The notes beneath the pieces are model-generated. The model saw only the letters and a list, made by a program, of their open reading frames with translations. It made no database searches and was not told the DNA's origin. Below, piece by piece: positions 1 through 64,000 of a stretch of DNA of 64,000 nucleotides (position 1 is its first letter; each line of letters opens with the position of its first letter). This DNA is from Isurus oxyrinchus. Taxonomy: Eukaryota. Both the position numbers and the translations under genes were made by a program. The stretch is from assembly GCA_026770705.1 (NCBI GenBank), contig JANJGN010000026.1, positions 36,456,001 through 36,520,000 of the forward strand. The letters run 5' to 3'.

Positions 1-268
1 CCTCACTGCACATCAGCAATTCAAGCCGAATATTGGTTTCGGGACAATCAGAACACTTGGTGACAGACAAGGCACCAAAAGGATCGAAGGGAGACTGTAG
101 GAGAGCTGGTTCCAAGTGACACAGATGTGTCTGCAGTAGGTGGGATCAGACTGTTTCCATGTATCTAAATCAATGCCTTACATTTTATTTTGGAAAAGTA
201 AAACTCGTAGAGAACAATGATCATTCTGATAGTGGCAATCTGAAGCTTTAAGTACATATCTTGCGACT

Positions 269-342
269 TTTTCTGTGGTGCAATTGGTCAGCATGTTCGG
301 CTGTTAACTGGAAGGTTGGTAGTTCGAGACCACCTGGAGACG
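269..342 (+). pseudogene. tRNA-Asn(GTT)-like, probably pseudogene
   Basis: Closely follows the vertebrate tRNA-Asn sequence (TGTGGTGCAATTGGTCAGC...CTGTTAA anticodon loop...GTTCGAGACC). The G1 pair is lost and several stem pairs are G-T or mismatched. Confidence 0.75.
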
Positions 343-1225
343 AAGCTTTCACTGTTTATCAGCCCATCACATTCATCACCCCACAGCTCTGGGTTGTTAA
401 GGTGCATATTGTTTTCAAGCAAATAATCCACATTTCTGTTATTCAGTGACCCACACAAACGGTTGCTTTCTTATGAATATTTCAAATGTAAAGAGAAAAT
501 TATTAGGCCCACCATGTACCAATATCTAACCCATTGGAAAGATATGAAGTTATATGATTCAAACAAACCCATCAGTGATTCTCTCTTCCTCAGCTCCACA
601 GTGAGTGGGACAGGGAAGAGCGGAGAAGCGGCAATATTCCAGCCCCACACTCTCCAATCACCCGCTGCCAGCAGAAAGCGGCGTCAGCAGCTTCATTCAG
701 CGGGTTACTGTCCATCCCTGGGATGCAAGATACTCCAACACGGGCTAAACCTCCCAATACACAGAGCAGTCTCAGGCAAACATGGGTAGATTATATCCCG
801 GCCACTAAACCTCCGAGCAGCATTAACAGAATACCCGAGAGAGGGAGTCACAAATAAAAACGATGACAACTTTGTAAATCTTTTCACTGTGAAATTCTAT
901 CTTTTTATTTAAAAACTGACAGTTGTGAATCTGAAAATGAGCACCATGGGATTTGTGTTACCGACTGACTTGTTTTCCATTGTTTGTCCGACAGGTTTGC
1001 AACTCAATTTGTGTTGGAGATTGAAGCGAATCTGATTTCAAAATGGTTATAAAACAGATAAACATTAAATCCAGGAACAAATCCTGAGGAAATGGATCAC
1101 AATGTTTGAAAGGAGGTGCAGCTGAGAAGCAGAAGCTGTGAATGATGTTATTGATGATTGATGGGAAAGCATTGGACCCTTGGGCTTCAGGTGGTCAATT
1201 TCCTTCTCTCCCATTGCATTCAGAC

Positions 1226-1562
1226 AGTTATCTCACTGTGATGTTTTCCATTCCCACATTCGGAGCAGGTTAATGGCCTCTCCACAGTGTGAACTTGCTG
1301 GTGTCTCAGCCGATGGATGTATGAGTGAATCCCTTCCCACACATGGAGCAGGTTAATAACTTCCCACCAGTGTGACTGCATTAGTGAATTTCCAGCTAAG
1401 ATGGGTGACTCAATCCTTCCTCACATTCCCCACATTTTACAGATTCTCATCAGTGTAACCATGCTTGTATTTCAACAGGCCAGATGATGCCTTGAATCCT
1501 CGTCCACACACAGGACACGTGTACAGTTTCTCCCCACTGTGAACGGTGCTTTTTCCTTCCAT
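1226..1562 (-). pseudogene. C2H2 zinc-finger gene remnant
   Basis: The minus strand reads [23 protein letters not shown]... and later [19 protein letters not shown], with stops and frameshifts. The upstream segment 1563-1740 is homologous to 11350-11540 ahead of the second ZNF. Confidence 0.85.
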
Positions 1563-2139
1563 GTTCAAACTCTGATGATATTCAGGCTACGATAAACTGG
1601 GCGACTCAGCCAGATCCTAGTGTGATGTTGGTTTGAGTTTCCTGACTGCAAACCTTCCCCTCCTAATACCCTGTGAAAATGATTTAAAGCAGAAAAACTG
1701 GAGAGAGGGAGAACCCACAAAAACACAAAGGCAGGTTGTGAAATTGAACTGAAAATTTGGAAATTTGTGGGACAGACACTAGGGCAAAATGACATTCAAA
1801 GCTGTTGGATTGTCAAAACAATTCAACTGGTTGACTAATGTTCATCAGAGAAGGGAACCTTACACTCAGTCTGGGCCTACACAAGACCTCTATAGGAGGA
1901 GAGAGGCGGAGACAAAGAGGGAGATAGAGAGAGAAAATGAGGGAGAAATGCAAAAGGAGAGATAGAGAGTGACATAAGAGGGTAAGGTTCAGAGGGAGAG
2001 AGAGATAGAGAGAGAGAGAGGTGAGAGTGGCAGGGGTGAAAGAGAGGGATTTCATATCAGCTCGACCAGAACTTTAACAGAACGTCTCGAACCCTGAATC
2101 TACACCATCTAGAAGGAGCAAGGTAACAGGTGTACGCAA

Positions 2140-3075
2140 ACGCACACACCATCCTGACTTGTCTGGCATCCAGTGCTGCATGAACAGAAATGTCCTCCAA
2201 TTAAATATTGGAAAAATTAAAGCCATTGTCTTTAGCCCCTCCCACCGACCCCCCCCCCCCCCCCAACAACCACCACCACCACCACCCCCGACCCCTCCCC
2301 CCCACCCCCCCGGCACCCTACAAACGTCACTCCTTAGCCAATGGCTCCTTTCCTCTCCCCAGCAATTGTCTGAGGCTGAACCAGATTCTTCTAAAACTTG
2401 ATGTCATGCTTCAAACATATCTGCATCATCACAAAGACTGCCGATTCCCACCTCAGTAACATCACCGAACCCTGTCCTAGCCTCAGCTCATCCAGTTCTA
2501 AAACTCTCATCCATTCCTTTATTATCTCTCGACTTAACTACCCTAATGCACCCCAGGCCACATCCCACATTCACCTCCCCAGTGAACTTGAGGTGATGTA
2601 ACACTCTGCTACCCATGTGTTTGTTTGCAATAAGTCTTGCTCACTCATCACCTCTGTGCTCGCTGACCTAAAAAGACTCACGTTTAAGAAGCACCAAAAT
2701 TTTAAAATTCTCATCCTTGTTTTCAAATCCCTCTGGGGCTGCAATCACCCCTTTCTCTGCGATCTCCTCCAGGCCAACAACCCTTCAGGATCTCTGCACT
2801 GATCTAATCCTGATCTCTTGACCATTCTCAATTAATCAGTCCACCACTTGTTGCCATTTTTTAAGTTTCCGAGACCCCAAGCTCTGAAATTTCCTCCCTA
2901 AACCTCACCACATCTCTATTCACTTTCTTCTATTAAGATACTCCTTAGCCTTACTCTTTCACAAAGCTTTTGGTCACCTGCCCTAATGTCTCCTTATGTG
3001 GCTCGGTGTCAAATGTTGCTTTGTAATATTTCTACAAAATGCTTTGAAACATTCAGTTACATGAAAGATGCTATC
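2140..3075 (+). mobile_element. L2-clade LINE 3' fragment (degraded)
   Basis: Decayed RT C-terminal motifs (LQLNIGKIKAIVF, KTLIHSFIISRLNY, FKILILVFKSL). Interrupted by a poly-C tract. Confidence 0.7.
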
Positions 3076-3889
3076 TGAATACAAATTATTGTTAGTTTGG
3101 ATATATATTACTGTTCCTTCATCGCCACAGGGTGAAAGGTTCTGTAACTCCCTATCTAACAACATTGTGGGAGCACCTTCACACGGGTTGCAGAGGTTCA
3201 AGAAGGTCAAACATCATTTTCCTCACAGGTAAATGGGGATGGGCAATATCTGCTGCTGGCCTTGTTAGTGGCACTGAAATCTCAAGGATTGCCTGTGTCA
3301 GATGGGGCGGTCCTTCCTTTAAACTCCATCTGAGAGGAAAGTGACTGCTCCCGAGAGCTGTATGAGAGGAGGCAGCTCAGAGGCAGATGCTGAACACACT
3401 GCAGCCCGCATGGACATTACAAACTGCCCCCTTTCTTGGGTACTCATTGCTGGAGGCGTAGCAACCAGCACATAGAAACAGAAGCAGGCCATTCAGCCCC
3501 TCAAACCTGCTCCACCATTCTATTCGCTAAGCTCCCTTTTCCCATCTTTGTCAAATTACTTTTATATCTTTGCTTAACAAAATTCAATCTATTCATGTCT
3601 TGAAAAATTCAACTGACCACCAGCATTCACAGCTTTTTGGGGAGGTTGGTCCTGGTTCCCACAACTCTTGTCTGAACACGTTGTTCCTGATTTCACTCCA
3701 GGTTCTACTGTTTTGATTCTGCCCCCTTGTTCTCGATTCCCCAGCAGAGCAAATGTTTTCCCTGTATCTACCCTCACAAACACATTGATCATTTTAAAAA
3801 ACAGCATATCACCCCTGAAACTTCAATATTTCATGAAATATAAACCAATTTTCTGCAGCCTGTTCACCTTGAAGTGCAGCAGCATTGAC

Positions 3890-4170
3890 TTTAATAATTG
3901 GAGGAGCTTTCTACCAACTGTTCAGAATGGCGACAACTTATCCATCAAGCTGCATCACACTTTGAGTCACAGTGTCTTCATGATGAGGCACAGCAGCAGA
4001 GAAGTGAAATCAAATGCTGTGCTTCAGATCCCAATACTTCATGGATGTCCTGCCCCATGAGTCCAAATATCTGCAGGTCAAGAATCAGTCTGTTCATTTG
4101 CAAGAAGACCCATGGCAGAAACTCACCACCCTGAGTAGACATCATCCTTGAATCGAGAGGCTGCTGACAA
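3890..4170 (+). mobile_element. RTE-like LINE 3' end (paralog at ~10040-10320)
   Basis: Contains a CPMSPNICRSRISLFICKKTH zinc-knuckle-like C-terminus followed by a GAGTAGACATCATCC...GAGxGACTGCTGAC tail. A second similar copy lies at 10040-10320. Confidence 0.55.
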
Positions 4171-5149
4171 AGTATTAAACAACAACTAACACAGGCACTT
4201 GAGCACTGAGAGAATACACATAGATGGACAGGTTGTTTAACAGAATTCTGACCACAGAAAGTTCATTCCAGTGAAGCCAGACTGAACATGAAGATAAGGC
4301 AGAAATAGAGGCAGATATGATAGCCCAAGGTTAAACATAATGCAAACTGAATTAGAATCACCATTGGAGCAGCTTTATTAGATTCACAATAACTAAGCAT
4401 AATAAACAGAGGCCTTTCACTGTAGGATAATGAAAATACTGGACAAAGATAGGAATAGTTTCATTCTGAGGGGTTGAGGAGAGGCTTGGTAGAGGATAGA
4501 CAAAGGGTGTGGCTTCTGCAGCTACTGCAGTTCTGCACTCTCACAAGGAAGGGGGTGTTTAGATTATGTAAGTGTCACCATTAAGCTGCAAACATAAAAT
4601 CAAGGCTTTATTTAAGCAATGAAATGGATATAGAAATGAAGAGGCCCTGTCAGTTCAATGGAACTTGAGGGATTTAGGGTTATTAATAAAAATGAAACAT
4701 TCTCGCCTCTGAGCCAGAAACTCCTCTGCAGACAGTGCTGGAGAGTGAAGTCGACTCTCCAGCTCATTCTGAGTTGACATCAGGCAGGATAGGTGTATCT
4801 GGCGGGTCTGGCTGTTCTCTCCCATTGGGTGAGCTGATCAAACTCTCCCGGCTGATGCCGGAACAAGAAACCGGCTGGAATTAAATGGTTCCAAACACGG
4901 AAGGGTGGTTAACAGCCTGCGAATTCTTCCACTAATTCACACTGTTCTCCAAGGGATGAATTCAAAGAGAAACAATCACTACGCCCTGTCATTTCCCGAA
5001 ATAATTCCTGCTGCCTGTCCTGACTGAATCCATTTCAGCAACAAATGTTGATATGTTTGCTTCACACCCACAGGTGTGGACAGTTTCATCTGTTTAAAGC
5101 CACAAACAGAAAGGTCCAGTTTTCTCCTGGAGTTTGAGACAAATCAGCT

Positions 5150-5560
5150 TTCAAAATGATGCCGTTTCTGGCAATGAGGGCGATCCGGACTCAGCCCCGC
5201 CCCTCATTCACTCCAATTGCTTGGAGGACCAGTCACTTTCGCTTGGTCCTCTAGTCCAGCCCCGTCTTCCTATTGGTCCCGAGTTGGCGTCAATCAGTCT
5301 CCGGGCATTGTGTGATTTGAGCATGCGCACACCATAGCGACGAACGGTAAAGACAGCTTGAGCGAGCGGGTTTAAAATGGAGGGTTTACAAAGACCGAAT
5401 GCGGATCCAGAGCCCAAAATAAAACCTGCAACATTTTCTACTTAAGACGCGACTAGAAACCGTAAACATTATCCCTGACTTCCCGGTTTCTCCCGCTCAT
5501 GTCTGACTTTGGAGTGAGTCCGGCGAGGCCCCAGCGCATGTGCAATGTCAGCTCATTCAG
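5150..5560. promoter_or_regulatory. CpG-rich promoter-like segment, possibly for the minus-strand ZNF
   Basis: Local CpG enrichment, GC box GCCCCGCCC (~5194), ATTGG/CCAAT box and an NRF1-like GCATGCGCA (~5320). Confidence 0.45.
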
Positions 5561-6399
5561 GAAGCGTCTGTAAATGGAGAGAAAGTGGTAAAAGTTAGGG
5601 AGCGTCTCTAAAAATGGTGATTGTCAGGAAATGTCTGCAAATGAAGGAAATAATGACTGAGCATGGAGTGCTTAAAAAGCAAGGGATCGTGCTGATGAAC
5701 AGGGAATGTCTGTAAAGAATCATTGAGTCATAGAATTGTATAACACTGTTACCAGAGAAGAAGATGATGCTTGACCTTGAACCTTCGCAGTCTGTGTGGT
5801 AAACTGCTCCCACATTTCTGTGAGATAAGGAGTTACAGGAATTTCACTCAGTGATGATGAAGGAATGGTGACATGTTCAAATCATCAACAATAATGTGTG
5901 TTTATATGGCGCCTTTCTTGTAATAGAAAACTCCAAAGTGTTTCACAGGAGTTTTATGAAGCAATTTTTGCCACTGAGCCCACAGAAGGAGATGTTTGGC
6001 TAGATGACCAAAAGTTTGGTCAGAGATAGGTTTTAAGAATTATCTTGGAGGGTATGCGGCTGGATAAAATCACAGAGATAGGAAGGAGCGATATCCTGAA
6101 GAGATTTGAGAACAAAAATGATAAATTTAAAATTTAAGTGCTTCTTAGCCTGGAAACGTACCTCAGCGAGCATGATGGTGATGAGTAAACAAGACTTGGT
6201 GGAGTAAGCACATGGGCAGCAGAGTTTTGAATGACCTCAAGATCACAGGGAGGTTTAATGTGGGAGACCGGCTGGGATTCCGTTAGGATAGTTGTCTATA
6301 GGTAACAAATGAATAGATAAGAATTTCAATTGCATAGCAACTGAGACTAGGATGGAGTTGGATGATACTGAGGTGGAAATGGGCAGTCTTGGTGATGAT

Positions 6400-7608
6400 A
6401 AAGGGGAGCCTGTAGACAAACTGTACTTGGATTTCCAGAAGGCATTTGATAAAATGCCACATCAAAGGTTATCACGACAAATAAAAGCTCATGGTGTAGG
6501 ATGTAACATGTTAGTATGGATAGAATATTGGCTGGCTGGCAGAAAACAGAGAGTATGCATAAATTGGTCTTTGTTGATTGGCAGGATGTGATGAGTGGAG
6601 TCCCACAGGATCTGTGCTGGCACCTCAACTTTTTACAATTGATATCAATGACTTAGATGAGGGGAGAGAAGCCATTGTAGCTAAATTTGCAGATGACATG
6701 AAGATATGTAGGAATGTATGTTGTGAAGAGGACATAAGGAGGTTGCAGACGCATATAAATAGGCTGACTGATTGGGCAGAGATCTGGCAAATGGAGTTTA
6801 ATATTGGAAAATGTGAAGTTGTTCACTTTAGCAGGAAGAATAAAAAAATAGAGTGTTACTTAAATGGAGAATGACTGCAGAATTCCAAGGTGCAGAGGGA
6901 TATAGGTGTTCTAGTGCATGAGGCGCAAAAAGTTAGTATGCAGGTATAGCAAGTAGTTAAGAAGGCTAAGGGAATACTTTTCTTTATTACGAGAGGAATT
7001 GAACATCAAAGCAAGGATGTTATGCTTCAGTTATACAGGGCATTGGTGAGACCACATATCAAATACAGTGTGCAGTTTTTGGTCTCTTATTCAAAGAAAG
7101 ATGTAAATACATTGGAGGTGGTTCAAAGGAGGTTTACTAGATTGCTACCTGGATGAGCGGGTTGTCTTTTGAGGATAGGTTGGACAGGTTGGGCTTGTTT
7201 CCACTGGAGATTAGAAAAGGGAGGGGTGACTTGATTGAAGTATATAAGATCCTGAATGGTCTTGACAAGGTGGATATGCAAAGGATGTTTCCTCTTGTGG
7301 GTGAGTCCAGAACTAGGGGCATTGTTTTGAAATTAGGAGACACCCTTTTAGGTCAGAGATGAGGAGAATTTTTTTCTCTGAGGACTCTGGAACTCCCTGC
7401 CTCAGAAGTCAGTGGTGGTGGAGTCATTAAATATTTTTAAGGCAGAGTTAGATAGATTCTTGTTAGGCACAGGAATCAAAGTTTATCGGGGGTAGATGGG
7501 AATGTGGAATTTGAAATGCAAGTAATCAGTCATGATTATATTGAATGGCGGCGTGGGCTCAAGGGGCTGAATGACCTAGTTATTCTCCTATTTTGCATGT
7601 TCGCATGA
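6400..7608 (+). mobile_element. CR1 LINE, 5'-truncated (RT + 3' end)
   Basis: Motifs LYLDFQKAFD, KFADDMK, WQMEFNIGKC and RGDLIEVYKILNG, with frameshifts and a typical CR1 3' tail. Confidence 0.92.
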
Positions 7609-7767
7609 TGCAGATATGTGGTTTGAAGGTCAGTTTGGGGTGAAACATGACACCAATGTTGTGAACAGTCTGGTTCAGTCTCAGACAGTTGCTGGGGAGA
7701 TGATGGAGTCTGTGGCTGTGGAGTGGAGAAGGGACTGAAGACAATGGTTTCAGTTATCAGGGAGACG

Positions 7768-8510
7768 TTGGCATAGTGGTATTGTCACTGGACAAGTAAT
7801 TCAGAGATCAGGGTAATGCTTGAGGGACCCAGGTTCAAATCCCACCACAACATCAGGCTTTCACCAAGACACCTTACACAGCACCTTCCAAACCCACAGC
7901 CACAACTACCTAGGAGGACAAGGACAGCAGATAGATGGGAACACCACCACCTGGAGGTTCCCCTCCAAGTAACTCATCATCCTGACTTGGAAATATATTG
8001 CCGTTTCTTCACTGTCACTGGGTCAAAATCCTGGAACTCCCTTCCTAACAGCACTGTGAGTGTACCTACACCACATGGACTGCAGCGGTTCAAGAAGGCA
8101 GCTCAACCCATCTTCTCAAGGGCAACTAGGAATGGGGAATAAACACTGGCCCAGCCAGCGAAGCCCATGAGTGAATAAAAAAAACTTTACAAGACAGATG
8201 GTGGAATTTAATTTCAATGAAAAGTCTAATGTTGGCAACAAAATCATTGTCGATAGTCGTAAAAACCCATCTAGTTCACTAATGTCCTTTAGAGGAGGAA
8301 ATCTGCCATCCTTACCTGGTCTGGCCTACGTGTGACTCCACAAGAATGTGATTGACTCTGAAATGCCCTCAGTAGTATCAAACCACGACTGGAAAATGAT
8401 TAAGAAATGAAACCAGACCACCCGGCATCAGCCCAGGCACCAGAAGCGACAAAGGCAAACTCAGCCCTGTCAACCCGATGAAGTCCTCCATATTAACATC
8501 GGCAGGCTGG
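7768..8510 (+). mobile_element. tRNA-derived SINE with a nested, oppositely oriented repeat fragment
   Basis: A-box-like GGCATAGTGG and B-box GGTTCAAATCC. The SINE body resumes at ~8195 after an insert ending in a short poly-A. Confidence 0.55.
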
Positions 8511-9258
8511 TGCCAAGAATGAGAGAGCTGTCTCACAGAGGAGTTAAGCAACAGCCTGACATACTCATATTCACGAAACCATAGTTCTTGTGGAGACAAA
8601 GTCCTGTCTTTACATTGACGATACCCTCCATTATGTTGTCTGGTATATAACCCTAGATCTCAAACAGATCATGCAACCATGAGGTGCTGTGAGCCATCGG
8701 CAGCAGCAGAATTGTACTCAATCACAGTCTTCAATTTTGCCTTGAATCATCATCCTCTTGATCATTTACTCAGTCTTCCATCCTATCGCAGACCATTTGT
8801 TCTTTCCTCCTCTCCCCCTCTCTTTTACCTGACCCTATATTTGCTGGAAAAGTATTAAATCTTTCACTCTTTCCTGTTTGGATAAAGGGTCACCGATGTG
8901 AAACATTCACTCTGTTTACCTCTCCATAGATACTGTTTGACCTGCTGAGTGTTTCCAACATTTTCTGTTTTGAGGTCAATTTCTAGCATCTGCAGTATTT
9001 TTTGGGGGGCCACTGTGTTTTCTCTCACTTATTGTTACCTGTTTAAAGGTGAAGAAGAGCTTCTAAAGAATGAAACAGCTGTAATTGTCTTGAAGGGTCA
9101 TTCGGACTTGAAATGTTAACTGTGCTCCTCTCCACAAATGCTGCCAGACCTGCTGAGTTTTTCCAGGTATTTTTGTTTTTGTTTTAGTAAGTATCACCCT
9201 GTTCGACATGAAACTAAACTGATTGTTAATTCCTCATCGGTAATAATTTTAAACACAA

Positions 9259-9329
9259 AGTTTTGGCCGGGATTGAACCGGGGACTCTCTCATGTAAAGT
9301 CAATGTGATAATCACTGCACTGGGGAAAT
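9259..9329 (-). pseudogene. tRNA-Val(TAC)-like pseudogene
   Basis: The reverse complement TTTCCCCAGTGCAGTGATTATCACATTGACTTTACATGAGAGAGTCCCCGGTTCAATCCCGGCCAAAAC resembles tRNA-Val, with broken stems. Confidence 0.65.
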
Positions 9330-9419
9330 GAGTGTGAATCCCCCCCGGACAGAGGGGAACTGACCATCCATCTCTAGCTCTAATTCCCAAACAGAAAATG
9401 CTGCCAAGAATCAGCAAGT

Positions 9420-9690
9420 CAGGCTGAGTCTGTGGCCGCTCTCAGCGTCTGAAACCGTTACAATTGACGGTTGCTCCGGACCAATAGGAAAAGGGGGCAG
9501 GACTGGGGGACATGCGTGCGCGAGAGGCTGGCCCTGCAACCAATGAGGAGGTGGGGCTGACTGAAGCATGTGCATTGTGGATAATGGGGGTCCACAATGG
9601 GTAAAGAGTGGGGATGGCGGGGCGGAGGGAGCGATGGACGAAGACATGTTGTGTAAACCCGCAGCCGTGTTCAACTCGGGCTAAAGGCCC
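9420..9690 (+). promoter_or_regulatory. CpG-rich promoter-like segment upstream of the plus-strand ZNF
   Basis: Two CCAAT boxes (9481, 9540), an NRF1-like CATGCGTGCGC and a GC box GGGGCGG (~9619). Confidence 0.45.
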
Positions 9691-11540
9691 CAATGTTTTT
9701 TATTCATTCCTGGGATGTGGGTGTCCGTGGCTGCAGCCAGCAGTTACTGGCCATTCCTAAGTGCCCTTGTTCAGAGGGCAGTTCAGGATCATCACATTGC
9801 TGTGGGGTCTGGGGTCACAGATAGGCCAGACCAGGTAAGGGTTTTTATAACTATCAACAATGGTTTCATGGTCTTTAGACTTTTAATTCCAGATTTTTAT
9901 TGAATTCAAATTTCACCATCTGCTGTGGTGGGAATTGATCCCAGAGGCCACAGCATTACTCTGGGTCTCTTGAATATGAGTACGTCACAATGCCACTATG
10001 CCACCACAATGGGCACATGTAGGGGGCAATGTTTTAATGACTGCGAGGAGCTTGTTACCCATTGTTCAAAATGATGACAACTTGTCCATCAAGCTGTATT
10101 AACCTTTGAGCTGATCAATAATGTCTTATTGATGAGGCAAAGCAGCAGCAGAGAAGGCAAGCAAAGGAAGAAAATCCTGCTCTCCTGATCTCACTACCTC
10201 ATAGACGACCTGCCCCATGTGTCCAAAGATCTGTGTGTCTGTTCAGTCACATGAAGACCAATGGCAAAAACTCACAACCCTGAGTAGACATCACCCTCTA
10301 ATCGAGGGACTGCTGACGACAATGAGGGACAATGTGCAGAGGACGCATGTGAGGTCAATCTGGACCAGGAAGGAGGAGGAGAGAATGTTGTGAATTTCTA
10401 TCCTGGAATGGATTTTGGAAACTCCTTTTACAGGGGGTTAGAAGGGGAGGATTTATGCACAGCAAACTCAAAGCAAGAAAAATATTTGTCTCCTCTGAAT
10501 TTCCATCCTGGACTGATAGTGATTGTTTCTATAAACTCATGGGGTACCGGAAGCAGAGGTCTTTTTTAAGGAGTATCTTAAAGGAGGAAAGGAAGATAGA
10601 GAGGCAGACAGGATTAGTAATGAAATCTCAGAGTTTATGGCCTTGGCAGCTACAGGTACCAAATGTGGAGCAAATGAAATCAGGAATTGTCAGGACGTCA
10701 GAAGTAGAGGAGTGCAGATATCTCAGAGGTAACAAAGGAATGGATGATGGTTTCAGCAGCAAATGGGCTGAGACTTGGGTGGAGTCTGGTGATGTTACTA
10801 GTCTTCATGATGATGCAGGTATGTGGTTGGAGCTTGTCTTGGGGTCAAATATGACACCAATGTTTTGAAGGATCTCCTTCAGCCTCAGGCAGTTGACAGA
10901 GAGGGGGCTGGAGTCAGTGCCTAGGGAGTGAAGTTTGTAGTGGGGACTGAGGACAATGTCTTCAGCCTTCTCAATATTTAAATGGAGGAAAATTCTCCTC
11001 ATCCACTGCTGGGTGTTGGGCAGGTCAGGATGGTGTGTGACTTGGAGGGGAACCTGGAGGTGATGGTGTTCACATACACCCGCTACCCTGGTCCTTCTAG
11101 GTGGTGGAGATTGAGGATTCATGAGATTCTGTTAAAGTTCTGGTCGATTTGCACAAAATTAAATAATATTCCTCTCCTCTGATTCTGCTCCCAGCTTCTT
11201 TCACTCTTCTCCCCCCATATTCCAGAGTCTTGTGTAGGACGAGACTGGGTGGCATGTTTCCTGAAGCATATTAGTGAACCAGCTGGGGTTTTACGACAAT
11301 CCAGCAGTTTTCATGGTCATATTTTCCTAGTGTCAGCCCCACAAATCGCCAGATTCATTCAGCTCAATTTCACAATCTGTCTTTGTGTTTTTGTGGGGTC
11401 TCTTTTTTCTGTTTTAAATTATTTTGATAGGTTTTTAGAAGGGGAGGTTTTCGAATCCGGAAACTCAAACCAAGCATCACATCAGGATCTGACAGAGTCA
11501 TCCAATTTATCATAATCTTAAACATCATCAGATTTTGAAC

Positions 11541-12325
11541 ATGGAAGGAGAAAGCACCATTCACAGCAGAGAGAAACCGCACACGTGCCCTGTGTGTGGA
11601 CGAGGCTTCAGCCGATCATATGGCCTGTCGAAACACAAGTGCAGTCATGCAGGGGAGAAACCATGGAAATGTGGAGACTGTGGGAAGGGATTCAGATCCT
11701 CTTCTGAGTTGGATACTCATTAACGCACTCACACTGGGGAGAAGCCGTTCATCTGCTCCATATGTGGGAAGGGATTCATTTGGTCAGCAAACCTGCTGAC
11801 ACACCAGCATGTTCACACTGGGGAGAGACCGTTCACCTGCTCCGAGTGTGGGAAGGGATTCACTCATTTATCGTCCCTGCTGAGACACCAGCGAGTTCAC
11901 ACTGGAGAGAGGCCATTCACATGCTCTGCGTGTGGGAAAGGATTCACTGATGCATCCAACCTGTTGAGACACCAGCAAGTTCATACTGACAAGAGACTTT
12001 TTAAATGCCCAGACTGTGGGAAGTGCTTTAAAAGTTCTGGGGTCTGATGTCGCATCAGCATGTTCACACTGATGAGAGACCTTTTAATTGTCCAGAATGT
12101 GGGAAATGCTATAAAAGGTTCTGGGAACTAATGTTCCATCAACGTGTTCACACTGACAAGAGACCGTTCAGGTGCTCTCACTGTGGGACTGGGTTCAGGA
12201 GATCACCTGAACTCACTGTACACCAGCGAGTTCACACTGGGGAGAGACTGTTCACCTGCCCCGAGTGTGGGAAGAGATTCACACGGTCATCCATCCTGAT
12301 GAGACACCAGCAAGTTCACAACTAA
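11541..12325 (+). pseudogene. Multi-finger C2H2 (Kruppel-type) zinc-finger pseudogene, ~9 fingers
   Basis: Repeated HTGEK/RPF-C-x2-C-GKGF units. In-frame TAA at 11721-11723 and a frameshift near 12040. Confidence 0.9.
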
Positions 12326-12327
12326 CT

Positions 12328-12464
12328 CTTTCGAGTACAAACACGTTTCCATCTGTTTCCGATGAAGTTACATTGTTTCATAGTTTGTCATTGTGAGATT
12401 TGAACTCTTGATCTTGGGGTTACAAACCCAGTACCATAACCACTTGGCTATTTAGGCCAAACCC
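12328..12464 (-). mobile_element. Short tRNA-derived SINE inserted at the ZNF stop codon
   Basis: The minus strand has a tRNA-like head (TAGCCAAGTGG ... TTGTAA loop ... GAGTTCAAATC). It is flanked by the near-perfect direct repeat CACAA(C/G)TAACT at 12317-12327 and 12465-12475. Confidence 0.7.
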
Positions 12465-12649
12465 CACAAGTAACTACAGTGATTGGATTTCGCTGTTAAT
12501 CACATTCAGGACTGAACCATGTTCTTTGGGGTCTATTTCTGCTGAATGTTAATCAACTCCAAACCAGTTGTAGTTGTTAGTGTTGTTGAAATTTAAAAAA
12601 GATTAGTTTTGTGTAAAGTACACAGTGAGGCGAATCTTTTTAATCTCTC

Positions 12650-13770
12650 TAACTCACGAAGTTCCCTTTGAAGGGCTCTCCCTCTCCTCTGTCTTCTCCA
12701 TACTCACCCCCAACAAGTGTGAGGAGCTCATGGAGCTTCTTTGTCACTAAGATTGAGACAATCCCATCTGTTGACTCTGCTGCTTCCCTCTCATCCACTG
12801 GCCAATCGGGCAAAACTATCTTTAAAGCTCCTCCTTGTCCGAGCCCTGAACTTACATCTTTCCCCAGTTTCTCTTCTATCTCTCCCTCATTCCCTTCAGT
12901 GCTCATCTTATCCATGAGACCCACCTTCTGCTCCACTGACTCTAGTCCCACTAAGCTGCTGACCATTCAACTCTCGCTCTCTCCTGGTACTATCCCTCTA
13001 TCTTTAATCCACCATCATCACCCATTCTATAAAAAAAAAATCTTTAACCCCATCTCCAACTCCCTTTCCTCTCCAATGTCCTTGTACTTGGTGTCCCCCA
13101 AGGATCTATCCTTGGACCCTCCTGTTTCTCATCTACCCACTGCCACTAGGTGACACCATCCAAAAGCACCACATAAGGTTTCAAATGTACACTGACAACT
13201 CTACCTCACCACCATCCCTCTCCATTCCTCCAATTACTAAATTATCAAACTACTTATCCGACATCCAGTACTGAAATAAGCAGAAATTTCCTCCAATTAA
13301 CAATTTGGAAGTCTTCAGTCACCATAATAAATTCTGTTCCCTAACTACCAAGTCCATCCCTCTCCCTGGGAACTGTCTGAGGCTGAACCACACTCTTCAT
13401 AATCTTGGTGTCATATTTCACCCCAAGATGAGTTTCTGACCACATACCCGCACCATCACGAATACCAGATATTTCAATCTCCATAACGTCACCTGTCTCC
13501 CCCCGCACCCCAGCTCATGTGCTACTGAAACCCTCATCCATGCCCATGTTACCTTTAGACTTGACAATTCCAATTGACCAACCTCAATACATTCACCACA
13601 CCCCCACATGGAACCGTGAGATCATCCAAAACTCTGCTGCCTGTGTGCTTTCTCACATCAAGTCCTGTTCATCCATCACCCCTGTGCTCACTGACCTACA
13701 TCGGCTCCTGGTCAAACAATGCCTCGATTTTAAAATTCACATTCTTGATTTCAAATCCCTCCATGGCCGT
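12650..13770 (+). mobile_element. L2-clade LINE fragment
   Basis: GVPQGSILGP RT motif at ~13090 and the same C-terminal motifs as the 2140-3075 copy. Confidence 0.75.
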
Positions 13771-13886
13771 CTATCATCTGAATTATATCTACATCAATAT
13801 AACACTGTCTGTGAACTATTGCTGTCAGTTCAGTTCAATTGAAGTAATACTCTCTGATTTCCTCTTCCTTTGACCGTGTGTTCCAG

Positions 13887-14178
13887 ATCTGAGCGATGGA
13901 GATTCTGTTACTCAGCGCGAATCCTCGCTCACACAGGCAGAGCGAGAAGATGTCGCTTTAACCTGCATCTTTACTGGCGATGGTTATTACTTATCCTGGT
14001 GCTGTCAATACCCAGACAGACAGCCCGAGTTTGCACTCCAGAGACACATGGGCGGTGATTCTGAATTTGCTTAGAGCCGGTTTTCTGATACATTCCAGCA
14101 GACAGACAGATTGTACCGATTGACCTTCTCGGAGCTGCGGCTGTCTGACACCGCAGTATATTACTGTGCACTGAGTCT
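13887..14178 (+). pseudogene. TCR alpha/delta V pseudogene (paralog of 60803-61100)
   Basis: AG acceptor at 13885-86. Reads DSVTQRESSLTQAEREDVALTC...SWCCQYP...LSDTAVYYCALS with an in-frame TAG at 14072-74. Degenerate RSS CATAGCG-12-TCAATAACT. No leader found. Confidence 0.9.
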
Positions 14179-14661
14179 CATAGCGATTGTTCCTCGTTCA
14201 ATAACTGCTGCAGCTTTCTGGGTTACAGCTTCTCTCTGTTGAGGGCTGTTTACCACAGCGGGTCAGACACTGTCACGTGAATCCATTCCTACTAGCAATA
14301 AAACAAGCACAAGAACAAGTACAACAAAAACTGCATCTGAAATCGGTCCCTTTGATTGCTGACCCTCTTCCTGATGATTGCATTAACGTTATGGGGGCTG
14401 AATTGGCTGCTCGCCATTCCCCATTTCCCAAAACTATCTCCAGACCCTTTGCTGGAACCGTTCTACTAGTTTAGCTTCAGAGGCAGTTCGTGGCAAACAG
14501 AAAAGGAATAATTGTTCTGAAACATCAGTCTGCAGTGGAAACAGCAGTACTCCAAGCTATAAGGGCGTAATAATTATATGAACCAGTAAATGTTCCTAAA
14601 TGTAAAAGAAATTTGGACATATTAAAACAGAGCATGTGTAATCTGAGCAGTTCCTGAAAGT

Positions 14662-15121
14662 GTGCTGCCATCTTGCGGGAGAAATCAGAATTGTCCCCGT
14701 CATTGTTTCCTTCAGTTCAGAGAACTGTTGTTCAGGAATTATCTTCCGAAGACACTCAAAGGGCACAAATCCCTACGGCAATCCTCATAAGCACCATCTA
14801 ATTACGTTCATGTTGAACAATGGCTCTCTCTTTGATGATTGCATGAACGGAATGAGGGCAGAATTGGCTGCTCCTTATTCCCATTAAGAAAACACACTCC
14901 CACCCGCTTTCCTGGTGCCAGTTCAGTTGGTTTCCCGCTTCTTCTGACATGGCTGCAATAATTGGTTGTTTCTACCGGCCTGCAGGGGAAGCAGAAGTCC
15001 GCCAGCTCGAGACGATTCGAATAATTTGATGAGCCTGTTTAAATGTCCCTCAGTGTTAAAGACTTTCGGACATATTGAAAAGAATTATCCGTTTCTGAGG
15101 TGTTGCTGCCACCTGGTGGAA
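14662..15121 (-). promoter_or_regulatory. Two CTCF-like motifs (14662-14680, 15103-15121) in a tandemly duplicated ~460-bp block
   Basis: The reverse complements TCCCGCAAGATGGCAGCAC and TTCCACCAGGTGGCAGCAA match the CTCF core consensus. Confidence 0.6.
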
Positions 15122-16892
15122 GCAATCAGAATGCCGCAGGCAATATTTTCTTCAATTCAGAGCGACTGCTTAGGAGTAATATTTCTAGGAGACTCAAAAG
15201 GTAAGTAAGATCGATTGTTGTAATTCTATATCGTGATAATACTATAGTTGCTGCACTAGGGTGTACCTCTTTTTATATCACATTACACTGAGTGGTCAGC
15301 ATTGATTGTTGCCTGAATATACAATGTGTGAAGGCGTAAGTTTGGTGAGTGAGGGTGTTCAGTGAAGATACAAATTAATTAATCAAAATAAATGTAATTC
15401 GCTCAATAAAGATGGCAGGAGAGGTGATGTGTCTCGGCTGCAGCATGTGTGAGCTACTGGCTTGCACTGCAATCCATGGCAACCACATAAGACCATAAGA
15501 CTTAGGAGCAGAAGTAGGCCATTCGGCCCATCGAGTCTAGGTCCGCCATTCAGTGAGATCATGGCTATTCTGATAATCCTCAACTCCACTTTCCTGTCTT
15601 TCCACTATCACCCATGATTCACTTACTTACTGTATTTCTCAACCTTGGATATATTTAACGACCTAGCCTCTTTGGTAAACAATTCCACAGATTGACGACC
15701 CTCTGAGAGAATAGATTCCTCCTCATCCCTATTTTAAGTGGGGGGCCCCATTACTCTGCGATTATGCCCACCCCCACCCCCCCCCCCCCCCCCCCCCCCC
15801 ATCCCACGTCCTAGGAAACCCTGTGCCACTCTGCGTAACATCTGTCGCTTGTAAAATGCTAGAGTCAATTATTAAGGAAGTAGTAACAACCTAACTAGTG
15901 TCTTACAAATGTTCAACATGACATGTACAACTCTTTTCCACAATGCCCCTATTAATAAAGCCTAAGATACTGTATGCTTTATTAACTGCTCTCTCAACAT
16001 GCTGTGCCATCTTCAATAGCTTATGTACATATATATACGCAGGTTCCTTTGTGCCTGCATCTCCTTTAGAGTTTGTCCCTTTATTTTATACTATTTCTCC
16101 ATATTCTTTCGGCCAAAATGAATTGCATCACACTTCTGTGGCATTGAACTTCTTCTGGCAAACCACCCACGTCTCTATGTCCTTCTGAAGTTCAAATCTA
16201 TCCCAAACAAAATTCACAAAGTTTCCAATCTTTGTATTATCTGCTAGTCTTGGAATTTATCTCAGAACAGCACAATCTAGTTTCTTACATCCAGGTCACC
16301 ATAAGAAGACAAGTGTTATTCGTGGGAGCGTTGCTGAGCTGGAAGTCAGTGAATAGAAGCAGCTCGAGCTGCGCTGCAGCCAGTGTCCTCATTGTGGGAA
16401 TAGTTCAGCTGCTAGAGACCGGGGTTGGGCATAAGAGTCCGGTACGTTCATTAGGGACTGTCTCGATGTCCTGGGCCCACATCCCACCTTTAACAAACAC
16501 CACCCAATACGAACTCATGCACCGACCTCCCGGTTCATCACTGTGGGGTAAGGAGGGCGGCAGTACAACTGGCAGAAAGAAAAGCTCCCTACCCCCAGCC
16601 CTGTACAACAGAGTATTGTGGGAGGGGATTTCACATCCGGATCACAATCCCAATGTAGAGTCAGAAAATTGCAGCCTCCTTTTATAAACCTGTCTCTTAT
16701 TCACAAAACATTTAGCCAGCGACCCGAGAACCGTGCGGCCCATCAATGATCTCAGCTAAGCTGCCCTTTGTAAATCAACTCGATCCCCTAAGGTGTTTCA
16801 GTCCAGCCCTGAAGTCCGGTCTCCCAGGGCAGTCCAGGGCTGCAGTCTCCAGCTCCCCGTCACATAAACCCCCAGCTCTAGGCAGCAGAGCG

Positions 16893-16935
16893 ATGGGAAT
16901 CCTCCTTGTTTTCACCCTGTGTGTCTGTATACCCC
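16893..16935 (+). CDS. Leader exon of NAR-TCR V
   Basis: ATG-MGILLVFTLCVCIP is hydrophobic. It is 43 nt (phase 1) with a GTGAGT donor at 16936, in frame with the V exon. Confidence 0.9.
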
Positions 16936-17083
16936 GTGAGTACCGATCAAACAAACCGACATTGTGTGGGTTTAATATAAAGCTGCTTGAGTCCATCCCA
17001 ATTACAGACAATGTCTGCGGGTTTAACCCCGCTCCGTGGTTCGGCTCTGATGGTCCATTACACTCTCTCTGTTTAATTTCCAG

Positions 17084-17371
17084 GCTCTTTCAGTCAGTCA
17101 GTGACACAGACCCCAGCAGCGGTGACCAGGAAGGAGTGTCAGTCTCTCACCATCACCTGTGCTTATTATGGTTATTATTATTTACAAAATGGACACTTCT
17201 TCAAACAAACCCAGACCGGGACAGAGTGGGAGCGGATCTCCAGCGGGGAGAGATTTGTTGTGTCGGTGAATAAAGCAGGAAAGACATTTTCACTGGAAAT
17301 TCGGGACATGAGAGTTGAAGACACCGCCAACTATTACTGTAAAGCTCAGTATAGATACAACATTGGTTAAT
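17084..17371 (+). CDS. NAR-TCR V segment (IgNAR-like V, lacks CDR2)
   Basis: AG at 17082-83. Reads SFSQSVTQTPAAVTRKECQSLTITC...GHFFKQTQTGTEWERISSGERF...DTANYYCKA. Short NAR-type FR2/CDR2 region and an extra FR1 Cys at 17137-39. Followed by a J and a leaderless V. Confidence 0.88.
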
Positions 17372-17399
17372 CACAGAGGAAAAGGCCTGAACAAATAGC
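17372..17399 (+). promoter_or_regulatory. RSS with 12-bp spacer after NAR-TCR V
   Basis: CACAGAG (17372-78), 12-nt spacer, ACAAATAGC (17391-99; 7/9 to consensus). No nonamer is present at the 23-nt position. Confidence 0.7.
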
Positions 17400-17713
17400 T
17401 CTGTACAATTAAAATATATATTCTCCGGGCCCAGATAGTGAATTGTCGGGTTGATGTTATCATCGCTGGAATCTGATTACGTTTTATTGTAATTTCCACC
17501 ATTCCATTATCTTTCTTTGATATTTGTCTCGGTTTATATGAAGCGAACATCTCGTTCCCTGGACCAGTTACTCAGCCCTCAGGGCCTCACAAAGCACAGT
17601 GTGAGCCAGCAGACATTTTGAAACATTGAATATTGTTTATTTTTTTCAATCCACTGAATATATGGCAGTTTCTACTGTCTGGTGATGATTTCCCGCCAGG
17701 TTGAGTTGTCGGT

Positions 17714-17752
17714 GGTTCTTGTGCCGGGGAGACTGAGAGCAGTGTTACTGTG
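17714..17752 (-). promoter_or_regulatory. 23-bp-spacer RSS of the NAR-TCR J
   Basis: GGTTCTTGT (17714-22), 23-nt spacer, TACTGTG (17746-52). Confidence 0.88.
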
Positions 17753-17805
17753 GTGGAAATATGATTCTGTGGATGGATCCGGTACGATGTTGACTGTCAT
17801 AGCCG
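17753..17805 (+). CDS. NAR-TCR J segment
   Basis: Reads WKYDSVDGSGTMLTVIA with a GxG-T-x-L-T-V J motif. Phase-1 GTAAGT donor at 17806 and an upstream RSS. Confidence 0.9.
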
Positions 17806-19054
17806 GTAAGTGACTCCAGCCACCCTCCCCCTCACACCTGTTGCGGCCTGTCCTAGCTAATGTTCACCCGCTGCTTTTTATTGTGATCAGTGTCAGTTCA
17901 GTCCCACGAAAAGGAAAACAGATGGTTTTCATAAGGAAACCTCTCTGTTGGCTTTTTCGATTTGGGGGCAGAATATTATTCAGGAGCCGGGTCGAATGTC
18001 TAGGTGAAACTATGTGTGAGATCTGTCGGACTAGGCGGTCAACGGGATCAGGGTGGGTGGAGGATGGAGTGTAAACATAGGCATCAATCAATTAGGCCGA
18101 ATGGCCTATTCCTCTTCTGCAGATTGTGTATAATGTAAAACCTTCGAGAATACTCCGCTCAGAGAACCAGGGACAGAATCAGTCAATGAGCGGAAAGAAT
18201 TGAAATTGTCAGAGAGCCGGAAGAGACAGCTCCCAGTGAGTAACAGGGAAACCACTGCGGAAACTGAACAGACTGATCCCAACCGACAACTGAGAGAGAT
18301 TGGGACAAGTTCCCACGATTGCAAAAAGCGCAAACAGCACATTAACGTAAAATAAAGTGAGAGTAACTGTAAATATTTCAAATTAAAAGGACACGGAGAA
18401 ATTTGGGCCCTCATGTTAGATGAATATAGAGAAACAGATCAAAAAGTTGATAGAAACTCCCGAGCAGTGGTCAACTCCAGCAAATGATTAACCTTTGACC
18501 ACCTATGTTCACTATCGGTTTGGCCCAATCAGTGCTGATGAATCTCATCAAGTTATTATGGATCTTGCTTTGATGCTAAACAGTTCGGTTAGTCTCGGGC
18601 AATCATTTTGGAAACTGATTGCTTCGCTGATAATAAAATGTTCCTTCTGGAAAAATAGAAACAGAAATGTAATATATATTACATGCTGCACTGCAGTTGA
18701 AATCCGGTCCATCCTGTCGGTGCTGCCCCTCTAAAAATGCAACCCAATTATCCCCACTACTCTCTTTCCCCGTAGCCCTGTGTTTTTCCATGTTCCAACA
18801 TTTATCCATTACTCGTTTGGAAAACACCCTTAACCAGTTTCACCGTCTGTTCAGACAATGCATGCCAAATAGTAAGAACTCGCTCTGAAACACAAAATAA
18901 CACCTCATCCTTTCACTGCTTCATATTTCAATAACAGTGAATGAAGTTAAAGCAGGTTATAAATTAAACAAACTCACCCAAAACCACAGCATCTACTGCG
19001 ATTAACAAGTTTCCCAGTCTCTAAATAGATTAAGATCAAATTTTTCTCCTGCAG

Positions 19055-19360
19055 ATTCCAGTTCCATTGTATCCCAGAATCCGCCTGTCCAAACCTCTGC
19101 TGTGGGTGACACCGTTACTTTAAGCTGTGAGTATTCAGGTGTCTGTCAGTACACAGTACACTGGTACCGTCAGTCCCCAGGACAGGCTCCGGATTACTTG
19201 CTTCAGAGACATGCTTCAGGAGAAGAGGATAAAGAAAACACTGTTGGGGGGAGAAGTTCTGCTTCTATCGATCCTGCCGAGAAAATCAGCCGGTTAAATA
19301 TCTCCAAACTACAACTGAGCGATTCCGCTGGGTATTACTGTGCACTGAGTCAGCGCACAG
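19055..19360 (+). CDS. Supporting TCR delta V of NAR-TCR (leaderless, CDR1 Cys)
   Basis: Polypyrimidine tract and AG at 19053-54, phase-compatible with the J donor. Open frame SIVSQNPP...LSCEYSGVCQYTVHWYRQ...DSAGYYCALS with an extra CDR1 Cys at 19144-46. No leader exon seen between J and V. Confidence 0.9.
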
Positions 19361-19457
19361 CACAGTGATACAGAGCACGGAGGGTGCCATACAAAAACCT
19401 GAACATGGAGGGATTAGACACAGTGATAAAGAGCAGGGAGAGAGCTGTACAAAACCT
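19361..19457 (+). promoter_or_regulatory. Two tandem 23-bp-spacer RSSs
   Basis: CACAGTG-23-ACAAAAACC (19361-19399, consensus) and CACAGTG-23-ACAAAACCT (19419-19457). Confidence 0.9.
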
Positions 19458-21884
19458 GAACATGGTGGGATTACAGACATACAATGACACAGAGTGCAGG
19501 GATATTGGGAACTCAAACATTATTCACGAACATTTTCTCAAAGGTTGTCCGCATTTTACCGCACAGGATAAAGTGCTTAAACTGATCAGGTCTGCATTTC
19601 CTTCTCGCTCCTCCCACCCTTGAATTTTCCTCTCTGCCCAATGCTCCTGTGAATATACTTCATGAAATTATTTCACATTCTCACACTCCATTATTTCCCA
19701 TGAATCGGTATTTTACCGATTCATAATAACTCAAGTGAGTTTATTGCCACCTTTTTCTACGGGGACCGGGAGATTTTTTTCTCTCTCTTGTTTGGTCCAG
19801 TCCGCCTTTTACCGATTGAGTTGATAAGAAGTCACCGCCTCCTGTGATTTCCTTGATTCTGCCTACGATCGGCTGAGAGATTCTCTCAACTCAACAGGAC
19901 ATTTACTGTCTGTTGGAACAAAAACTGGGGCACCTCTCGACTAGAAAGGATTTAGATCCAGACATGTAAGATAGCATCTCCCACAATTGAGCGTAGCTGG
20001 GAGTGGCCTCTATCTGTGACACGGACCGCTCTGCACTCGGGACAAACGGGCCACACATGCGGACTGGAACAACACAGCCTCTTACAATCGGCCTGTTCTA
20101 TTTCAATCAACCGCCGCAGCCGCGCAGCGGGTTACCGGGCTCAAACATGACGGAAATCAAGTTTTATGAAGCTGATCAATGATTTCCCCATAATGGATGA
20201 CGTCAAAATGCCTTCTATCAGTCACAACCCATGTTTCACCCAATCAACCAGGGCCAGGGGGTCGGGGACCGGTGGGTGGGGGAACAGCCGGGTGTGGGGC
20301 GCCTCCAGCTCAGCTGATAGCCTGGGCATAAGAATGGATGCTATTTGACTAAAGGATGTAATCAGGAGCGAAATGGTGCTGGGCAAATAAATTACAACTG
20401 TTTCAAAGTCTGGATTTAGCTCAGTTTAGGGCCCCATTGTTCATAATTGTTATTAGAACATGCCTGGAGGCCGGATGTTACGTCACTATCCGTGTTCTCC
20501 TCTGTCTCCCCTGAGCAATTAGAGCTGCTCCGTCTGGTCTCACTACCTTCTCCCATTCCTCACTTAGATCAAGGGGGCGCTAATAAGATGATTTTGACCA
20601 GGTTCTCTCTTTCACCTGGCGACTCCTGTAAAGGGTACAAAGATATGAAGTCGAGGTAACTCTTTTTAGGCGAGTCCCCCAGAAGAAGTCCAGAATAAGC
20701 GTTGTCCACAAGTTGTTCATGCCCTGACAAGGTGTCTCAGGGAGTCTCCCGATGTGGTTCACTTCACAGGTGCAGCAACAATGAGCATGAAAGGGTGACC
20801 CCCTGTCAGTGGCGAGCGTCCCTTTAAACTGCGCTTGCAATTAACACCAAGATCGTGTTTTTTCCCGATCACCTGGACTCTGTTGGAGAGTGCTTTACTT
20901 GAAGCATTTGCACCAATCGCTGTGCAGCATCTTTAAGTAAAGCGAGCAGGCATTTTTGCAGCCTCACTGCGGCTCCCAGCTCTGACTTCAACTTCTTTAT
21001 CGACATTACCTCGTGACCCCGAGTTCCATACTCCTCAGTCTGGAGAAACTTCCACCCAGTATCTGCCCTGTAAAGCCCCTGAAGAATACTATTTGTGTTC
21101 ATGAGATCACCTCTCATCCTCTTAAACTCTAGGGATTATAGGCCCGAGCTACTCAATCTCTTCCCATTGGACAATCCATTCATCTCAGGAATCAGCCTGA
21201 TGCACCTTTGCTGCACTCCTTCCAAAGCATCTTGATCTCTCTTCTGTAAGGACACCAAAAATTTACACAGTATTTCAGACTGGAGTCCATTTCAGTCCTC
21301 CCCTGCATAAAACTCACCCAGCATCCTGGGGTCGGATTGCACTTTGAAAGGCGGCCAGAGATCATCCAATCCTTTTCTCCCTTTGGACGAGCTATTTCTT
21401 GCTGGTTGTCAATGAACATGCCACCAGTTTCTAATGGTTCCCTTATGTTCATGTTCTCCTTTATAAGATTAATGCATCATCCTTATTCTCTCACTGCACT
21501 ATGTTGTTTCCATTAACATTAATCAGGGATACAGATAAATTACAGCAATCCCAACTCTCAACATCTGCTTTAAAATAGAGAGAAGTGTCTGCAGTTCCAA
21601 ACTTTCACGTTTCAGCCTGAGGGCTGAAAAGGAGGAGAGTGATTGGTTCTACGAAGACAATTGAAAGATATGGCGGGGACAATGTCACTAATTTCAGTCA
21701 TTGATTGTCCAATAATAAAATTCCATATTTACCCACATCAGGATCACTTATATCTGAAGTCCGTTGTGTCACTCTCCCGTTTTTCTCCCGGGTCAGGTAT
21801 TGAACAAGCCACTGCAGGTATCCAAACTTGCCGCAGTTGTGTTGAGTTTATTCACCTGGTGCCTCATTCACATTGTACGGCTTG

Positions 21885-22160
21885 AGAGACTTGCAGCTGT
21901 TAACCGTTTACACTGTTCAGTTTCTGAATTCCAAACAGAACGGTTAAACGAGTGGTTTCTGCAGTGCGGCTGCCGACAGCTCGAAGACCGTTGATCAGCG
22001 GAACCGGTTTTAGTCACGTTGAAATCACACAATGGGACAAAATTAAAACACAATTTGCTGGAATTCAGAAATTGAACCGGATTTTATAGAATGAGCTGTT
22101 GGCTCTCTCTCTCTCTCTCTCTTTGCCTGTCTATTTCTCCCTGCCTCTATATCTTTCCTT
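21885..22160 (+). repeat. ~280-bp non-coding element duplicated at 26452-26750, ending in a (CT)n tract
   Basis: Long shared blocks such as GCAGCTGTTAACCGTT and CACAATGGGACAAAATTAAAACACAATTTGCTGGAA. Confidence 0.85.
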
Positions 22161-25100
22161 CTTTCCCTGTCTCTGTCTGGGCCTCTCTCCCTTTGTCTAT
22201 TGCATTCTCCTTCCCTTTCTAAATTTCTGTCTTTGTTGTTGTGTCTCTCAGTTGTCTCTCGCAATCTCTCTCTCTCTCTCTCCCTCTCTCTCTCCCTCTC
22301 TCTCTCTTTCTCTCTCACCCCCTCCCGTCTCTCTCGCACACACACTTTCTGCTCTCTGCGTCAATCTTTGTCTCCATCCTGTGACTCTTTCTGAGTGTCT
22401 CGGCATATTTTCCTCCTTTTCTCTCCCTCATCTCTCACTTTCTCTCTTTCATTCTACTTTCCTTGGCTTTCATGCTCTACTTTCATTGGTTCCAATCGAA
22501 AGTGTCACTTTTCCCTTTTTTGTTCAGAATCCAAAATATTCGCAAACTTGACTTTCTGTCAATAAAACGTTTTAACTTTGGATGCAAATTTACAGCCGGA
22601 AAGCATCGGTTTCTGATTCTGGTGCTGTCAGAGGTGAAGATTCAGTGTTCACAAAATGAACTCCCACCATTCAGGTTATATGGCAGCCCAGCGATATTTT
22701 CCGTACAGTGCCTATATCGGTTTGTATCACTGAATATTCAGCACACAATAAAACATCCCACTGTCACTCAGTTCTATATCTGTCAGGATTAAACTGAAAA
22801 AACGATCTGATACCCGGAGTGTGGAATAGATTCGGCCGCCCACACGCTCTGCTTACTGCCCTCCCTCTGAATTCATTTTGATTTTCAGTGTCAGCGCCTT
22901 CTCATTTCTTTGGTGCCAGAAAAGATCATATCGGCGGCGACCTGTGGAGTTTCAACAGGGCAATACCATTCATCCTTTCTCCAAACATGATACTGATGAT
23001 GCAGGTTGCTTAATTGTATTTGAATAGTACAGACTTTCGAATAGTCAATGAACAGAAGACAAATGGATGTTTAGATACTGGAGACAACAATAAATCCTCG
23101 TTCCTTTCCTTCATCGCACCAACATTGTCTGAGGCCATTCAGCTCATCGTGTCAGTGTAGCCTCTTTGGCAGAGGCACCAAATTGTTCGCAATTCACTGT
23201 TCACCCTGCTTTGTCTTGCAAAGGTTTCCATTTCAAGTAGTTACCCAATTATGTTTTTGACATTTGTTATTGAAACTGCTTCCACCAACCTATCCGGCAG
23301 TGCATTCCACAACTCAACAACTTAGAGTGCAAATAAATGGCTGCTCAGGTTGCCTTTGATTCTTTTGCGAATTAATTCAAATCCAAGTTCTCTGATTACT
23401 GAGATTTCCGCCGGTGGATGCAACTTCCCTTATTTATTCAACTAAAACAGCTCATAATTGTTAATATCTCCATCGCAAGTCCTCTCAATCTTTTCTGTTC
23501 AACACAGAACAACCGCAGATTCTCAAGTCGCTCCACAAAGCTAAAGCCTCTCATCAGTTGAAGCTTCCTAATAAATCTCTCCCGCACCTTCTGCAAGACC
23601 GTCAAATCATTCATCAGGTGTGGTTCACATATTTATACACAACAGTCCAACTGAGAACTTAACAGCTTTCTAGAAATATTTAGCAAAGCATCCTAATCCT
23701 ATTGATAAAATCAAGAATTTAAAATCTTCTTTACAGCAGTCCCAGCCTCCACTACCAACTTCAAACGTTTGTGCACTTTGCAAAGTCTCCATCTCTCTGT
23801 TCCGACAGCGCCAATGAACTTGCATCATTATGTTCATATCGGATATCCTCATCACCTTCAGGCATGAAGAAAGTCAAACAGAGATAGGTGAGCAAAAAGT
23901 ATCTGGAGAGGTGCAGAAAGGCTAACTGCAAGATACAGAACCATATGTAGATAACTGTTGAATACCTTTATCAGAATGCACATCACTTAACTTGCTGGGA
24001 TTGGGGGGTCTGGTGGTTGGGGGTTCCAAACACTTACATATTGTGTGGAGTCAGGATGTCACATCGGAAAGACAGGGATAGTTTTTTTGTACGGGCCTCT
24101 CGTTGTCTGGTGACGTTCTGTTTCCTAGAACCTAGCTATCCACAGTGCTGTCAGACAACTTCGCCTAGTGAATGGTTAAATGGACCGTTCTTGCAGCTTT
24201 ATGTAAGGTAGCACATATCACATGCTTCCCAAAGATGTTTGTTATGACTTGGCAGGCCTGGATGTGTGCCAGACGGACCAAACCCACAAGGGAAAATTGG
24301 CCACGTTATCACAGTTTTGCAATTTGTTTTTATTCCGAGAAGTTTTGTGCACTGAATTCAGAAGTAATGAGCCTACTGGAACCTTTAGAGATTTTTTAAA
24401 AACCATATTTAAACATATATTAACAACAGGAAATATTTCAAGCACACACACATACGTTTAGAGTTGCTGAGTACTATAACAAATATCAAACTTTCTAATT
24501 TACCTGATTACAACCTGCACACACCTATTGGGGAAATATTCTAAAATAGATTTTAAATTAAAATAAATACAAGCAAGCAAGGTTAGCAAAGGACACACTC
24601 GACAGCAGAATTCCAAGGGCTTTTACCCAACTTTAGCTCCTCGACACAGTTGATGTTTGCTCACATGGTTAGAGGCTTCCCCAAAGCTATTTCACACACT
24701 CCTGTTAGATCTTACATACTTCCTGAAACATGGGCCCCATTACCTCAGTGGGTTGAATGATTGTGAATATCGGTGTCAAGCAGATGAAAGGCAGCATGTT
24801 ATCAGATTAAGAAACACACCAGCAACAGAGGCTCAGGCCCACAGCAAAAACTTCATAAATCCTGAACAATATGGTATTGGGCACAATCCACCCTCCGAGT
24901 GAACAGTGGAGTTACATGAGTCAGCCGCCTGAAAAATTCAAAGGAATTTAAATCTCTGCGATCCATGTGTGGAAATGGCAGCTTCGATGACAGGCTGACA
25001 GGTTGTTCGACATATGTCAATTTCCATTACCCCCCGAATCAACATCACTGAAGCAGATCACCAGGTCATTATCACGTTGTTCTTTGTGGGAGCTTGAGGT

Positions 25101-26794
25101 GGTAAATTGCCTGCCATGTTTCCCACATAAAGACACTCCAAAGCCTTCTTTGGTTGTAAAGTGCTTTTTAAAGTTCTGATGTCATGAAAGGCACTGTATA
25201 AATACATGTTCTTCTTTCCTTATTGTTCTTGAGAGACATTTTGAGAATCAGAGCCAGAAGATGGGGTTGAGTTCTTTATACTAAGTGCAGTGTTAAACGT
25301 TACAATAAAACTCACCATCTGGACTCTCTCTCCCTCTGTATTTTACTCTCTTTGTGTATCTTTGTGTCACTCTCTAGCTCTTTATTTCCATAACTCTATC
25401 TCTGAATTGTTGTGTGTCTTGAAGGAAGTTGAAGAAAGAAATATGCAGACAAATTAAGGAATTTAGTAACAAACAGATTAATAATAATGGGGCTTGCGCA
25501 ACGTAGTATTACGTCAGTAGAAGAAGTATGTAAAGGGGCTAAGGGAATTGAGTTCCCACAATGTGCACTGTTGTCTTTATAAAGCAAAATGCAAATAAAA
25601 AAGAAAGGCAATGTAACGGCGAATGAAACTGATCAGGGTGAGAAGTAAAGGCAGTGGAGCATCTAGGCATTGATGACTATAACAAAATATGCTCCAAGAT
25701 GAGGATAGGGATTAATAAAATTTTGAGGGAAACCAACTAACCATCTGGTTGATTGAACGCTAGGCAATTCCAGTGAAGCGGGATGGTCGAGTGATTGAGG
25801 TAATGGGCATAAAATAGAATAAATGAATGCTCACGTGCAATTGAACTCCATTCCTGGGAGTTTGTTTATCAGTGCTGCTCCTACTTTTGTTGATTAAAGA
25901 AAATGGAGGTAAGGTACTGAAGTTGATGGACAGAGCAACAATTCTCTTAGTAAATGCGGAGCAAGCTCGAGGGGCTGAATAGCCTCCTTCTGTTCGTGTA
26001 CGGAAATATTATGTCTCCAGATGCAGAGGTTAAGTTTGTCCCAGGGAGAGAGATGCAGAGAGGGGGACCGAAAAATAGAATGTTGGGCTGACAGGGAAAT
26101 AACAAGCAATTTATTTAAAGCAAAAAGAAATTTTGGCACAGTGTGTGACAATGACAGCTAAGTTCAGGGGTTTAAAAGACGCTCTTGGAAAGTCAGTTGT
26201 TGAAGGCGATTGGGATTTAATTGGGGCAACTGAAGGCAATTGGGATTAAAACCATTAAATACTGTAGTGTTTAACAAAACAATGTTGTAGAATTGGCGGG
26301 TATATGAACTCCTCGTATTTCTGTCTTACATCTCCCCATCTTTTAGCAGTTTAATAAAAACAACTAATAAATAGTGGAGGTCAGTAGGGATGTTAGAGAC
26401 TGCCGCTCTCAACTACCACATTTTCTAACCACCTAGCCTCAATGCCTGAGGGACGTGCAGCTGTTAACCGTTCTCACTGTTCAGTTTCTCCAGTTCTAAA
26501 CAGCAGTTAAACGGTCGGTTTCTGTACTGCGGTCGCTGACAGTTCGATGTCCGTTGCTCAGCAGAACCGGATTTAGTCAGACTGAAATCGCACAATGGGA
26601 CAAAATTAAAACACAATTTGCTGGAAATCAGAAATTGAACCGAAGGATTTGATAGAATGAGCGGCAGGCTCTCTCTCTCTCTCTTTGACTGTCTCTGTTT
26701 CTCCCTGCCTCTATATCTTTCTGTCTCTGTCCTCGTCTGCCCCTCTCTCCCTTAGACTAACAGTTGCGTCAAATCTGGGTGTGATTTACAGGGA

Positions 26795-27020
26795 CATTAT
26801 AGAGGGAGCTTTACTCTGGATCTAACCCCGTGCTGTACCTGTCCTGGGGGTGTTTGATGGGGACAGTATGCAGGAAGCTTTACTCTGTATCTAACCCCGT
26901 GCTTTACCTGCTCTGGGAGTGTTTGATGTGGATGTTATAGGGGAAGCTTTATTCTGTATCTAACCCCGTGCTGTATCTGCCCTGGGTTTCTTTTTGACAA
27001 CGTAGAGGGAGCTTTACTTC
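26795..27020 (+). repeat. 69-bp minisatellite (~3.3 copies); degenerate copies at ~50630-50890
   Basis: TCTAACCCCGTGCT recurs at 26821, 26890 and 26959. Confidence 0.9.
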
Positions 27021-28449
27021 GAGAGGGAAGGAAATAGAGAAAGGACGCGCAGAGAGAGGACAAGAGAGAGATCGGGAGCATTAACTTTTCATATGTAACT
27101 TTAAAAATTATATTATTGTTCTAAAATGAGTTGGTTTTGTAGTTAAACAGACTGTCTTTTTTTTCCAGACATGTTTGGCCGGACATTCAGAAACACAAGA
27201 TCTTTTTTAAGAAATTGCTTTTTTACTGAAATAATCCTTTTCGGTTCAATCAAAGAAGTTCCTCGGGGTTATTTTCCTGTCGAACTTTTTAGCTTTTGAT
27301 CTTTTATGCGCCCTAGCATTTGAAAACCAACTGCTAACTGAATCCTAACGGAAAGTTTTCTGCTCGTGTTTGCACCGACTGTATTACGTTCAATGTTACC
27401 GTGCATAACTTCGTTTCATCTAGTATGTTTCACTTTCAGTTAGGTTTAAACATCATTGCGTCAGATAGCTTGGAAATTGAAAATAAGATGATTTTGAAAA
27501 TAACTTGATTTCTTTCACTATGTTGTCTGCTATGTTCCATTCTATTGCAGTTTTAGCTCCTTACTTTGCTCAGGAGTATTATAACAAATTATACACATCT
27601 TGTGAAATTTATCAATCGGTTTACTTTGTCTGTTTCTCTCTGTCTAACTTCATTCGATTCCATGGATATGTTTTGTCCAAGTAGAGATTAACACCATATC
27701 TCAGCAACTGTAATTTTTGATGATTCATATTTGGCACTAATTCCGATGTGTCAATGAAGAGAAAATGTCCACTAAATGGAAGCAACATCCTGTGCAGTGG
27801 GGAATTTGTAATCAACATGGGAGATAAGAGTGACTGATGATTTAGTAGAAGTGCCAGCGAGATTTGATTTAATCACACGACACTTTTAAATGCTGCATTA
27901 AGAGGGCAGCAAAGAGACCAAATATATCAGGGAATATATGAATACAGCCAGAAGTTGCTTCCCAACACGAATTACCTTACTAGGCCATTCTAGAGGGCAC
28001 TTAAAGCTCAACTACATGGCTGGGGCTGTGGAGTCACATGCAGGCCAGACCACGTAAGGACTGCAGGTTCCCTTCTCGAAAGGACATTAGAGAATCAGAT
28101 TTTTTATGACAATAGATGATCGCCATTGGGACTAAGCTGTTTTCAATTCGAGATTGGTTTTATTAATTAATTGAACAGATTCAATTCCACTAGTTGCTGT
28201 GGGGGGGGTGAGATTGAACCCAGTCTCCACATCAGCACCGCCTGAGAGTTGGAGAAGTTTTGTAAAGCGGGGAGAACAGAATAGAATCAGGAGGATAACA
28301 ATCCTGGAAATATTGCACCACATCATAAAGTAATCACGATGTAATACAACGCAGTCAACATCTGTAAGTGACAGACACCGGCAGGTCAACGCGTTCCTAA
28401 GTGACCTAAGGCCTTACAGGGACCAGTGACATTGCAGCTACCCCACCGT

Positions 28450-29080
28450 CTTCAGTGAAGCCCAATGCAAACTGGAGGAACAACACCTCATCTTCCGACT
28501 AGGCACCTTACAGCCTTCCGGTCTGAATATTGAGTTCAACAACTTTAGGTCGTGAGCTCCCTCCCCCATCCCCACCCCCTTTCTGTTTCCCCCTTTTTCC
28601 TTTTTTTTTCCTATAAATTATATAGATTTTTCTTTTCCCACCTATTTCCATTATTTTTAAATATTTTAAAATCTTTTATACTCCCCCACCCCCACTAGAG
28701 CTGTACCTTGAGTGCCCTACCATCCATTCTTAATTAGCACATTCGTTTAGATAATATCACCAACTTTAACTTTAACACCTATGTGTTCTTTTGTACCATT
28801 GTCGCTGACATCTTTTGATGATCTGCTTCTATCATTGCTTGTTTGTCTAAACAACCACCTCTCTCTCTCTCTATCTCTCCGCCCCCCACACACACACCTT
28901 AAACCAGCTTAAATTTCAACTCTTTCTTGGACTGGAAATCAAGTTCTGTCGAAGGGTCATGAGGACTCGAAACGTCAACTCTTTTCTTCTCCGCCGATGC
29001 TGCCAGACCTGCTGAGTTTTTCCAGGTAATTCTGTTTTTGTTTTGGATTTCCAGCATCCGCAATTTTTTTTGTTTTTATC
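28450..29080 (+). mobile_element. Penelope-like element 3' end (GIY-YIG C-terminus + terminal repeat)
   Basis: Translates to FSEAQCKLEEQHLIFRLGTLQPSGLNIEFNNFR. The downstream terminal region contains a hammerhead-like motif at 28942-28980. A near-identical tail lies at 38313-38450. Confidence 0.8.
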
Positions 29081-30090
29081 TTGGTAGAAACATTTGCTCA
29101 AGTTTACAAACCGCCAGAAGAATTTGCTGGAATGCATATATTTCACTGTGGATTTTTTTTTCTGACTGGTATAACTGCCATCCTGCGGTTTTTGTTTTTC
29201 AGCTCAAAAAATAAACTAGGTCATCAAAACCCTGTTGTCTCAGATATAGATAAAGGGAATTTGGAGGAGAGCAGATTAATGAGTCAAATTATCAGAAAAG
29301 TGAAGGCGAGCTGTTTTAAATCCAGTCCAATATTCTTAATGTGGGAGTAGAGAGCCTTTTGAGGGGCTGCGCTCAATAACTGTTCGTGGATTGGTGCACA
29401 GAATATCCCATTTGCTTACGCAGCGCCGCAAAGGCCAGTCCTGAGGCCAAGTCGAGTTACATACACCATTTGTACCAGTGTTGGGTGAAAAACAGAAAAA
29501 GATGTGGACAGGCCCACAAGTTGCTATAATTAATTTACTATTTCCATCAACAATTACAGAAATCAAAGGACGGCCCAGTCCATCCAGACTGCCCCGTAGT
29601 AGGAATTAAGTAAATTGGAATTGCAGTCACTATGGTAATGTAGGAAATGGTCAAATTATGCACAGCAAGCTCCCACAAAGAGCAGTGTGATCATTTGTTT
29701 CATTGATATCGTTTGAGGTTTAAATGCACGGGAGATTTGACCAGCTCTTTTGTGCAATAAGTGGTGGGGTGTTTAAGGTCCTCCTCGGGGAGGAGGGCGG
29801 GAGTGCGTGAGAGGCGGAATTTCCATTTAATAGCTCATCCGAAAAATGCTACCACGGACATTGCAGCACTCCCTTCATACTGGCAGAAGTGTCAGCCTGA
29901 GTTATGTGCTCACGCCTCTAGAGTGGGGCCTGAACACACACATTTCTGATAGAGAAGCAGAGTTGTGAGATGGAACAGTTAAACTGAGCCGCGGATAGCA
30001 CTTACCCACAAAGGGTGGGTTTCTATGAGCTGGTAGTTCTACATCACTGCGGGTTTTTTTACAGCGACAGATGAGTTTTAAACCAATGTG

Positions 30091-30523
30091 TTGCGGCTGT
30101 GTCCTGGATTTCCGCTCAAGTGAACGTTAGAGGAAACTTCTTTCCTTCGTTAGTCTGACCCGCCTCGGATTTCCCTTTGGTAAAATCTGCATCTCTTTTA
30201 CTGCTTCTATCTCGATACAAAATAAAACGCAGAACCTGATTCGTGTGCTGTCTGTACCAGTACAGGCCGGGATTACTATGATTTGTTGTGTAGCTACAGT
30301 CTATTTTTTTGCTGTCTCCTTCAGTAACATGCAGTGAGGTCTGAGGTTGGGACACAGAATCTGCCTGAATCAAACCTGAAATAAAACGTAACGAAAAACG
30401 AATGCAATACTGAGTTTAAAAGTCTATTAACATCACATAACTGCAAATGGATAAAATGATCTCGCTGCACCTACCGAACATCAGCCACAATAAAATCAGA
30501 TGACGATGTGGCATAAGCCACAT
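30091..30523 (-). pseudogene. TCR V pseudogene with leader (L 30523-30475, V 30375-30091)
   Basis: Leader MWLMPHRHLILLWLMF with GTAGGT donor. V reads DSVSQPQTSL...DCSY...LYWYRQ, has an in-frame TGA at 30118-30116 and lacks the YYC segment. RSS CACATTG-23-AAAAAAACC (30090-30052). Confidence 0.9.
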
Positions 30524-31925
30524 TATATCCTGAGCAACAATCTCTTCGAAAAGCAGATATGTTTACTTTTGCAATCTGTTACATTAAGAAACAGTTCTCC
30601 AGAGAGCTTTAACGGAAGGGGAGTAAGGGGCGGGGGCTTTTGTAATTCTTCTGTAATTCTTTTCCAATAAGAAGTAGCGAATGAGTTAACTCGGTCACCA
30701 CATTTTGACACGAGTGCTGACTGGCCAAATATAGTTCCTCTACTTCCTCCTACGCCGTCTAATGGCATCACTCAGTAGATGGAAGGAGGAGGGGACAATG
30801 TTTGGCGGCTGGGGGGAACTATTCTGGATGGAGTTTGTGTTTGGCAATTCGCCCCTCCCTCCCCTCCTCAGACCTCTTGGTCAGGAGAGAAAATAATGAG
30901 GTCATTTAAAGAACAACTGTACATTCTTCATGTTGCAGGAGGAAAATAGCGAACCAGAGAAACTCGGAGAGAGAATAACAGGACTGAAAAAGACGGAAGA
31001 GACACAAATAAGGAAGGGAAGGGTGAATAAGAAGCACTGAGGAAGAAATCACACGATGATTGCCATAAGGGAACAGCTGCTTTTCCTAGTGTTGTTCTAG
31101 CCATTGCCCAGTTATGGGCGATGGTGGCAAGATCAGCATTTATTGCCCATCCCTTGCTTCACATAAGGATCTTATGATGAGCCTTCTCCTCCAACCACCA
31201 GGGTGTGTATGGTGAAGGTGCTCCACTGTACAGCTTACAGCGGAGTGAGAATTGACTGTGGTTTGTAGGATTAATTGATAACACAGCACATAAAGAGGTC
31301 ATTTGGTTAAGCGTGCATGTGCTTGAAGCCTGCAGGAGTTATCCAATAAACGCGAGGCTATTTTCTTTTTCTGTAGACCTGCATGTTTCAATTTGAAACA
31401 TTTATCCAATTGCTTAATATTGTATCTGCTACCATCATTCTTTCAGGAAGGCTTTCAAGATCACAATAACTCGCCTTGAAACAAATCATTAATCCCGCCA
31501 CCCCCGCCCCCACCCCCCCCACCCCCCCCCCCCCCCCACCCCCCCACCCCTCGTCCCCGCCCTCCCCGGAATGATTAACTTGAATCGATACCATCTGTTT
31601 ATCGACCCTCCTGCCAGAAGAAAAGGTTTCTCCTCATGTACTTTCTAAGGAAATTTTCATAAATTTGGTCACCTCAATTAAAATTCCCCTTAGTTTCCCT
31701 GTTGCAAGGGAAAGAAAAGGTTTCTCGATTCACTCGAGCTAAATGATATCCGTAATCCTTGACACCATTGTGTTAGAACATGAAAAATGTGTTTTTCATC
31801 ATTTTCTTAATGACAGATTTTATTTTTGAAGAGTTGCTCCGTGGCAGATGCCTTTTCTTATCTCTCCAGCTTTTCTCTGGTATAACGATGATTTATACGG
31901 AGTAGAGCGGCTTTGAAACACTGTG

Positions 31926-32229
31926 ACCTTCAATCCGCAGAAATAGATGGCGCTGTCTTTAGGCTCTGCTGCAGAAATTGACAAAGGAAAAACTTGATGT
32001 TGACGGAAATCACGAGCATCGAATTTTCCGTTCGCAAACTCCACATCCCTGCACCTAGTTTTATCATAGTACAACAGAGACTGGGATGCCTGGTTCGGGT
32101 ACAGCCGGTACCAGCCGCAACACGGATCATGAGAACTGGAGTTGTATTTACAGTTCAAAAGTGGATTATCTCCCTCATGTAGCTTCAACTCATATTGACT
32201 CTGCATTACCGAACTCCCTTGGGTTTTAT
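31926..32229 (-). CDS. TCR V segment with open frame, extra cysteines and weak nonamer (ORF or pseudogene)
   Basis: AG at 32231-30. Reads SSVMQSQYEL...LNCKYNSSSHDPCCGWYRLY...DSAIYFCGLK. Heptamer CACAGTG at 31925-31919 but the nonamer is poor. A candidate leader MTAVELFLISFVI starts at 32463. Confidence 0.8.
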
Positions 32230-32729
32230 CTGTAAAATAATATAGAAACTTCAGTTAACACACTTACTGGTTACGAACATTCCAGTCCACAATTACGGTA
32301 TAACTATTATAAGGGACATTTGGATAATTCACACTAGAGAAAGAAAGACATTTTAAAATTTACGGATTACAAGGGGTAGAATGATAAGTCATATCAACAC
32401 AGGGCTCACATGTCCCAGTATACCTATTACAAAGGAGATCAGGAACAGCTCAACAGCCGTCATCTCTAAAGTCCTGGCAAAATATTCCTGACCATAATGT
32501 TAAAGTCTTACCAGGCACGTGCTTAATCAAGGTTTGTTTCCTTGGCTCACGATCACCACAATGATATCCCGAAAGTTGCTCTGTTACAAACAGCAGAAAT
32601 GACCAGGTGATAGACGTAAGCAAGAAATAAACGCAGTTAGCGGCAGTCCAGTTGGGGTAGCAAAGATCACTTGTGTGCATGGTTACGTCACTCTAGTGGG
32701 GTACTAGGTGCCACAAAACCCACTGTAAT

Positions 32730-34460
32730 ATAAATAGACACATAATCTGGATTATTATAAAGAAATGTTTAGCTTCGTAATGCAATAACTGAGGCAGGCC
32801 TTGTGCAATATAAATGAAAGTAATGTTTCAGTTATTTTAACCAGAGACATATTCTAAGTAAGTGCTAACTCACTGCTTTGTGAGGTAGGCATGGAATACC
32901 GAAATAAAAACTGAAACAAGCATCTAGTGTAATTCAAACGAAGACAAGATTTAATGCTGATATAATTGCACAACCAGTGGTGAAGTTTAAACACTGACGG
33001 ATCGTGGTCTAACATAAAGAAACAATTTCTTCAGTGCAGTGATGCCTTGTTGAGATACAAGGTCTAGTGTGAAATAAAGATAGAAATGAGCTACCGCGGT
33101 AATAACTGACGCAGGCCGATCCTAAACTAAAAGGATACACGTCTATTTTAAAATAAGCAATGACTTTGACTTGTGCTGTGAAAACTGAGATAGGGTCTTG
33201 CGCAATATAAGCAACCGCGTGATTTGAAGCAGAGCATAGAAAAAGCGCTACGCATAAGATAAAGAGTTACATAGTACAGTGCTAACAGTGAAAGGTCATC
33301 TAATGCAATAATTGCTTGGACACAGTCCAGCATAATACAAATGGCGACATGATCTACTGTCGCAAAAACAGAGGCAAGGCCGAGTCTTTAATAAGTTGAA
33401 ACACACATTCCTGTGCATTAATATCTGTGGCAGAGTTTTGTGTAATATGAACAGAGATAATATTCGTACACCAATAACTGAGATAGGATTAGTGTAACTT
33501 AAACAGTTGAACAGTGTAATGTAATATGTAGAACAGCATCTACTGCAATATAAACATGGCTGGGAGCTTGTGTAATATGAACAAAGACAGAGTCTAAAGT
33601 TGCAGTAACTGGGCAGGCCCTCAGTTATTGTAAACAGTAACTTTATCCAGTCCAATTATGACGAATACAGCGCCCAGAGCAACAAAGGAAGTGTCATGTT
33701 CTTGTAATATAAACAGGAACAGGGTCTCCTGGCATATAAACTGAAACATGGCCGACTGCACGATTAACTGAATCATCCCCCAGTGTATTATAGCTGAAGC
33801 AGAATTTAATTCATTAATATCTAAGACCTGGCCGACTGTAATGTCAGAAGGGATGTGTTGGACGGCAATGATAAACTGACGCCGGTTCCGTCCGAAAACA
33901 AACAGACACATGGTCGAATGGAGTAACAATTAAGAGATGGCCTAACACATGTTAAAGAATAGAAGGAGCTGAGATTGACACGGGTGCAAAGACGCAAGAG
34001 ACTAGTCCAGTACAAAATAGAATAATATGTGATCTCGTGCAGCAGCTACGGGATTGCACTGAGACCGAGTCTGTAGGAGATAGAACAATGGCATGGTGTT
34101 CTGGGATATTGAGTCAGAAACATGATCTAGTGTGATATGAAATCAGATAAATGTCCGGGGTAATATGGACTAACAGAGATCTAGTGTAATGAAAACTGAG
34201 ATAAGGCCTGGAATAATCTGCAAAGGGACATTTCGCATTTTACAACAAACAAAGATAGGATGAAAGTTAACAGAACTATAGTCTGGTACAGTATTAAATA
34301 AAATAGGACCTAGTGTGAAATAAGCAAGGGACGAATCTCATGCTGTAATAAAATGCCACTTAGTCCAATATAAACAGAAACATGATCTGGTTTAAAATGA
34401 TCAGCGGCATAGTCTAGGCATTAAAAACTGAGAGAGGACACCCTTTAAAACCAGTGACAT
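32730..34460 (+). repeat. Highly diverged 27-bp tandem satellite
   Basis: Approximate consensus AATATAAACAGAGACAnGGTCTAGTGT. The AAC anchor recurs at 33714, 33741 and 33768. Further tracts at ~36510-36685, 38930-39090, 39905-40010, 47940-48260 and inverted at ~52170-52600. Confidence 0.7.
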
Positions 34461-35069
34461 CGTCTAAAGCATTTTTTAACAAAGCCTGCTGTAATCGAAA
34501 GGAAGGTATGGTCCTACTGCCACCAGATGGACGCTGAATGCAATGTCCCCAGTTCGCCGATGCCAAAGCGTTGATGGAAAAGATAGCTCTCAGGAGGACG
34601 CTAAGATTCTGTAAAGGAATACAAACCAGTTAAATGTGTGGAAGCAGCATAGAAGACGGACGTAGCGTGAAATCCTGCACTTGGTGATGGTGCTGGATGG
34701 ATGGGGGGATGGTGGTGGTGGGGGCGGGTGTTGGTGGGTGGGGACAGGATATTACTTATAGATCACGGAAAGTTAAAATTCTGGCACAGTCTGCAGTTAG
34801 GAAATCAAATGATATGTTAGCCATTTTGGAAACGGATTAGAGTAAAAGAGTTTAGAAGCCTTACAGCAATTGCATAATTAATTGTATATATCCCAGTGAG
34901 ATTTCCTAGGGTACTGTACACAGTTTTGGTTTCCAAACCTAAGGAAGGATGTATTTGCCTTAGAGAGGATAAAACAAAGGTTGACCACGTTAATTCCTGG
35001 GATGAGGTGCTTGTCCCATGAGAAGAGGTTAAGTCGGCTTTGCACACGTTCCAATGAAGTTTTTTAAAT

Positions 35070-36195
35070 TATTTTTTTTAAGGGATGTGTGCTCCACTGC
35101 CTGGGCCAGCATTTTTTGCCCATCCCTAATTGCCCTTGAGAAGGGGTTGGTGAGCTGCCTTCTTGAATCGCTGCAGTTCCTGTGCTGCAGGTACACCCAA
35201 AGTCCAATTACAGATGGGATTCCAGGATTTTGACCCAGCGACAGTGAAAGAGCGGTGATATTTTCCCAAGTCAGGATGTTGGGTGGCTTGGAGGGCTGAT
35301 TCCTGATGTTGGTAATCCCATGTGTCTGCTAGTCGTGGTCCTGAGTTTGGAAGGCGCTGTCTAAGGAGTATTGGTGAATTCCTTGGTACACACTGCTGCT
35401 ATGTGCGTCGGTGGTGGAGGGAATGAATGTTTGTGGATGGGGTGCCAAATAAGTGGGGTGTTTGATCATGGGCTGTGTCAAGCTCCTTGAGTGTTGCGCT
35501 CATCCAGACAAGTGGACATTATTCCACCACACCCGTGCCTTCTAGATAGTGAACAGGCTTTAGTGAGTCAGGAGATGAGTTACTCGAAGCACGATTCCTA
35601 GCTTCTGGCCTGCTCTTGTAGGCATACTTTCATGTGCATAGTCCAGTTCAGTTTCTGGTCAATGATAACACCCAGGATGTTGATATTGGGGGATTCACAG
35701 ATGGCAATGCCATTGCACGTCAAGGGGCGATGGTCAGATTCTCTCTTGCTGGAGATGGTCATTGCCTGGTACCTGTATGGCGTGAATATTACTTGCCACT
35801 TATCAGCCCAAGTCTGGACATTGGCTAGGTCTTGCTGCATTTGGACATGGACTGCTTCAGTACCTGAGGAGTCGTGAATGGTACTAAACATTGTGCAATC
35901 ATCTGTGGACCTCGTCACTTCTAACCTTCTGATCTAAGGAAGGTCATTGATGAAGCAGCTGAAGATGGTGGGGCTAAGGGCACTACCCTGAGGAACTCCT
36001 GCAGTGATGTCCTAGAACTGAGATGATTGACTTTAAACAGCCACAACGATCTTCTTTTGTGCTGTGTATGACTACAACCAGCGTAGAGCTTTCCCCCAAA
36101 TGCACATTGACTCCACTTTTGCCAGGGCTCCTTGACGCCACAGTCAGTCAAATGCTGCCTTGATGTCAAGGGCAGTCATTTTCAACTCCCCTCTG
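35070..36195 (-). mobile_element. CR1-clade LINE fragment (RT + 3' end)
   Basis: Minus strand reads TALDIKAAFD, DDCTMF, WADKWQV and ILGVIIDQKLNW. Confidence 0.85.
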
Positions 36196-39100
36196 ATAAT
36201 AACGAGAGAGGATCTCATATATAATTCTTAAAGGGTTGCACGGATTTCGGCTTCACAGTGGAATCTAGTACCAAGGCTCACAGTCTCAGCATACGGGGTC
36301 GACAATTTGGTACTGATGGTTCTGTACCCATTGAGCTGTGGGGCTTCTGGTGACAAAAAGAATTAAGGAATATGGGGATATTCCTGTAACATGGAATTGA
36401 GATAGAATATGAACCATGAATTCACTGCTTGGTGGTGAAGACTCGAATGATCGATTGCCTAATATATTCCTAGATCGTATATTTTTATGTTGAAATGTCT
36501 CCTTATTTTTACATAAATAGAGAGACGTGGTCTAGTGCATTCATTCGTGTTCCAGTGTCTAGTGTAATATAAACAAAAATATGATTTGGTACAGTGCAAC
36601 TGAGATAAGTTCGAGTGGACTAAAGACAATGACATGTTCTTGCACAGTAATAACAGAGATAGATCCTTGTGCACTATGAGCAGAATCTCCGTTCAGCTGC
36701 CACTACGTGTCTACAGATTTCCAAAGCGCCACTACAGCACTGCCTCTTTATTTCTATTGCACATTTTTATTTTCAGCACTGTTTGAAAGTTTGACATTGT
36801 AGTTAATGTAAAAATGTTGGGTGCAAGTTACTGATTCTCGTACTAGCAGGTCAACAGACACTGATGACAACCTCATCACGTTCAGCAGGAGGTAAAATGG
36901 GTTTTATGTGCACTAATTGAAGATGAGCTTGTTTGATTTACGCACAGAAACATCAACGGCAGAGGAAAGTGGTTTGGACCCCAGCAATCTTTCTTTGGTT
37001 ATTTAAGGTCAAGAGAGGGATATTGACTAATATATAGTGTAGGACCATGAGAACTTTAATTCCTCCCAGAACAGCCAAGGTTCATGATCTCCCCAAAAAG
37101 ATAGCATCTTTTCAATAGCCCGATTAGAATTCTGATATTTATGCTCAGGTTCTGAAGTTGAGGTGGAATCCACAATGTAATGACACTCAAGTCAGAACAA
37201 TCAGAAAGGAATAATTGGTATTCTAGTTGTGCGAGGCTTCTTGAGGATGAGTGACCAGAATATGATAGAATTCTTCATCAAGATGGAGAGTGACATAGTT
37301 GACTCTGAGACTAGGGCCCTGAATCTTAATAAAGGAAACTACGATGGTTTGAGGCGCGAGTTGGCTATGATGGATTGGGAAACGATACTTAAAGAGATGA
37401 CGGTGGATAGGCAATGGCAAACGTTCGAAGAGCGCATGGGTGAACTGAAACAATGTCACTTTAGCTGAAAGGCTTGAGGTAATATCTTATATTTACAAAT
37501 ATACCATTGCATTCGCTAATGTAGTTCCTGTTAAGCTTCCCTATGCTAATATCACATAAAGCAGCCTGAAGAATACAATTACTAAACTTAATTCATCCAA
37601 TTCCAATTTATGGGCTCATCAAACCTAAAGGAAAGACGGGGCACACTCACCCCATCTAAACTGTGCCCGCTCTCTGGAAAAAAGTGCCTATAATTAGTTG
37701 TACTCTCTTTCTCTTTTTCCAAACTCCTGCACGTCTTCCACTTCCAAGCATCCGTACAATTTCCTTTTGAAGGTTACAACTGAATATGGTCCCATCTCCC
37801 TAAGGAAAGAAAGTCCAGCTCACAGCAATTCGCTGCATTAAAAAAATTACCTTTTCCCCTTTATTCCTCTACGAATTGTCTGAACATTGGCTGCCGATCC
37901 TTCTGCCAGTGGAATTAGCATCTCACTAACAATTCTGTAAAACAAACCTTCAGAAATTTAGAAACCTCTATTATAATCCCCCTGTAAGATTCTTGTCCTT
38001 TTTCTCTAATTTCTTCAGATACCCGAGGTGTCTCATCTCTGGTTCAGTTTGAATAAATATCTTCTGGGCCTGCTCCAAAATTATTGCATACTCCTGAAAG
38101 TGTGGTTTCAAATAAATTCAATACCTTTTTATCCCTTCAGATAAATTCTAGCGATATATGTTCGCTTACAACTAGTCTAAGCAATAATTTGCGTAATTCC
38201 AATCTCTGTACTAAGACTATTACTTTCGCCGACAGCGCACAGAATCACCTGTATGCTCAACAAAATTGGTTTGGTTAGAATTACCTGTATGCTCAACAAA
38301 ATTGGTTTGTCTAGTTCTTTCGAAGGGTCATGAGGACGCGAAACGTCAACTCTTTTCTTCTCCGCCGATGCTGCCAGACCTGCTGAGTTTTTCCAGGTAA
38401 TTCTGTTTTTGTTTTGGATTTCCAGCATCCGCAGTTTTTTTGTTTTTATATTATTGGTTTATTTTCAATGTCCGTTAGATCACTGCCGCCACCTGCTGAC
38501 CAACACCCTCTACTACAGGCCCTGGAGTTTATCTAAAATGATTCAGAATTCTACACGTAACATTTGCTAGTGAATTTCACTCAGTGAAGTTTTTCAGCGC
38601 AAACCACGAGAGACAAGAGATGAAAAGGATTTAAGACCCAAGTGCCAATATTACTGTTATGAATTTCGAGAAGTTTTCCGTGAGAAGGTGTGCAGTTACT
38701 GAGGAAGAGACTGGCAGTGAAGAAAGGAACAAAACCATTTCTGCCGGTGGAGTGGGTTGAACAGCTGCAGCTCAGTTTCTTCTGGCGGAGGCTCACTTGC
38801 GCCCATTTTATAGCGCATTCCAAATATCTGCAACGAGCACAGGGCGTATCGAAATTTTAGTGATATTTTCAGTGCACAGTTGCAACACGGAGATGTTTGC
38901 GCCATCTTTTTACTTATACTTTCATTACGCTAGACAGACGTTCATGTGATAGAATCAGAGGCATGGCGTAATAAAATATAAACAGAGCCAGGGCCCAATA
39001 TAATAAAAGTCCAGAGACAGCGTCTGATGCAATATAAACAAAGGTATGCATTTATGCAGCAACATCTGACACATGGCCAAATGTAATATAAATTATTATA

Positions 39101-39374
39101 TTATAATATAATGCATCGTATTATGAAATACTATAATATAATAGCATTACATAATCAAATGTAGCTACGTAGGACAATCCGTTGTGACTCTATTCTATGC
39201 ATGGGTAAGGCATCCAAAGTTTGTGGGCTTGAATCCCACCAGGGTCAAATTTTGAAGGGACGAATAGAGACAAACTCAGCTCTGATTCTGCAGCAGTGAT
39301 AACTGCGACGGCGTTCTTGTGTAATGTCACGTGAAATAGATGCAAAGCTGGAATAAACTCGACAGGTTCTTCTG

Positions 39375-39905
39375 TTGAGGCTACAGCTGGAGTACTGTGT
39401 GCAGTTCTGGTCGCCACATTATAGGAAGGATGTGATTGCACTGGAGGGAGTGCAGAGGAGATTCACCAGAATGTTGCCTGGGATGAAACATTTAAGTAAT
39501 GAAGAGAGGTTGGATAGATTTGGGTTGTTTTCGTTGGAGCAGAGAAGATTGATGAGCGATCTCATCGAGGTGTACAAGATTATGAGGGTTAGCACCCCTT
39601 ACCTGAAAGGTCAGTCATAAGGGGGGCATAATTTCACGGTGAGGGGCAGGAGGTTTAAGGGGGATGTGAGGAAAGCTTTTTTTGCCCAGAGGGTGGTGAC
39701 GGTCTGGAATGCACTGCCTGGGAGGGGGGTGGAAGCGGGTTGCCTCACATCCTGAAAAAGTACATGGATGAGCACTTGGCACGTCGTAACATTTAAGGCG
39801 ATGGGCCAACTGCTGGTAAATTGGAGCAGTTAGATAAGTCAGGTGTTTCTCACGTGTCGGTGCAGACTCGATGGGCCAAAGGGCCTCTTCTGCACTGTGA
39901 TTCTG
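39375..39905 (+). mobile_element. CR1 LINE 3' fragment
   Basis: LEYCVQFWSPHYRKD...DLIEVYKIM plus a CR1 3' tail (GATGGGCC...CTGTGATTCTGTGA). Confidence 0.88.
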
Positions 39906-41666
39906 TGAATATAAACAGATGTTTCATCTGTCCAGCAATAACAGAAACAGTGTCTCATATTGTATAAATGGAGAAAGAGCTTCGTGTTACATACACAGTG
40001 ATAGAGAGCATATATATGGTTCTGAGCTAAGATATCCATTTGCTTGAGGAATCGAATGACCTCAACTATCAATAATCTATGAAAATTCAGTCACCTGAGC
40101 TTACATTGATTAGACGCACAGCCACCTCCATTTGACCTTGCATGGCATGACCTATAGTCAATTCCCCACCAACAACATCCTGATCACCCGTGGCTACAGC
40201 AGCCCAACAGAGTTTGAACATTATGGGGATTCCCAATCGTAGCTGTTGCATGTGAAGCCCATAGGATGCAGTGCAGCAGCACGCAAAGGCTCTATTTTAT
40301 TAATTTATGGGATATGGGCTTCACTGGCAGGGGCAGCATTTATTGCCCACCACAAGTTGCCCTTTGGAACGTGGTGGTGAGCTTCCTTCTTTAACCACTG
40401 CAGTCTATGAGGTGTAGGTACACCCGCAGTGCTGTTAGGGAGTGCCAGGCTTTTGGCCCAGCGATAGTGGAGTAACAGCGATATATTTCCAAGTCAGGAT
40501 GGTGAGTGACTTGGCGGAGAAGTTCCAAGTAGAGATGTTCCTATCTCTCTGCTTCCCTTCTCCTTATAGGCTTTAGTGGTCGTGGGTTTGGAAGGTGCTG
40601 TCGATGGAGCCTTGGTGAGTTCCTGCAGTGCACCTTTAGATGGTACACACTGATGCTTCTGTGCATCGGTAGTAAGTACCGCCCAAACCCATGATGTCAA
40701 TCACTTAGAAGGGCAACTGAACATGGTAGAACCATCACATCCACTTTCCCCTCCAAGTCAAACATCATTCCAACTTATTTATATCGCCGGTCTTTCATCG
40801 ACCCTGGGTCTTAATTTTGTAAATCCTAGCTAACAGCATTGTGCAGACAACTTGCGCAGAGGGGCTGATGTGGTTCATGAAGGTTGCTCACCAGTGGGAA
40901 GTAGAAAACTGCATTAAATACCAGCCTTGATACTGATGTTCACATCATGAGTATAGAGGCGAAATAATACGAGGAACAGCGGATACAGAATCACAAATAC
41001 CTGGCGTTATCTTTCTTGCTTTTGTTAGTTCTTTCTTTCATTTTTACTGTATATTTGAATTCTTTCCTTTTTCTTCTTTCTCTATTTCAGATTTTCTCTC
41101 CTCTCCTCCCTCTTCCACTTTGATTCATTAATTCTCTTTCTGCTTTTGGAATATGATGAGTTACCTTGCATCACAAGAGTATTACTTTTTTGAGCATGAC
41201 GATAAGGCAGTGATGGAACGGCGAATTTTTAAACACAAACCCCGCCCAGCACGGTGTTCTACGCAACCCGGGTCTCTCCTCCTCCTCTATGAATGACATT
41301 GTGAGCGATGCCGTCAAATGCGGTAGGAGGACGAGACAGTTCTCCAGTTCAAACCCAGATAATTGATTCGTTACGTTTTGATAACAGCAGAATTGCACGA
41401 GACGCTTCCTCCTCTCTAGCTCTACATATATGCAAACCCGTTTTTCCACGGTACTCTAACAGATTACAACAACAAATAGAACTGCTCTTCCAAGGGGCTG
41501 TTTTTGCATCATAATAGATCCCATGTTGTACCGCTGTCCCGTTATATTCTGATTGGTGTTCGGCAAGTATGGCCAGGCCTGGTATCTGTTTACACTTTTG
41601 TGGTGCCATGAGGCGTTCTAACACAGTTAGAGTTATAGTTGCCCCTCAGTTCTGTTTTATTTCAAG

Positions 41667-41972
41667 GGAGATCCGGGCAGATTCGGTATAACAAGCTCAG
41701 ATAACACTCTACGTGGCTGAATGAGATGGTGTGATAAAAGATTGTAGGTAATAGACACAACAAACCTCCGTGACCCCGATCTGTAGTGGCACTGACAGCG
41801 CACAAAGGCTCCCCGTTTTATTTTTCATCGGGATAACAACAGGAAAATTGACATGGATTTTGCCAAGAGAAGATTCGAGGCCAAGCAGACTAATGCAGAA
41901 AAAAAAGTTTCCTTTAGCGATCACTGGAGAGGAAATCTAGGACACCGCCGCATCTTTCTGTGTGCTGAGGAT
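41667..41972 (+). pseudogene. Degraded TCR V pseudogene (paralog of the minus-strand V at 30091-30375)
   Basis: Reads ADSV*QAQITL...DTAASFCVLR with multiple stops and frameshifts. RSS CACAATT-23-ACAAAAACC at 41973-42011, with a spacer nearly identical to that at 30083-30061. Confidence 0.85.
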
Positions 41973-42939
41973 CACAATTGTTTCAAACTCATCTGTCGCT
42001 GTACAAAAACCTCAGCGATATAGAACTGCCATACGCTTTCTCCCCAGGTCAAACGAACATGACCTACTCTGTTAGTGCCATCCACTGCTCAGTCGGTCTG
42101 ACTCCTGCATCTGAATTATAAGCTTAGAAATTCAATTCTCACTCCAGAGAGTTCAGTCCACAATCCAGGCTGATTCTCGGGTGCCAGAGGAGACGTTGAA
42201 CCGAGGGTCCGTCGACTCTCTTAGATAAAAAGATTCCAGGCCTCCATTTGGTAGAATGATAGAGCATTTCTCTCAAGTTTCCTGGACCCATTCTAATGTC
42301 TAAACCGACATCACTAAAAGAGCTTACCATGTTGCCTTTTTGTGGGAGCTTGTTGTGTATATATTAGATACCGCACTTCCTACATTTCAACAGTGGCTGC
42401 CCTGCGAATTGCTGCATTAACGTTTTAAGGTGTGTAGGGAAGGCTGGATTTGCTCACTGCCATTGTTCGTATGTGTAACATATTAAATATTGCAATTCCT
42501 GGAACTGTCTCAACTTCTAGAATCACTTCGATGATGTTAGTTACTTGACTGGATATCACACCTGCACAATGGTGCGCTGTGCCTTCAAAGGAGCTGAGAG
42601 GATTTGCAACAATCTGCAAAAAATATTTGAGCAGAGACCCGAAACAACTCTTTATATCTGAGCGATCAATGCAAGGGTGAACACAGAGCAGCTTACCGCT
42701 GATTTCAACGAGCTTCATTAACTTTCATCTGGCTTTCTCCTCCATGTTTTGTTTACACACATCCTCCAAATCAAGATTTTGGATAACTCAGTGTTATTTG
42801 GGAAATTCAGATGGGAAACTCAGGATGGCAGCTATTTTCAGTAAAATGTTAAAAATATAATCCACTATATTAGTCGAAATTCTATTCTCTTGCTCTTTCT
42901 GAAGCAACGGTTTACTTCCAATGCTTGTTAAAGTCAAAG

Positions 42940-44035
42940 GTTAACTTCAGTTACCTGGATGGCTGGCGGACAGCAGAGAGCGTGGATAAATGGCTCTTCT
43001 TCGGTTTGGCAGAATGGAATGAGAGGAGTCTGTATGGGGCCTCATTTTTTTAACGATTTACATCAAGGATTTGGATGAGGTGAGTGAAGTCATGCTAGCT
43101 AAATTTGCAGATGACACAGAGATAGGTAGGAAAGTATGCTGCGAAGAGGGCATGAGGAGGTTGCAGGTGGATATGGATAGGTTGAGTGAGTGGGCAGAGA
43201 CCTGATAAATTGAGTGCAATGTGGGAAAATATGAAGGTGTTCACTTTGGCAGGGAGAAGAAAAAAGCAAAGTATTACTTAAATGGATAATGACTGCATAA
43301 TTCTGAGGTGCAGATGGATCCACGTGTTCTAGCTCATGAGTCACAAAAAGTGATTTTGCAGACACTGGAAATAAGTAAGAAGGCTAATGGAATGCTATGC
43401 TTTATTACGAGAGGGATTGAATATAAAAGTACGAATGATATGCTTCAGTTATACAGGACATTGTTGAGACGGCACCTCGAATACTGTGTGCTGTTCTGTT
43501 CTACTTTTTTAGGGAAGGTTGTAAATGCATTACAGGTGGTTGAAAGGAGATTTACTAGATTGATGTCTGGAATGAGTGGGTTGTCTTATGAGGAAAGGTT
43601 GGACAGACTGGGTTTGTTTCCACTGGAGTTTACAAGAGTGAGGGGTGATTTCGTTGATGTATACAAAATCCTGAACGGCCTTGACAAGGTGCACGTCAAA
43701 AGAATGTTCCCTCTTGTGGGTGAGCCCAGAACTAGGGGGCACTGTTTTAAAATAAGTGTTCACCCTTTGACAACAGAGATGAGGAGAATTTTCTTCTCTC
43801 AGAGGGTTGTGCGTCCTTGGAACTCTGCCTCAGAAGGCAGTGGAGGCGGGGTCATTGAATAGTTTTAAGCAGAGGTAGACAGATTCTTGTTAGGCAAGGG
43901 AATCACAGTTATCTGGGTTAGATAGGAATGTGGACATCAAAACACAAGAAGATCAGCCACGATCTTATTGAATGGCGGAGCAGGCTCGTGGGGCCGAATG
44001 GTCCACTCCTGTTCCCAGTACTATGTTCTTATGTA
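42940..44035 (+). mobile_element. CR1 LINE, 5'-truncated (same family as 6400-7608)
   Basis: Motifs KFADDTEIG, LEYCVLFCS, RGDFVDVYKILNG and FFSQRVV, plus a CR1 tail. Confidence 0.92.
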
Positions 44036-44541
44036 ATCAGTTCTTATACCTTTGAAAGCCTTTTTTGTGCTCGCTGTGTGAGGGTCGGAGAAGATGTGTT
44101 GTTAAGCGCCAACAATGATTTCAACCAGTTCACTTGGATATCTCTTAACATATTTCGGGAACATTAAAGCATCAAAAAGTTTTTTAAAAATACACAGACT
44201 AATCTGACACCAAAAAGCACGAAATAATGGGGCACGTGACAATGATTGGAAGAGACGGTCTTTGCTTCGGGATCGGGTAACAAGCTCAGTGTCTGCCATC
44301 GTCGGCTGCTCTTGAGGAAGACCCAAAGACACGGTTGTGGGGAGGGGGAACCACATAATTTTCAGCAGTTAGCCCAGACGAACAAATGGAAGAGAGAAAC
44401 AGTGAGTCAATCTGTTTGTTCACTGACCTGTAACTAAGGTGCAGATTGTAATTTAATTGTCCCTCTGGAGACTGTCATTTAGAATAAATGAGGGATGCTT
44501 TGATACACATCTTCGGTAATTCCTTGAGTTTCTGAGAGACG

Positions 44542-44611
44542 ATGCACGGGCCAGCGAAAGGCCTCTTCTTCGCTATTTGCTATCCCATTCTCGCTGTTAT
44601 TGGTGTGCCTG
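44542..44611 (+). CDS. Exon 1 of a GPR139/GPR142-like class A GPCR
   Basis: ATG-MHGPAKGLFFAICYPILAVIGVP, 70 nt (phase 1), GTAAGT donor. It supplies the first half of TM1, which joins in frame to ...ANLLAIVIL. Confidence 0.85.
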
Positions 44612-46090
44612 GTAAGTGATGAATCCCGAATAAATGTTTGTGTTGATGTAAATCTCCCGATGTTTAGTCTCTTCTCTTCAGAGTCTGCATTTAAGGGAGT
44701 TCAATCGAATTATATCGGTGCTCTGTATGATATTATACTGTGTTATGTTGGATTATAGCTCTACTTGCGCTTGCATTATGGGGCATTGCAAAATATTATT
44801 CAATTTATTATGCTGCATATTTAGAGAAATGCTTTTTATTAGAATGCTGAGATATGAATTGTAATGTTTGCCTTTGCATAGACATTAACCTGTTATATTG
44901 TTGAACATCGTGTTTTATTCTAATCCAGTCAAATGCAATCTAGCATTTTGAGTATTGAGCGAGATCATTGCATATCATCATGTACTGACCTGCATTTTCG
45001 TGTGCTGGTCCTATCAATATATCAGAAAATTAATTGTTACAGTGCAATTATTCAATTAAATGAATTGTAATATAAAATACTTTCAGTGATAATACACATA
45101 TACAATGCAACCTCTAGAAGTATGTAAAATTTACAGTATGATTTCCCACTGGGCAGTCCTAATTGTTAATCTGGCTTTGGGATTTAATCATGGAATCGTT
45201 TGAAAAAGGGGAGTGAGGTCTCAAGATTTTTAATGTGCTTTGCTTTGTGCTGGTAGGTCTTATAAATTTTGGATAGTTATATTTTTAATCATCAGCGGGA
45301 TGTGGGTGTCCGTGACAAGATCAACATTTATTGCTCTTCACTAGTTTCCACTTCAGAAAGTGGGGTTGCATTTGTTTCTTCAGCCGATCCTGTATGTATG
45401 GCACGGATGCTTCACAGGAACTTCACCTGATTAATTTCATACTGAACGGCGCAAGGGGATATTTGACCAAAGGGTACTCACAGAGTTTACTTCTAAGGAA
45501 CGTTCTAAAGAGGAAAGAAGAGCTGGAGCCGTAGAGGGAGGGGTTTTCAGAGATCAGAGCGTCGGCAGCTAAACGCTGAACCTCTACAAATGAAAAGATT
45601 AATGCCAGGGGCACGAAACTGCAGAATTGGAAGCATATGATGGATCTCAGACAGTTGCAGTGTGTTACAGGAATTGAAGAAGGCGAGATAACAGAAGAAG
45701 TTAAAAATGGACGGACGAGGTTATTAAAACAGAGACGTTGCCATTCAGGGGGGCATTGGGCTGATGGATGGGCGGAACTTTTGCCGTTTTATGCCAATAA
45801 GGGCAGTGGTAGCAAATGTTTCAGATAATCTTAAATTGGATAGTTAGGCCTGAAGATTGCCTCAGTGTACAGAGAGTGAAGTTTGGAGTGAGAATGAGAG
45901 GATTGCCTCATGTTTTGACTAATAGTTTATCCAGCATTGGATGCCAGACAATTACCAAAGACTTGACAATAGTCGCAGCCTGGAGGTGGCAAAATGACGG
46001 GTAAGGAGGGTTTAAGTAACAGATTCGATGAGGCAGTATCTCATGTTTGGAATCCGCTTGGTAACATCTCTACCCCTTTATCCCTCACAG

Positions 46091-46992
46091 CCAACTTGCT
46101 AGCGATCGTAATTCTATCTCGAGGGTGCTGCGGGCTCTCCCGCTGCACCACCTACTACCTGGTGGCAATCGCGGTGAGCGATTTCCTGGTCATCATCACC
46201 GCCGGCATCCTCAACCGGATCGGCCGCATTTACTTTCAGGACAGTGTCCTCTCCACCACTCCCGCATGCGCACTCAGCAATGTGCTGGTCTTTACAATCC
46301 GGGATGTGTCAGTCTGGCTGACGGTCGCCTTCACCATTGACCGTTTTGTGGCCATCTGCTGTCAGAGCCTGAAGACCAGATATTGCACTGAGAAAACTGC
46401 GTTGCTGGTTATAGGACTGGTCAGCGCCCTGAGCTGCGTGAGGAATGCCCCTTTCTACTTCAGCTACCAGCCTTTGTACATCCTGGACGGAGTGTCCTGG
46501 TTCTGTGCCATTAAGCCTGCCTTTTATATTCTTACCGCCTGGCATGCCTTTGATTGGCTGGACCGCATCTTAACCCCCTTTCTCCCATTCCTCCTCATTC
46601 TGCTTCTCAATGCCCTGACCGTAAGGCACATTCTAATGGCCAGCAGAGCCCGCAGGAGGCTCCGGGGCACCGAGAGTCACGGAGACCAGGAAATCATCAA
46701 TCGCAAGCGGTCCATTGTCCTGCTTTTTGCCATCTCGCTCAGCTTCCTCCTCCTGTGGGCCATCTTTGTTGGACATTTCCTCTATGTGCGGATTACAGGC
46801 GAGGGCTATCTCACCAGCCTGAATTTCAATGATCCAGATTACATCGTTCAGGAGACCACCAACATGCTCCAGTTGTTCAGTTCCTGCAACAATGTCTTCA
46901 TCTATGCCGTGGCCCAGAACAAGTTCCGAGAACAGCTGAAGAAAGTGATGATGTGTCCCTTCACCACGGTCACTGTTTGCTTCAAATGGTAA
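46091..46992 (+). CDS. Exon 2 of an intact GPR139-like 7TM receptor (323 aa spliced)
   Basis: CAG acceptor at 46088-90. Contains YLVAIAVSD (TM2), FTIDRFVAIC (DRY-like), CPF tail and NVFIY in TM7, with seven hydrophobic segments and no stops. Confidence 0.9.
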
Positions 46993-47696
46993 AAACAGGT
47001 TAAAACACCTTTGCGTTAATTCACTTCCATCAGAGTAGTTCAGTGTGTCGCTCTGTCCAGCATAAAAATGTCCTAGGCTCTGTCTTTCGGACTTCAGAGA
47101 TGTAAGGCCCGTATTCCAATGGCGACAGTCGCCCTGTCTGAAGGGATTCTGAAATATCACAGTTGCTGCCTGCCTAGATGAGATACAAAGGCTGATTCTT
47201 CCTTTCTCTTTCTTTCTTTCCTTCTTTCTTCCTTTCTCAGTCATACCGCTAAGGCTCTAACCCCTCGAAATTTACACCGAATGCAGAAAGGAAAGCATTT
47301 GAACAAATGGGAAATTCTTCCTTTCTCAGTGAATCGTGATCTGAAATTTGTTGCCTGAAAGGGAGCTGGGCGCACAGTGGATTAAAATTTTCAAATGTTC
47401 ATTAATAAATACTGGAACAGGACGACATTTGGAAAAGAGCAAGGGAAACTAAGTAACTTGATGGATCTATCAGAAACCCGGAATACACATTGTGGCCTAC
47501 TGACCTCCTGCAAAACTCTATTGTTACACAACACTGCAGTGGTATTTCACACTGGATGAAGACCCTTATAAGAAATGCTGCAGCTAATTGCTCAGCGTCA
47601 GATCCCCAATCTCATTCGGAACATTGAAGGCCACCTATCTGCTCATCGGTTGGTGAGAGAGTTTGGGTGGGAGCAAAATAAAGCAAATGCTGGAAA

Positions 47697-47850
47697 TCAG
47701 AAATAAAAACAGAAAAGGTTGGAAAACTCAGCAGGCCTGACAGTGTCTGTGGAAGAGTCATGAGGACATGAAACGTTAACTTTGTTCCTCATTCCACAGA
47801 TGCTGCCAGGCATATTGAGTTTTTCCAGTATTTTCCATTTTTATTTCAGA
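47697..47850. mobile_element. Hairpin made of inverted Penelope-like terminal sequence
   Basis: 47697-47754 is the imperfect reverse complement of 47792-47850, around a GAGTCATGAGGACATGAAACGTTAACT core. Confidence 0.7.
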
Positions 47851-48327
47851 GTGTAGATGGATGCGGGAGGTTCAAAACACAGCAAAACAATGACATACCC
47901 TCTTATAATATTAACAGCGACAGTGGATGATCTAATGAAATGAAAACAAAACAGGTGTCTGCTGTCACATGAACAGAGTCGAAATATGTCATGATGTAAT
48001 CACAAGATATGAACTAATCTCCTGAAGAGAACCGGTTTAATTTAATAGAGACATGTTCTCATAAATTCATACCAGAGAAAGGAACTAATCTAATGTAAAC
48101 GTGTATCTGTTTTACTTCATCAATAACTGAGCCAGAAATTTACGTTACATAAAAAGAGAAACTCTGAAGTGTAATCAAAGTTTAAACAGGGTCGCCTGTT
48201 ATTTAAGCAATGGCATGTCCTTGCACAATGTTAAATGAGACCTGGTGTGTGTAAGATAACCAGTGACTTGCATTTGCAAACGGAATGATGTGTTTTGTAC
48301 ACACATGCGCTTTAGATAGTGTATATG

Positions 48328-50260
48328 TGTTGTGGTCACTTTGACAAACGGACCACAGGAGTCTCAGGTGCAGGTCACGATCGTTTATTCGAGCAATTGC
48401 AAGGAGAGAACCATCTCAATACAGCTTGAGATAGCACTCTGCTAAATTACAAGTGTTCAACATATTAATACATTATTGGTCACATACAAGAACAGTTTCC
48501 AGATTCCGATCTCGTCAACATGTAGGTTTACATTAAACATAAATCTCTGGTAACAGGTACATGCATTGCATGTCCCTATTTTCACCCAGGCAGAGACTTT
48601 CCCTCCCATCTAAACTGGGACCATCTGTCCTTCCCCTATCTGTTGAAGAGCACACATAAACTTCGTTGTTTTCCAACCTAAGTCTCCAGTCTAACTCCCA
48701 GGACTTTGCTAGTGACTGCAAACCCTGAGGGTGGACAAAGTTTGAGAGTGTGTCAGGTTCATCCGGTTTAACTGTTTAATTGTTGATTTACTGGTTTGTG
48801 CTGGCCTGCCTATAGATTCTAATTTAAATAATTCATTCCCTTATAATGAATTCTCCCTTACCATAAATTCTCATTTCCTTTCTTCCCCCTAACAGGCCCT
48901 TTTGGCCCATGGCCTAGCCCAAGGCAGCCAACAATAGTGATACTGTCCGTCCCTTTACGCACCGTTGCCCATTGATACTGGCCAGTCGTCCAGCTTTGGA
49001 TTGTAATGGCTACTGCCAGGTCACCTGTGTCATCTAGCCCTCCAATTCAAGCCTCTGGCTTCAAAAACTCCCCCAGCACCACCTCTTTTGCCACTTTTGG
49101 GTACGATGAATCAAGTATCTTAAATATGTAACTAGTAACAGCTGAATCACAACCAGTGCATAGGAGGTCGTCCGAATCCACGGCTGTATTTGTACATTTG
49201 AGCCCCAATTCCTCCACCACCATGTGGAGGAAGCTATTTGCTCGATATCCTCTTTTAATGCTCCACCCTGTTGCTGTAGTTTATAATATGTTTTGTATAT
49301 CTGCTGAGCCTGTCTCCGAATTTTGGTTAGGTGCTCGGGTAAAGTGGGAGTTTCATGGGACAACTGGTTGAAATACTGTGCCACGTTATCCTTACGGCTT
49401 TCCTTGACCTGAATAGTAGTCGTTCTTCTCTTGTACATTTCAACCAGTTCCACTTACCCTACCCTTGCTGGCGCCTGTGTGTGTTGGCACACTGAATGAT
49501 TATGTATGGTCACATCGGTTGTTCCCGTATTGGATCTTCTGCTGTCACGTGGTAATACAATCTCTCCCATTCCCCATGTATGCAACATGGGTCGGTACTT
49601 TTGCAGCCCATATTGTTTCCATTGTACAATGTTGTTGCTGCTTTAAATCAGCACTTAGCTTCACCTGTCTCTTTTATTGGGTGTGCATACCACTGCGTTG
49701 GCCTCTATCCTGCACTCTTCTAACGTGGTCCTAACTATATTCCTTTCTATGTCTACTGCATATGGTAGAATGTCATGATACCTAATGAAGTAATTCTCCC
49801 ATATAACGCCAATAATTTCTACTCTATGTCCTGCCGAGTGTTGAAATAGGAATGCCAGGTATTACTAATACAATACCTATTAGCATATTACTATTCACTA
49901 TACATTCAACATTCATTCTATATACGCGTTTTAAGCCTCTGAGCAGGCAATGGTCAAGTCAAGACCCTTGTATCGTGAAAGGTTAAATAAATGCTCATTA
50001 GTTACCCATAAAGGATCTACCCCTTCATTAATCTGTCTTAAATTCCCTCACGCTTGTTCCAGTGCCCAGGATCTATAAGTGCTGCAAACATCACTTCTGC
50101 CTGCTTCGTCCGATATATTTTTCCCCATTTCAGTGAGTTTGTTGATAGTCCCCGCATGACTTTCGAGCATGGTAGCCAGACTTCGGATTAATCGTGTCAT
50201 GCCCTGGCCTGTATTTAATTGGGTGTTATGAATTATGATAGCCGTCAGGTGTTCAATGCA
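48328..50260 (-). mobile_element. LTR retroelement remnant: env-like region + 3' LTR (48894-48328)
   Basis: The LTR has TGTT...AACA termini, a purine-rich tract just upstream and an AATAAA near its end. The internal part encodes a coiled coil, a WWW-rich segment and a TM helix (ASSTWWWRNWG...YALVVIQLLLVTYL). Confidence 0.6.
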
Positions 50261-53200
50261 ATTAATGATCTAAAGTAAAATAGCAAAACGTGCCTTTTCT
50301 ATTTGCCTCATGCAAAAAAAACTAAAATGTAAAATCGACGAGAAGCGAAAGCAACTTACAAATAAGTATTAATTGAAACGAGTAAAGGAGGAGAAAGAAA
50401 TCAGTGTTGAGTGCAAGAAGTGAGGAATAAGTTGTTGATGCTGTTCAAACGGACTTCAGAAGTGAAAGCGAGACAAGGAACGTTTGATAAAATGTAACTA
50501 AAATGTGCAACGTGCACACTCAGCGTATCTTAGTAGAATAAAATGTTATTTGTTTAATTACATTTTGTATGCATGCTTCTGTCACAATGTCACGGTTAAT
50601 CGCCCCTGATTGAACCAGAATCTCAGTATTTTATTCCGTGCTGTGCCTGCGCTGGGGAGCATTTGATGGTACAGCATGGGAGGGCTTTACCCTGTATCTG
50701 TTACTTGCTCCACCTGCCCTGAAAGTGTTTTCTGGGGAGTTGCAGAGGGATTTGTATCTAACCCATGCGGTTAGTCTGGAAATGAGAGATTGGGCAGAGT
50801 AGAGGAGATTTGTTCTGCATCATACCTGTGCTGTTCCTGTCCTTGCAGTCTTTCATTCGGCCGTATCGAGAGAGAATTTCTCGGCATCTAATTGACACGT
50901 TTAGATGATGATCAATATCGATCGAAATAAAATTTGTAAGGAACTGACATATATAAATTACAAAATGTTTATCAACCTTGATTGAATGACTTTAATTTTG
51001 ATTGATGTCCATTCTTGATGAAGAGGCAAGACGTGACACAAGGCTTCCGTCCTTAGGAAATGAACATTACAACTTTATCAACCGTGGAATTAGTAATGCA
51101 AAGTTTATGTCGTTAATGCAAATGAACATGGTTTGTGTTAGTGACTTGGGCATACCAGGGAACTGAGGCCATGATCTCAGAAATGATGTAGAGAATAATC
51201 TTTAGCAACTAGAAAACAATAAAAACGAGATTTACAGTGCTAATAAAATCAACGTAAAAGCATCTGTAATGAACTGGCATAATAATAATACAGGAAAATC
51301 ATAAAGCAATATTTGAGAAGAAATGGAGAATCCGTGATTCACAGGCGGGATTCCACTGGATGGCTCTCCAGACCTCATCTTTGCCCCAAACTTACAGAAC
51401 TCTCAATTCTCTGTTGCCACACGTGGTGCCTTTGCTTTGTGACATCGCACGGAACATGGTGGTGCATTAAGAGCAAGAGTTTATGATTAAACCACAGGTG
51501 TTATGGCACAGGAGACTTACAGTGACCTCTACGAATCATTGTTTCCATGGCCCAATCACACATGGAGATCTGAAGAAGATAGCTAACAACGCTTTCAGCC
51601 AAAATAGCTCCTCAATGTGTCCTATTCAGACAGCGAGTTTTGTAAATCATTTTTTGACTGAATGTCTTTTTATTGGCGACAAATTGAAATTGTCTGGAAA
51701 ATACCGACTCCCACTGTATCTGGAATCCTACTCTTCCACAACATCCCCGCCTCCTTCTGCACAAGTAATATTTACCGTAATAAAATAATGACGACATTGC
51801 ATATAGAGTGCATACGGAGATACAAATTAGGAGCAGGAGTAGCCCTATCGGCCTCTCGAGCTCACTTTGCCATTCACTAAGATTATGGCTGACATGATTG
51901 TGGCCTCAACTTCATTTTTCTTTCGACCCGTGATAATCCTTTACTCCTTTGTCAATCAAGAATCTATTTAAATCAGCTTTTATAATATTCAATGGCCCAG
52001 ACTCCACCGCTTTCTGGGGAAGAGACGGTAAAGACTCACGACCCTATGAGCGACAAAAAAAATCTCCTTATCTTAAATTGGAGACCACATATTTTTTAAA
52101 CCCTGTCCCCTAGTTATGGTCTCCCTCAAAAGGGAAAACATATTTTCCACATCCACCTTATGGAGATAATAAATAGAGTGCACGTTTGTGTGAAGCACAT
52201 CATTATTAATGTGTGCTAATGCATGCCCCTGGTTATCTTGAACTAAACGCTGTCTCATTTATTGCTGCAGGCGACCATGCCTTTGTTTAATTTACATAAG
52301 ATCATGCTGCCATTGTTATTGTCCTTGAGCATGAGACATAACGGCAATCCCGGTCTCAGTTAGCAATGCAGTGCACCGTGCCTTTGTTCATGTTACCGTA
52401 GTTGCTGGCTCTAGTATTAATCAACTACACATTGTCTCCATCGCAATAAACCGCATCTCCTTTTATCAAATTAAATACCATCCCAGTGATTATGTCATGG
52501 CACCTTTTATCTCTATTCATATTACGTTAGAAACAGTTTTTCTTTCTGTAGCATTAGACCTTCCCTGTCGCTCTTCATATACACCAGACCATGCTAATGT
52601 GCAAATATATGTAATGGAAGCAGGAACAGATCACTCGAACCCTCGAGTTCGTTCCACCAGTCAATAACATCCTGACTGATCTGATTGTAACATCGACCTC
52701 ACATTCCCGCCAACCTCCGATAACCTTTCGCGCCACCTCGGCCACCGTGACACACTTTTGTGTTGGCCTGAGGTCGCGAAAAGCGCGGTTGACACCCACA
52801 CAGCACTGGGCGATGTCAGTCGAACACTGCGCCCATGCTGGGTTTCTTAAAGAACTATTCAGTTATCAAGAGAGGCGCTTCAACTCGGCGAACAAGGCGA
52901 AGACATCGGACTACAATGTTTGGAAGGGAGGGTGGGGGCGTTGGGGGTGGGAGTGCGGGGGTAAAAACAAAAACTGCCGGCTTTTTATAAAGAAGGAGCT
53001 GAAAGCTGGCCATGTTTGTATTGATGAGTAAACTGCAAATTTGTTTCCACTTTCCAATAAATGACGTTATTCATTCTGAAAGGAAACGATTGTGTCCATT
53101 ACTCCAGCCGTATTTCCCTTTAGAAATAGTAGATAACTGCCAGTTCGTTACACTCTCCTGCTCTTTTCACTTTGCCCCTCTTTTCCAGTATTTATCCAAT

Positions 53201-54953
53201 TCCCATTTGGAAGTTACTGTTTAATCCGTGCCCAGCTTCCTTCCAGGCAGCACATTCGGGGCCAAAATTCACGTCTCAAAAATAACTCCTCATGTTATCA
53301 AATACGTTATTTTAAGTGTAAGGGCTAAACGTGGAGATCGAGTCTCTGAGGTGTGGAGTTGTTGCTGAGAAAGAATGAATGAAAGAAAGAAAAACAATCA
53401 GGCATTTACATAGCGCCCTTCCCGGCCTCAGGGCGCCCAAAGGGCTTTACAGCCAATTAGAAACTGTTGTAACGCAGGAGACGCGGCAACAAAATGTGGG
53501 CAGAGCAAGATTCCACAAAAAGTAATGTGATAAATGAGCACAAAACTGGTCCCACTGGTGTTAAATGAAGGATAAATATTGGCCAAGCGAACTGGGGGGA
53601 ACACTTTGCTATTTTTTTTAAATTGTTGAATAGAGACAATGAGACATTTTGCAATTCACCTGAGGGCGTAAACATAGGCCATCGTTCATCATCTCACCCA
53701 GAAAGACAGCATGTTCGATGACTCAGGGTTCCTTCAGTACAGACAACAAGAGACTGTCGGCGATGGAATATGAGATTTACATACCTCGATTGAGGGAGCT
53801 TGAGTGGATGATTTGTTATTAAGGTGACAGAGAGTTTTATGCACTGAGAGACTCTGATGGAAGCAGAACAGCATGAGGGGGTTTTATTATTTTTCACCAG
53901 TTAAGGATGTGAACTTACCTGTTTGTCCGGGGCGGGCAGAGGCGGAGGATGACAAGCACAGAATGCCCTGGGGGTTTCAGCATGAGCTTGGAATGTGCCA
54001 GTCTGCGCATACTCAGCCCAGTGATCTGCAGTGGGGAGCATTGCAGTCATCACCAAGGCGCCTGCGTGGTGATGGTGGCTCACAAACATGACAATGGGAC
54101 ACGGGCATGGTTACAGGTGGCGGGAAAAGATAAACCCAGGTTACTGTGTGAGTTGATCAGCAAGAAAGAGGGACCAGGCAGCAAACAGGATGCTGTTAGC
54201 TGGCTATGTAGAGTTGGGGCTCAGGAGAAGTCACAGATGCCGTTTGATAGCTCCGTGCACTTAGAGTTCAGAAGCCCTGGGCAGTAGAGAAAGGCAGCAG
54301 AAGGTGGCAGTCTCCATGCTGCTAAGAGGGTTAGGGCTCAGTGGAAGCTGTGGGAGCCACTGATAGCTTGGTGCAGATGGGGAGATTGGAGCTCAGTAAA
54401 ATGCCCGGGCAGTGGCAGCAGTGAAGCTAGCTGTATGTTCAAGAGCTGAAATTGTGCCAATGATTAGAGATTGAGGTGGAATCTCGGCATATAAGATCAA
54501 ACCACCAGGAGGTGAACAGCCGTGAGGCAGTCCAAGTCAGAGCAGCTTTCGAGAGGATTCAGAGGGTTGTTCTTTGAAAATGAAGAGAGGAATCCCTCGT
54601 GAGGGAGACAAAGATTCTGTAGCTCACTGTGCTCACTGACGTCTTGGTGGGTTGCTGAGAAATCCATGGAATCTGTCTTGGTCTCATCTTCCTTTCAATA
54701 TGCAGTGAGGTCTGTTCAACCACAATTTGCTCACTATTTCATATTTACCTTATGTTAATTATGAATATTAGAGTATCAGATTGATATTGCAAATTGTTTT
54801 ACATTGTTCCATTTGCATGGTGCTGCCAAAGCTTATTTTGTTTATTCGAAACTGTGAAATATTGTGGCTGTATTCTGATAGTAAGCAACCGAGATTTCGA
54901 ACTTTGTCAACTTTAAACAAAACATTAGTGGTCCCTAACTGCTTGATAACACA

Positions 54954-55845
54954 CTATTTAAAGCAAAAGGCAAGGGTCACAAAGGGACATTTCAGCACCT
55001 TCTGCAGCTCATCCCTGAACTTGGTCTGGGCAACTGCGAAGATGAAGATGTTATTGCAGGAACTGAATAACAGGAGCATGTTGGCTGTCTCCTGAAGGAT
55101 GAAGTGCGGGTCATTGAAATCTAGGCCGGTGAAATAGGCATCATCCGCAACCTGCACGTAGAGGAAATGTCCGACATAGGTGACCCACAGGAGGAGGAAG
55201 CTGAAGGAGGTGGTGAAGAGCAGGACAATGGACCTCTTGCAGTTGGCAATCTCTGGGTCTCCATGACCCTCGATGTCCCGGACCGTCCTGCGTGTTCTGC
55301 TAAGATGTGCCTTACGGTCAGGGCATTGAGCAGCAGAATGAGGTGGAACGGGAAGAAAGGGATCAAGATGTGATCTAGCCAGTCGTAGGCCTGCCAGGTG
55401 GGCAAAATGTAGTAGCTGGACTTAATGTCGCAGAACGAAAACACCCCATCCAGAATATACAAGGGCTGGTAGGTGAAGTAGAAAGGGACGTTCTTGGTGC
55501 AGCCCAGAGCACTGACCAGTCCTACAACCAATAACGCAGTTTTCTTGGTGCAGTATCTGGTCTTCGGGCCCTGATTGCAGATGGACACAAAACGGTCAAA
55601 AATTAAGGTCACTGTCAGCCAGACTGAGACATCCCGGGTGGCATAGACAAGCACGGTGCTGACAGCGCACCCTGGAGTGGTAGATAGGACACTATACCTA
55701 AAGTAAATGCCACCAATCCGGTTGAGGATAATGGCATCGCTCATGACAAGGACATCGGTCACCGCTATCGCCACCAGGTAGTTAGTGATGCATCGGGAGA
55801 GCCCGCACCGCCCTCGGGATAGGATTATGATCACCACCAAGTTGG
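54954..55845 (-). pseudogene. GPR139-like GPCR pseudogene (exon 2 only; inverted paralog of 46091-46992)
   Basis: Colinear with the intact copy (NLVVIIILSRGRCGLS, FDRFVSIC, QETANMLLLFSSCNN). The acceptor is mutated CAG>CAT, there is a 7-nt deletion near 55301, and exon 1 is absent. Confidence 0.9.
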
Positions 55846-56069
55846 ATGTAAGAAATAAAAAGAGAGAAAAAAAACTGAGAGAACTCCAGACACCATCTAC
55901 TGCCTCATCCAATCTATTGCTGAAACTCTGATGATCAGTCCCTTCACCACCTCCAGACTCCAATTATTCCAAATTAGTTGCTAACTGTTCGACATCCAAC
56001 GTTGCATTGAACATTTGTCAACACAGAGGACATTACAATCAGTTCTGGTCACAAACTCTGCCCTCTATC

Positions 56070-56573
56070 CACTGCGCCTCGTCTTCCACACTCAGGCCGC
56101 TTATATTGAGATAACCGGACTGTTTAGACTTGTCAGCAGCCGCCAGATATCGTCCTGAGATTTCATCTTTTCTCAGTCCTACTACTTTGGTAATTATCCA
56201 GCTTGGAGGCTGTGCCGATTTATGCTGATACCATTGCATAATGTCTATAGCCTGGTCTGTATATTCGCAATCTAACTGCACCGAACCCCCTTCTGACACG
56301 GTTAACATCACTGGGGTCTGAGTTACTGGATCGGCACACAGTCCGCCTGTGAAAATAGAGAAACAGAAGAGTATACGGTTAAAGAGGATCCATCTAAACA
56401 TCTAAATAACTGCGCAAATTCCCATGAACAAAGCTGTTCATAATATGTATACATCTGCTCGTTAATCCTATTAATTGCTAGTGCAAACCCTTTGCCTCAA
56501 TCTGCTAATGTGTTTTGATTAACATAATCCAGTACTTACTGCCCCAGACAGCCGCCAGTATAATCAGAAACAT
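56070..56573 (-). pseudogene. TCR V with intact leader (56573-56540) and V exon (56346-~56070) truncated at its 3' end
   Basis: Leader MFLIILAAVWG with GTAAGT donor. V reads DPVTQTPVMLTVSEGGSVQLDC...WYQ...SVEDEA and then lacks YYC and any RSS. Confidence 0.9.
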
Positions 56574-56773
56574 GTCTGTCCGAATCTCTTTCAGAGAATG
56601 TGAATGGAATGAGCCAGAGATTGAAGAGGAGAGAGGGAACACCGGCTTTGTTCCGCTCATTGTTCCACCCACACACTGCAGGGGGCCAGGCCCGTTGTGA
56701 TCTCACTCAGGAAACCATCTCTATTGGTCTTGACGTTGGCCACACGTGACTTTCTAATTAGCATGCTTGGGCT

Positions 56774-56792
56774 TGGCGCCCTCTGCTGGTGG
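56774..56792 (-). promoter_or_regulatory. CTCF-like site upstream of the minus-strand V promoter
   Basis: Reverse complement is CCACCAGCAGAGGGCGCCA. Confidence 0.65.
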
Positions 56793-57841
56793 ATTCTGTT
56801 TTCATCCGGTTAAGGGGGCCATTGATTGGATTTGGGGTTTATTGATTTACATATCAAAATATGAATGTCATTTTTTTCCCAGAAGTCTAAATGGGAGCTG
56901 ATCAGAATCAATCTTTTTTTCGTTGGTGTTTATGCAATATTTAAATAATATTAAACGTTTATAACTCGCTGTTTAGGGATCAGGGAACCACCATTTACAT
57001 TGAATGTCAAGATATTGGAGGTAATACACCAGAACGGTACCAGGAATGACGGCCTCCAATAATGGACGAAGGAAATTGGTAATACTATTCCTATGTCAAA
57101 GAATTAAAGGAAGTACTTAATTGAAGTACTCAAAATTATGAGAGGTTTGATGAACCAGATCGTGTACTGTTGTTTCCACTGGGAGAAAATTCGATAATCC
57201 AAGTACCCAAGTTTAAGAGAAAAGAGACAGGGAAAGTTTATATTCACGTATCACACTACCATGTGTTCAAATCTGAATTGTACTGTCTAAAGGGATGGCA
57301 AAATATTCATTAGAAACTTAGAGAAGAAAAGTATATGTAAGTTAGAAGAAAATTATATGCAACTTCAAAGAAGAAACAAACTGCCGACCTTCTTGGAAAA
57401 TGTGGGGTTGAAAGATGAATTGATAACTCTTCCCATGAGGCATAGACATGATAGGCCGAATTGCCTCAATTTCTTGCTCTAAGATTCGATGATTCTAGTT
57501 CCTTCATGTCCCTCCCACTTTACTTGTTGTCAGTCACTTGAACAGTCAGCAGGTGCGGGATAGTCATTGACCTTGAAGGTTCAACAGTCACTATTTCTGC
57601 TCCATCAGTTCCGAGTGCAGATGAGAGTCACCGCACACTTCACAATATTGAGTCTACGGTATCCCCTCCCACAGTTTCCGTTTGCTGCTCTCGCACTGAC
57701 TCGAGTTTGTTATTGGAGAAATTGCTGCCGCTGGTCCACTCCTGTCATTGGTTGGATCAGTAGTGCAGTGGGGTGGGGATTTGTATTTCTGCTCCGACAA
57801 AAGCCTCCTCGCACTGCAGAGTTACAGACTCAGGAACTGTC

Positions 57842-58345
57842 ATGGGGAACCGTTTCGCTTTTTCCTCATCATTATGTCACTTCTCAGTAAATATTTCCTT
57901 CCCCATGAATAATCCGTTTCTTCTAATTACTGCAACACAGATGTTGTTCTTGACAAAGCAATATTGATGGTGATGGTGATGATTATGTTGATCAATATGA
58001 GGCTGATACTGATTGTTGTTATTGCTATTGTCTTATGTTAGACTGGAGCCACCAAGACATAGTGGAACTGCCGGTTGCTGCAATAACGTTTGACGAGAAA
58101 AGTAATATTACAGTAGCTTGCACATTGAAAACAAGCACTTCTAACCATTATGTGTACTGGTACAGTCAGCGCCCCGAGCAGCCTCCACAGTACATGCTTT
58201 ATATTCTGGGAGGGAAACCATTCAGAAATAAGGACATCAGTGATCGGTTTTCAGCAATGTTTAATGAAACTGTAAAGATTACCGAACTCATGATCAGTAA
58301 CATCCTGATCTCTGACAGCGCGGTATATTTCTGTGCGATGGACCC
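57842..58345 (+). CDS. TCR V segment (V exon 58042-58345 open; leader 57842-57886 apparently frameshifted)
   Basis: Reads QDIVELPVAAITFDEKSNITVACTL...YVYWYSQ...SDSAVYFCAMD. RSS CACACTG-24-ACAAAAACC (58346-58385). The leader is 45 nt and out of phase with the V exon. Confidence 0.85.
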
Positions 58346-58406
58346 CACACTGCTGCAGAGATATAGCGGCTACCGTACAAAAACCCACACTGAGAGTTCC
58401 AGTTAG

Positions 58407-58425
58407 TGGTCAGCAGAGGGCGCTC
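58407..58425 (+). promoter_or_regulatory. CTCF-like site just downstream of an RSS
   Basis: TGGTCAGCAGAGGGCGCTC lies about 21 nt after the nonamer. Confidence 0.6.
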
Positions 58426-59195
58426 TCAAACCGAAAAACAGGAGCAATAATCCCGCCTCCACACTGAGAAAAGTTGCAAAAAAACACAGCCTTCTACAAG
58501 AATAAAAAATGACAATTTCAACAGTAATATTAATTTGCGATTTCAAATTACACATGTAATAACATTAACATTACGGACCAATTTGTGGTGCCTTACGTCA
58601 CTTCTTTCTCTTTGGATGCCTTTCCTGCCGATTTGATCCTTCTCCCGCCCTGTCTCCACGCGTTATCCATATTTGCAGACATTTCCTTCATCGGACTTTC
58701 GTTTAAAGGTTTCAAACCTTTGATACTTCGTTGAACATTAACTCAGAACTATGCTAACCCAGCCGTCCATAGGCTCTGTCCCAGTTTTAAACGGTTTAGC
58801 CAATGAAAACTCAATTTATTATTGAATTATTTACTAATGCTGACACACGTGTTCACCCTGCTCGCCTCCAATTTGGAATAAATCTGAAAGAACAGCAGTT
58901 ATTATCGAGAGGCAGAGATATATCACTTTCGAAGGGGACATTATTATTGAATTCAACTCCTTACAAATGGGTCCGATGTGTGACAACATTTACTGCTCTA
59001 GCGCCGCCCACACATTCCGTTTGCTGCCGTCGCTCTGACCCGCCTTGCCTCCCCTGTTATTGAGCAGTTTGATGCCGCTGCTCTCTGTTTGGCATTGTTT
59101 GGATCAGCAGTTCAGCGGGACGGGGCTCACACAGCACAAACAAATTTTGATCAACACAGTTTAACCGCTTGATATTTCGTTCCTCTACCTTGAAG

Positions 59196-59488
59196 GCAGA
59201 CTATGCGCACATCCAGTAACTGAGGCACCGGTTGCAATAACGGTGTCAGAAGGGGGTTCGTTGCAGTTAGACTGTGAATATAGAGAACGGAATATGTATT
59301 ACTTGCAATGGTATCGGCAGCAGACGGCACAGCCTGCAAACTGGATTATTACCAATATCATAGCACTGAAGAAAGATGAAATTTCAGGACGATATCTGGC
59401 AGCTGCTGACCAGTCTCAAAAGAACGGTTACCTCAAAATCAGCCAACTGAGTGTGGAGGACGAGGCGGTTTATTACTGTGCAGTGAGG
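59196..59488 (+). CDS. TCR V segment with open V exon; leader not identified; 12-bp-spacer RSS-like signal
   Basis: AG at 59194-95. Reads HPVTEAPVAITVSEGGSLQLDC...LQWYRQ...EDEAVYYCAVR, followed by CACAGAG-12-TAAACAACC (59489-59516). Confidence 0.85.
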
Positions 59489-60207
59489 CACAGAGTTAGA
59501 ATCTTGTTAAACAACCTCAGCGGCTTTTGATCCCGGGTTCCAGAGGAGCAAAACAGACAGGTCTATTTACCGCTGTTTTATTGTTCTGTTTGTCCTTGTC
59601 CAAATCCACAGAGAAGCAGATTTGGGAAATATATAAACTTATCTTCATCCGCCTTTTATAGGGTAAATAGCTCCCAAATTACGCGGATATCGATTTGCCA
59701 ACAGAGGCAAAGAAAGCTCTCAGAAGTGGAGTTCCTATAACTGATAATTCTGGGTTGCTCTTACAGAACCGTTAACTCAGGTGGACCCAGGATGGATTGG
59801 TGGATGGGTGGATTGATTAGTTTTTATTGGGGAAAAATAATTCTATTATTTCGTTGGACGGGGGCGTGAATATCTTCATTCACATTGAACAAGTGCTCTT
59901 TTTAAGACGATGGTCAATTAGATATCAAGCAATCTCTCAGATCAATTAGTCATCAAGGGTCTATATTTACTGGCCTCTCTGCTCAGCAGAATGCGCCGTT
60001 AAAGTCTTAGTTCTCAGAAATCAATAGATTTGTGGTTATGGAATTGACATCAGACCAATGAGATCCAGTGATCTCAGCTCTTCCTTTGGCAGGTTCTGCA
60101 GGGAGTGACATCAGATCAGAAGCAGCCAGTGTTCTCAGCTTTTTCTTGTTTCATATTCTGCGGGTTTCTGACGCACAACTTGTCCCCCAAACCCCGGAGC
60201 AGCTGCA

Positions 60208-61100
60208 ATGCGTATCTCCGTTCTCGCTGTGATCTGGGTGACATTCGTTGTCAGCAAGAAATTTAAAACATTTTTAAAGAAGGCTTCAGTTTCTGGAGGG
60301 ATAAATATGAAGAAAAAGACTGGGGAATTCATGTTAATCAAGCGCTGGACCTACGTTAGAGTGCACTTAAGTTATTGTCTGCAGACTTGGTATCTTCCTT
60401 ATAAGAAGAATAAAGAAACATAAAACACAATGTAAAAATTAATTACAATGCTGATGCCAGAATTGAGAGATAATAACTCTCGAAGAACACTGAAGAGACT
60501 GGGCGTATTTCCTCGAGTAATCAGAAGACTGATGGGTAACCGGATAGAGCTCTTTAACATGAGGAGGAGTTTCGATCGGGAAGATATGGGAAAGATGCAT
60601 ACTGTTGAGGAGAATTCCAAAACTTTGGCTCATAAATAAGAGTCACAGAAAGACCCAAAGGGGAATTCATGAGGAACTTCTTTCTCCTTTAGAATATGGA
60701 ATTCACTGTCAGAAGGAGGAGATGAGCAAAATTTTCAGTGTCAGTTCTTTTTAGTCGAACTTTTAGTCGATGGTTTCCGTTTTCATTAACCGTGTCTTCC
60801 AGATCTGATCCATGGAGATTCTGTTGCTCACGCCGAATCCTCACAGGCAGTGGGAAAAGATGTCATTTTAACCTGCACCTATACTGACGATGTTTATTAC
60901 TATTTCTGGTACCAACAAGGCCCAGGCATACAGTCCGAGTTTGCAATCTGCAGGCACAAGAGCGGCAGTTGTGAACTGAAGGCAGATTTCGCTCAGGACC
61001 GGTTTTCTGATACAGTCCACCAGTTAGGCAAGTTGTATCGATTGACCATCTCGGAGCTGCAGCTGTCTGACACCACGGTCTATTAGTGTGCACAGAGTCT
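60208..61100 (+). pseudogene. TCR V pseudogene (leader 60208-60253, V exon 60803-61100)
   Basis: Leader MRISVLAVIWVTFVV with a GC donor. V has TAG at 61084-86 in place of the Tyr before Cys. RSS CACAGCG-23-ACAACAACT (61101-61139). Confidence 0.9.
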
Positions 61101-62396
61101 CACAGCGATGGAACCGAGCGGAACCCTCGTACAACAACTGCTGCAGCTTTCTGGGTCGCAGTTGCTATCTGCTGAGGGCTGTTTATAACAACGGGTCAGA
61201 CACTGACACGTGAATCCATTCTGTGCCCGCAGACCCCGAGCACAATCCACATAAACACCATCTAAAATCACTCACATCGAATACTGATTCAGTCTGATTA
61301 GTGTATTCATTGTGTGAGGTCAAAATTGGCTTTTGTTTGATTGGGCTCTCTGGAAACGCGCAACTCCCATTGAGAATACAAACCTCTGTAGGCCGCCTGT
61401 AATCAGGTTTTTCCCTGTACCGCTGTTATGGAAAGAACCCAGGGAAAAAGAACAAATAATGTTTGTTTTGAAATATCAGTCTAAAGTGGGTCTTCGGTCA
61501 CGTGTTGGTCAGACAAGACAGGGATGCCAAATTTCCTTCCCAAAAGGCATTGGTGAACTAGGTATTCGGTGTCAATTGATGTCATCACTTCATTATCACC
61601 ATTACCGAGATATGTTTTATACTCTAGATTTATTAATTGAATTTAAGTTCCATCAGCTGTCGTGGTGTGATTTGAACCCGTGTTCCCCTAAGTGTTGGCC
61701 TGGATCCTGGATTACTAGTCCCGTGATATTGCCAACACTCCAACATCTCCTCACATTTAGCATCAATTCCTGTCAGTAACATCAAAAACAATACAGACAA
61801 CGACTACTCAGGTCCAAATTCGATTCCTGTGAGAGATTGTCTGACATTGGCCCTTTAATATGAAAACCAAGAAGCCCTAGATCCTATCAATGACCACATT
61901 CCACTTATCAATGGCCCCATTCTAAACAGGTCCGAACACACTTCGCCAGTAGAGGGCGTCCAGGGCATCACCAAGTCTCGTGAAACGAACACCAAAGCCA
62001 ATAGGGATGGTTTCTTGAGTGATGTTGCAATGGCCCCAGCCCTCTGCAGTGTGCACGTGGAACAATGAACTGAACAGAGCCCGGGTTCCTTCTCCACTTC
62101 TCAATCTCTGGATCGTTGAATTCACATTCACTGAGAAAGATTCAGTCAGACATATTTCTGATAATACTGACAGCTGTCTTGGACTGTCAATGCTGGATTA
62201 TGTTCATCATTAAAATAAACAAATTAACACATTGATCCAATTGCAGCTTGTACAGGTATTCAATGTTGTTAGCGATCCTGTATATGCATATTATGGACAG
62301 TTTGGTAGGTGGGAATTTACATAAACTCATACAGCTAAACACAGGTTTAGATCGATCCGGTTTAACCTCCTGGATTTTGTTCCTCTAACTTCACAG

Positions 62397-62689
62397 GTGG
62401 ACTATGTGCAGATGCAGTAACACAGTCTCTGGTGACACTGGCCGTGTCAGAAGGGGGTTTGGTGAAGTGAGACTGCGGATATAAAACCCTGTATTTATAC
62501 ATCATGTAACAGTATTGGCAGAAACCGGCACAGCCTCCAAGCTGGATCATTAGCAAAGCAGCAGCACTGAAGGGATTGAAAATCTGAGAACGATATCTGG
62601 CTGCTGCTGACGAGGCTGCACAGCCCGATTACCTCAATGTAAGCAGCCTGGGTGTGGAGGACCGGGCGGTCAACTCATGTGCAGCGAGA
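62397..62689 (+). pseudogene. TCR V pseudogene (family of 56346 and 59196)
   Basis: Reads GLCADAVTQSLVTLAVSEGG... with several stops. RSS CACAATG-23-ACAGTAAGC (62690-62728). Confidence 0.88.
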
Positions 62690-64000
62690 CACAATGTCAG
62701 ATAAAATCGAAGAACCCGGACAGTAAGCTCAGCGAGTGTTCACAGCTCCATTAATTTCTCTTTGGCTCTTTCATCTGCGGGAAACAAAGCCGACTGAGAA
62801 CAAAGATTAGCAGGTTTGTTTATCAAACAATTGCATTGCTGTTTTTGTCCTTCTCCACATCAACAGGGAACAGGTCTGGGAAATCTTGAGCCTTATCTTC
62901 AAGTCCGGAGCTCTATCTACTCGGTAAATGTCTCGAAGTTCACCCGGAATATTGATGTGTGAACAGAGGTAGAGAAGGTTCTCAGATATTCAGTAACTAA
63001 AGCCTAACATTATGAAATGTTCTTCCAGGCCGTTAACTCAGGCAGACCAGAGGACATTCTTCGCCATTCATTCCTGTAACAAAATATAGAATTTATCCAA
63101 GTCTGGGACTAGATGTAACATATAAAATATACAACGCCGATTTTTACCTAGACTCAGCATATAACACGACAATTGTTACAATAAAGGGATGCGGAGAGCA
63201 TCTGATTTCGATTTCGACAGGGAATAACTGAACGTAGAAAGTTTTTTTAGGTATTTTTGCTCTGATATTAAAGAGTGATCACATGTCAGGGGCAGAATCA
63301 CTTATTGGGATATCGAGGGAGAGTGTTAATAAACATGCAGCTCTCTGATAATGGCACAGGCGACAAACGGTCGTAAGAACAAACATCACAGGCCTCGCGT
63401 TTGCCAGTCGCTGGCACTTCAAAACATTAAAATGTGAATCGAGCACCGATCCAGATGGTTTTCCAGGAAAAATATCCTGCTGGTATTTCAGAACCAATAT
63501 CTGAAATATAATGCACCCTGCTGGGGCTTTCACCCTTATATTTCCATGGAGCTGTTCTGACTTAAGAAAAATAAGTTGGTTGATAACGATTGTTTTGCAT
63601 GATTAGTTTGCATTTACAGCGGCCTGTGGTGCAGATAGTATATCCTTAAGCGAGCAGGGGACGGCGCAGGTGGGGAAAGAGGCTCAAATCCGAATACCAG
63701 GAATGATTGGATTCCGTGGTGCCGGAAATTATCATTCCCCACAGCAGAATTCATAATCTCCCTCTATCAGGGCAGAGCAACCAAGGAAACCGAACGGTTT
63801 GGAAAGTGTCTTGACTGGAAAATGATTTTAACACTCTTTGTAGGTAAGAAACGGCAGTTTCAGACACCTGGGTGTATGATTGCAGGAAGAGGCACATGTG
63901 GAAAACGCTTACCGATCCTGTAGAACGACTCTCATTCTTCTCAATCATCGAGTTAATTACTTTCATCCTCACCACCTCGAGTAACCCTTTGTCAGCACAA

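Follow-up and report, generated by a model that had tools for sequence, protein, structure and literature searches.

Germline recombination in the TCR locus of Isurus oxyrinchus is real and recurrent, with clear cases only in compact NAR-TCR V-D-J cassettes, one of which lies in the window (the whole 64,000-nucleotide stretch of DNA that was analysed). The six lesions flagged in a preliminary description of this DNA do not form one class, and the V-D fusion at 17341–17399 is the only true inherited V-D join among them. We consider with good confidence an account in which this join was likely made by RAG, the remaining five lesions probably have ordinary causes, and fully joined relatives of the cassette act as fixed, stacked domains of a longer chain. 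The preliminary description had counted 11 V segments, six of them with an anomaly at the recombination site, and had proposed germline RAG remodelling of the TCR locus. The six features are present, but several were misdescribed and the V count differs (12 segments in the whole window, ten of them within 13887–59516). The remodelling proposal holds for the NAR-TCR cassettes, where joining is recurrent, but the other five lesions are without the RAG signature, taken here as breakage at the border of the heptamer with joining to a partner that bears a signal.

Table 1. Features of the NAR-TCR cassette and of the other flagged recombination sites in the window
Feature	Positions	Strand	Remarks
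V13887 pseudogene, decayed RSS	14179..14206	+	CAT heptamer; 11-nt deletion within spacer, off the RAG cut site
NAR-TCR V leader exon	16893..16935	+	ATG, open, GT donor
NAR-TCR V exon to second canonical Cys	17084..17340	+	Open frame, a-b loop Cys, without WYRK tryptophan
Germline V-D coding joint, class A, 31 nt	17341..17371	+	V 22-RSS, ~390 bp interval and D 5' 12-RSS gone
D segment 3' 12-RSS, retained	17372..17399	+	Mismatches: heptamer 1, nonamer 2
NAR-TCR J 23-RSS	17714..17752	-	
NAR-TCR J segment WKYDSVDGSGTMLTVIA	17753..17805	+	GT donor present
Supporting Vδ exon, leaderless	19055..19360	+	CDR1 Cys, open frame; downstream of NAR J
RSS minisatellite, two tandem 58-bp RSS units	19361..19473	+	Starts at heptamer
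V30373 3' end and 23-RSS	30052..30100	-	19-nt deletion, 1-3 nt microhomology
58.4-kb tandem duplicon junction	56040..56110	-	Cuts V56326 21-22 nt before heptamer (56075/56076); partner without RSS
V59207 RSS	59489..59516	+	11-nt spacer deletion, weak nonamer

An Inherited V-D Join in a NAR-TCR Cassette

As Criscitiello is said to have reported in 2006, NAR-TCR is a doubly rearranging TCRδ of cartilaginous fish. In the available text of other accounts, each of its two V domains arises from a somatic V(D)J rearrangement (PMC1845163, PMC5931798, PMC3457774), the N-terminal V being defined by a leader, an a-b loop cysteine and the lack of the WYRK tryptophan, and the supporting Vδ by a CDR1 cysteine (PMC1845163). 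The window cassette has the same composition, with an IgNAR-related N-terminal V that carries the leader and the a-b loop cysteine and lacks the tryptophan, a D and a J of its own, and a leaderless Vδ with the CDR1 cysteine. Its NAR V is 78% identical to a paralogous joined exon that matches solved VNARs across residues 4–112 (E 2e-20). It departs from the norm described there, in which both V domains come from split segments, in that V and D are already joined; elsewhere in the locus some cassettes are likewise pre-joined V-D, and others carry one to three extra fully joined NAR exons.

The fusion, called putative in the preliminary description, is confirmed by the loss of both signals and of the interval between them and by its recurrence in other copies. 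Among 30 paralogs of the window cassette examined, 13 are V-D fused and 17 are split, the latter with the layout V-22RSS...12RSS-D-12RSS...23RSS-J, in which the V 22-RSS and the D 5' 12-RSS satisfy the 12/23 rule and the 12/23 partner lies ~390 bp away. The 13 fused copies have diverged flanks and are spread over five contigs; the flanks of the window join are intact, and the join has multiplied through segmental duplication. The class A junction is also present in DNA of a second species, organism B (three contigs, 26/30 bases alike). On the evidence of the 13 copies and the second species, the window joint is inherited rather than somatic, and we take it as a coding joint that is likely the work of germ-cell RAG.

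The class A joint in the window encodes CKAQYRYNIG followed by an in-frame stop 1 nt ahead of the heptamer, and must be trimmed to be productive. The junction is old and diverged; just three of its bases match a present-day D end, and N or P additions are therefore unreadable in it.

Repeated Origins of V-D Joins across the Locus

V-D joins of classes A–D are carried by 21 of 59 distinct cassettes, the remaining 38 being split, and a class E join is additional to these 21. Tree topology tests reject a single origin of the joins (p-AU 4e-8) and also a common origin of A, B and C (p-AU 0.0009), and leave one of B and C standing (p-AU 0.48). These comparisons put the number of separate V-D joining events in the locus at four or more, a count read from a tree that gene conversion among copies can mislead. 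In the window joint, as in classes B–D, the signals and the intervening DNA have been removed and the breaks lie within the coding ends; no trace of the 358–398 bp V-D interval was found in five of five joined cassettes examined, and in at least four independent lineages both ends of the join fall within ~20-nt coding windows beside the signals. The class D join consists of V-end bases (22/22, with one mismatch), two untemplated bases and D bases (17/17). RAG activity in germ cells is read here solely from the anatomy of such junctions. We propose that germline RAG would join only segments whose 12/23 partner sits a few hundred bases off, as in shark Ig clusters.

Fully Joined VDJ Exons and a Predicted Stacked Receptor

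The locus contains at least 28 NAR VDJ exons that are fully joined and in frame (of 40 scored matches, 28 run across the junction). They lie one to three in a row between a rearranging NAR V-D-J that has a leader and a supporting Vδ. Nineteen are open, five have one shared stop, two are truncated and two are without a detected acceptor. Lesions of three kinds have disabled the leader in 16 of the 19 open exons, compared with an intact leader in 34 of 37 split cassettes, the copies in these counts not being independent; the three open exons whose leader is still open could also begin a chain. The old leader intron is retained, and the join must therefore have taken place in DNA and not through mRNA. 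Pooled joined exons give a dN of 0.077 against a dS of 0.174 (dN/dS ~0.44), with 49/49 listed pairs below 0.75. An AlphaFold model from the single sequence was poor (pLDDT 51.5), and one with a 7-row alignment had an all-beta fold (pLDDT 77.9).

Splicing of these exons was followed in run X1, which is labelled “DNA?” and was taken as RNA because it yields spliced contigs and its unique intron bins are empty. The support comprises five assembled contigs from this one run (depth ~3–7), each covering part of a chain: three link the joined-exon donor to the supporting Vδ acceptor, one links a rearranging-type J end to a NAR exon start, and one links a NAR VDJ 3' end to a NAR exon start and fits a 348-nt exon at C26:38760669. 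Splicing keeps the joined exons in frame at either end. In runs X18 and X19 a NAR exon start is spliced instead, out of frame, to an unrecognised upstream exon, which was sought in the loci examined and not found there. A first read mapping, swamped by intronic repeats, gave no splice joints among those listed.

In the mechanism that we propose, a fully joined copy would then lose its leader and persist as an invariant spacer domain. The mature TCRδ chain is predicted to set a rearranged NAR V upon one to three fixed NAR domains, themselves upon a rearranged Vδ, and in each fixed domain the CDR3 cysteine may form a bond with the a-b loop cysteine of the next domain up, by analogy with the Vδ CDR1 cysteine. 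A telescoping-stalk TCRδ of three to five V domains in sharks, with RAG-joined leaderless NAR VDJ exons one to three deep between the antigen-binding NAR V and the rearranging Vδ and locked by CDR3-cysteine disulphides, appears to us reasonably probable.

The Remaining Lesions and the Distribution of Breakpoints

A break exactly at the coding/heptamer border is absent at 14186, 59496, 30091 and 56075, the minisatellite alone starting at the heptamer. The tandem units reported as a duplicated RSS at 19361–19457 are present, but they represent a family-wide RSS minisatellite, of which supporting Vδ paralogs bear one to ten RSS-containing 62-bp units, and are no lesion of this gene. The 23-to-12 spacer contractions described at 14186 and 59496 correspond to real 11-nt deletions, which lie inside the spacers and not at the cut site; RAG is not known to cut inside spacers. 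The deletion at 14186 is found in 13/30 paralogs, and the heptamer there reads CAT..., so that this RSS should be dead. That at 59496 occurs in 6/30 paralogs and is flanked by two TAGA copies 11 nt apart. The idea that the two 12-bp spacers came from hybrid joints was rejected because the DNA past each nonamer is the paralogs' own flank.

The coding-end deletion at 30091, thought to be flush with the heptamer, is a real 19-nt deletion seen in 14/30 paralogs, but one to four original coding bases remain. At 56070, where a coding end was believed to be joined to foreign DNA, the partner is intergenic DNA internal to the locus and without an RSS; this is a tandem-duplication junction, and it occurs again 58,441 bp downstream, as such a junction predicts. 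A second duplicon junction lies at 13770, a long way from every RSS. The five lesions other than the V-D fusion are likely products of ordinary decay and duplication.

The preliminary description further proposed that breakpoints are enriched in general where V coding ends meet RSSs. Indels were tallied over five paralog families near the RSS, in non-coding flank and in the exon body, and no enrichment over the flanks was found: the RSS-proximal 345 nt hold 15 indels, and the 1325 nt of non-coding flank hold 51 (P=0.39). Without the three events that had selected the families the same comparison gives P=0.67, and in the two unselected families P=0.82. An excess near the RSS appears only when exon bodies serve as the reference (22 indels in 1355 nt; P=0.004), and the null on which random decay should scatter across exons overlooks purifying selection on them. 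Damage near ordinary V RSSs should be judged against non-coding DNA, not exons. In a post hoc count, five deletions span or abut the cleavage site where 1.3–1.9 are expected (P=0.01–0.04), a comparison that gives P=0.03–0.09 without the ascertained deletion and P=0.23–0.41 in the two unselected families; this weak excess leaves room for some single-RSS RAG scars. For the hypervariability of NAR coding ends, selection was judged a likelier cause than open-and-shut joining, since the heptamer-adjacent bases are mostly conserved.

Alternative Explanations

All six lesions might instead be germline RAG scars at single RSSs of conventional V segments, left by open-and-shut events, failed joins and signal-end duplication. 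RAG evidently had germline access to the locus, and the excess of cleavage-site deletions, the precise start of the minisatellite at a heptamer and the proximity of one duplicon breakpoint to another are consistent with such scars. We regard this explanation as distinctly unlikely, however, given that indels near the RSS are no more frequent than in non-coding flanks, including in the unselected families, that two lesions sit within spacers, that the 30091 deletion spares coding bases, and that the duplicon junctions have a partner without an RSS (56075) or lie far from any RSS (13770). For the V-D fusion itself, the scant recognisable D sequence of the class A junction could point to a deletion that arose by chance, to somatic rearrangement in the cells that were sequenced, or to misassembly. 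Any of these is exceedingly improbable for a junction common to 13 copies with diverged flanks on five contigs and to a second species, and for joins that, in four or more independent lineages, have their ends within the short coding windows beside the signals.

It is also conceivable, although unlikely, that the joins are germline but that the joined exons are by-products in decay or serve on their own as invariant first domains, and that the spliced contigs are minor or non-productive. Nine of the 28 joined exons are broken or without an acceptor, three open ones have an open leader, the RNA support is a set of low-depth contigs from one run, and the RefSeq models P0002, P0004 and P0005 place a leader directly onto the joined domain. 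Against this, separate lesions have removed the leaders, yet the exon frames and both splice sites persist; the dN/dS ratio is ~0.44, the same CDR3 is retained in RefSeq models of two other shark genera (Carcharodon and Cetorhinus), and the exons splice in frame on both sides.

Comparison with Known Germline Joins

Germline joins in sharks are described for VD-J and VDJ IgH clusters and for NS4 light chains (PMC2193156, PMC6795676). As far as the accessible parts of these papers extend, the present locus is similar in that split and joined family members adjoin, several independent joins occurred, the signals and interval were lost and the leader intron was retained; it differs in being a TCR locus rather than Ig clusters, with joined exons that have lost their leaders and would sit inside a longer chain. 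Germline joining at least five times in a shark TCR locus (four V-D, one VDJ), with split relatives alongside that allow dating, widens the result of RAG acting in germ cells of sharks from Ig to TCR genes, and confines it to compact cassettes.

Marsupial TCRμ uses a germline-joined Vμj (PMC7615758, PMC3457774) and, in the passages available, likewise sets a somatically rearranged antibody-like V atop an invariant pre-joined V exon of structural role. There, Vμj substitutes for the supporting V and is thought to be retrotransposed in origin, whereas here the joined exon is inserted between the NAR V and a still-rearranging Vδ, with its intron kept and up to three deep. The contigs of the one run place a pre-joined in-frame VDJ exon, spliced in, downstream of a rearranging V-D-J, as in TCRμ; in contrast to the VH-derived, retrotransposed exon of a separate TRM locus, the exons here are VNAR-like, keep the leader intron and lie within the alpha/delta V region. 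The joined NAR VDJ exons are an analogue of TCRμ, not a member of it. If the stacked exons are translated, the TCR would be longer than any described in the literature consulted, RAG would have given rise to a novel structural exon, and an invariant supporting V would have arisen by a third route.

A literature search found no paper that treats either germline joining in NAR-TCR or arrays of tandem RSSs, which is not proof of absence; the sought terms are absent from one supplement of PMC3964593, whose other supplementary notes may describe NAR-TCR cassettes. In the newt Pleurodeles waltl, pre-joined leaderless TRD V-J exons are reported (PMC12698447). These also are germline-joined TCRδ V exons without a leader of their own that are expressed via splicing, but each forms one conventional V-J domain on a neighbour's leader and is neither IgNAR-like nor, in the available text, described as an extra domain. 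In the horn shark the same stacked design may have been reached separately, via the CDR1 cysteine (RefSeq model P0003).

The Window and Its Duplicon

The window (C26:36456001–36520000, within a 4.98-Gb genome) lies in the V region of the shark TCR alpha/delta locus, which extends over ~23–40 Mb of contig C26 and several unplaced contigs; the latter may represent other haplotypes. Protein matches to Carcharodon are near, not identical (85–94% identity). Twelve V segments are present in the window, ten of them at 13887–59516. The window consists largely of a single unit of a 58.4-kb tandem duplicon, which provided both near and distant paralogs for comparison with every lesion. A duplicon junction at 13770 removed the leader of the V at 13887–14179, an exon with a 12-nt internal deletion found only in the window copy and absent from the 12 closest copies.

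Features of the NAR-TCR Cassette and V Segment Lesions in the Window
Position	Feature	Paralogs
14186	11-nt spacer-internal deletion in the RSS of a pseudogene; heptamer starts CAT	13/30
16893–19473	NAR-TCR cassette: leader, IgNAR-like V with a-b loop Cys, J, leaderless V-delta with CDR1 Cys	
19361	Two units of a 58–62-bp minisatellite, 1 to 10 copies 3' of supporting V-deltas	
30091	19-nt deletion; 1–4 original bases remain ahead of the heptamer	14/30
56075/56076	V56326 cut 21–22 nt ahead of the heptamer, fused to intergenic DNA without RSS	
59496	11-nt spacer deletion between two TAGA copies	6/30

A Single Germline V-D Fusion among Six Lesions

The preliminary description had grouped six lesions at V coding ends and RSSs as germline RAG remodelling of the TCR locus. 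One-sixth of this grouping, the V-D fusion at 17341–17399, is borne out; the other five lesions are not. The fusion lies in a cassette assigned to NAR-TCR by features set out in passages of PMC1845163. Among 30 fetched paralogs, 17 are split, with the layout V-22RSS, 12RSS-D-12RSS, 23RSS-J, and in 13, the window counted, the V end runs straight into the D 3' signal. The V-D interval (358–398 bp from signal to signal in 38 split cassettes) is gone, and no remnants of it were detected in the five joined cassettes tested (5/5). The same junction (class A), with a canonical heptamer, occurs in three contigs (loose end) of a DNA run from a second species (organism B); the fusion is therefore a real, inherited event that predates the split of the two species. 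The class A join reads CKAQYRYNIG, followed by a stop one base ahead of the heptamer, and would need to be trimmed in D-J joining to be productive. At 18072, ~1.36 kb of the J-to-supporting-V intron is missing relative to sister duplicon copies.

RAG cleaves at the border of the heptamer and requires CAC. The spacers at 14186 and 59496 are indeed 11 nt shorter, but the breaks lie inside the spacer and the sequence beyond the nonamer belongs to the family itself, which rules out swapped signals; a separate clade of the 14186 family has a different, 12-nt spacer deletion. The deletion at 30091 is not flush with the heptamer. The coding end of V56326 is truly joined to other DNA, but to a partner lacking an RSS, and the junction recurs 58,441 bp on; an intact copy is present in locus L126 (98.7%), and the partner's original context in L132 and L133. 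The duplicated RSS reported at 19361–19457 does comprise two units, but as part of the variable minisatellite. The repeat begins precisely at the heptamer, as a single ancient RAG-related event would allow; its copy number, however, is explained by unequal crossing-over. Up to 10 of the 62-bp units lie behind supporting V-deltas (e.g. L250:1733–2346), and many of them have a canonical heptamer, a 23-bp spacer and a nonamer; such an array might serve RAG as a landing pad or enable repeat rearrangement.

A general clustering of breakpoints near the heptamer, as had been proposed, was not found in comparison with non-coding DNA. Five paralog families were aligned, of which three had been picked for a lesion in the window and two were unselected (30 loci each, exact duplicates removed), with the near-RSS zone taken as the last 30 coding bases plus the RSS and non-coding DNA as intron plus 3' flank. 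Distinct indels numbered 15 near the RSS (345 nt), 51 in non-coding DNA (1325 nt) and 22 in the exon body (1355 nt). There is thus no near-RSS excess over non-coding DNA in the five families (P=0.39; 0.48 by a less conservative count in three); only the contrast with the exon body is significant (P=0.004), and purifying selection gives such a contrast. The two unselected families gave P=0.82 against non-coding DNA and 0.36 against exons. For indels of ≥4 nt, P was 0.09 against non-coding DNA, or 0.34 without three ascertained events. Deletions spanning or abutting the cleavage site numbered 5 versus 1.3–1.9 expected (P=0.01–0.04; 0.03–0.09 without the ascertained one), a post hoc excess that is only a hint.

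Recurrent Joining in NAR-TCR Cassettes

The one true fusion in the window leads to a wider pattern. Germline remodelling of the locus holds in the form of recurrent joining, a real pattern, but one restricted to NAR-TCR cassettes. An exact-pattern search for NAR J returned 61 places, and 59 distinct cassettes were assembled from fetched loci, 21 V-D joined (four junction classes) and 38 split; a fifth class (E) occurs at three places. No D-J-only joins were seen among the cassettes. Class D is a textbook joint in which two untemplated bases separate the complete V end (22 nt) from the complete D (17 nt). In a tree of shared cassette parts that excluded the junctions (53 rows; 4/11 class A rows kept), a single origin of all joins was rejected (p-AU 4e-8), as was one of A+B+C (0.0009), while B+C was not (0.48). 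These rejections imply a minimum of four V-D events, subject to the caveat of gene conversion.

In the 38 split cassettes (L014–L030, L151–L219), V 3' ends, D and J 5' ends exceed the intervening neutral DNA ~2.5–3x in diversity (pi 0.27–0.34 versus 0.11–0.13; 23–35 versus 5–9 gap runs per 100 nt), and the RSSs are nearly indel-free. Diversifying selection on germline CDR3 is the likely cause of the coding-end hyperdiversity. NAR V exons in L152, L172, L173, L211 and L160 have poly-G expansions at the ISSGG site, some in frame and some frameshifted.

Fully Joined VDJ Exons

A gapped-pattern search identified 18 in-frame V(D)J joins, and a DNA search at least 28 junction-spanning places among 40 scored matches, 17 of them on C26. 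Nineteen of the 28 exons are open, five have one shared stop, two are truncated and two have no detected acceptor. The open exons (336–348 nt) have AG/GT sites and equal phase at both sides. In mapped cassettes, one to three joined exons stand in series 3' of a leader-bearing NAR V-D-J and 5' of the supporting V-delta, with open triplets at C26:37.90–37.91 Mb and C26:38.75–38.76 Mb; a stop-bearing exon at C26:25.218 Mb has the opposite orientation. Four parts can be read in the junction: V end, D-like core, extra bases and J. Retention of the leader intron (148–150 nt) favours joining at the DNA level. The leader is disabled in 16 of the 19 open exons (11 by an early stop, four by loss of ATG, one by loss of the donor) and is open with an altered donor in three; it is intact in 34/37 split cassettes.

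Reuse of the joined exons as stackable invariant domains is likely. Over 49 non-independent pairs, pooled dN and dS are 0.077 and 0.174, and the CDR3 Cys is kept in all 16 distinct full exons listed. Solved VNARs are matched over the length of the domain, which has a predicted all-beta fold.

Contigs were aligned to the joined exon at C26:31159071. Sequencing run X1 carries the type label “DNA?” (a guess). Three features led to its being read as RNA: its small size (153 million letters), unique intron bins at zero depth, and joins at GT-AG sites. Three X1 contigs pass from the exon donor into sequence matching the start of a supporting V, one set being identical to the neighbouring V up to the acceptor; another links the end of a rearranging-type J with the NAR exon start, and one continues into an intron. 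Joined-to-joined splicing is suggested by a further contig that connects the 3' portion of a NAR VDJ to a NAR exon start and whose six mismatches and spacing fit the 348-nt exon at C26:38760669. These splice contigs have depth 3–7, each covering only part of the chain. DNA of organism B spans the VDJ junction. In X18 as well as X19, the start of a NAR exon (L253:5071) is spliced out of frame to one common upstream exon that was not found among the fetched loci; this may be a sterile transcript. An X18 contig passes from the end of a NAR V into an apparent J RSS spacer and heptamer (L253:4801), suggesting a further germline deletion variant.

Comparison with Other Sharks and Known Systems

Germline-joined Ig genes are established in sharks, according to passages of PMC2193156 and PMC6795676. 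For TCRs, marsupial TCR-mu is given in part of PMC7615758 as the sole known case as of 2023, and an excerpt of PMC12698447 adds newt TRD V-J. NAR-TCR is described as having two somatically rearranged V domains in portions of PMC1845163, PMC5931798, PMC3457774 and PMC12227049; sections of PMC13433984 and PMC3964593 hold nothing further on it. No report of joined NAR-TCR exons was found in a literature search whose reach did not include the primary NAR-TCR papers.

Candidate joins in other sharks come from automatic RefSeq protein models. The joined-exon CDR3 recurs in Carcharodon (P0001, P0002, P0004) and Cetorhinus (P0005), and the V ends of P0007 and P0012 resemble classes A and E. Heterodontus francisci P0003 has repeated NAR domains before the supporting V, identical among themselves in CDR3 but unlike the joined-exon CDR3, with an extra CDR1 Cys; on this model, an independent stacked-domain design is possible. 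Carcharodon P0001 has two joined domains ahead of the supporting V and is annotated as DSCAM-like, so that public annotation conceals the architecture behind an incorrect name.

What the first reader, a model, noticed from the sequence alone, without database searches (positions are those of the whole stretch)
17341..17752. D-less NAR-TCR cassette: extended V end with a 12-RSS facing a 23-RSS J (probable germline V-D join)
Seen: after YYCKA the V continues for ~25 nt (QYRYNIG) up to CACAGAG-12-ACAAATAGC. The J carries a clear 23-RSS, no RSS-flanked D lies between them, and the gap is only ~380 nt. Established: NAR-TCR N-terminal domains are described as V-D-J rearrangements, TCR alpha/delta and IgH-type V segments normally carry 23-RSS, and sharks have germline-joined Ig genes. 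Inference: V and D were pre-joined in the germline, leaving the D's 3' 12-RSS. The NAR domain would then be made by one V(D)-J event with a largely hard-wired, semi-invariant CDR3. I cannot confirm from memory the exact RSS layout of all published cassettes.
Basis: partly seen in the sequence, partly recalled or inferred. Interest (0 to 1): 0.8.

Follow-up and report, generated by a model that had tools for sequence, protein, structure and literature searches.

The report
D-less shark NAR-TCR V-J cassette
In a lamnid shark T-cell-receptor locus, the extra antibody-like "NAR" V gene has a short-spacer recombination signal facing its own J gene with no D gene between, so this domain can be built in one cut-and-paste step rather than the two usually stated. 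The layout is inherited and shared with a sister species, but how it arose and whether T cells use it are not shown.

Summary
An intact NAR-TCR cassette lies at 16893-19399: leader, NAR-type V, J, and a leaderless supporting V-delta. Its V ends in CACAGAG-12-ACAAATAGC (17372-17399). The J carries GGTTCTTGT-23-TACTGTG (17714-17752). No other RSS lies in the 314 nt between them, and this is the only 12-RSS of that quality in 64 kb.

DNA contigs of the same species, at single-copy depth, and of a relative about 2% diverged carry the same unrearranged layout. It is therefore inherited, not somatic.

- Most of the "25-nt extension" is the normal V end. Eight other shark NAR-TCR V models place their heptamer after a 3-6 codon x-Y-x-Y-x tail, so only 10 nt (17362-17371) are extra.
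- A germline V-D join remains the likeliest origin (about 0.45) but is not shown. The distance from Cys to nonamer equals that of 23-RSS V genes, so a new heptamer inside an old 23-spacer is a live rival (about 0.25).

The tail ends in an in-frame TAA that must be trimmed. One junction still diversifies, so "semi-invariant" overstates it.

This scan has already reported the same cassette class many times elsewhere in this genome.

The parts
16893..16935 (+). Leader exon (MGILLVFTLCVCIP plus 1 nt), donor GTGAGT at 16936
   Evidence: It matches the leaders of white shark and basking shark models, MGILLVFTLCVCLPRSFSQSV.
17084..17371 (+). NAR-type V exon. It has a Cys in the a-b loop (KEC), HFFKQ in place of WYRK, YYCKA, then the tail QYRYNIG-stop.
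   Evidence: Pfam V-set E=8.8e-7. It is 77-86% identical in the core to lamnid NAR-TCR V models. The defining features are those listed in PMC1845163.
17347..17361 (+). Family-typical V-encoded CDR3 stem (QYRYN)
   Evidence: Chiloscyllium P0016 ends ..YYCKAWYRYN and then has A-Q-stop, which is G+CACAGTG+A read in frame. Seven further models place the heptamer 3-6 codons after YYCxA.
17362..17371 (+). The 10 nt ATTGGTTAAT that are extra relative to short-ended paralogues. They contain an in-frame TAA at 17368-17370. They are a candidate D remnant, or a former heptamer plus the start of a spacer.
   Evidence: Inference from comparison with translated relatives.
17372..17399 (+). V 12-RSS: CACAGAG-12-ACAAATAGC
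   Evidence: It is the only 12-RSS of this quality in the window (0.35 expected). It is collinear with the RSS read from P0003.
17400..17713 (+). V-J intervening DNA, with no D and no RSS
   Evidence: Germline contigs of two species bridge it.
17714..17752 (+). J 23-RSS: GGTTCTTGT-23-TACTGTG
   Evidence: Basking shark models read the same region as ..AVSLWW.., where ours reads AVLLWW.
17753..17805 (+). NAR J segment (WKYDSVDGSGTMLTVIA plus 1 nt), donor GTAAGT at 17806
   Evidence: The J motif DGSGTxxTVxA is as in the models.
19055..19360 (+). Leaderless supporting TCR-delta V exon. It follows the acceptor ..ctcctgcag and has a Cys in CDR1 (SGVCQY). It is in phase with the J donor (G+AT = Asp).
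   Evidence: Pfam V-set E=4.6e-16. It matches the ADSSSIISRNPPVQ.. part of the white shark model P0017.
19361..19399 (+). Perfect 23-RSS of the supporting V (CACAGTG-23-ACAAAAACC)

Best explanation
This is an intact, inherited NAR-TCR cassette of a D-less class.

How it would work (inferred). In a thymocyte, RAG would pair the V 12-RSS (17372-17399) with the J 23-RSS (17714-17752). It would delete the 381 nt between the two cut sites in a single step. An untrimmed join is out of frame and keeps the TAA at 17368-17370, so at least 2 nt of the V end must be trimmed. CDR3 would then be a hard-wired V stem (KAQYRYNI-), one N/P junction, and a hard-wired J head (-WKYDSVDGSG), about 17 residues without any D. 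The J donor at 17806 splices in phase to the leaderless supporting V-delta at 19055. That V must rearrange separately, through its own 23-RSS, to TCR-delta D/J.

A likely side effect (inference from the mammalian TCR-delta/alpha RSS layout). A 12-RSS on the NAR V forbids joins to the 12-RSSs on the 5' side of D-delta, J-delta and J-alpha. The NAR J 23-RSS cannot be reached by ordinary 23-RSS V genes. The cassette is therefore self-contained.

Origin (the least certain step). It derives from a V(23)-D(12/12)-J(23) ancestor by fusion of V with D in the germ line, by RAG or by plain deletion. That fusion left 10 nt of D and the D's 3' 12-RSS.
For: - Anatomy and reading frames.
- RSS pair beyond chance.
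- NAR-TCR hallmarks as listed in PMC1845163 are all present.
- Germline status: contigs of run X1 (same species) bridge 17293-17556 and 17527-18072 at depth 357-363. That equals the flanking single-copy contigs (376-417).
- Shared with a relative: contigs from organism B, in runs from different studies (X5, X13), carry the same V end, RSS, gap and J.
- Conservation: the differences from organism B listed are 2 in the V exon (both synonymous), none in either RSS or in J, 2 in the supporting V, and 29 in about 1560 nt of gap and intron.
- A second contig: P0003 translates to the same heptamer-12-nonamer (..PQW NGEG QIP..), and our DNA is collinear with it (24 minimum differences in 66 nt, background 38.8, sd 3.4).
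- A 23-RSS type exists: P0007 and P0015 of Chiloscyllium read CACAGTG-22-nonamer in frame. The 23-RSS type is thus present in a shark order from which the cited paper states VDJ joining.
- Precedent: VD-J partly joined clusters, made by RAG in germ cells, are established for shark Ig genes (PMC4279169, PMC5192425). A J with a 23-RSS is the IgH-type layout, in which a D has 12-RSSs on both sides (established knowledge).
Against: - No transcript or rearranged read was found.
- Both RSSs are imperfect: heptamer position 6 and nonamer positions 6 and 8 in the V RSS, heptamer position 7 and nonamer position 5 in the J RSS.
- Against the fusion origin specifically: the extra 10 nt could not be matched to any D.
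- In P0003 the extra 10 nt begin with CAC-GG exactly where the Chiloscyllium 23-type V P0007, which has the same ..YWYYT tail, has its heptamer.
- The Cys-to-nonamer distance is the same in 12-type and 23-type V genes: 53 nt in P0003 and P0007, 50 nt in ours and P0015. A coding joint should have removed the heptamer, and it gives no reason for equal length.
Confidence: 0.5

Rival explanations
1. The RSS was remodelled in place, with no V-D join. The V's original 22/23-spacer RSS gained a new heptamer 10 nt downstream, inside its spacer. The old heptamer decayed into coding sequence (ATTGGTT in this copy). The old nonamer now serves a 12-spacer RSS. The V could then join J directly, and the bypassed D was lost from the gap.
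For: - 10 (extra) + 7 + 12 = 29 = 7 + 22, so the Cys-to-nonamer distance is unchanged: 53 nt in P0003 (12-type) and P0007 (23-type), 50 nt in ours and P0015.
- P0003 and P0007 share ..YWYYT-H. In P0007 the His codon opens a perfect CACAGTG. In P0003 it opens CACGG, followed at +10 by (C)CA CAG TGG.
- P0003 may therefore carry overlapping 22- and 12-spacer signals on one nonamer.
- A paralogue in the same species reads ..QYEYEE CACGGCGACGGGTCTCG (loose end at 17351). This resembles the start of the Chiloscyllium 23-type signal (HSDRPR).
Against: - It rests on DNA inferred from translations.
- Beyond T-H, the P0003 tail is no more like the Chiloscyllium 23-type signals than shifted registers are (1.26 against 1.1-1.6 differences per codon), whereas P0007 and P0015 score 0.57.
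- Making CACAGTG from the 23-type spacer seen in the paralogue would need about six substitutions.
- No relic of a D lies in the gap.
- I know of no documented precedent, whereas VD-J joins are well known in sharks.
Confidence: 0.25
2. The layout is primitive. V(12)...(23)J without a D is an old, ordinary form of the NAR-TCR cassette, like a light-chain V-J pair, and the D-bearing cassettes are the derived form.
For: Earlier scan notes list many D-less copies in this genome (unchecked). The accessible papers give no RSS map of published cassettes.
Against: - Short-ended V genes with a heptamer directly after the x-Y-x-Y-x tail occur in Chiloscyllium, in the basking shark cluster (P0002/P0025) and in the ENA contigs.
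- The two Chiloscyllium V genes whose signal can be read are 23-type.
- NAR-TCR is described as VDJ-rearranged in nurse shark (PMC1845163).
- The extra 10 nt are an addition relative to these.
Confidence: 0.08
3. The cassette is intact-looking but unused. Weak signals and the terminal TAA make it a silent or decaying copy in a large, turnover-prone array.
For: - Both heptamers and both nonamers depart from consensus.
- There is an in-frame stop at the coding end.
- No RNA holder was found.
- Several neighbouring V genes in the window are pseudogenes with stops.
Against: - All exons are open, the splice sites are canonical, and both V exons keep their frame and hallmark cysteines.
- Exons and signals show fewer listed differences from the sister species than the gap and intron do. 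That list is incomplete.
- Stops at the extreme V end are removed by normal trimming.
- The contig of run X20 (a 93-Mb run, guessed to be RNA) covers 17082-17880 unrearranged at depth 5.6. It could be a germline transcript.
Confidence: 0.15
4. It is an artefact: the assembly captured a somatically rearranged lymphocyte allele, or it mis-joined paralogues.
For: None found.
Against: Short-read contigs bridge the V end, RSS, gap and J at single-copy depth in the same species. The same layout is present in two laid runs of a second species from different studies.
Confidence: 0.02

Closest known systems
NAR-TCR (doubly rearranging TCR-delta of cartilaginous fish; Criscitiello et al. 2006, as summarised in PMC1845163 and PMC12227049)
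   Same: - A leader-bearing NAR-type V with a Cys in the a-b loop and no WYRK tryptophan.
- Its own J with a splice donor.
- A leaderless supporting V-delta with a CDR1 Cys and its own 23-RSS.
- A position inside a TCR V array.
   Different: The NAR domain is described as made by a V-D-J rearrangement. Here there is no D, and the V carries a 12-RSS that pairs directly with the J 23-RSS.
Partly germline-joined (VD-J) shark Ig clusters (PMC4279169, PMC5192425, PMC2193156)
   Same: An extended V followed by a 12-RSS facing a 23-RSS J a few hundred nt away. The layout is inherited and present in multiple copies.
   Different: These clusters are reported for Ig genes (PMC5192425 calls joining 'peculiar to the Ig genes'), not for a TCR cassette. 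Identity of the extension with a D is not shown here, and the length arithmetic fits an alternative origin.
Shark Ig light-chain V-J clusters
   Same: One-step V-J joining within a compact cluster, with a V-J gap of a few hundred nt.
   Different: The V is NAR-type, not VL. The J splices to a second V exon, not to a C exon. The cassette lies in the TCR alpha/delta locus.
Platypus TCR-mu supporting V cluster without D segments (PMC3457774)
   Same: A three-domain TCR chain in which one V domain is assembled without a D, which limits its diversity.
   Different: In platypus it is the second (supporting) V domain that lacks a D; here it is the N-terminal NAR domain. TCR-mu also arose independently of NAR-TCR.

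Membership tests
NAR-TCR cassette | NAR-type V-set domain with its own leader exon | tested here: met
   Leader at 16893-16935 spliced in phase to the V exon at 17084. Pfam V-set. 77-86% identity to lamnid NAR-TCR V models.
NAR-TCR cassette | Cys in the a-b loop and no canonical Trp of WYRK in the NAR V (PMC1845163) | tested here: met
   ..VTRKECQSLTITC.. and ..GHFFKQTQ...
NAR-TCR cassette | Downstream supporting TCR-delta V with no leader, a splice acceptor and a conserved Cys in CDR1 | tested here: met
   Acceptor at 19053-19054, exon from 19055, EYSGVCQYTVHWYRQ, and a 23-RSS at 19361.
NAR-TCR cassette | NAR domain assembled from separate V, D and J segments | tested here: not met
   No D and no further RSS between 17400 and 17713. 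The V 12-RSS faces the J 23-RSS.
NAR-TCR cassette | Expressed as the N-terminal domain of a TCR-delta chain | not testable with these tools
   No RNA holder was found. The only possible RNA contig is unrearranged.
Germline VD-J partly joined cluster | V coding end extended relative to unjoined paralogues | tested here: met
   There are 10 nt beyond the point where P0016 (same ..YRYN tail) and seven other models place the heptamer.
Germline VD-J partly joined cluster | The extension matches a free D of unjoined paralogues, and the downstream DNA matches their D-J interval | not testable with these tools
The metagenome scan found nothing. Only translated relatives were available.
Germline VD-J partly joined cluster | V heptamer removed at the joint | tested here: inconclusive
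   In P0003 the extension starts CAC-GG at the position of the P0007 heptamer. In this copy the same position reads ATTGG.
Germline VD-J partly joined cluster | Inherited, not somatic | tested here: met
   Single-copy depth in the same species and presence in a second species.

The most novel reading that the evidence does not exclude
The 12-RSS arose by a switch of spacer class in place: a new heptamer formed inside the V's own 23-spacer. P0003 would be a living intermediate that carries overlapping 12- and 22-spacer signals on one nonamer. That would be a simple route by which a V-D-J receptor gene turns into a V-J gene, or the reverse, without any germline RAG event. Here it would also make the NAR V blind to the 12-RSS-bearing TCR D/J segments downstream.
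Probability: 0.22. Interest if true: 0.7.

Novelty: new variant of a known kind. Interest (0 to 1): 0.45.

Why it matters
NAR-TCR is cited as the model of a doubly rearranging receptor whose outer, antibody-like domain is built by V-D-J joining.

A heritable class of cassettes that builds this domain in one V-J step changes what repertoire to expect: fixed CDR3 flanks and a single junction. It would also extend germline remodelling of antigen-receptor genes, documented so far for shark Ig genes, to a TCR locus.

The 12/23 arithmetic further suggests how such a cassette stays insulated inside a TCR locus full of 23-RSS V genes and 12-RSS D/J segments.

This copy is one more member of a class the scan has already flagged repeatedly in this genome, so its own added value is modest. 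It contributes independent confirmation, a narrowing of the 'extension' from 25 nt to 10 nt, and a testable rival origin.

Tried and rejected
A scan of metagenome contigs with the V alignment gave 330 pattern matches, none of them a relative.
- Literature. Criscitiello 2006 (PMC1458790), Roux 1998 (PMC21721), Ott 2021 (PMC7909615) and Deiss 2019 are not held. The 17 held papers since 2016 that mention NAR-TCR give no RSS map.
- NCBI models of about 234-258 aa at first looked like germline-joined VDJ exons. I rejected this: their 'junctions' translate the J heptamer (..SLW....TVS....TVY..), so they are predicted introns over unrearranged cassettes. They say nothing about the V signal or a D.
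- Relic D in the gap. The lone CACAGTG near 17597 has no nonamer at either spacing.
- A second NAR V in the window. There is none; the other V hits are ordinary TCR V genes, several with stops.
- Spacer contraction by an 11-nt deletion, an idea in an earlier scan note. I rejected it here because the Cys-to-nonamer length is unchanged.
- RIC scoring of the signals could not be run, because no model is on hand.

Full report
**What is there**

The window carries one NAR-type V. All coordinates below are on the + strand.

| Part | Coordinates | Detail |
|---|---|---|
| Leader exon | 16893-16935 | MGILLVFTLCVCIP, donor GTGAGT |
| V exon | from 17084 | spliced in phase to the leader |
| V 12-RSS | 17372-17399 | CACAGAG-12-ACAAATAGC |
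| Intervening DNA | 17400-17713 | 314 nt, no D, no RSS |
| J 23-RSS | 17714-17752 | GGTTCTTGT-23-TACTGTG |
| J | 17753-17805 | WKYDSVDGSGTMLTVIA, donor GTAAGT at 17806 |
| Supporting V-delta | 19055-19360 | leaderless, begins at a splice acceptor |
| Supporting V 23-RSS | 19361-19399 | perfect CACAGTG-23-ACAAAAACC |

- The V is a short V-set domain (Pfam E=8.8e-7).
- It has the two hallmarks that PMC1845163 lists for NAR-TCR V: a Cys in the a-b loop (KEC), and no tryptophan in the WYRK motif (HFFKQ).
- After YYCKA the frame runs QYRYNIG-stop, up to the V RSS.
- The J donor and the supporting V acceptor are in phase (G+AT = Asp).
- The supporting V has the conserved CDR1 Cys.
- The whole unit matches NCBI models from white shark, basking shark and other sharks, which run leader, NAR V, J, supporting V.

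**More than chance**

With CAC required and at least 6/7 and 7/9 matches, the V signal is the only 12-RSS in 64 kb. About 0.35 are expected on both strands, and it sits exactly at the V coding end. The J signal is one of six 22/23-RSS hits (0.55 expected), and at least four of these abut a V or J coding end. Relaxed thresholds (4/7, 5/9) find nothing else between V and J on either strand.

**Germline, and shared**

No single-run RNA holder was found.

I laid contigs of four runs on 16500-19700.

- In run X1, from the same species, contigs bridge 17293-17556 and 17527-18072 at depth 357-363. Flanking single-copy contigs are at 376-417. X1 differs from the window at several positions, so it is not the same haplotype.
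- Organism B is about 2% diverged. Runs X5 and X13, from different studies, carry the same V end, RSS, gap and J.
- The differences from organism B listed are 2 in the V exon (17352 and 17355, both synonymous, both in the tail), none in the signals or J, 2 in the supporting V, and 29 in about 1560 nt of gap and intron. This suggests constraint. The tool did not list 21 further differences, so I treat it as suggestive only.

A somatic or assembly origin is excluded.

**How much of the tail is 'extra'**

Three word searches gave about 25 NAR-TCR V proteins.

- Seven models (P0001, P0002, P0004, P0005, P0006, P0012, P0016) read (A/T/P)-Q at the V end, followed by a stop in six of them. That is NCA CAG TGA, a consensus heptamer read in frame. 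It comes 3-5 codons after YYCxA. P0007 has its heptamer after six codons.
- The x-Y-x-Y-x tail is therefore ordinary V sequence in this family.
- Chiloscyllium P0016 ends ..WYRYN and then has the heptamer. Ours reads ..QYRYN and then ATTGGTTAAT before its heptamer.

Only 10 nt (17362-17371) are extra, not 25.

**Which signal classes exist**

- Two Chiloscyllium models read through their signal. P0007 (..YWYYT HSD RPRLPVA QKL) and P0015 (..HTT HSD LTQPPAI PKR) translate CACAGTG, a 22-nt spacer and an A-rich nonamer. They are clearly homologous to each other (0.57 minimum differences per codon against about 1.4 in shifted registers).
- P0003, from an unnamed ENA contig, reads ..YWYYT HGT PQW NGEG QIP. 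That is (C)CACAGTG at +10, a 12-nt spacer and ACAAATNCC.
- Our DNA from 17359 is collinear with the P0003 tail and signal: 24 minimum differences in 66 nt against a background of 38.8 (sd 3.4), second best of 4000 registers.
- Both copies share the unusual T at nonamer position 6.

The 12-type unit therefore exists on at least one other public contig. Earlier notes of this scan list many more in this genome, including one 9.9 kb beyond this window. I could not check those.

**Origin**

The accessible papers state that NAR-TCR V domains are made by separate VDJ rearrangements (PMC1845163, PMC5931798). They also state that VD-J partly joined clusters, made by RAG in germ cells, are a known habit of shark Ig genes (PMC4279169, PMC5192425). 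A J with a 23-RSS is the IgH-type layout, in which a D has 12-RSSs on both sides.

Two facts sit badly with a clean coding joint.

- The lengths match too well: 10 + 7 + 12 = 29 = 7 + 22. The Cys-to-nonamer distance is the same in 12-type and 23-type V genes, 53 nt in P0003 and P0007 and 50 nt in ours and P0015.
- P0003 and P0007 share ..YWYYT-H. The His codon that opens the heptamer in P0007 opens the 'extra' 10 nt (CAC GG.) in P0003.

Both facts are what a shift of the heptamer inside the old 23-spacer would give.

Against that rival:

- Beyond T-H, P0003 is not detectably like the Chiloscyllium signals.
- A paralogue of the same species, seen as a loose end at 17351 (..QYEYEE CACGGCGACGGGTCTCG), resembles the Chiloscyllium 23-type spacer but not ours.
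- No relic of a D lies in the gap.

I put fusion (RAG-mediated or plain deletion) at about 0.45, remodelling in place at about 0.25, and a primitive D-less state at under 0.1. The question needs DNA of a D-bearing cassette, which I could not fetch.

**How it would work**

All of this is inferred.

- The 12/23 rule allows one deletional V-to-J join over 381 nt.
- An untrimmed join is out of frame: 25 + 19 = 44 nt between the Ala codon and DGSG. It also keeps the TAA at 17368-17370.
- Productive joins therefore need at least 2 nt trimmed from the V end.
- CDR3 would be about 17 residues with fixed flanks and one variable junction. That is reduced diversity, not invariance.
- In the mammalian TCR-delta/alpha layout (established knowledge, not checked in this shark), the 5' signals of D-delta, J-delta and J-alpha are 12-RSSs.
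- On that layout, a 12-RSS on the NAR V blocks joins that would skip the supporting V. The J 23-RSS cannot be used by ordinary 23-RSS V genes.

**Use**

Use is not shown. The only possible RNA evidence is one contig of a 93-Mb run (X20, guessed to be RNA). It covers 17082-17880 unrearranged at depth 5.6 and diverges exactly at the V acceptor. It may be a germline transcript or a near-identical copy.

**Verdict**

This is a real, intact, inherited D-less NAR-TCR cassette. It is a new variant of a known kind and a further member of a class this scan has already reported on other DNA of this genome. The V-D fusion reading is plausible but unproven, and it now has a concrete rival.

Noticed in passing
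window 19361-19525: The supporting V-delta is followed by three tandem RSS-like copies about 58 nt apart: a perfect 23-RSS at 19361, CACAGTG-23-ACAAAACCT at 19419, and a decayed copy at 19488. Self-BLAST shows the repeat at 80% identity. Reads show small indels here (AC after 19415, A after 19450).
   Followed up: partly
window 18065-18072: In all three DNA runs (the same species and the relative), contigs leave the window sequence at 18072 and re-enter at 18065, with more than 250 nt of other DNA on each side. The reads therefore carry an insertion flanked by an 8-bp duplication (TGGAGTGT) in the J-to-V-delta intron, and the assembled window lacks it. It could be a polymorphic transposon or an assembly collapse.
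   Followed up: no
window 17082-17880: The contig of run X20 (93 Mb in total, guessed to be RNA, depth 5.6) covers the V exon, RSS, gap, J and 75 nt of intron unrearranged. It diverges 2 nt upstream of the V exon's first base into 327 nt unlike the leader intron. It may be a sterile germline transcript with another 5' exon, or a near-identical copy with a different upstream region.
   Followed up: no
window 17035-17355 against 17463-17783: Summed depth of contigs at least 95% alike is 12-26 times the single-copy level over the V exon, but only 2-3 times over the V-J gap. A paralogue contig leaves our sequence at 17351. Many V copies are nearly identical up to ..GCTCAGTA and diverge in the tail. 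The tool warns that depth is not copy number.
   Followed up: partly
proteins P0012-P0025 (NCBI models of six shark species): Automatic gene models of NAR-TCR cassettes join V to J through predicted introns that start in or near the V heptamer and end inside the J RSS. The model proteins therefore contain translated J heptamers (..SLWW....TVSK....TVY..). They can be mistaken for germline-joined VDJ exons.
   Followed up: partly
window 13904-14176, 22736-22945, 30092-30319, 31931-32173, 56069-56326, 58107-58340, 59207-59503, 60847-61098, 62453-62698: Nine further TCR-type V segments on both strands surround the cassette. Several have in-frame stops (14 kb, 22.8 kb, 30.2 kb, 61 kb and 62.5 kb). 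Only some keep a recognisable 23-RSS (30052-30090, 61101-61139).
   Followed up: no
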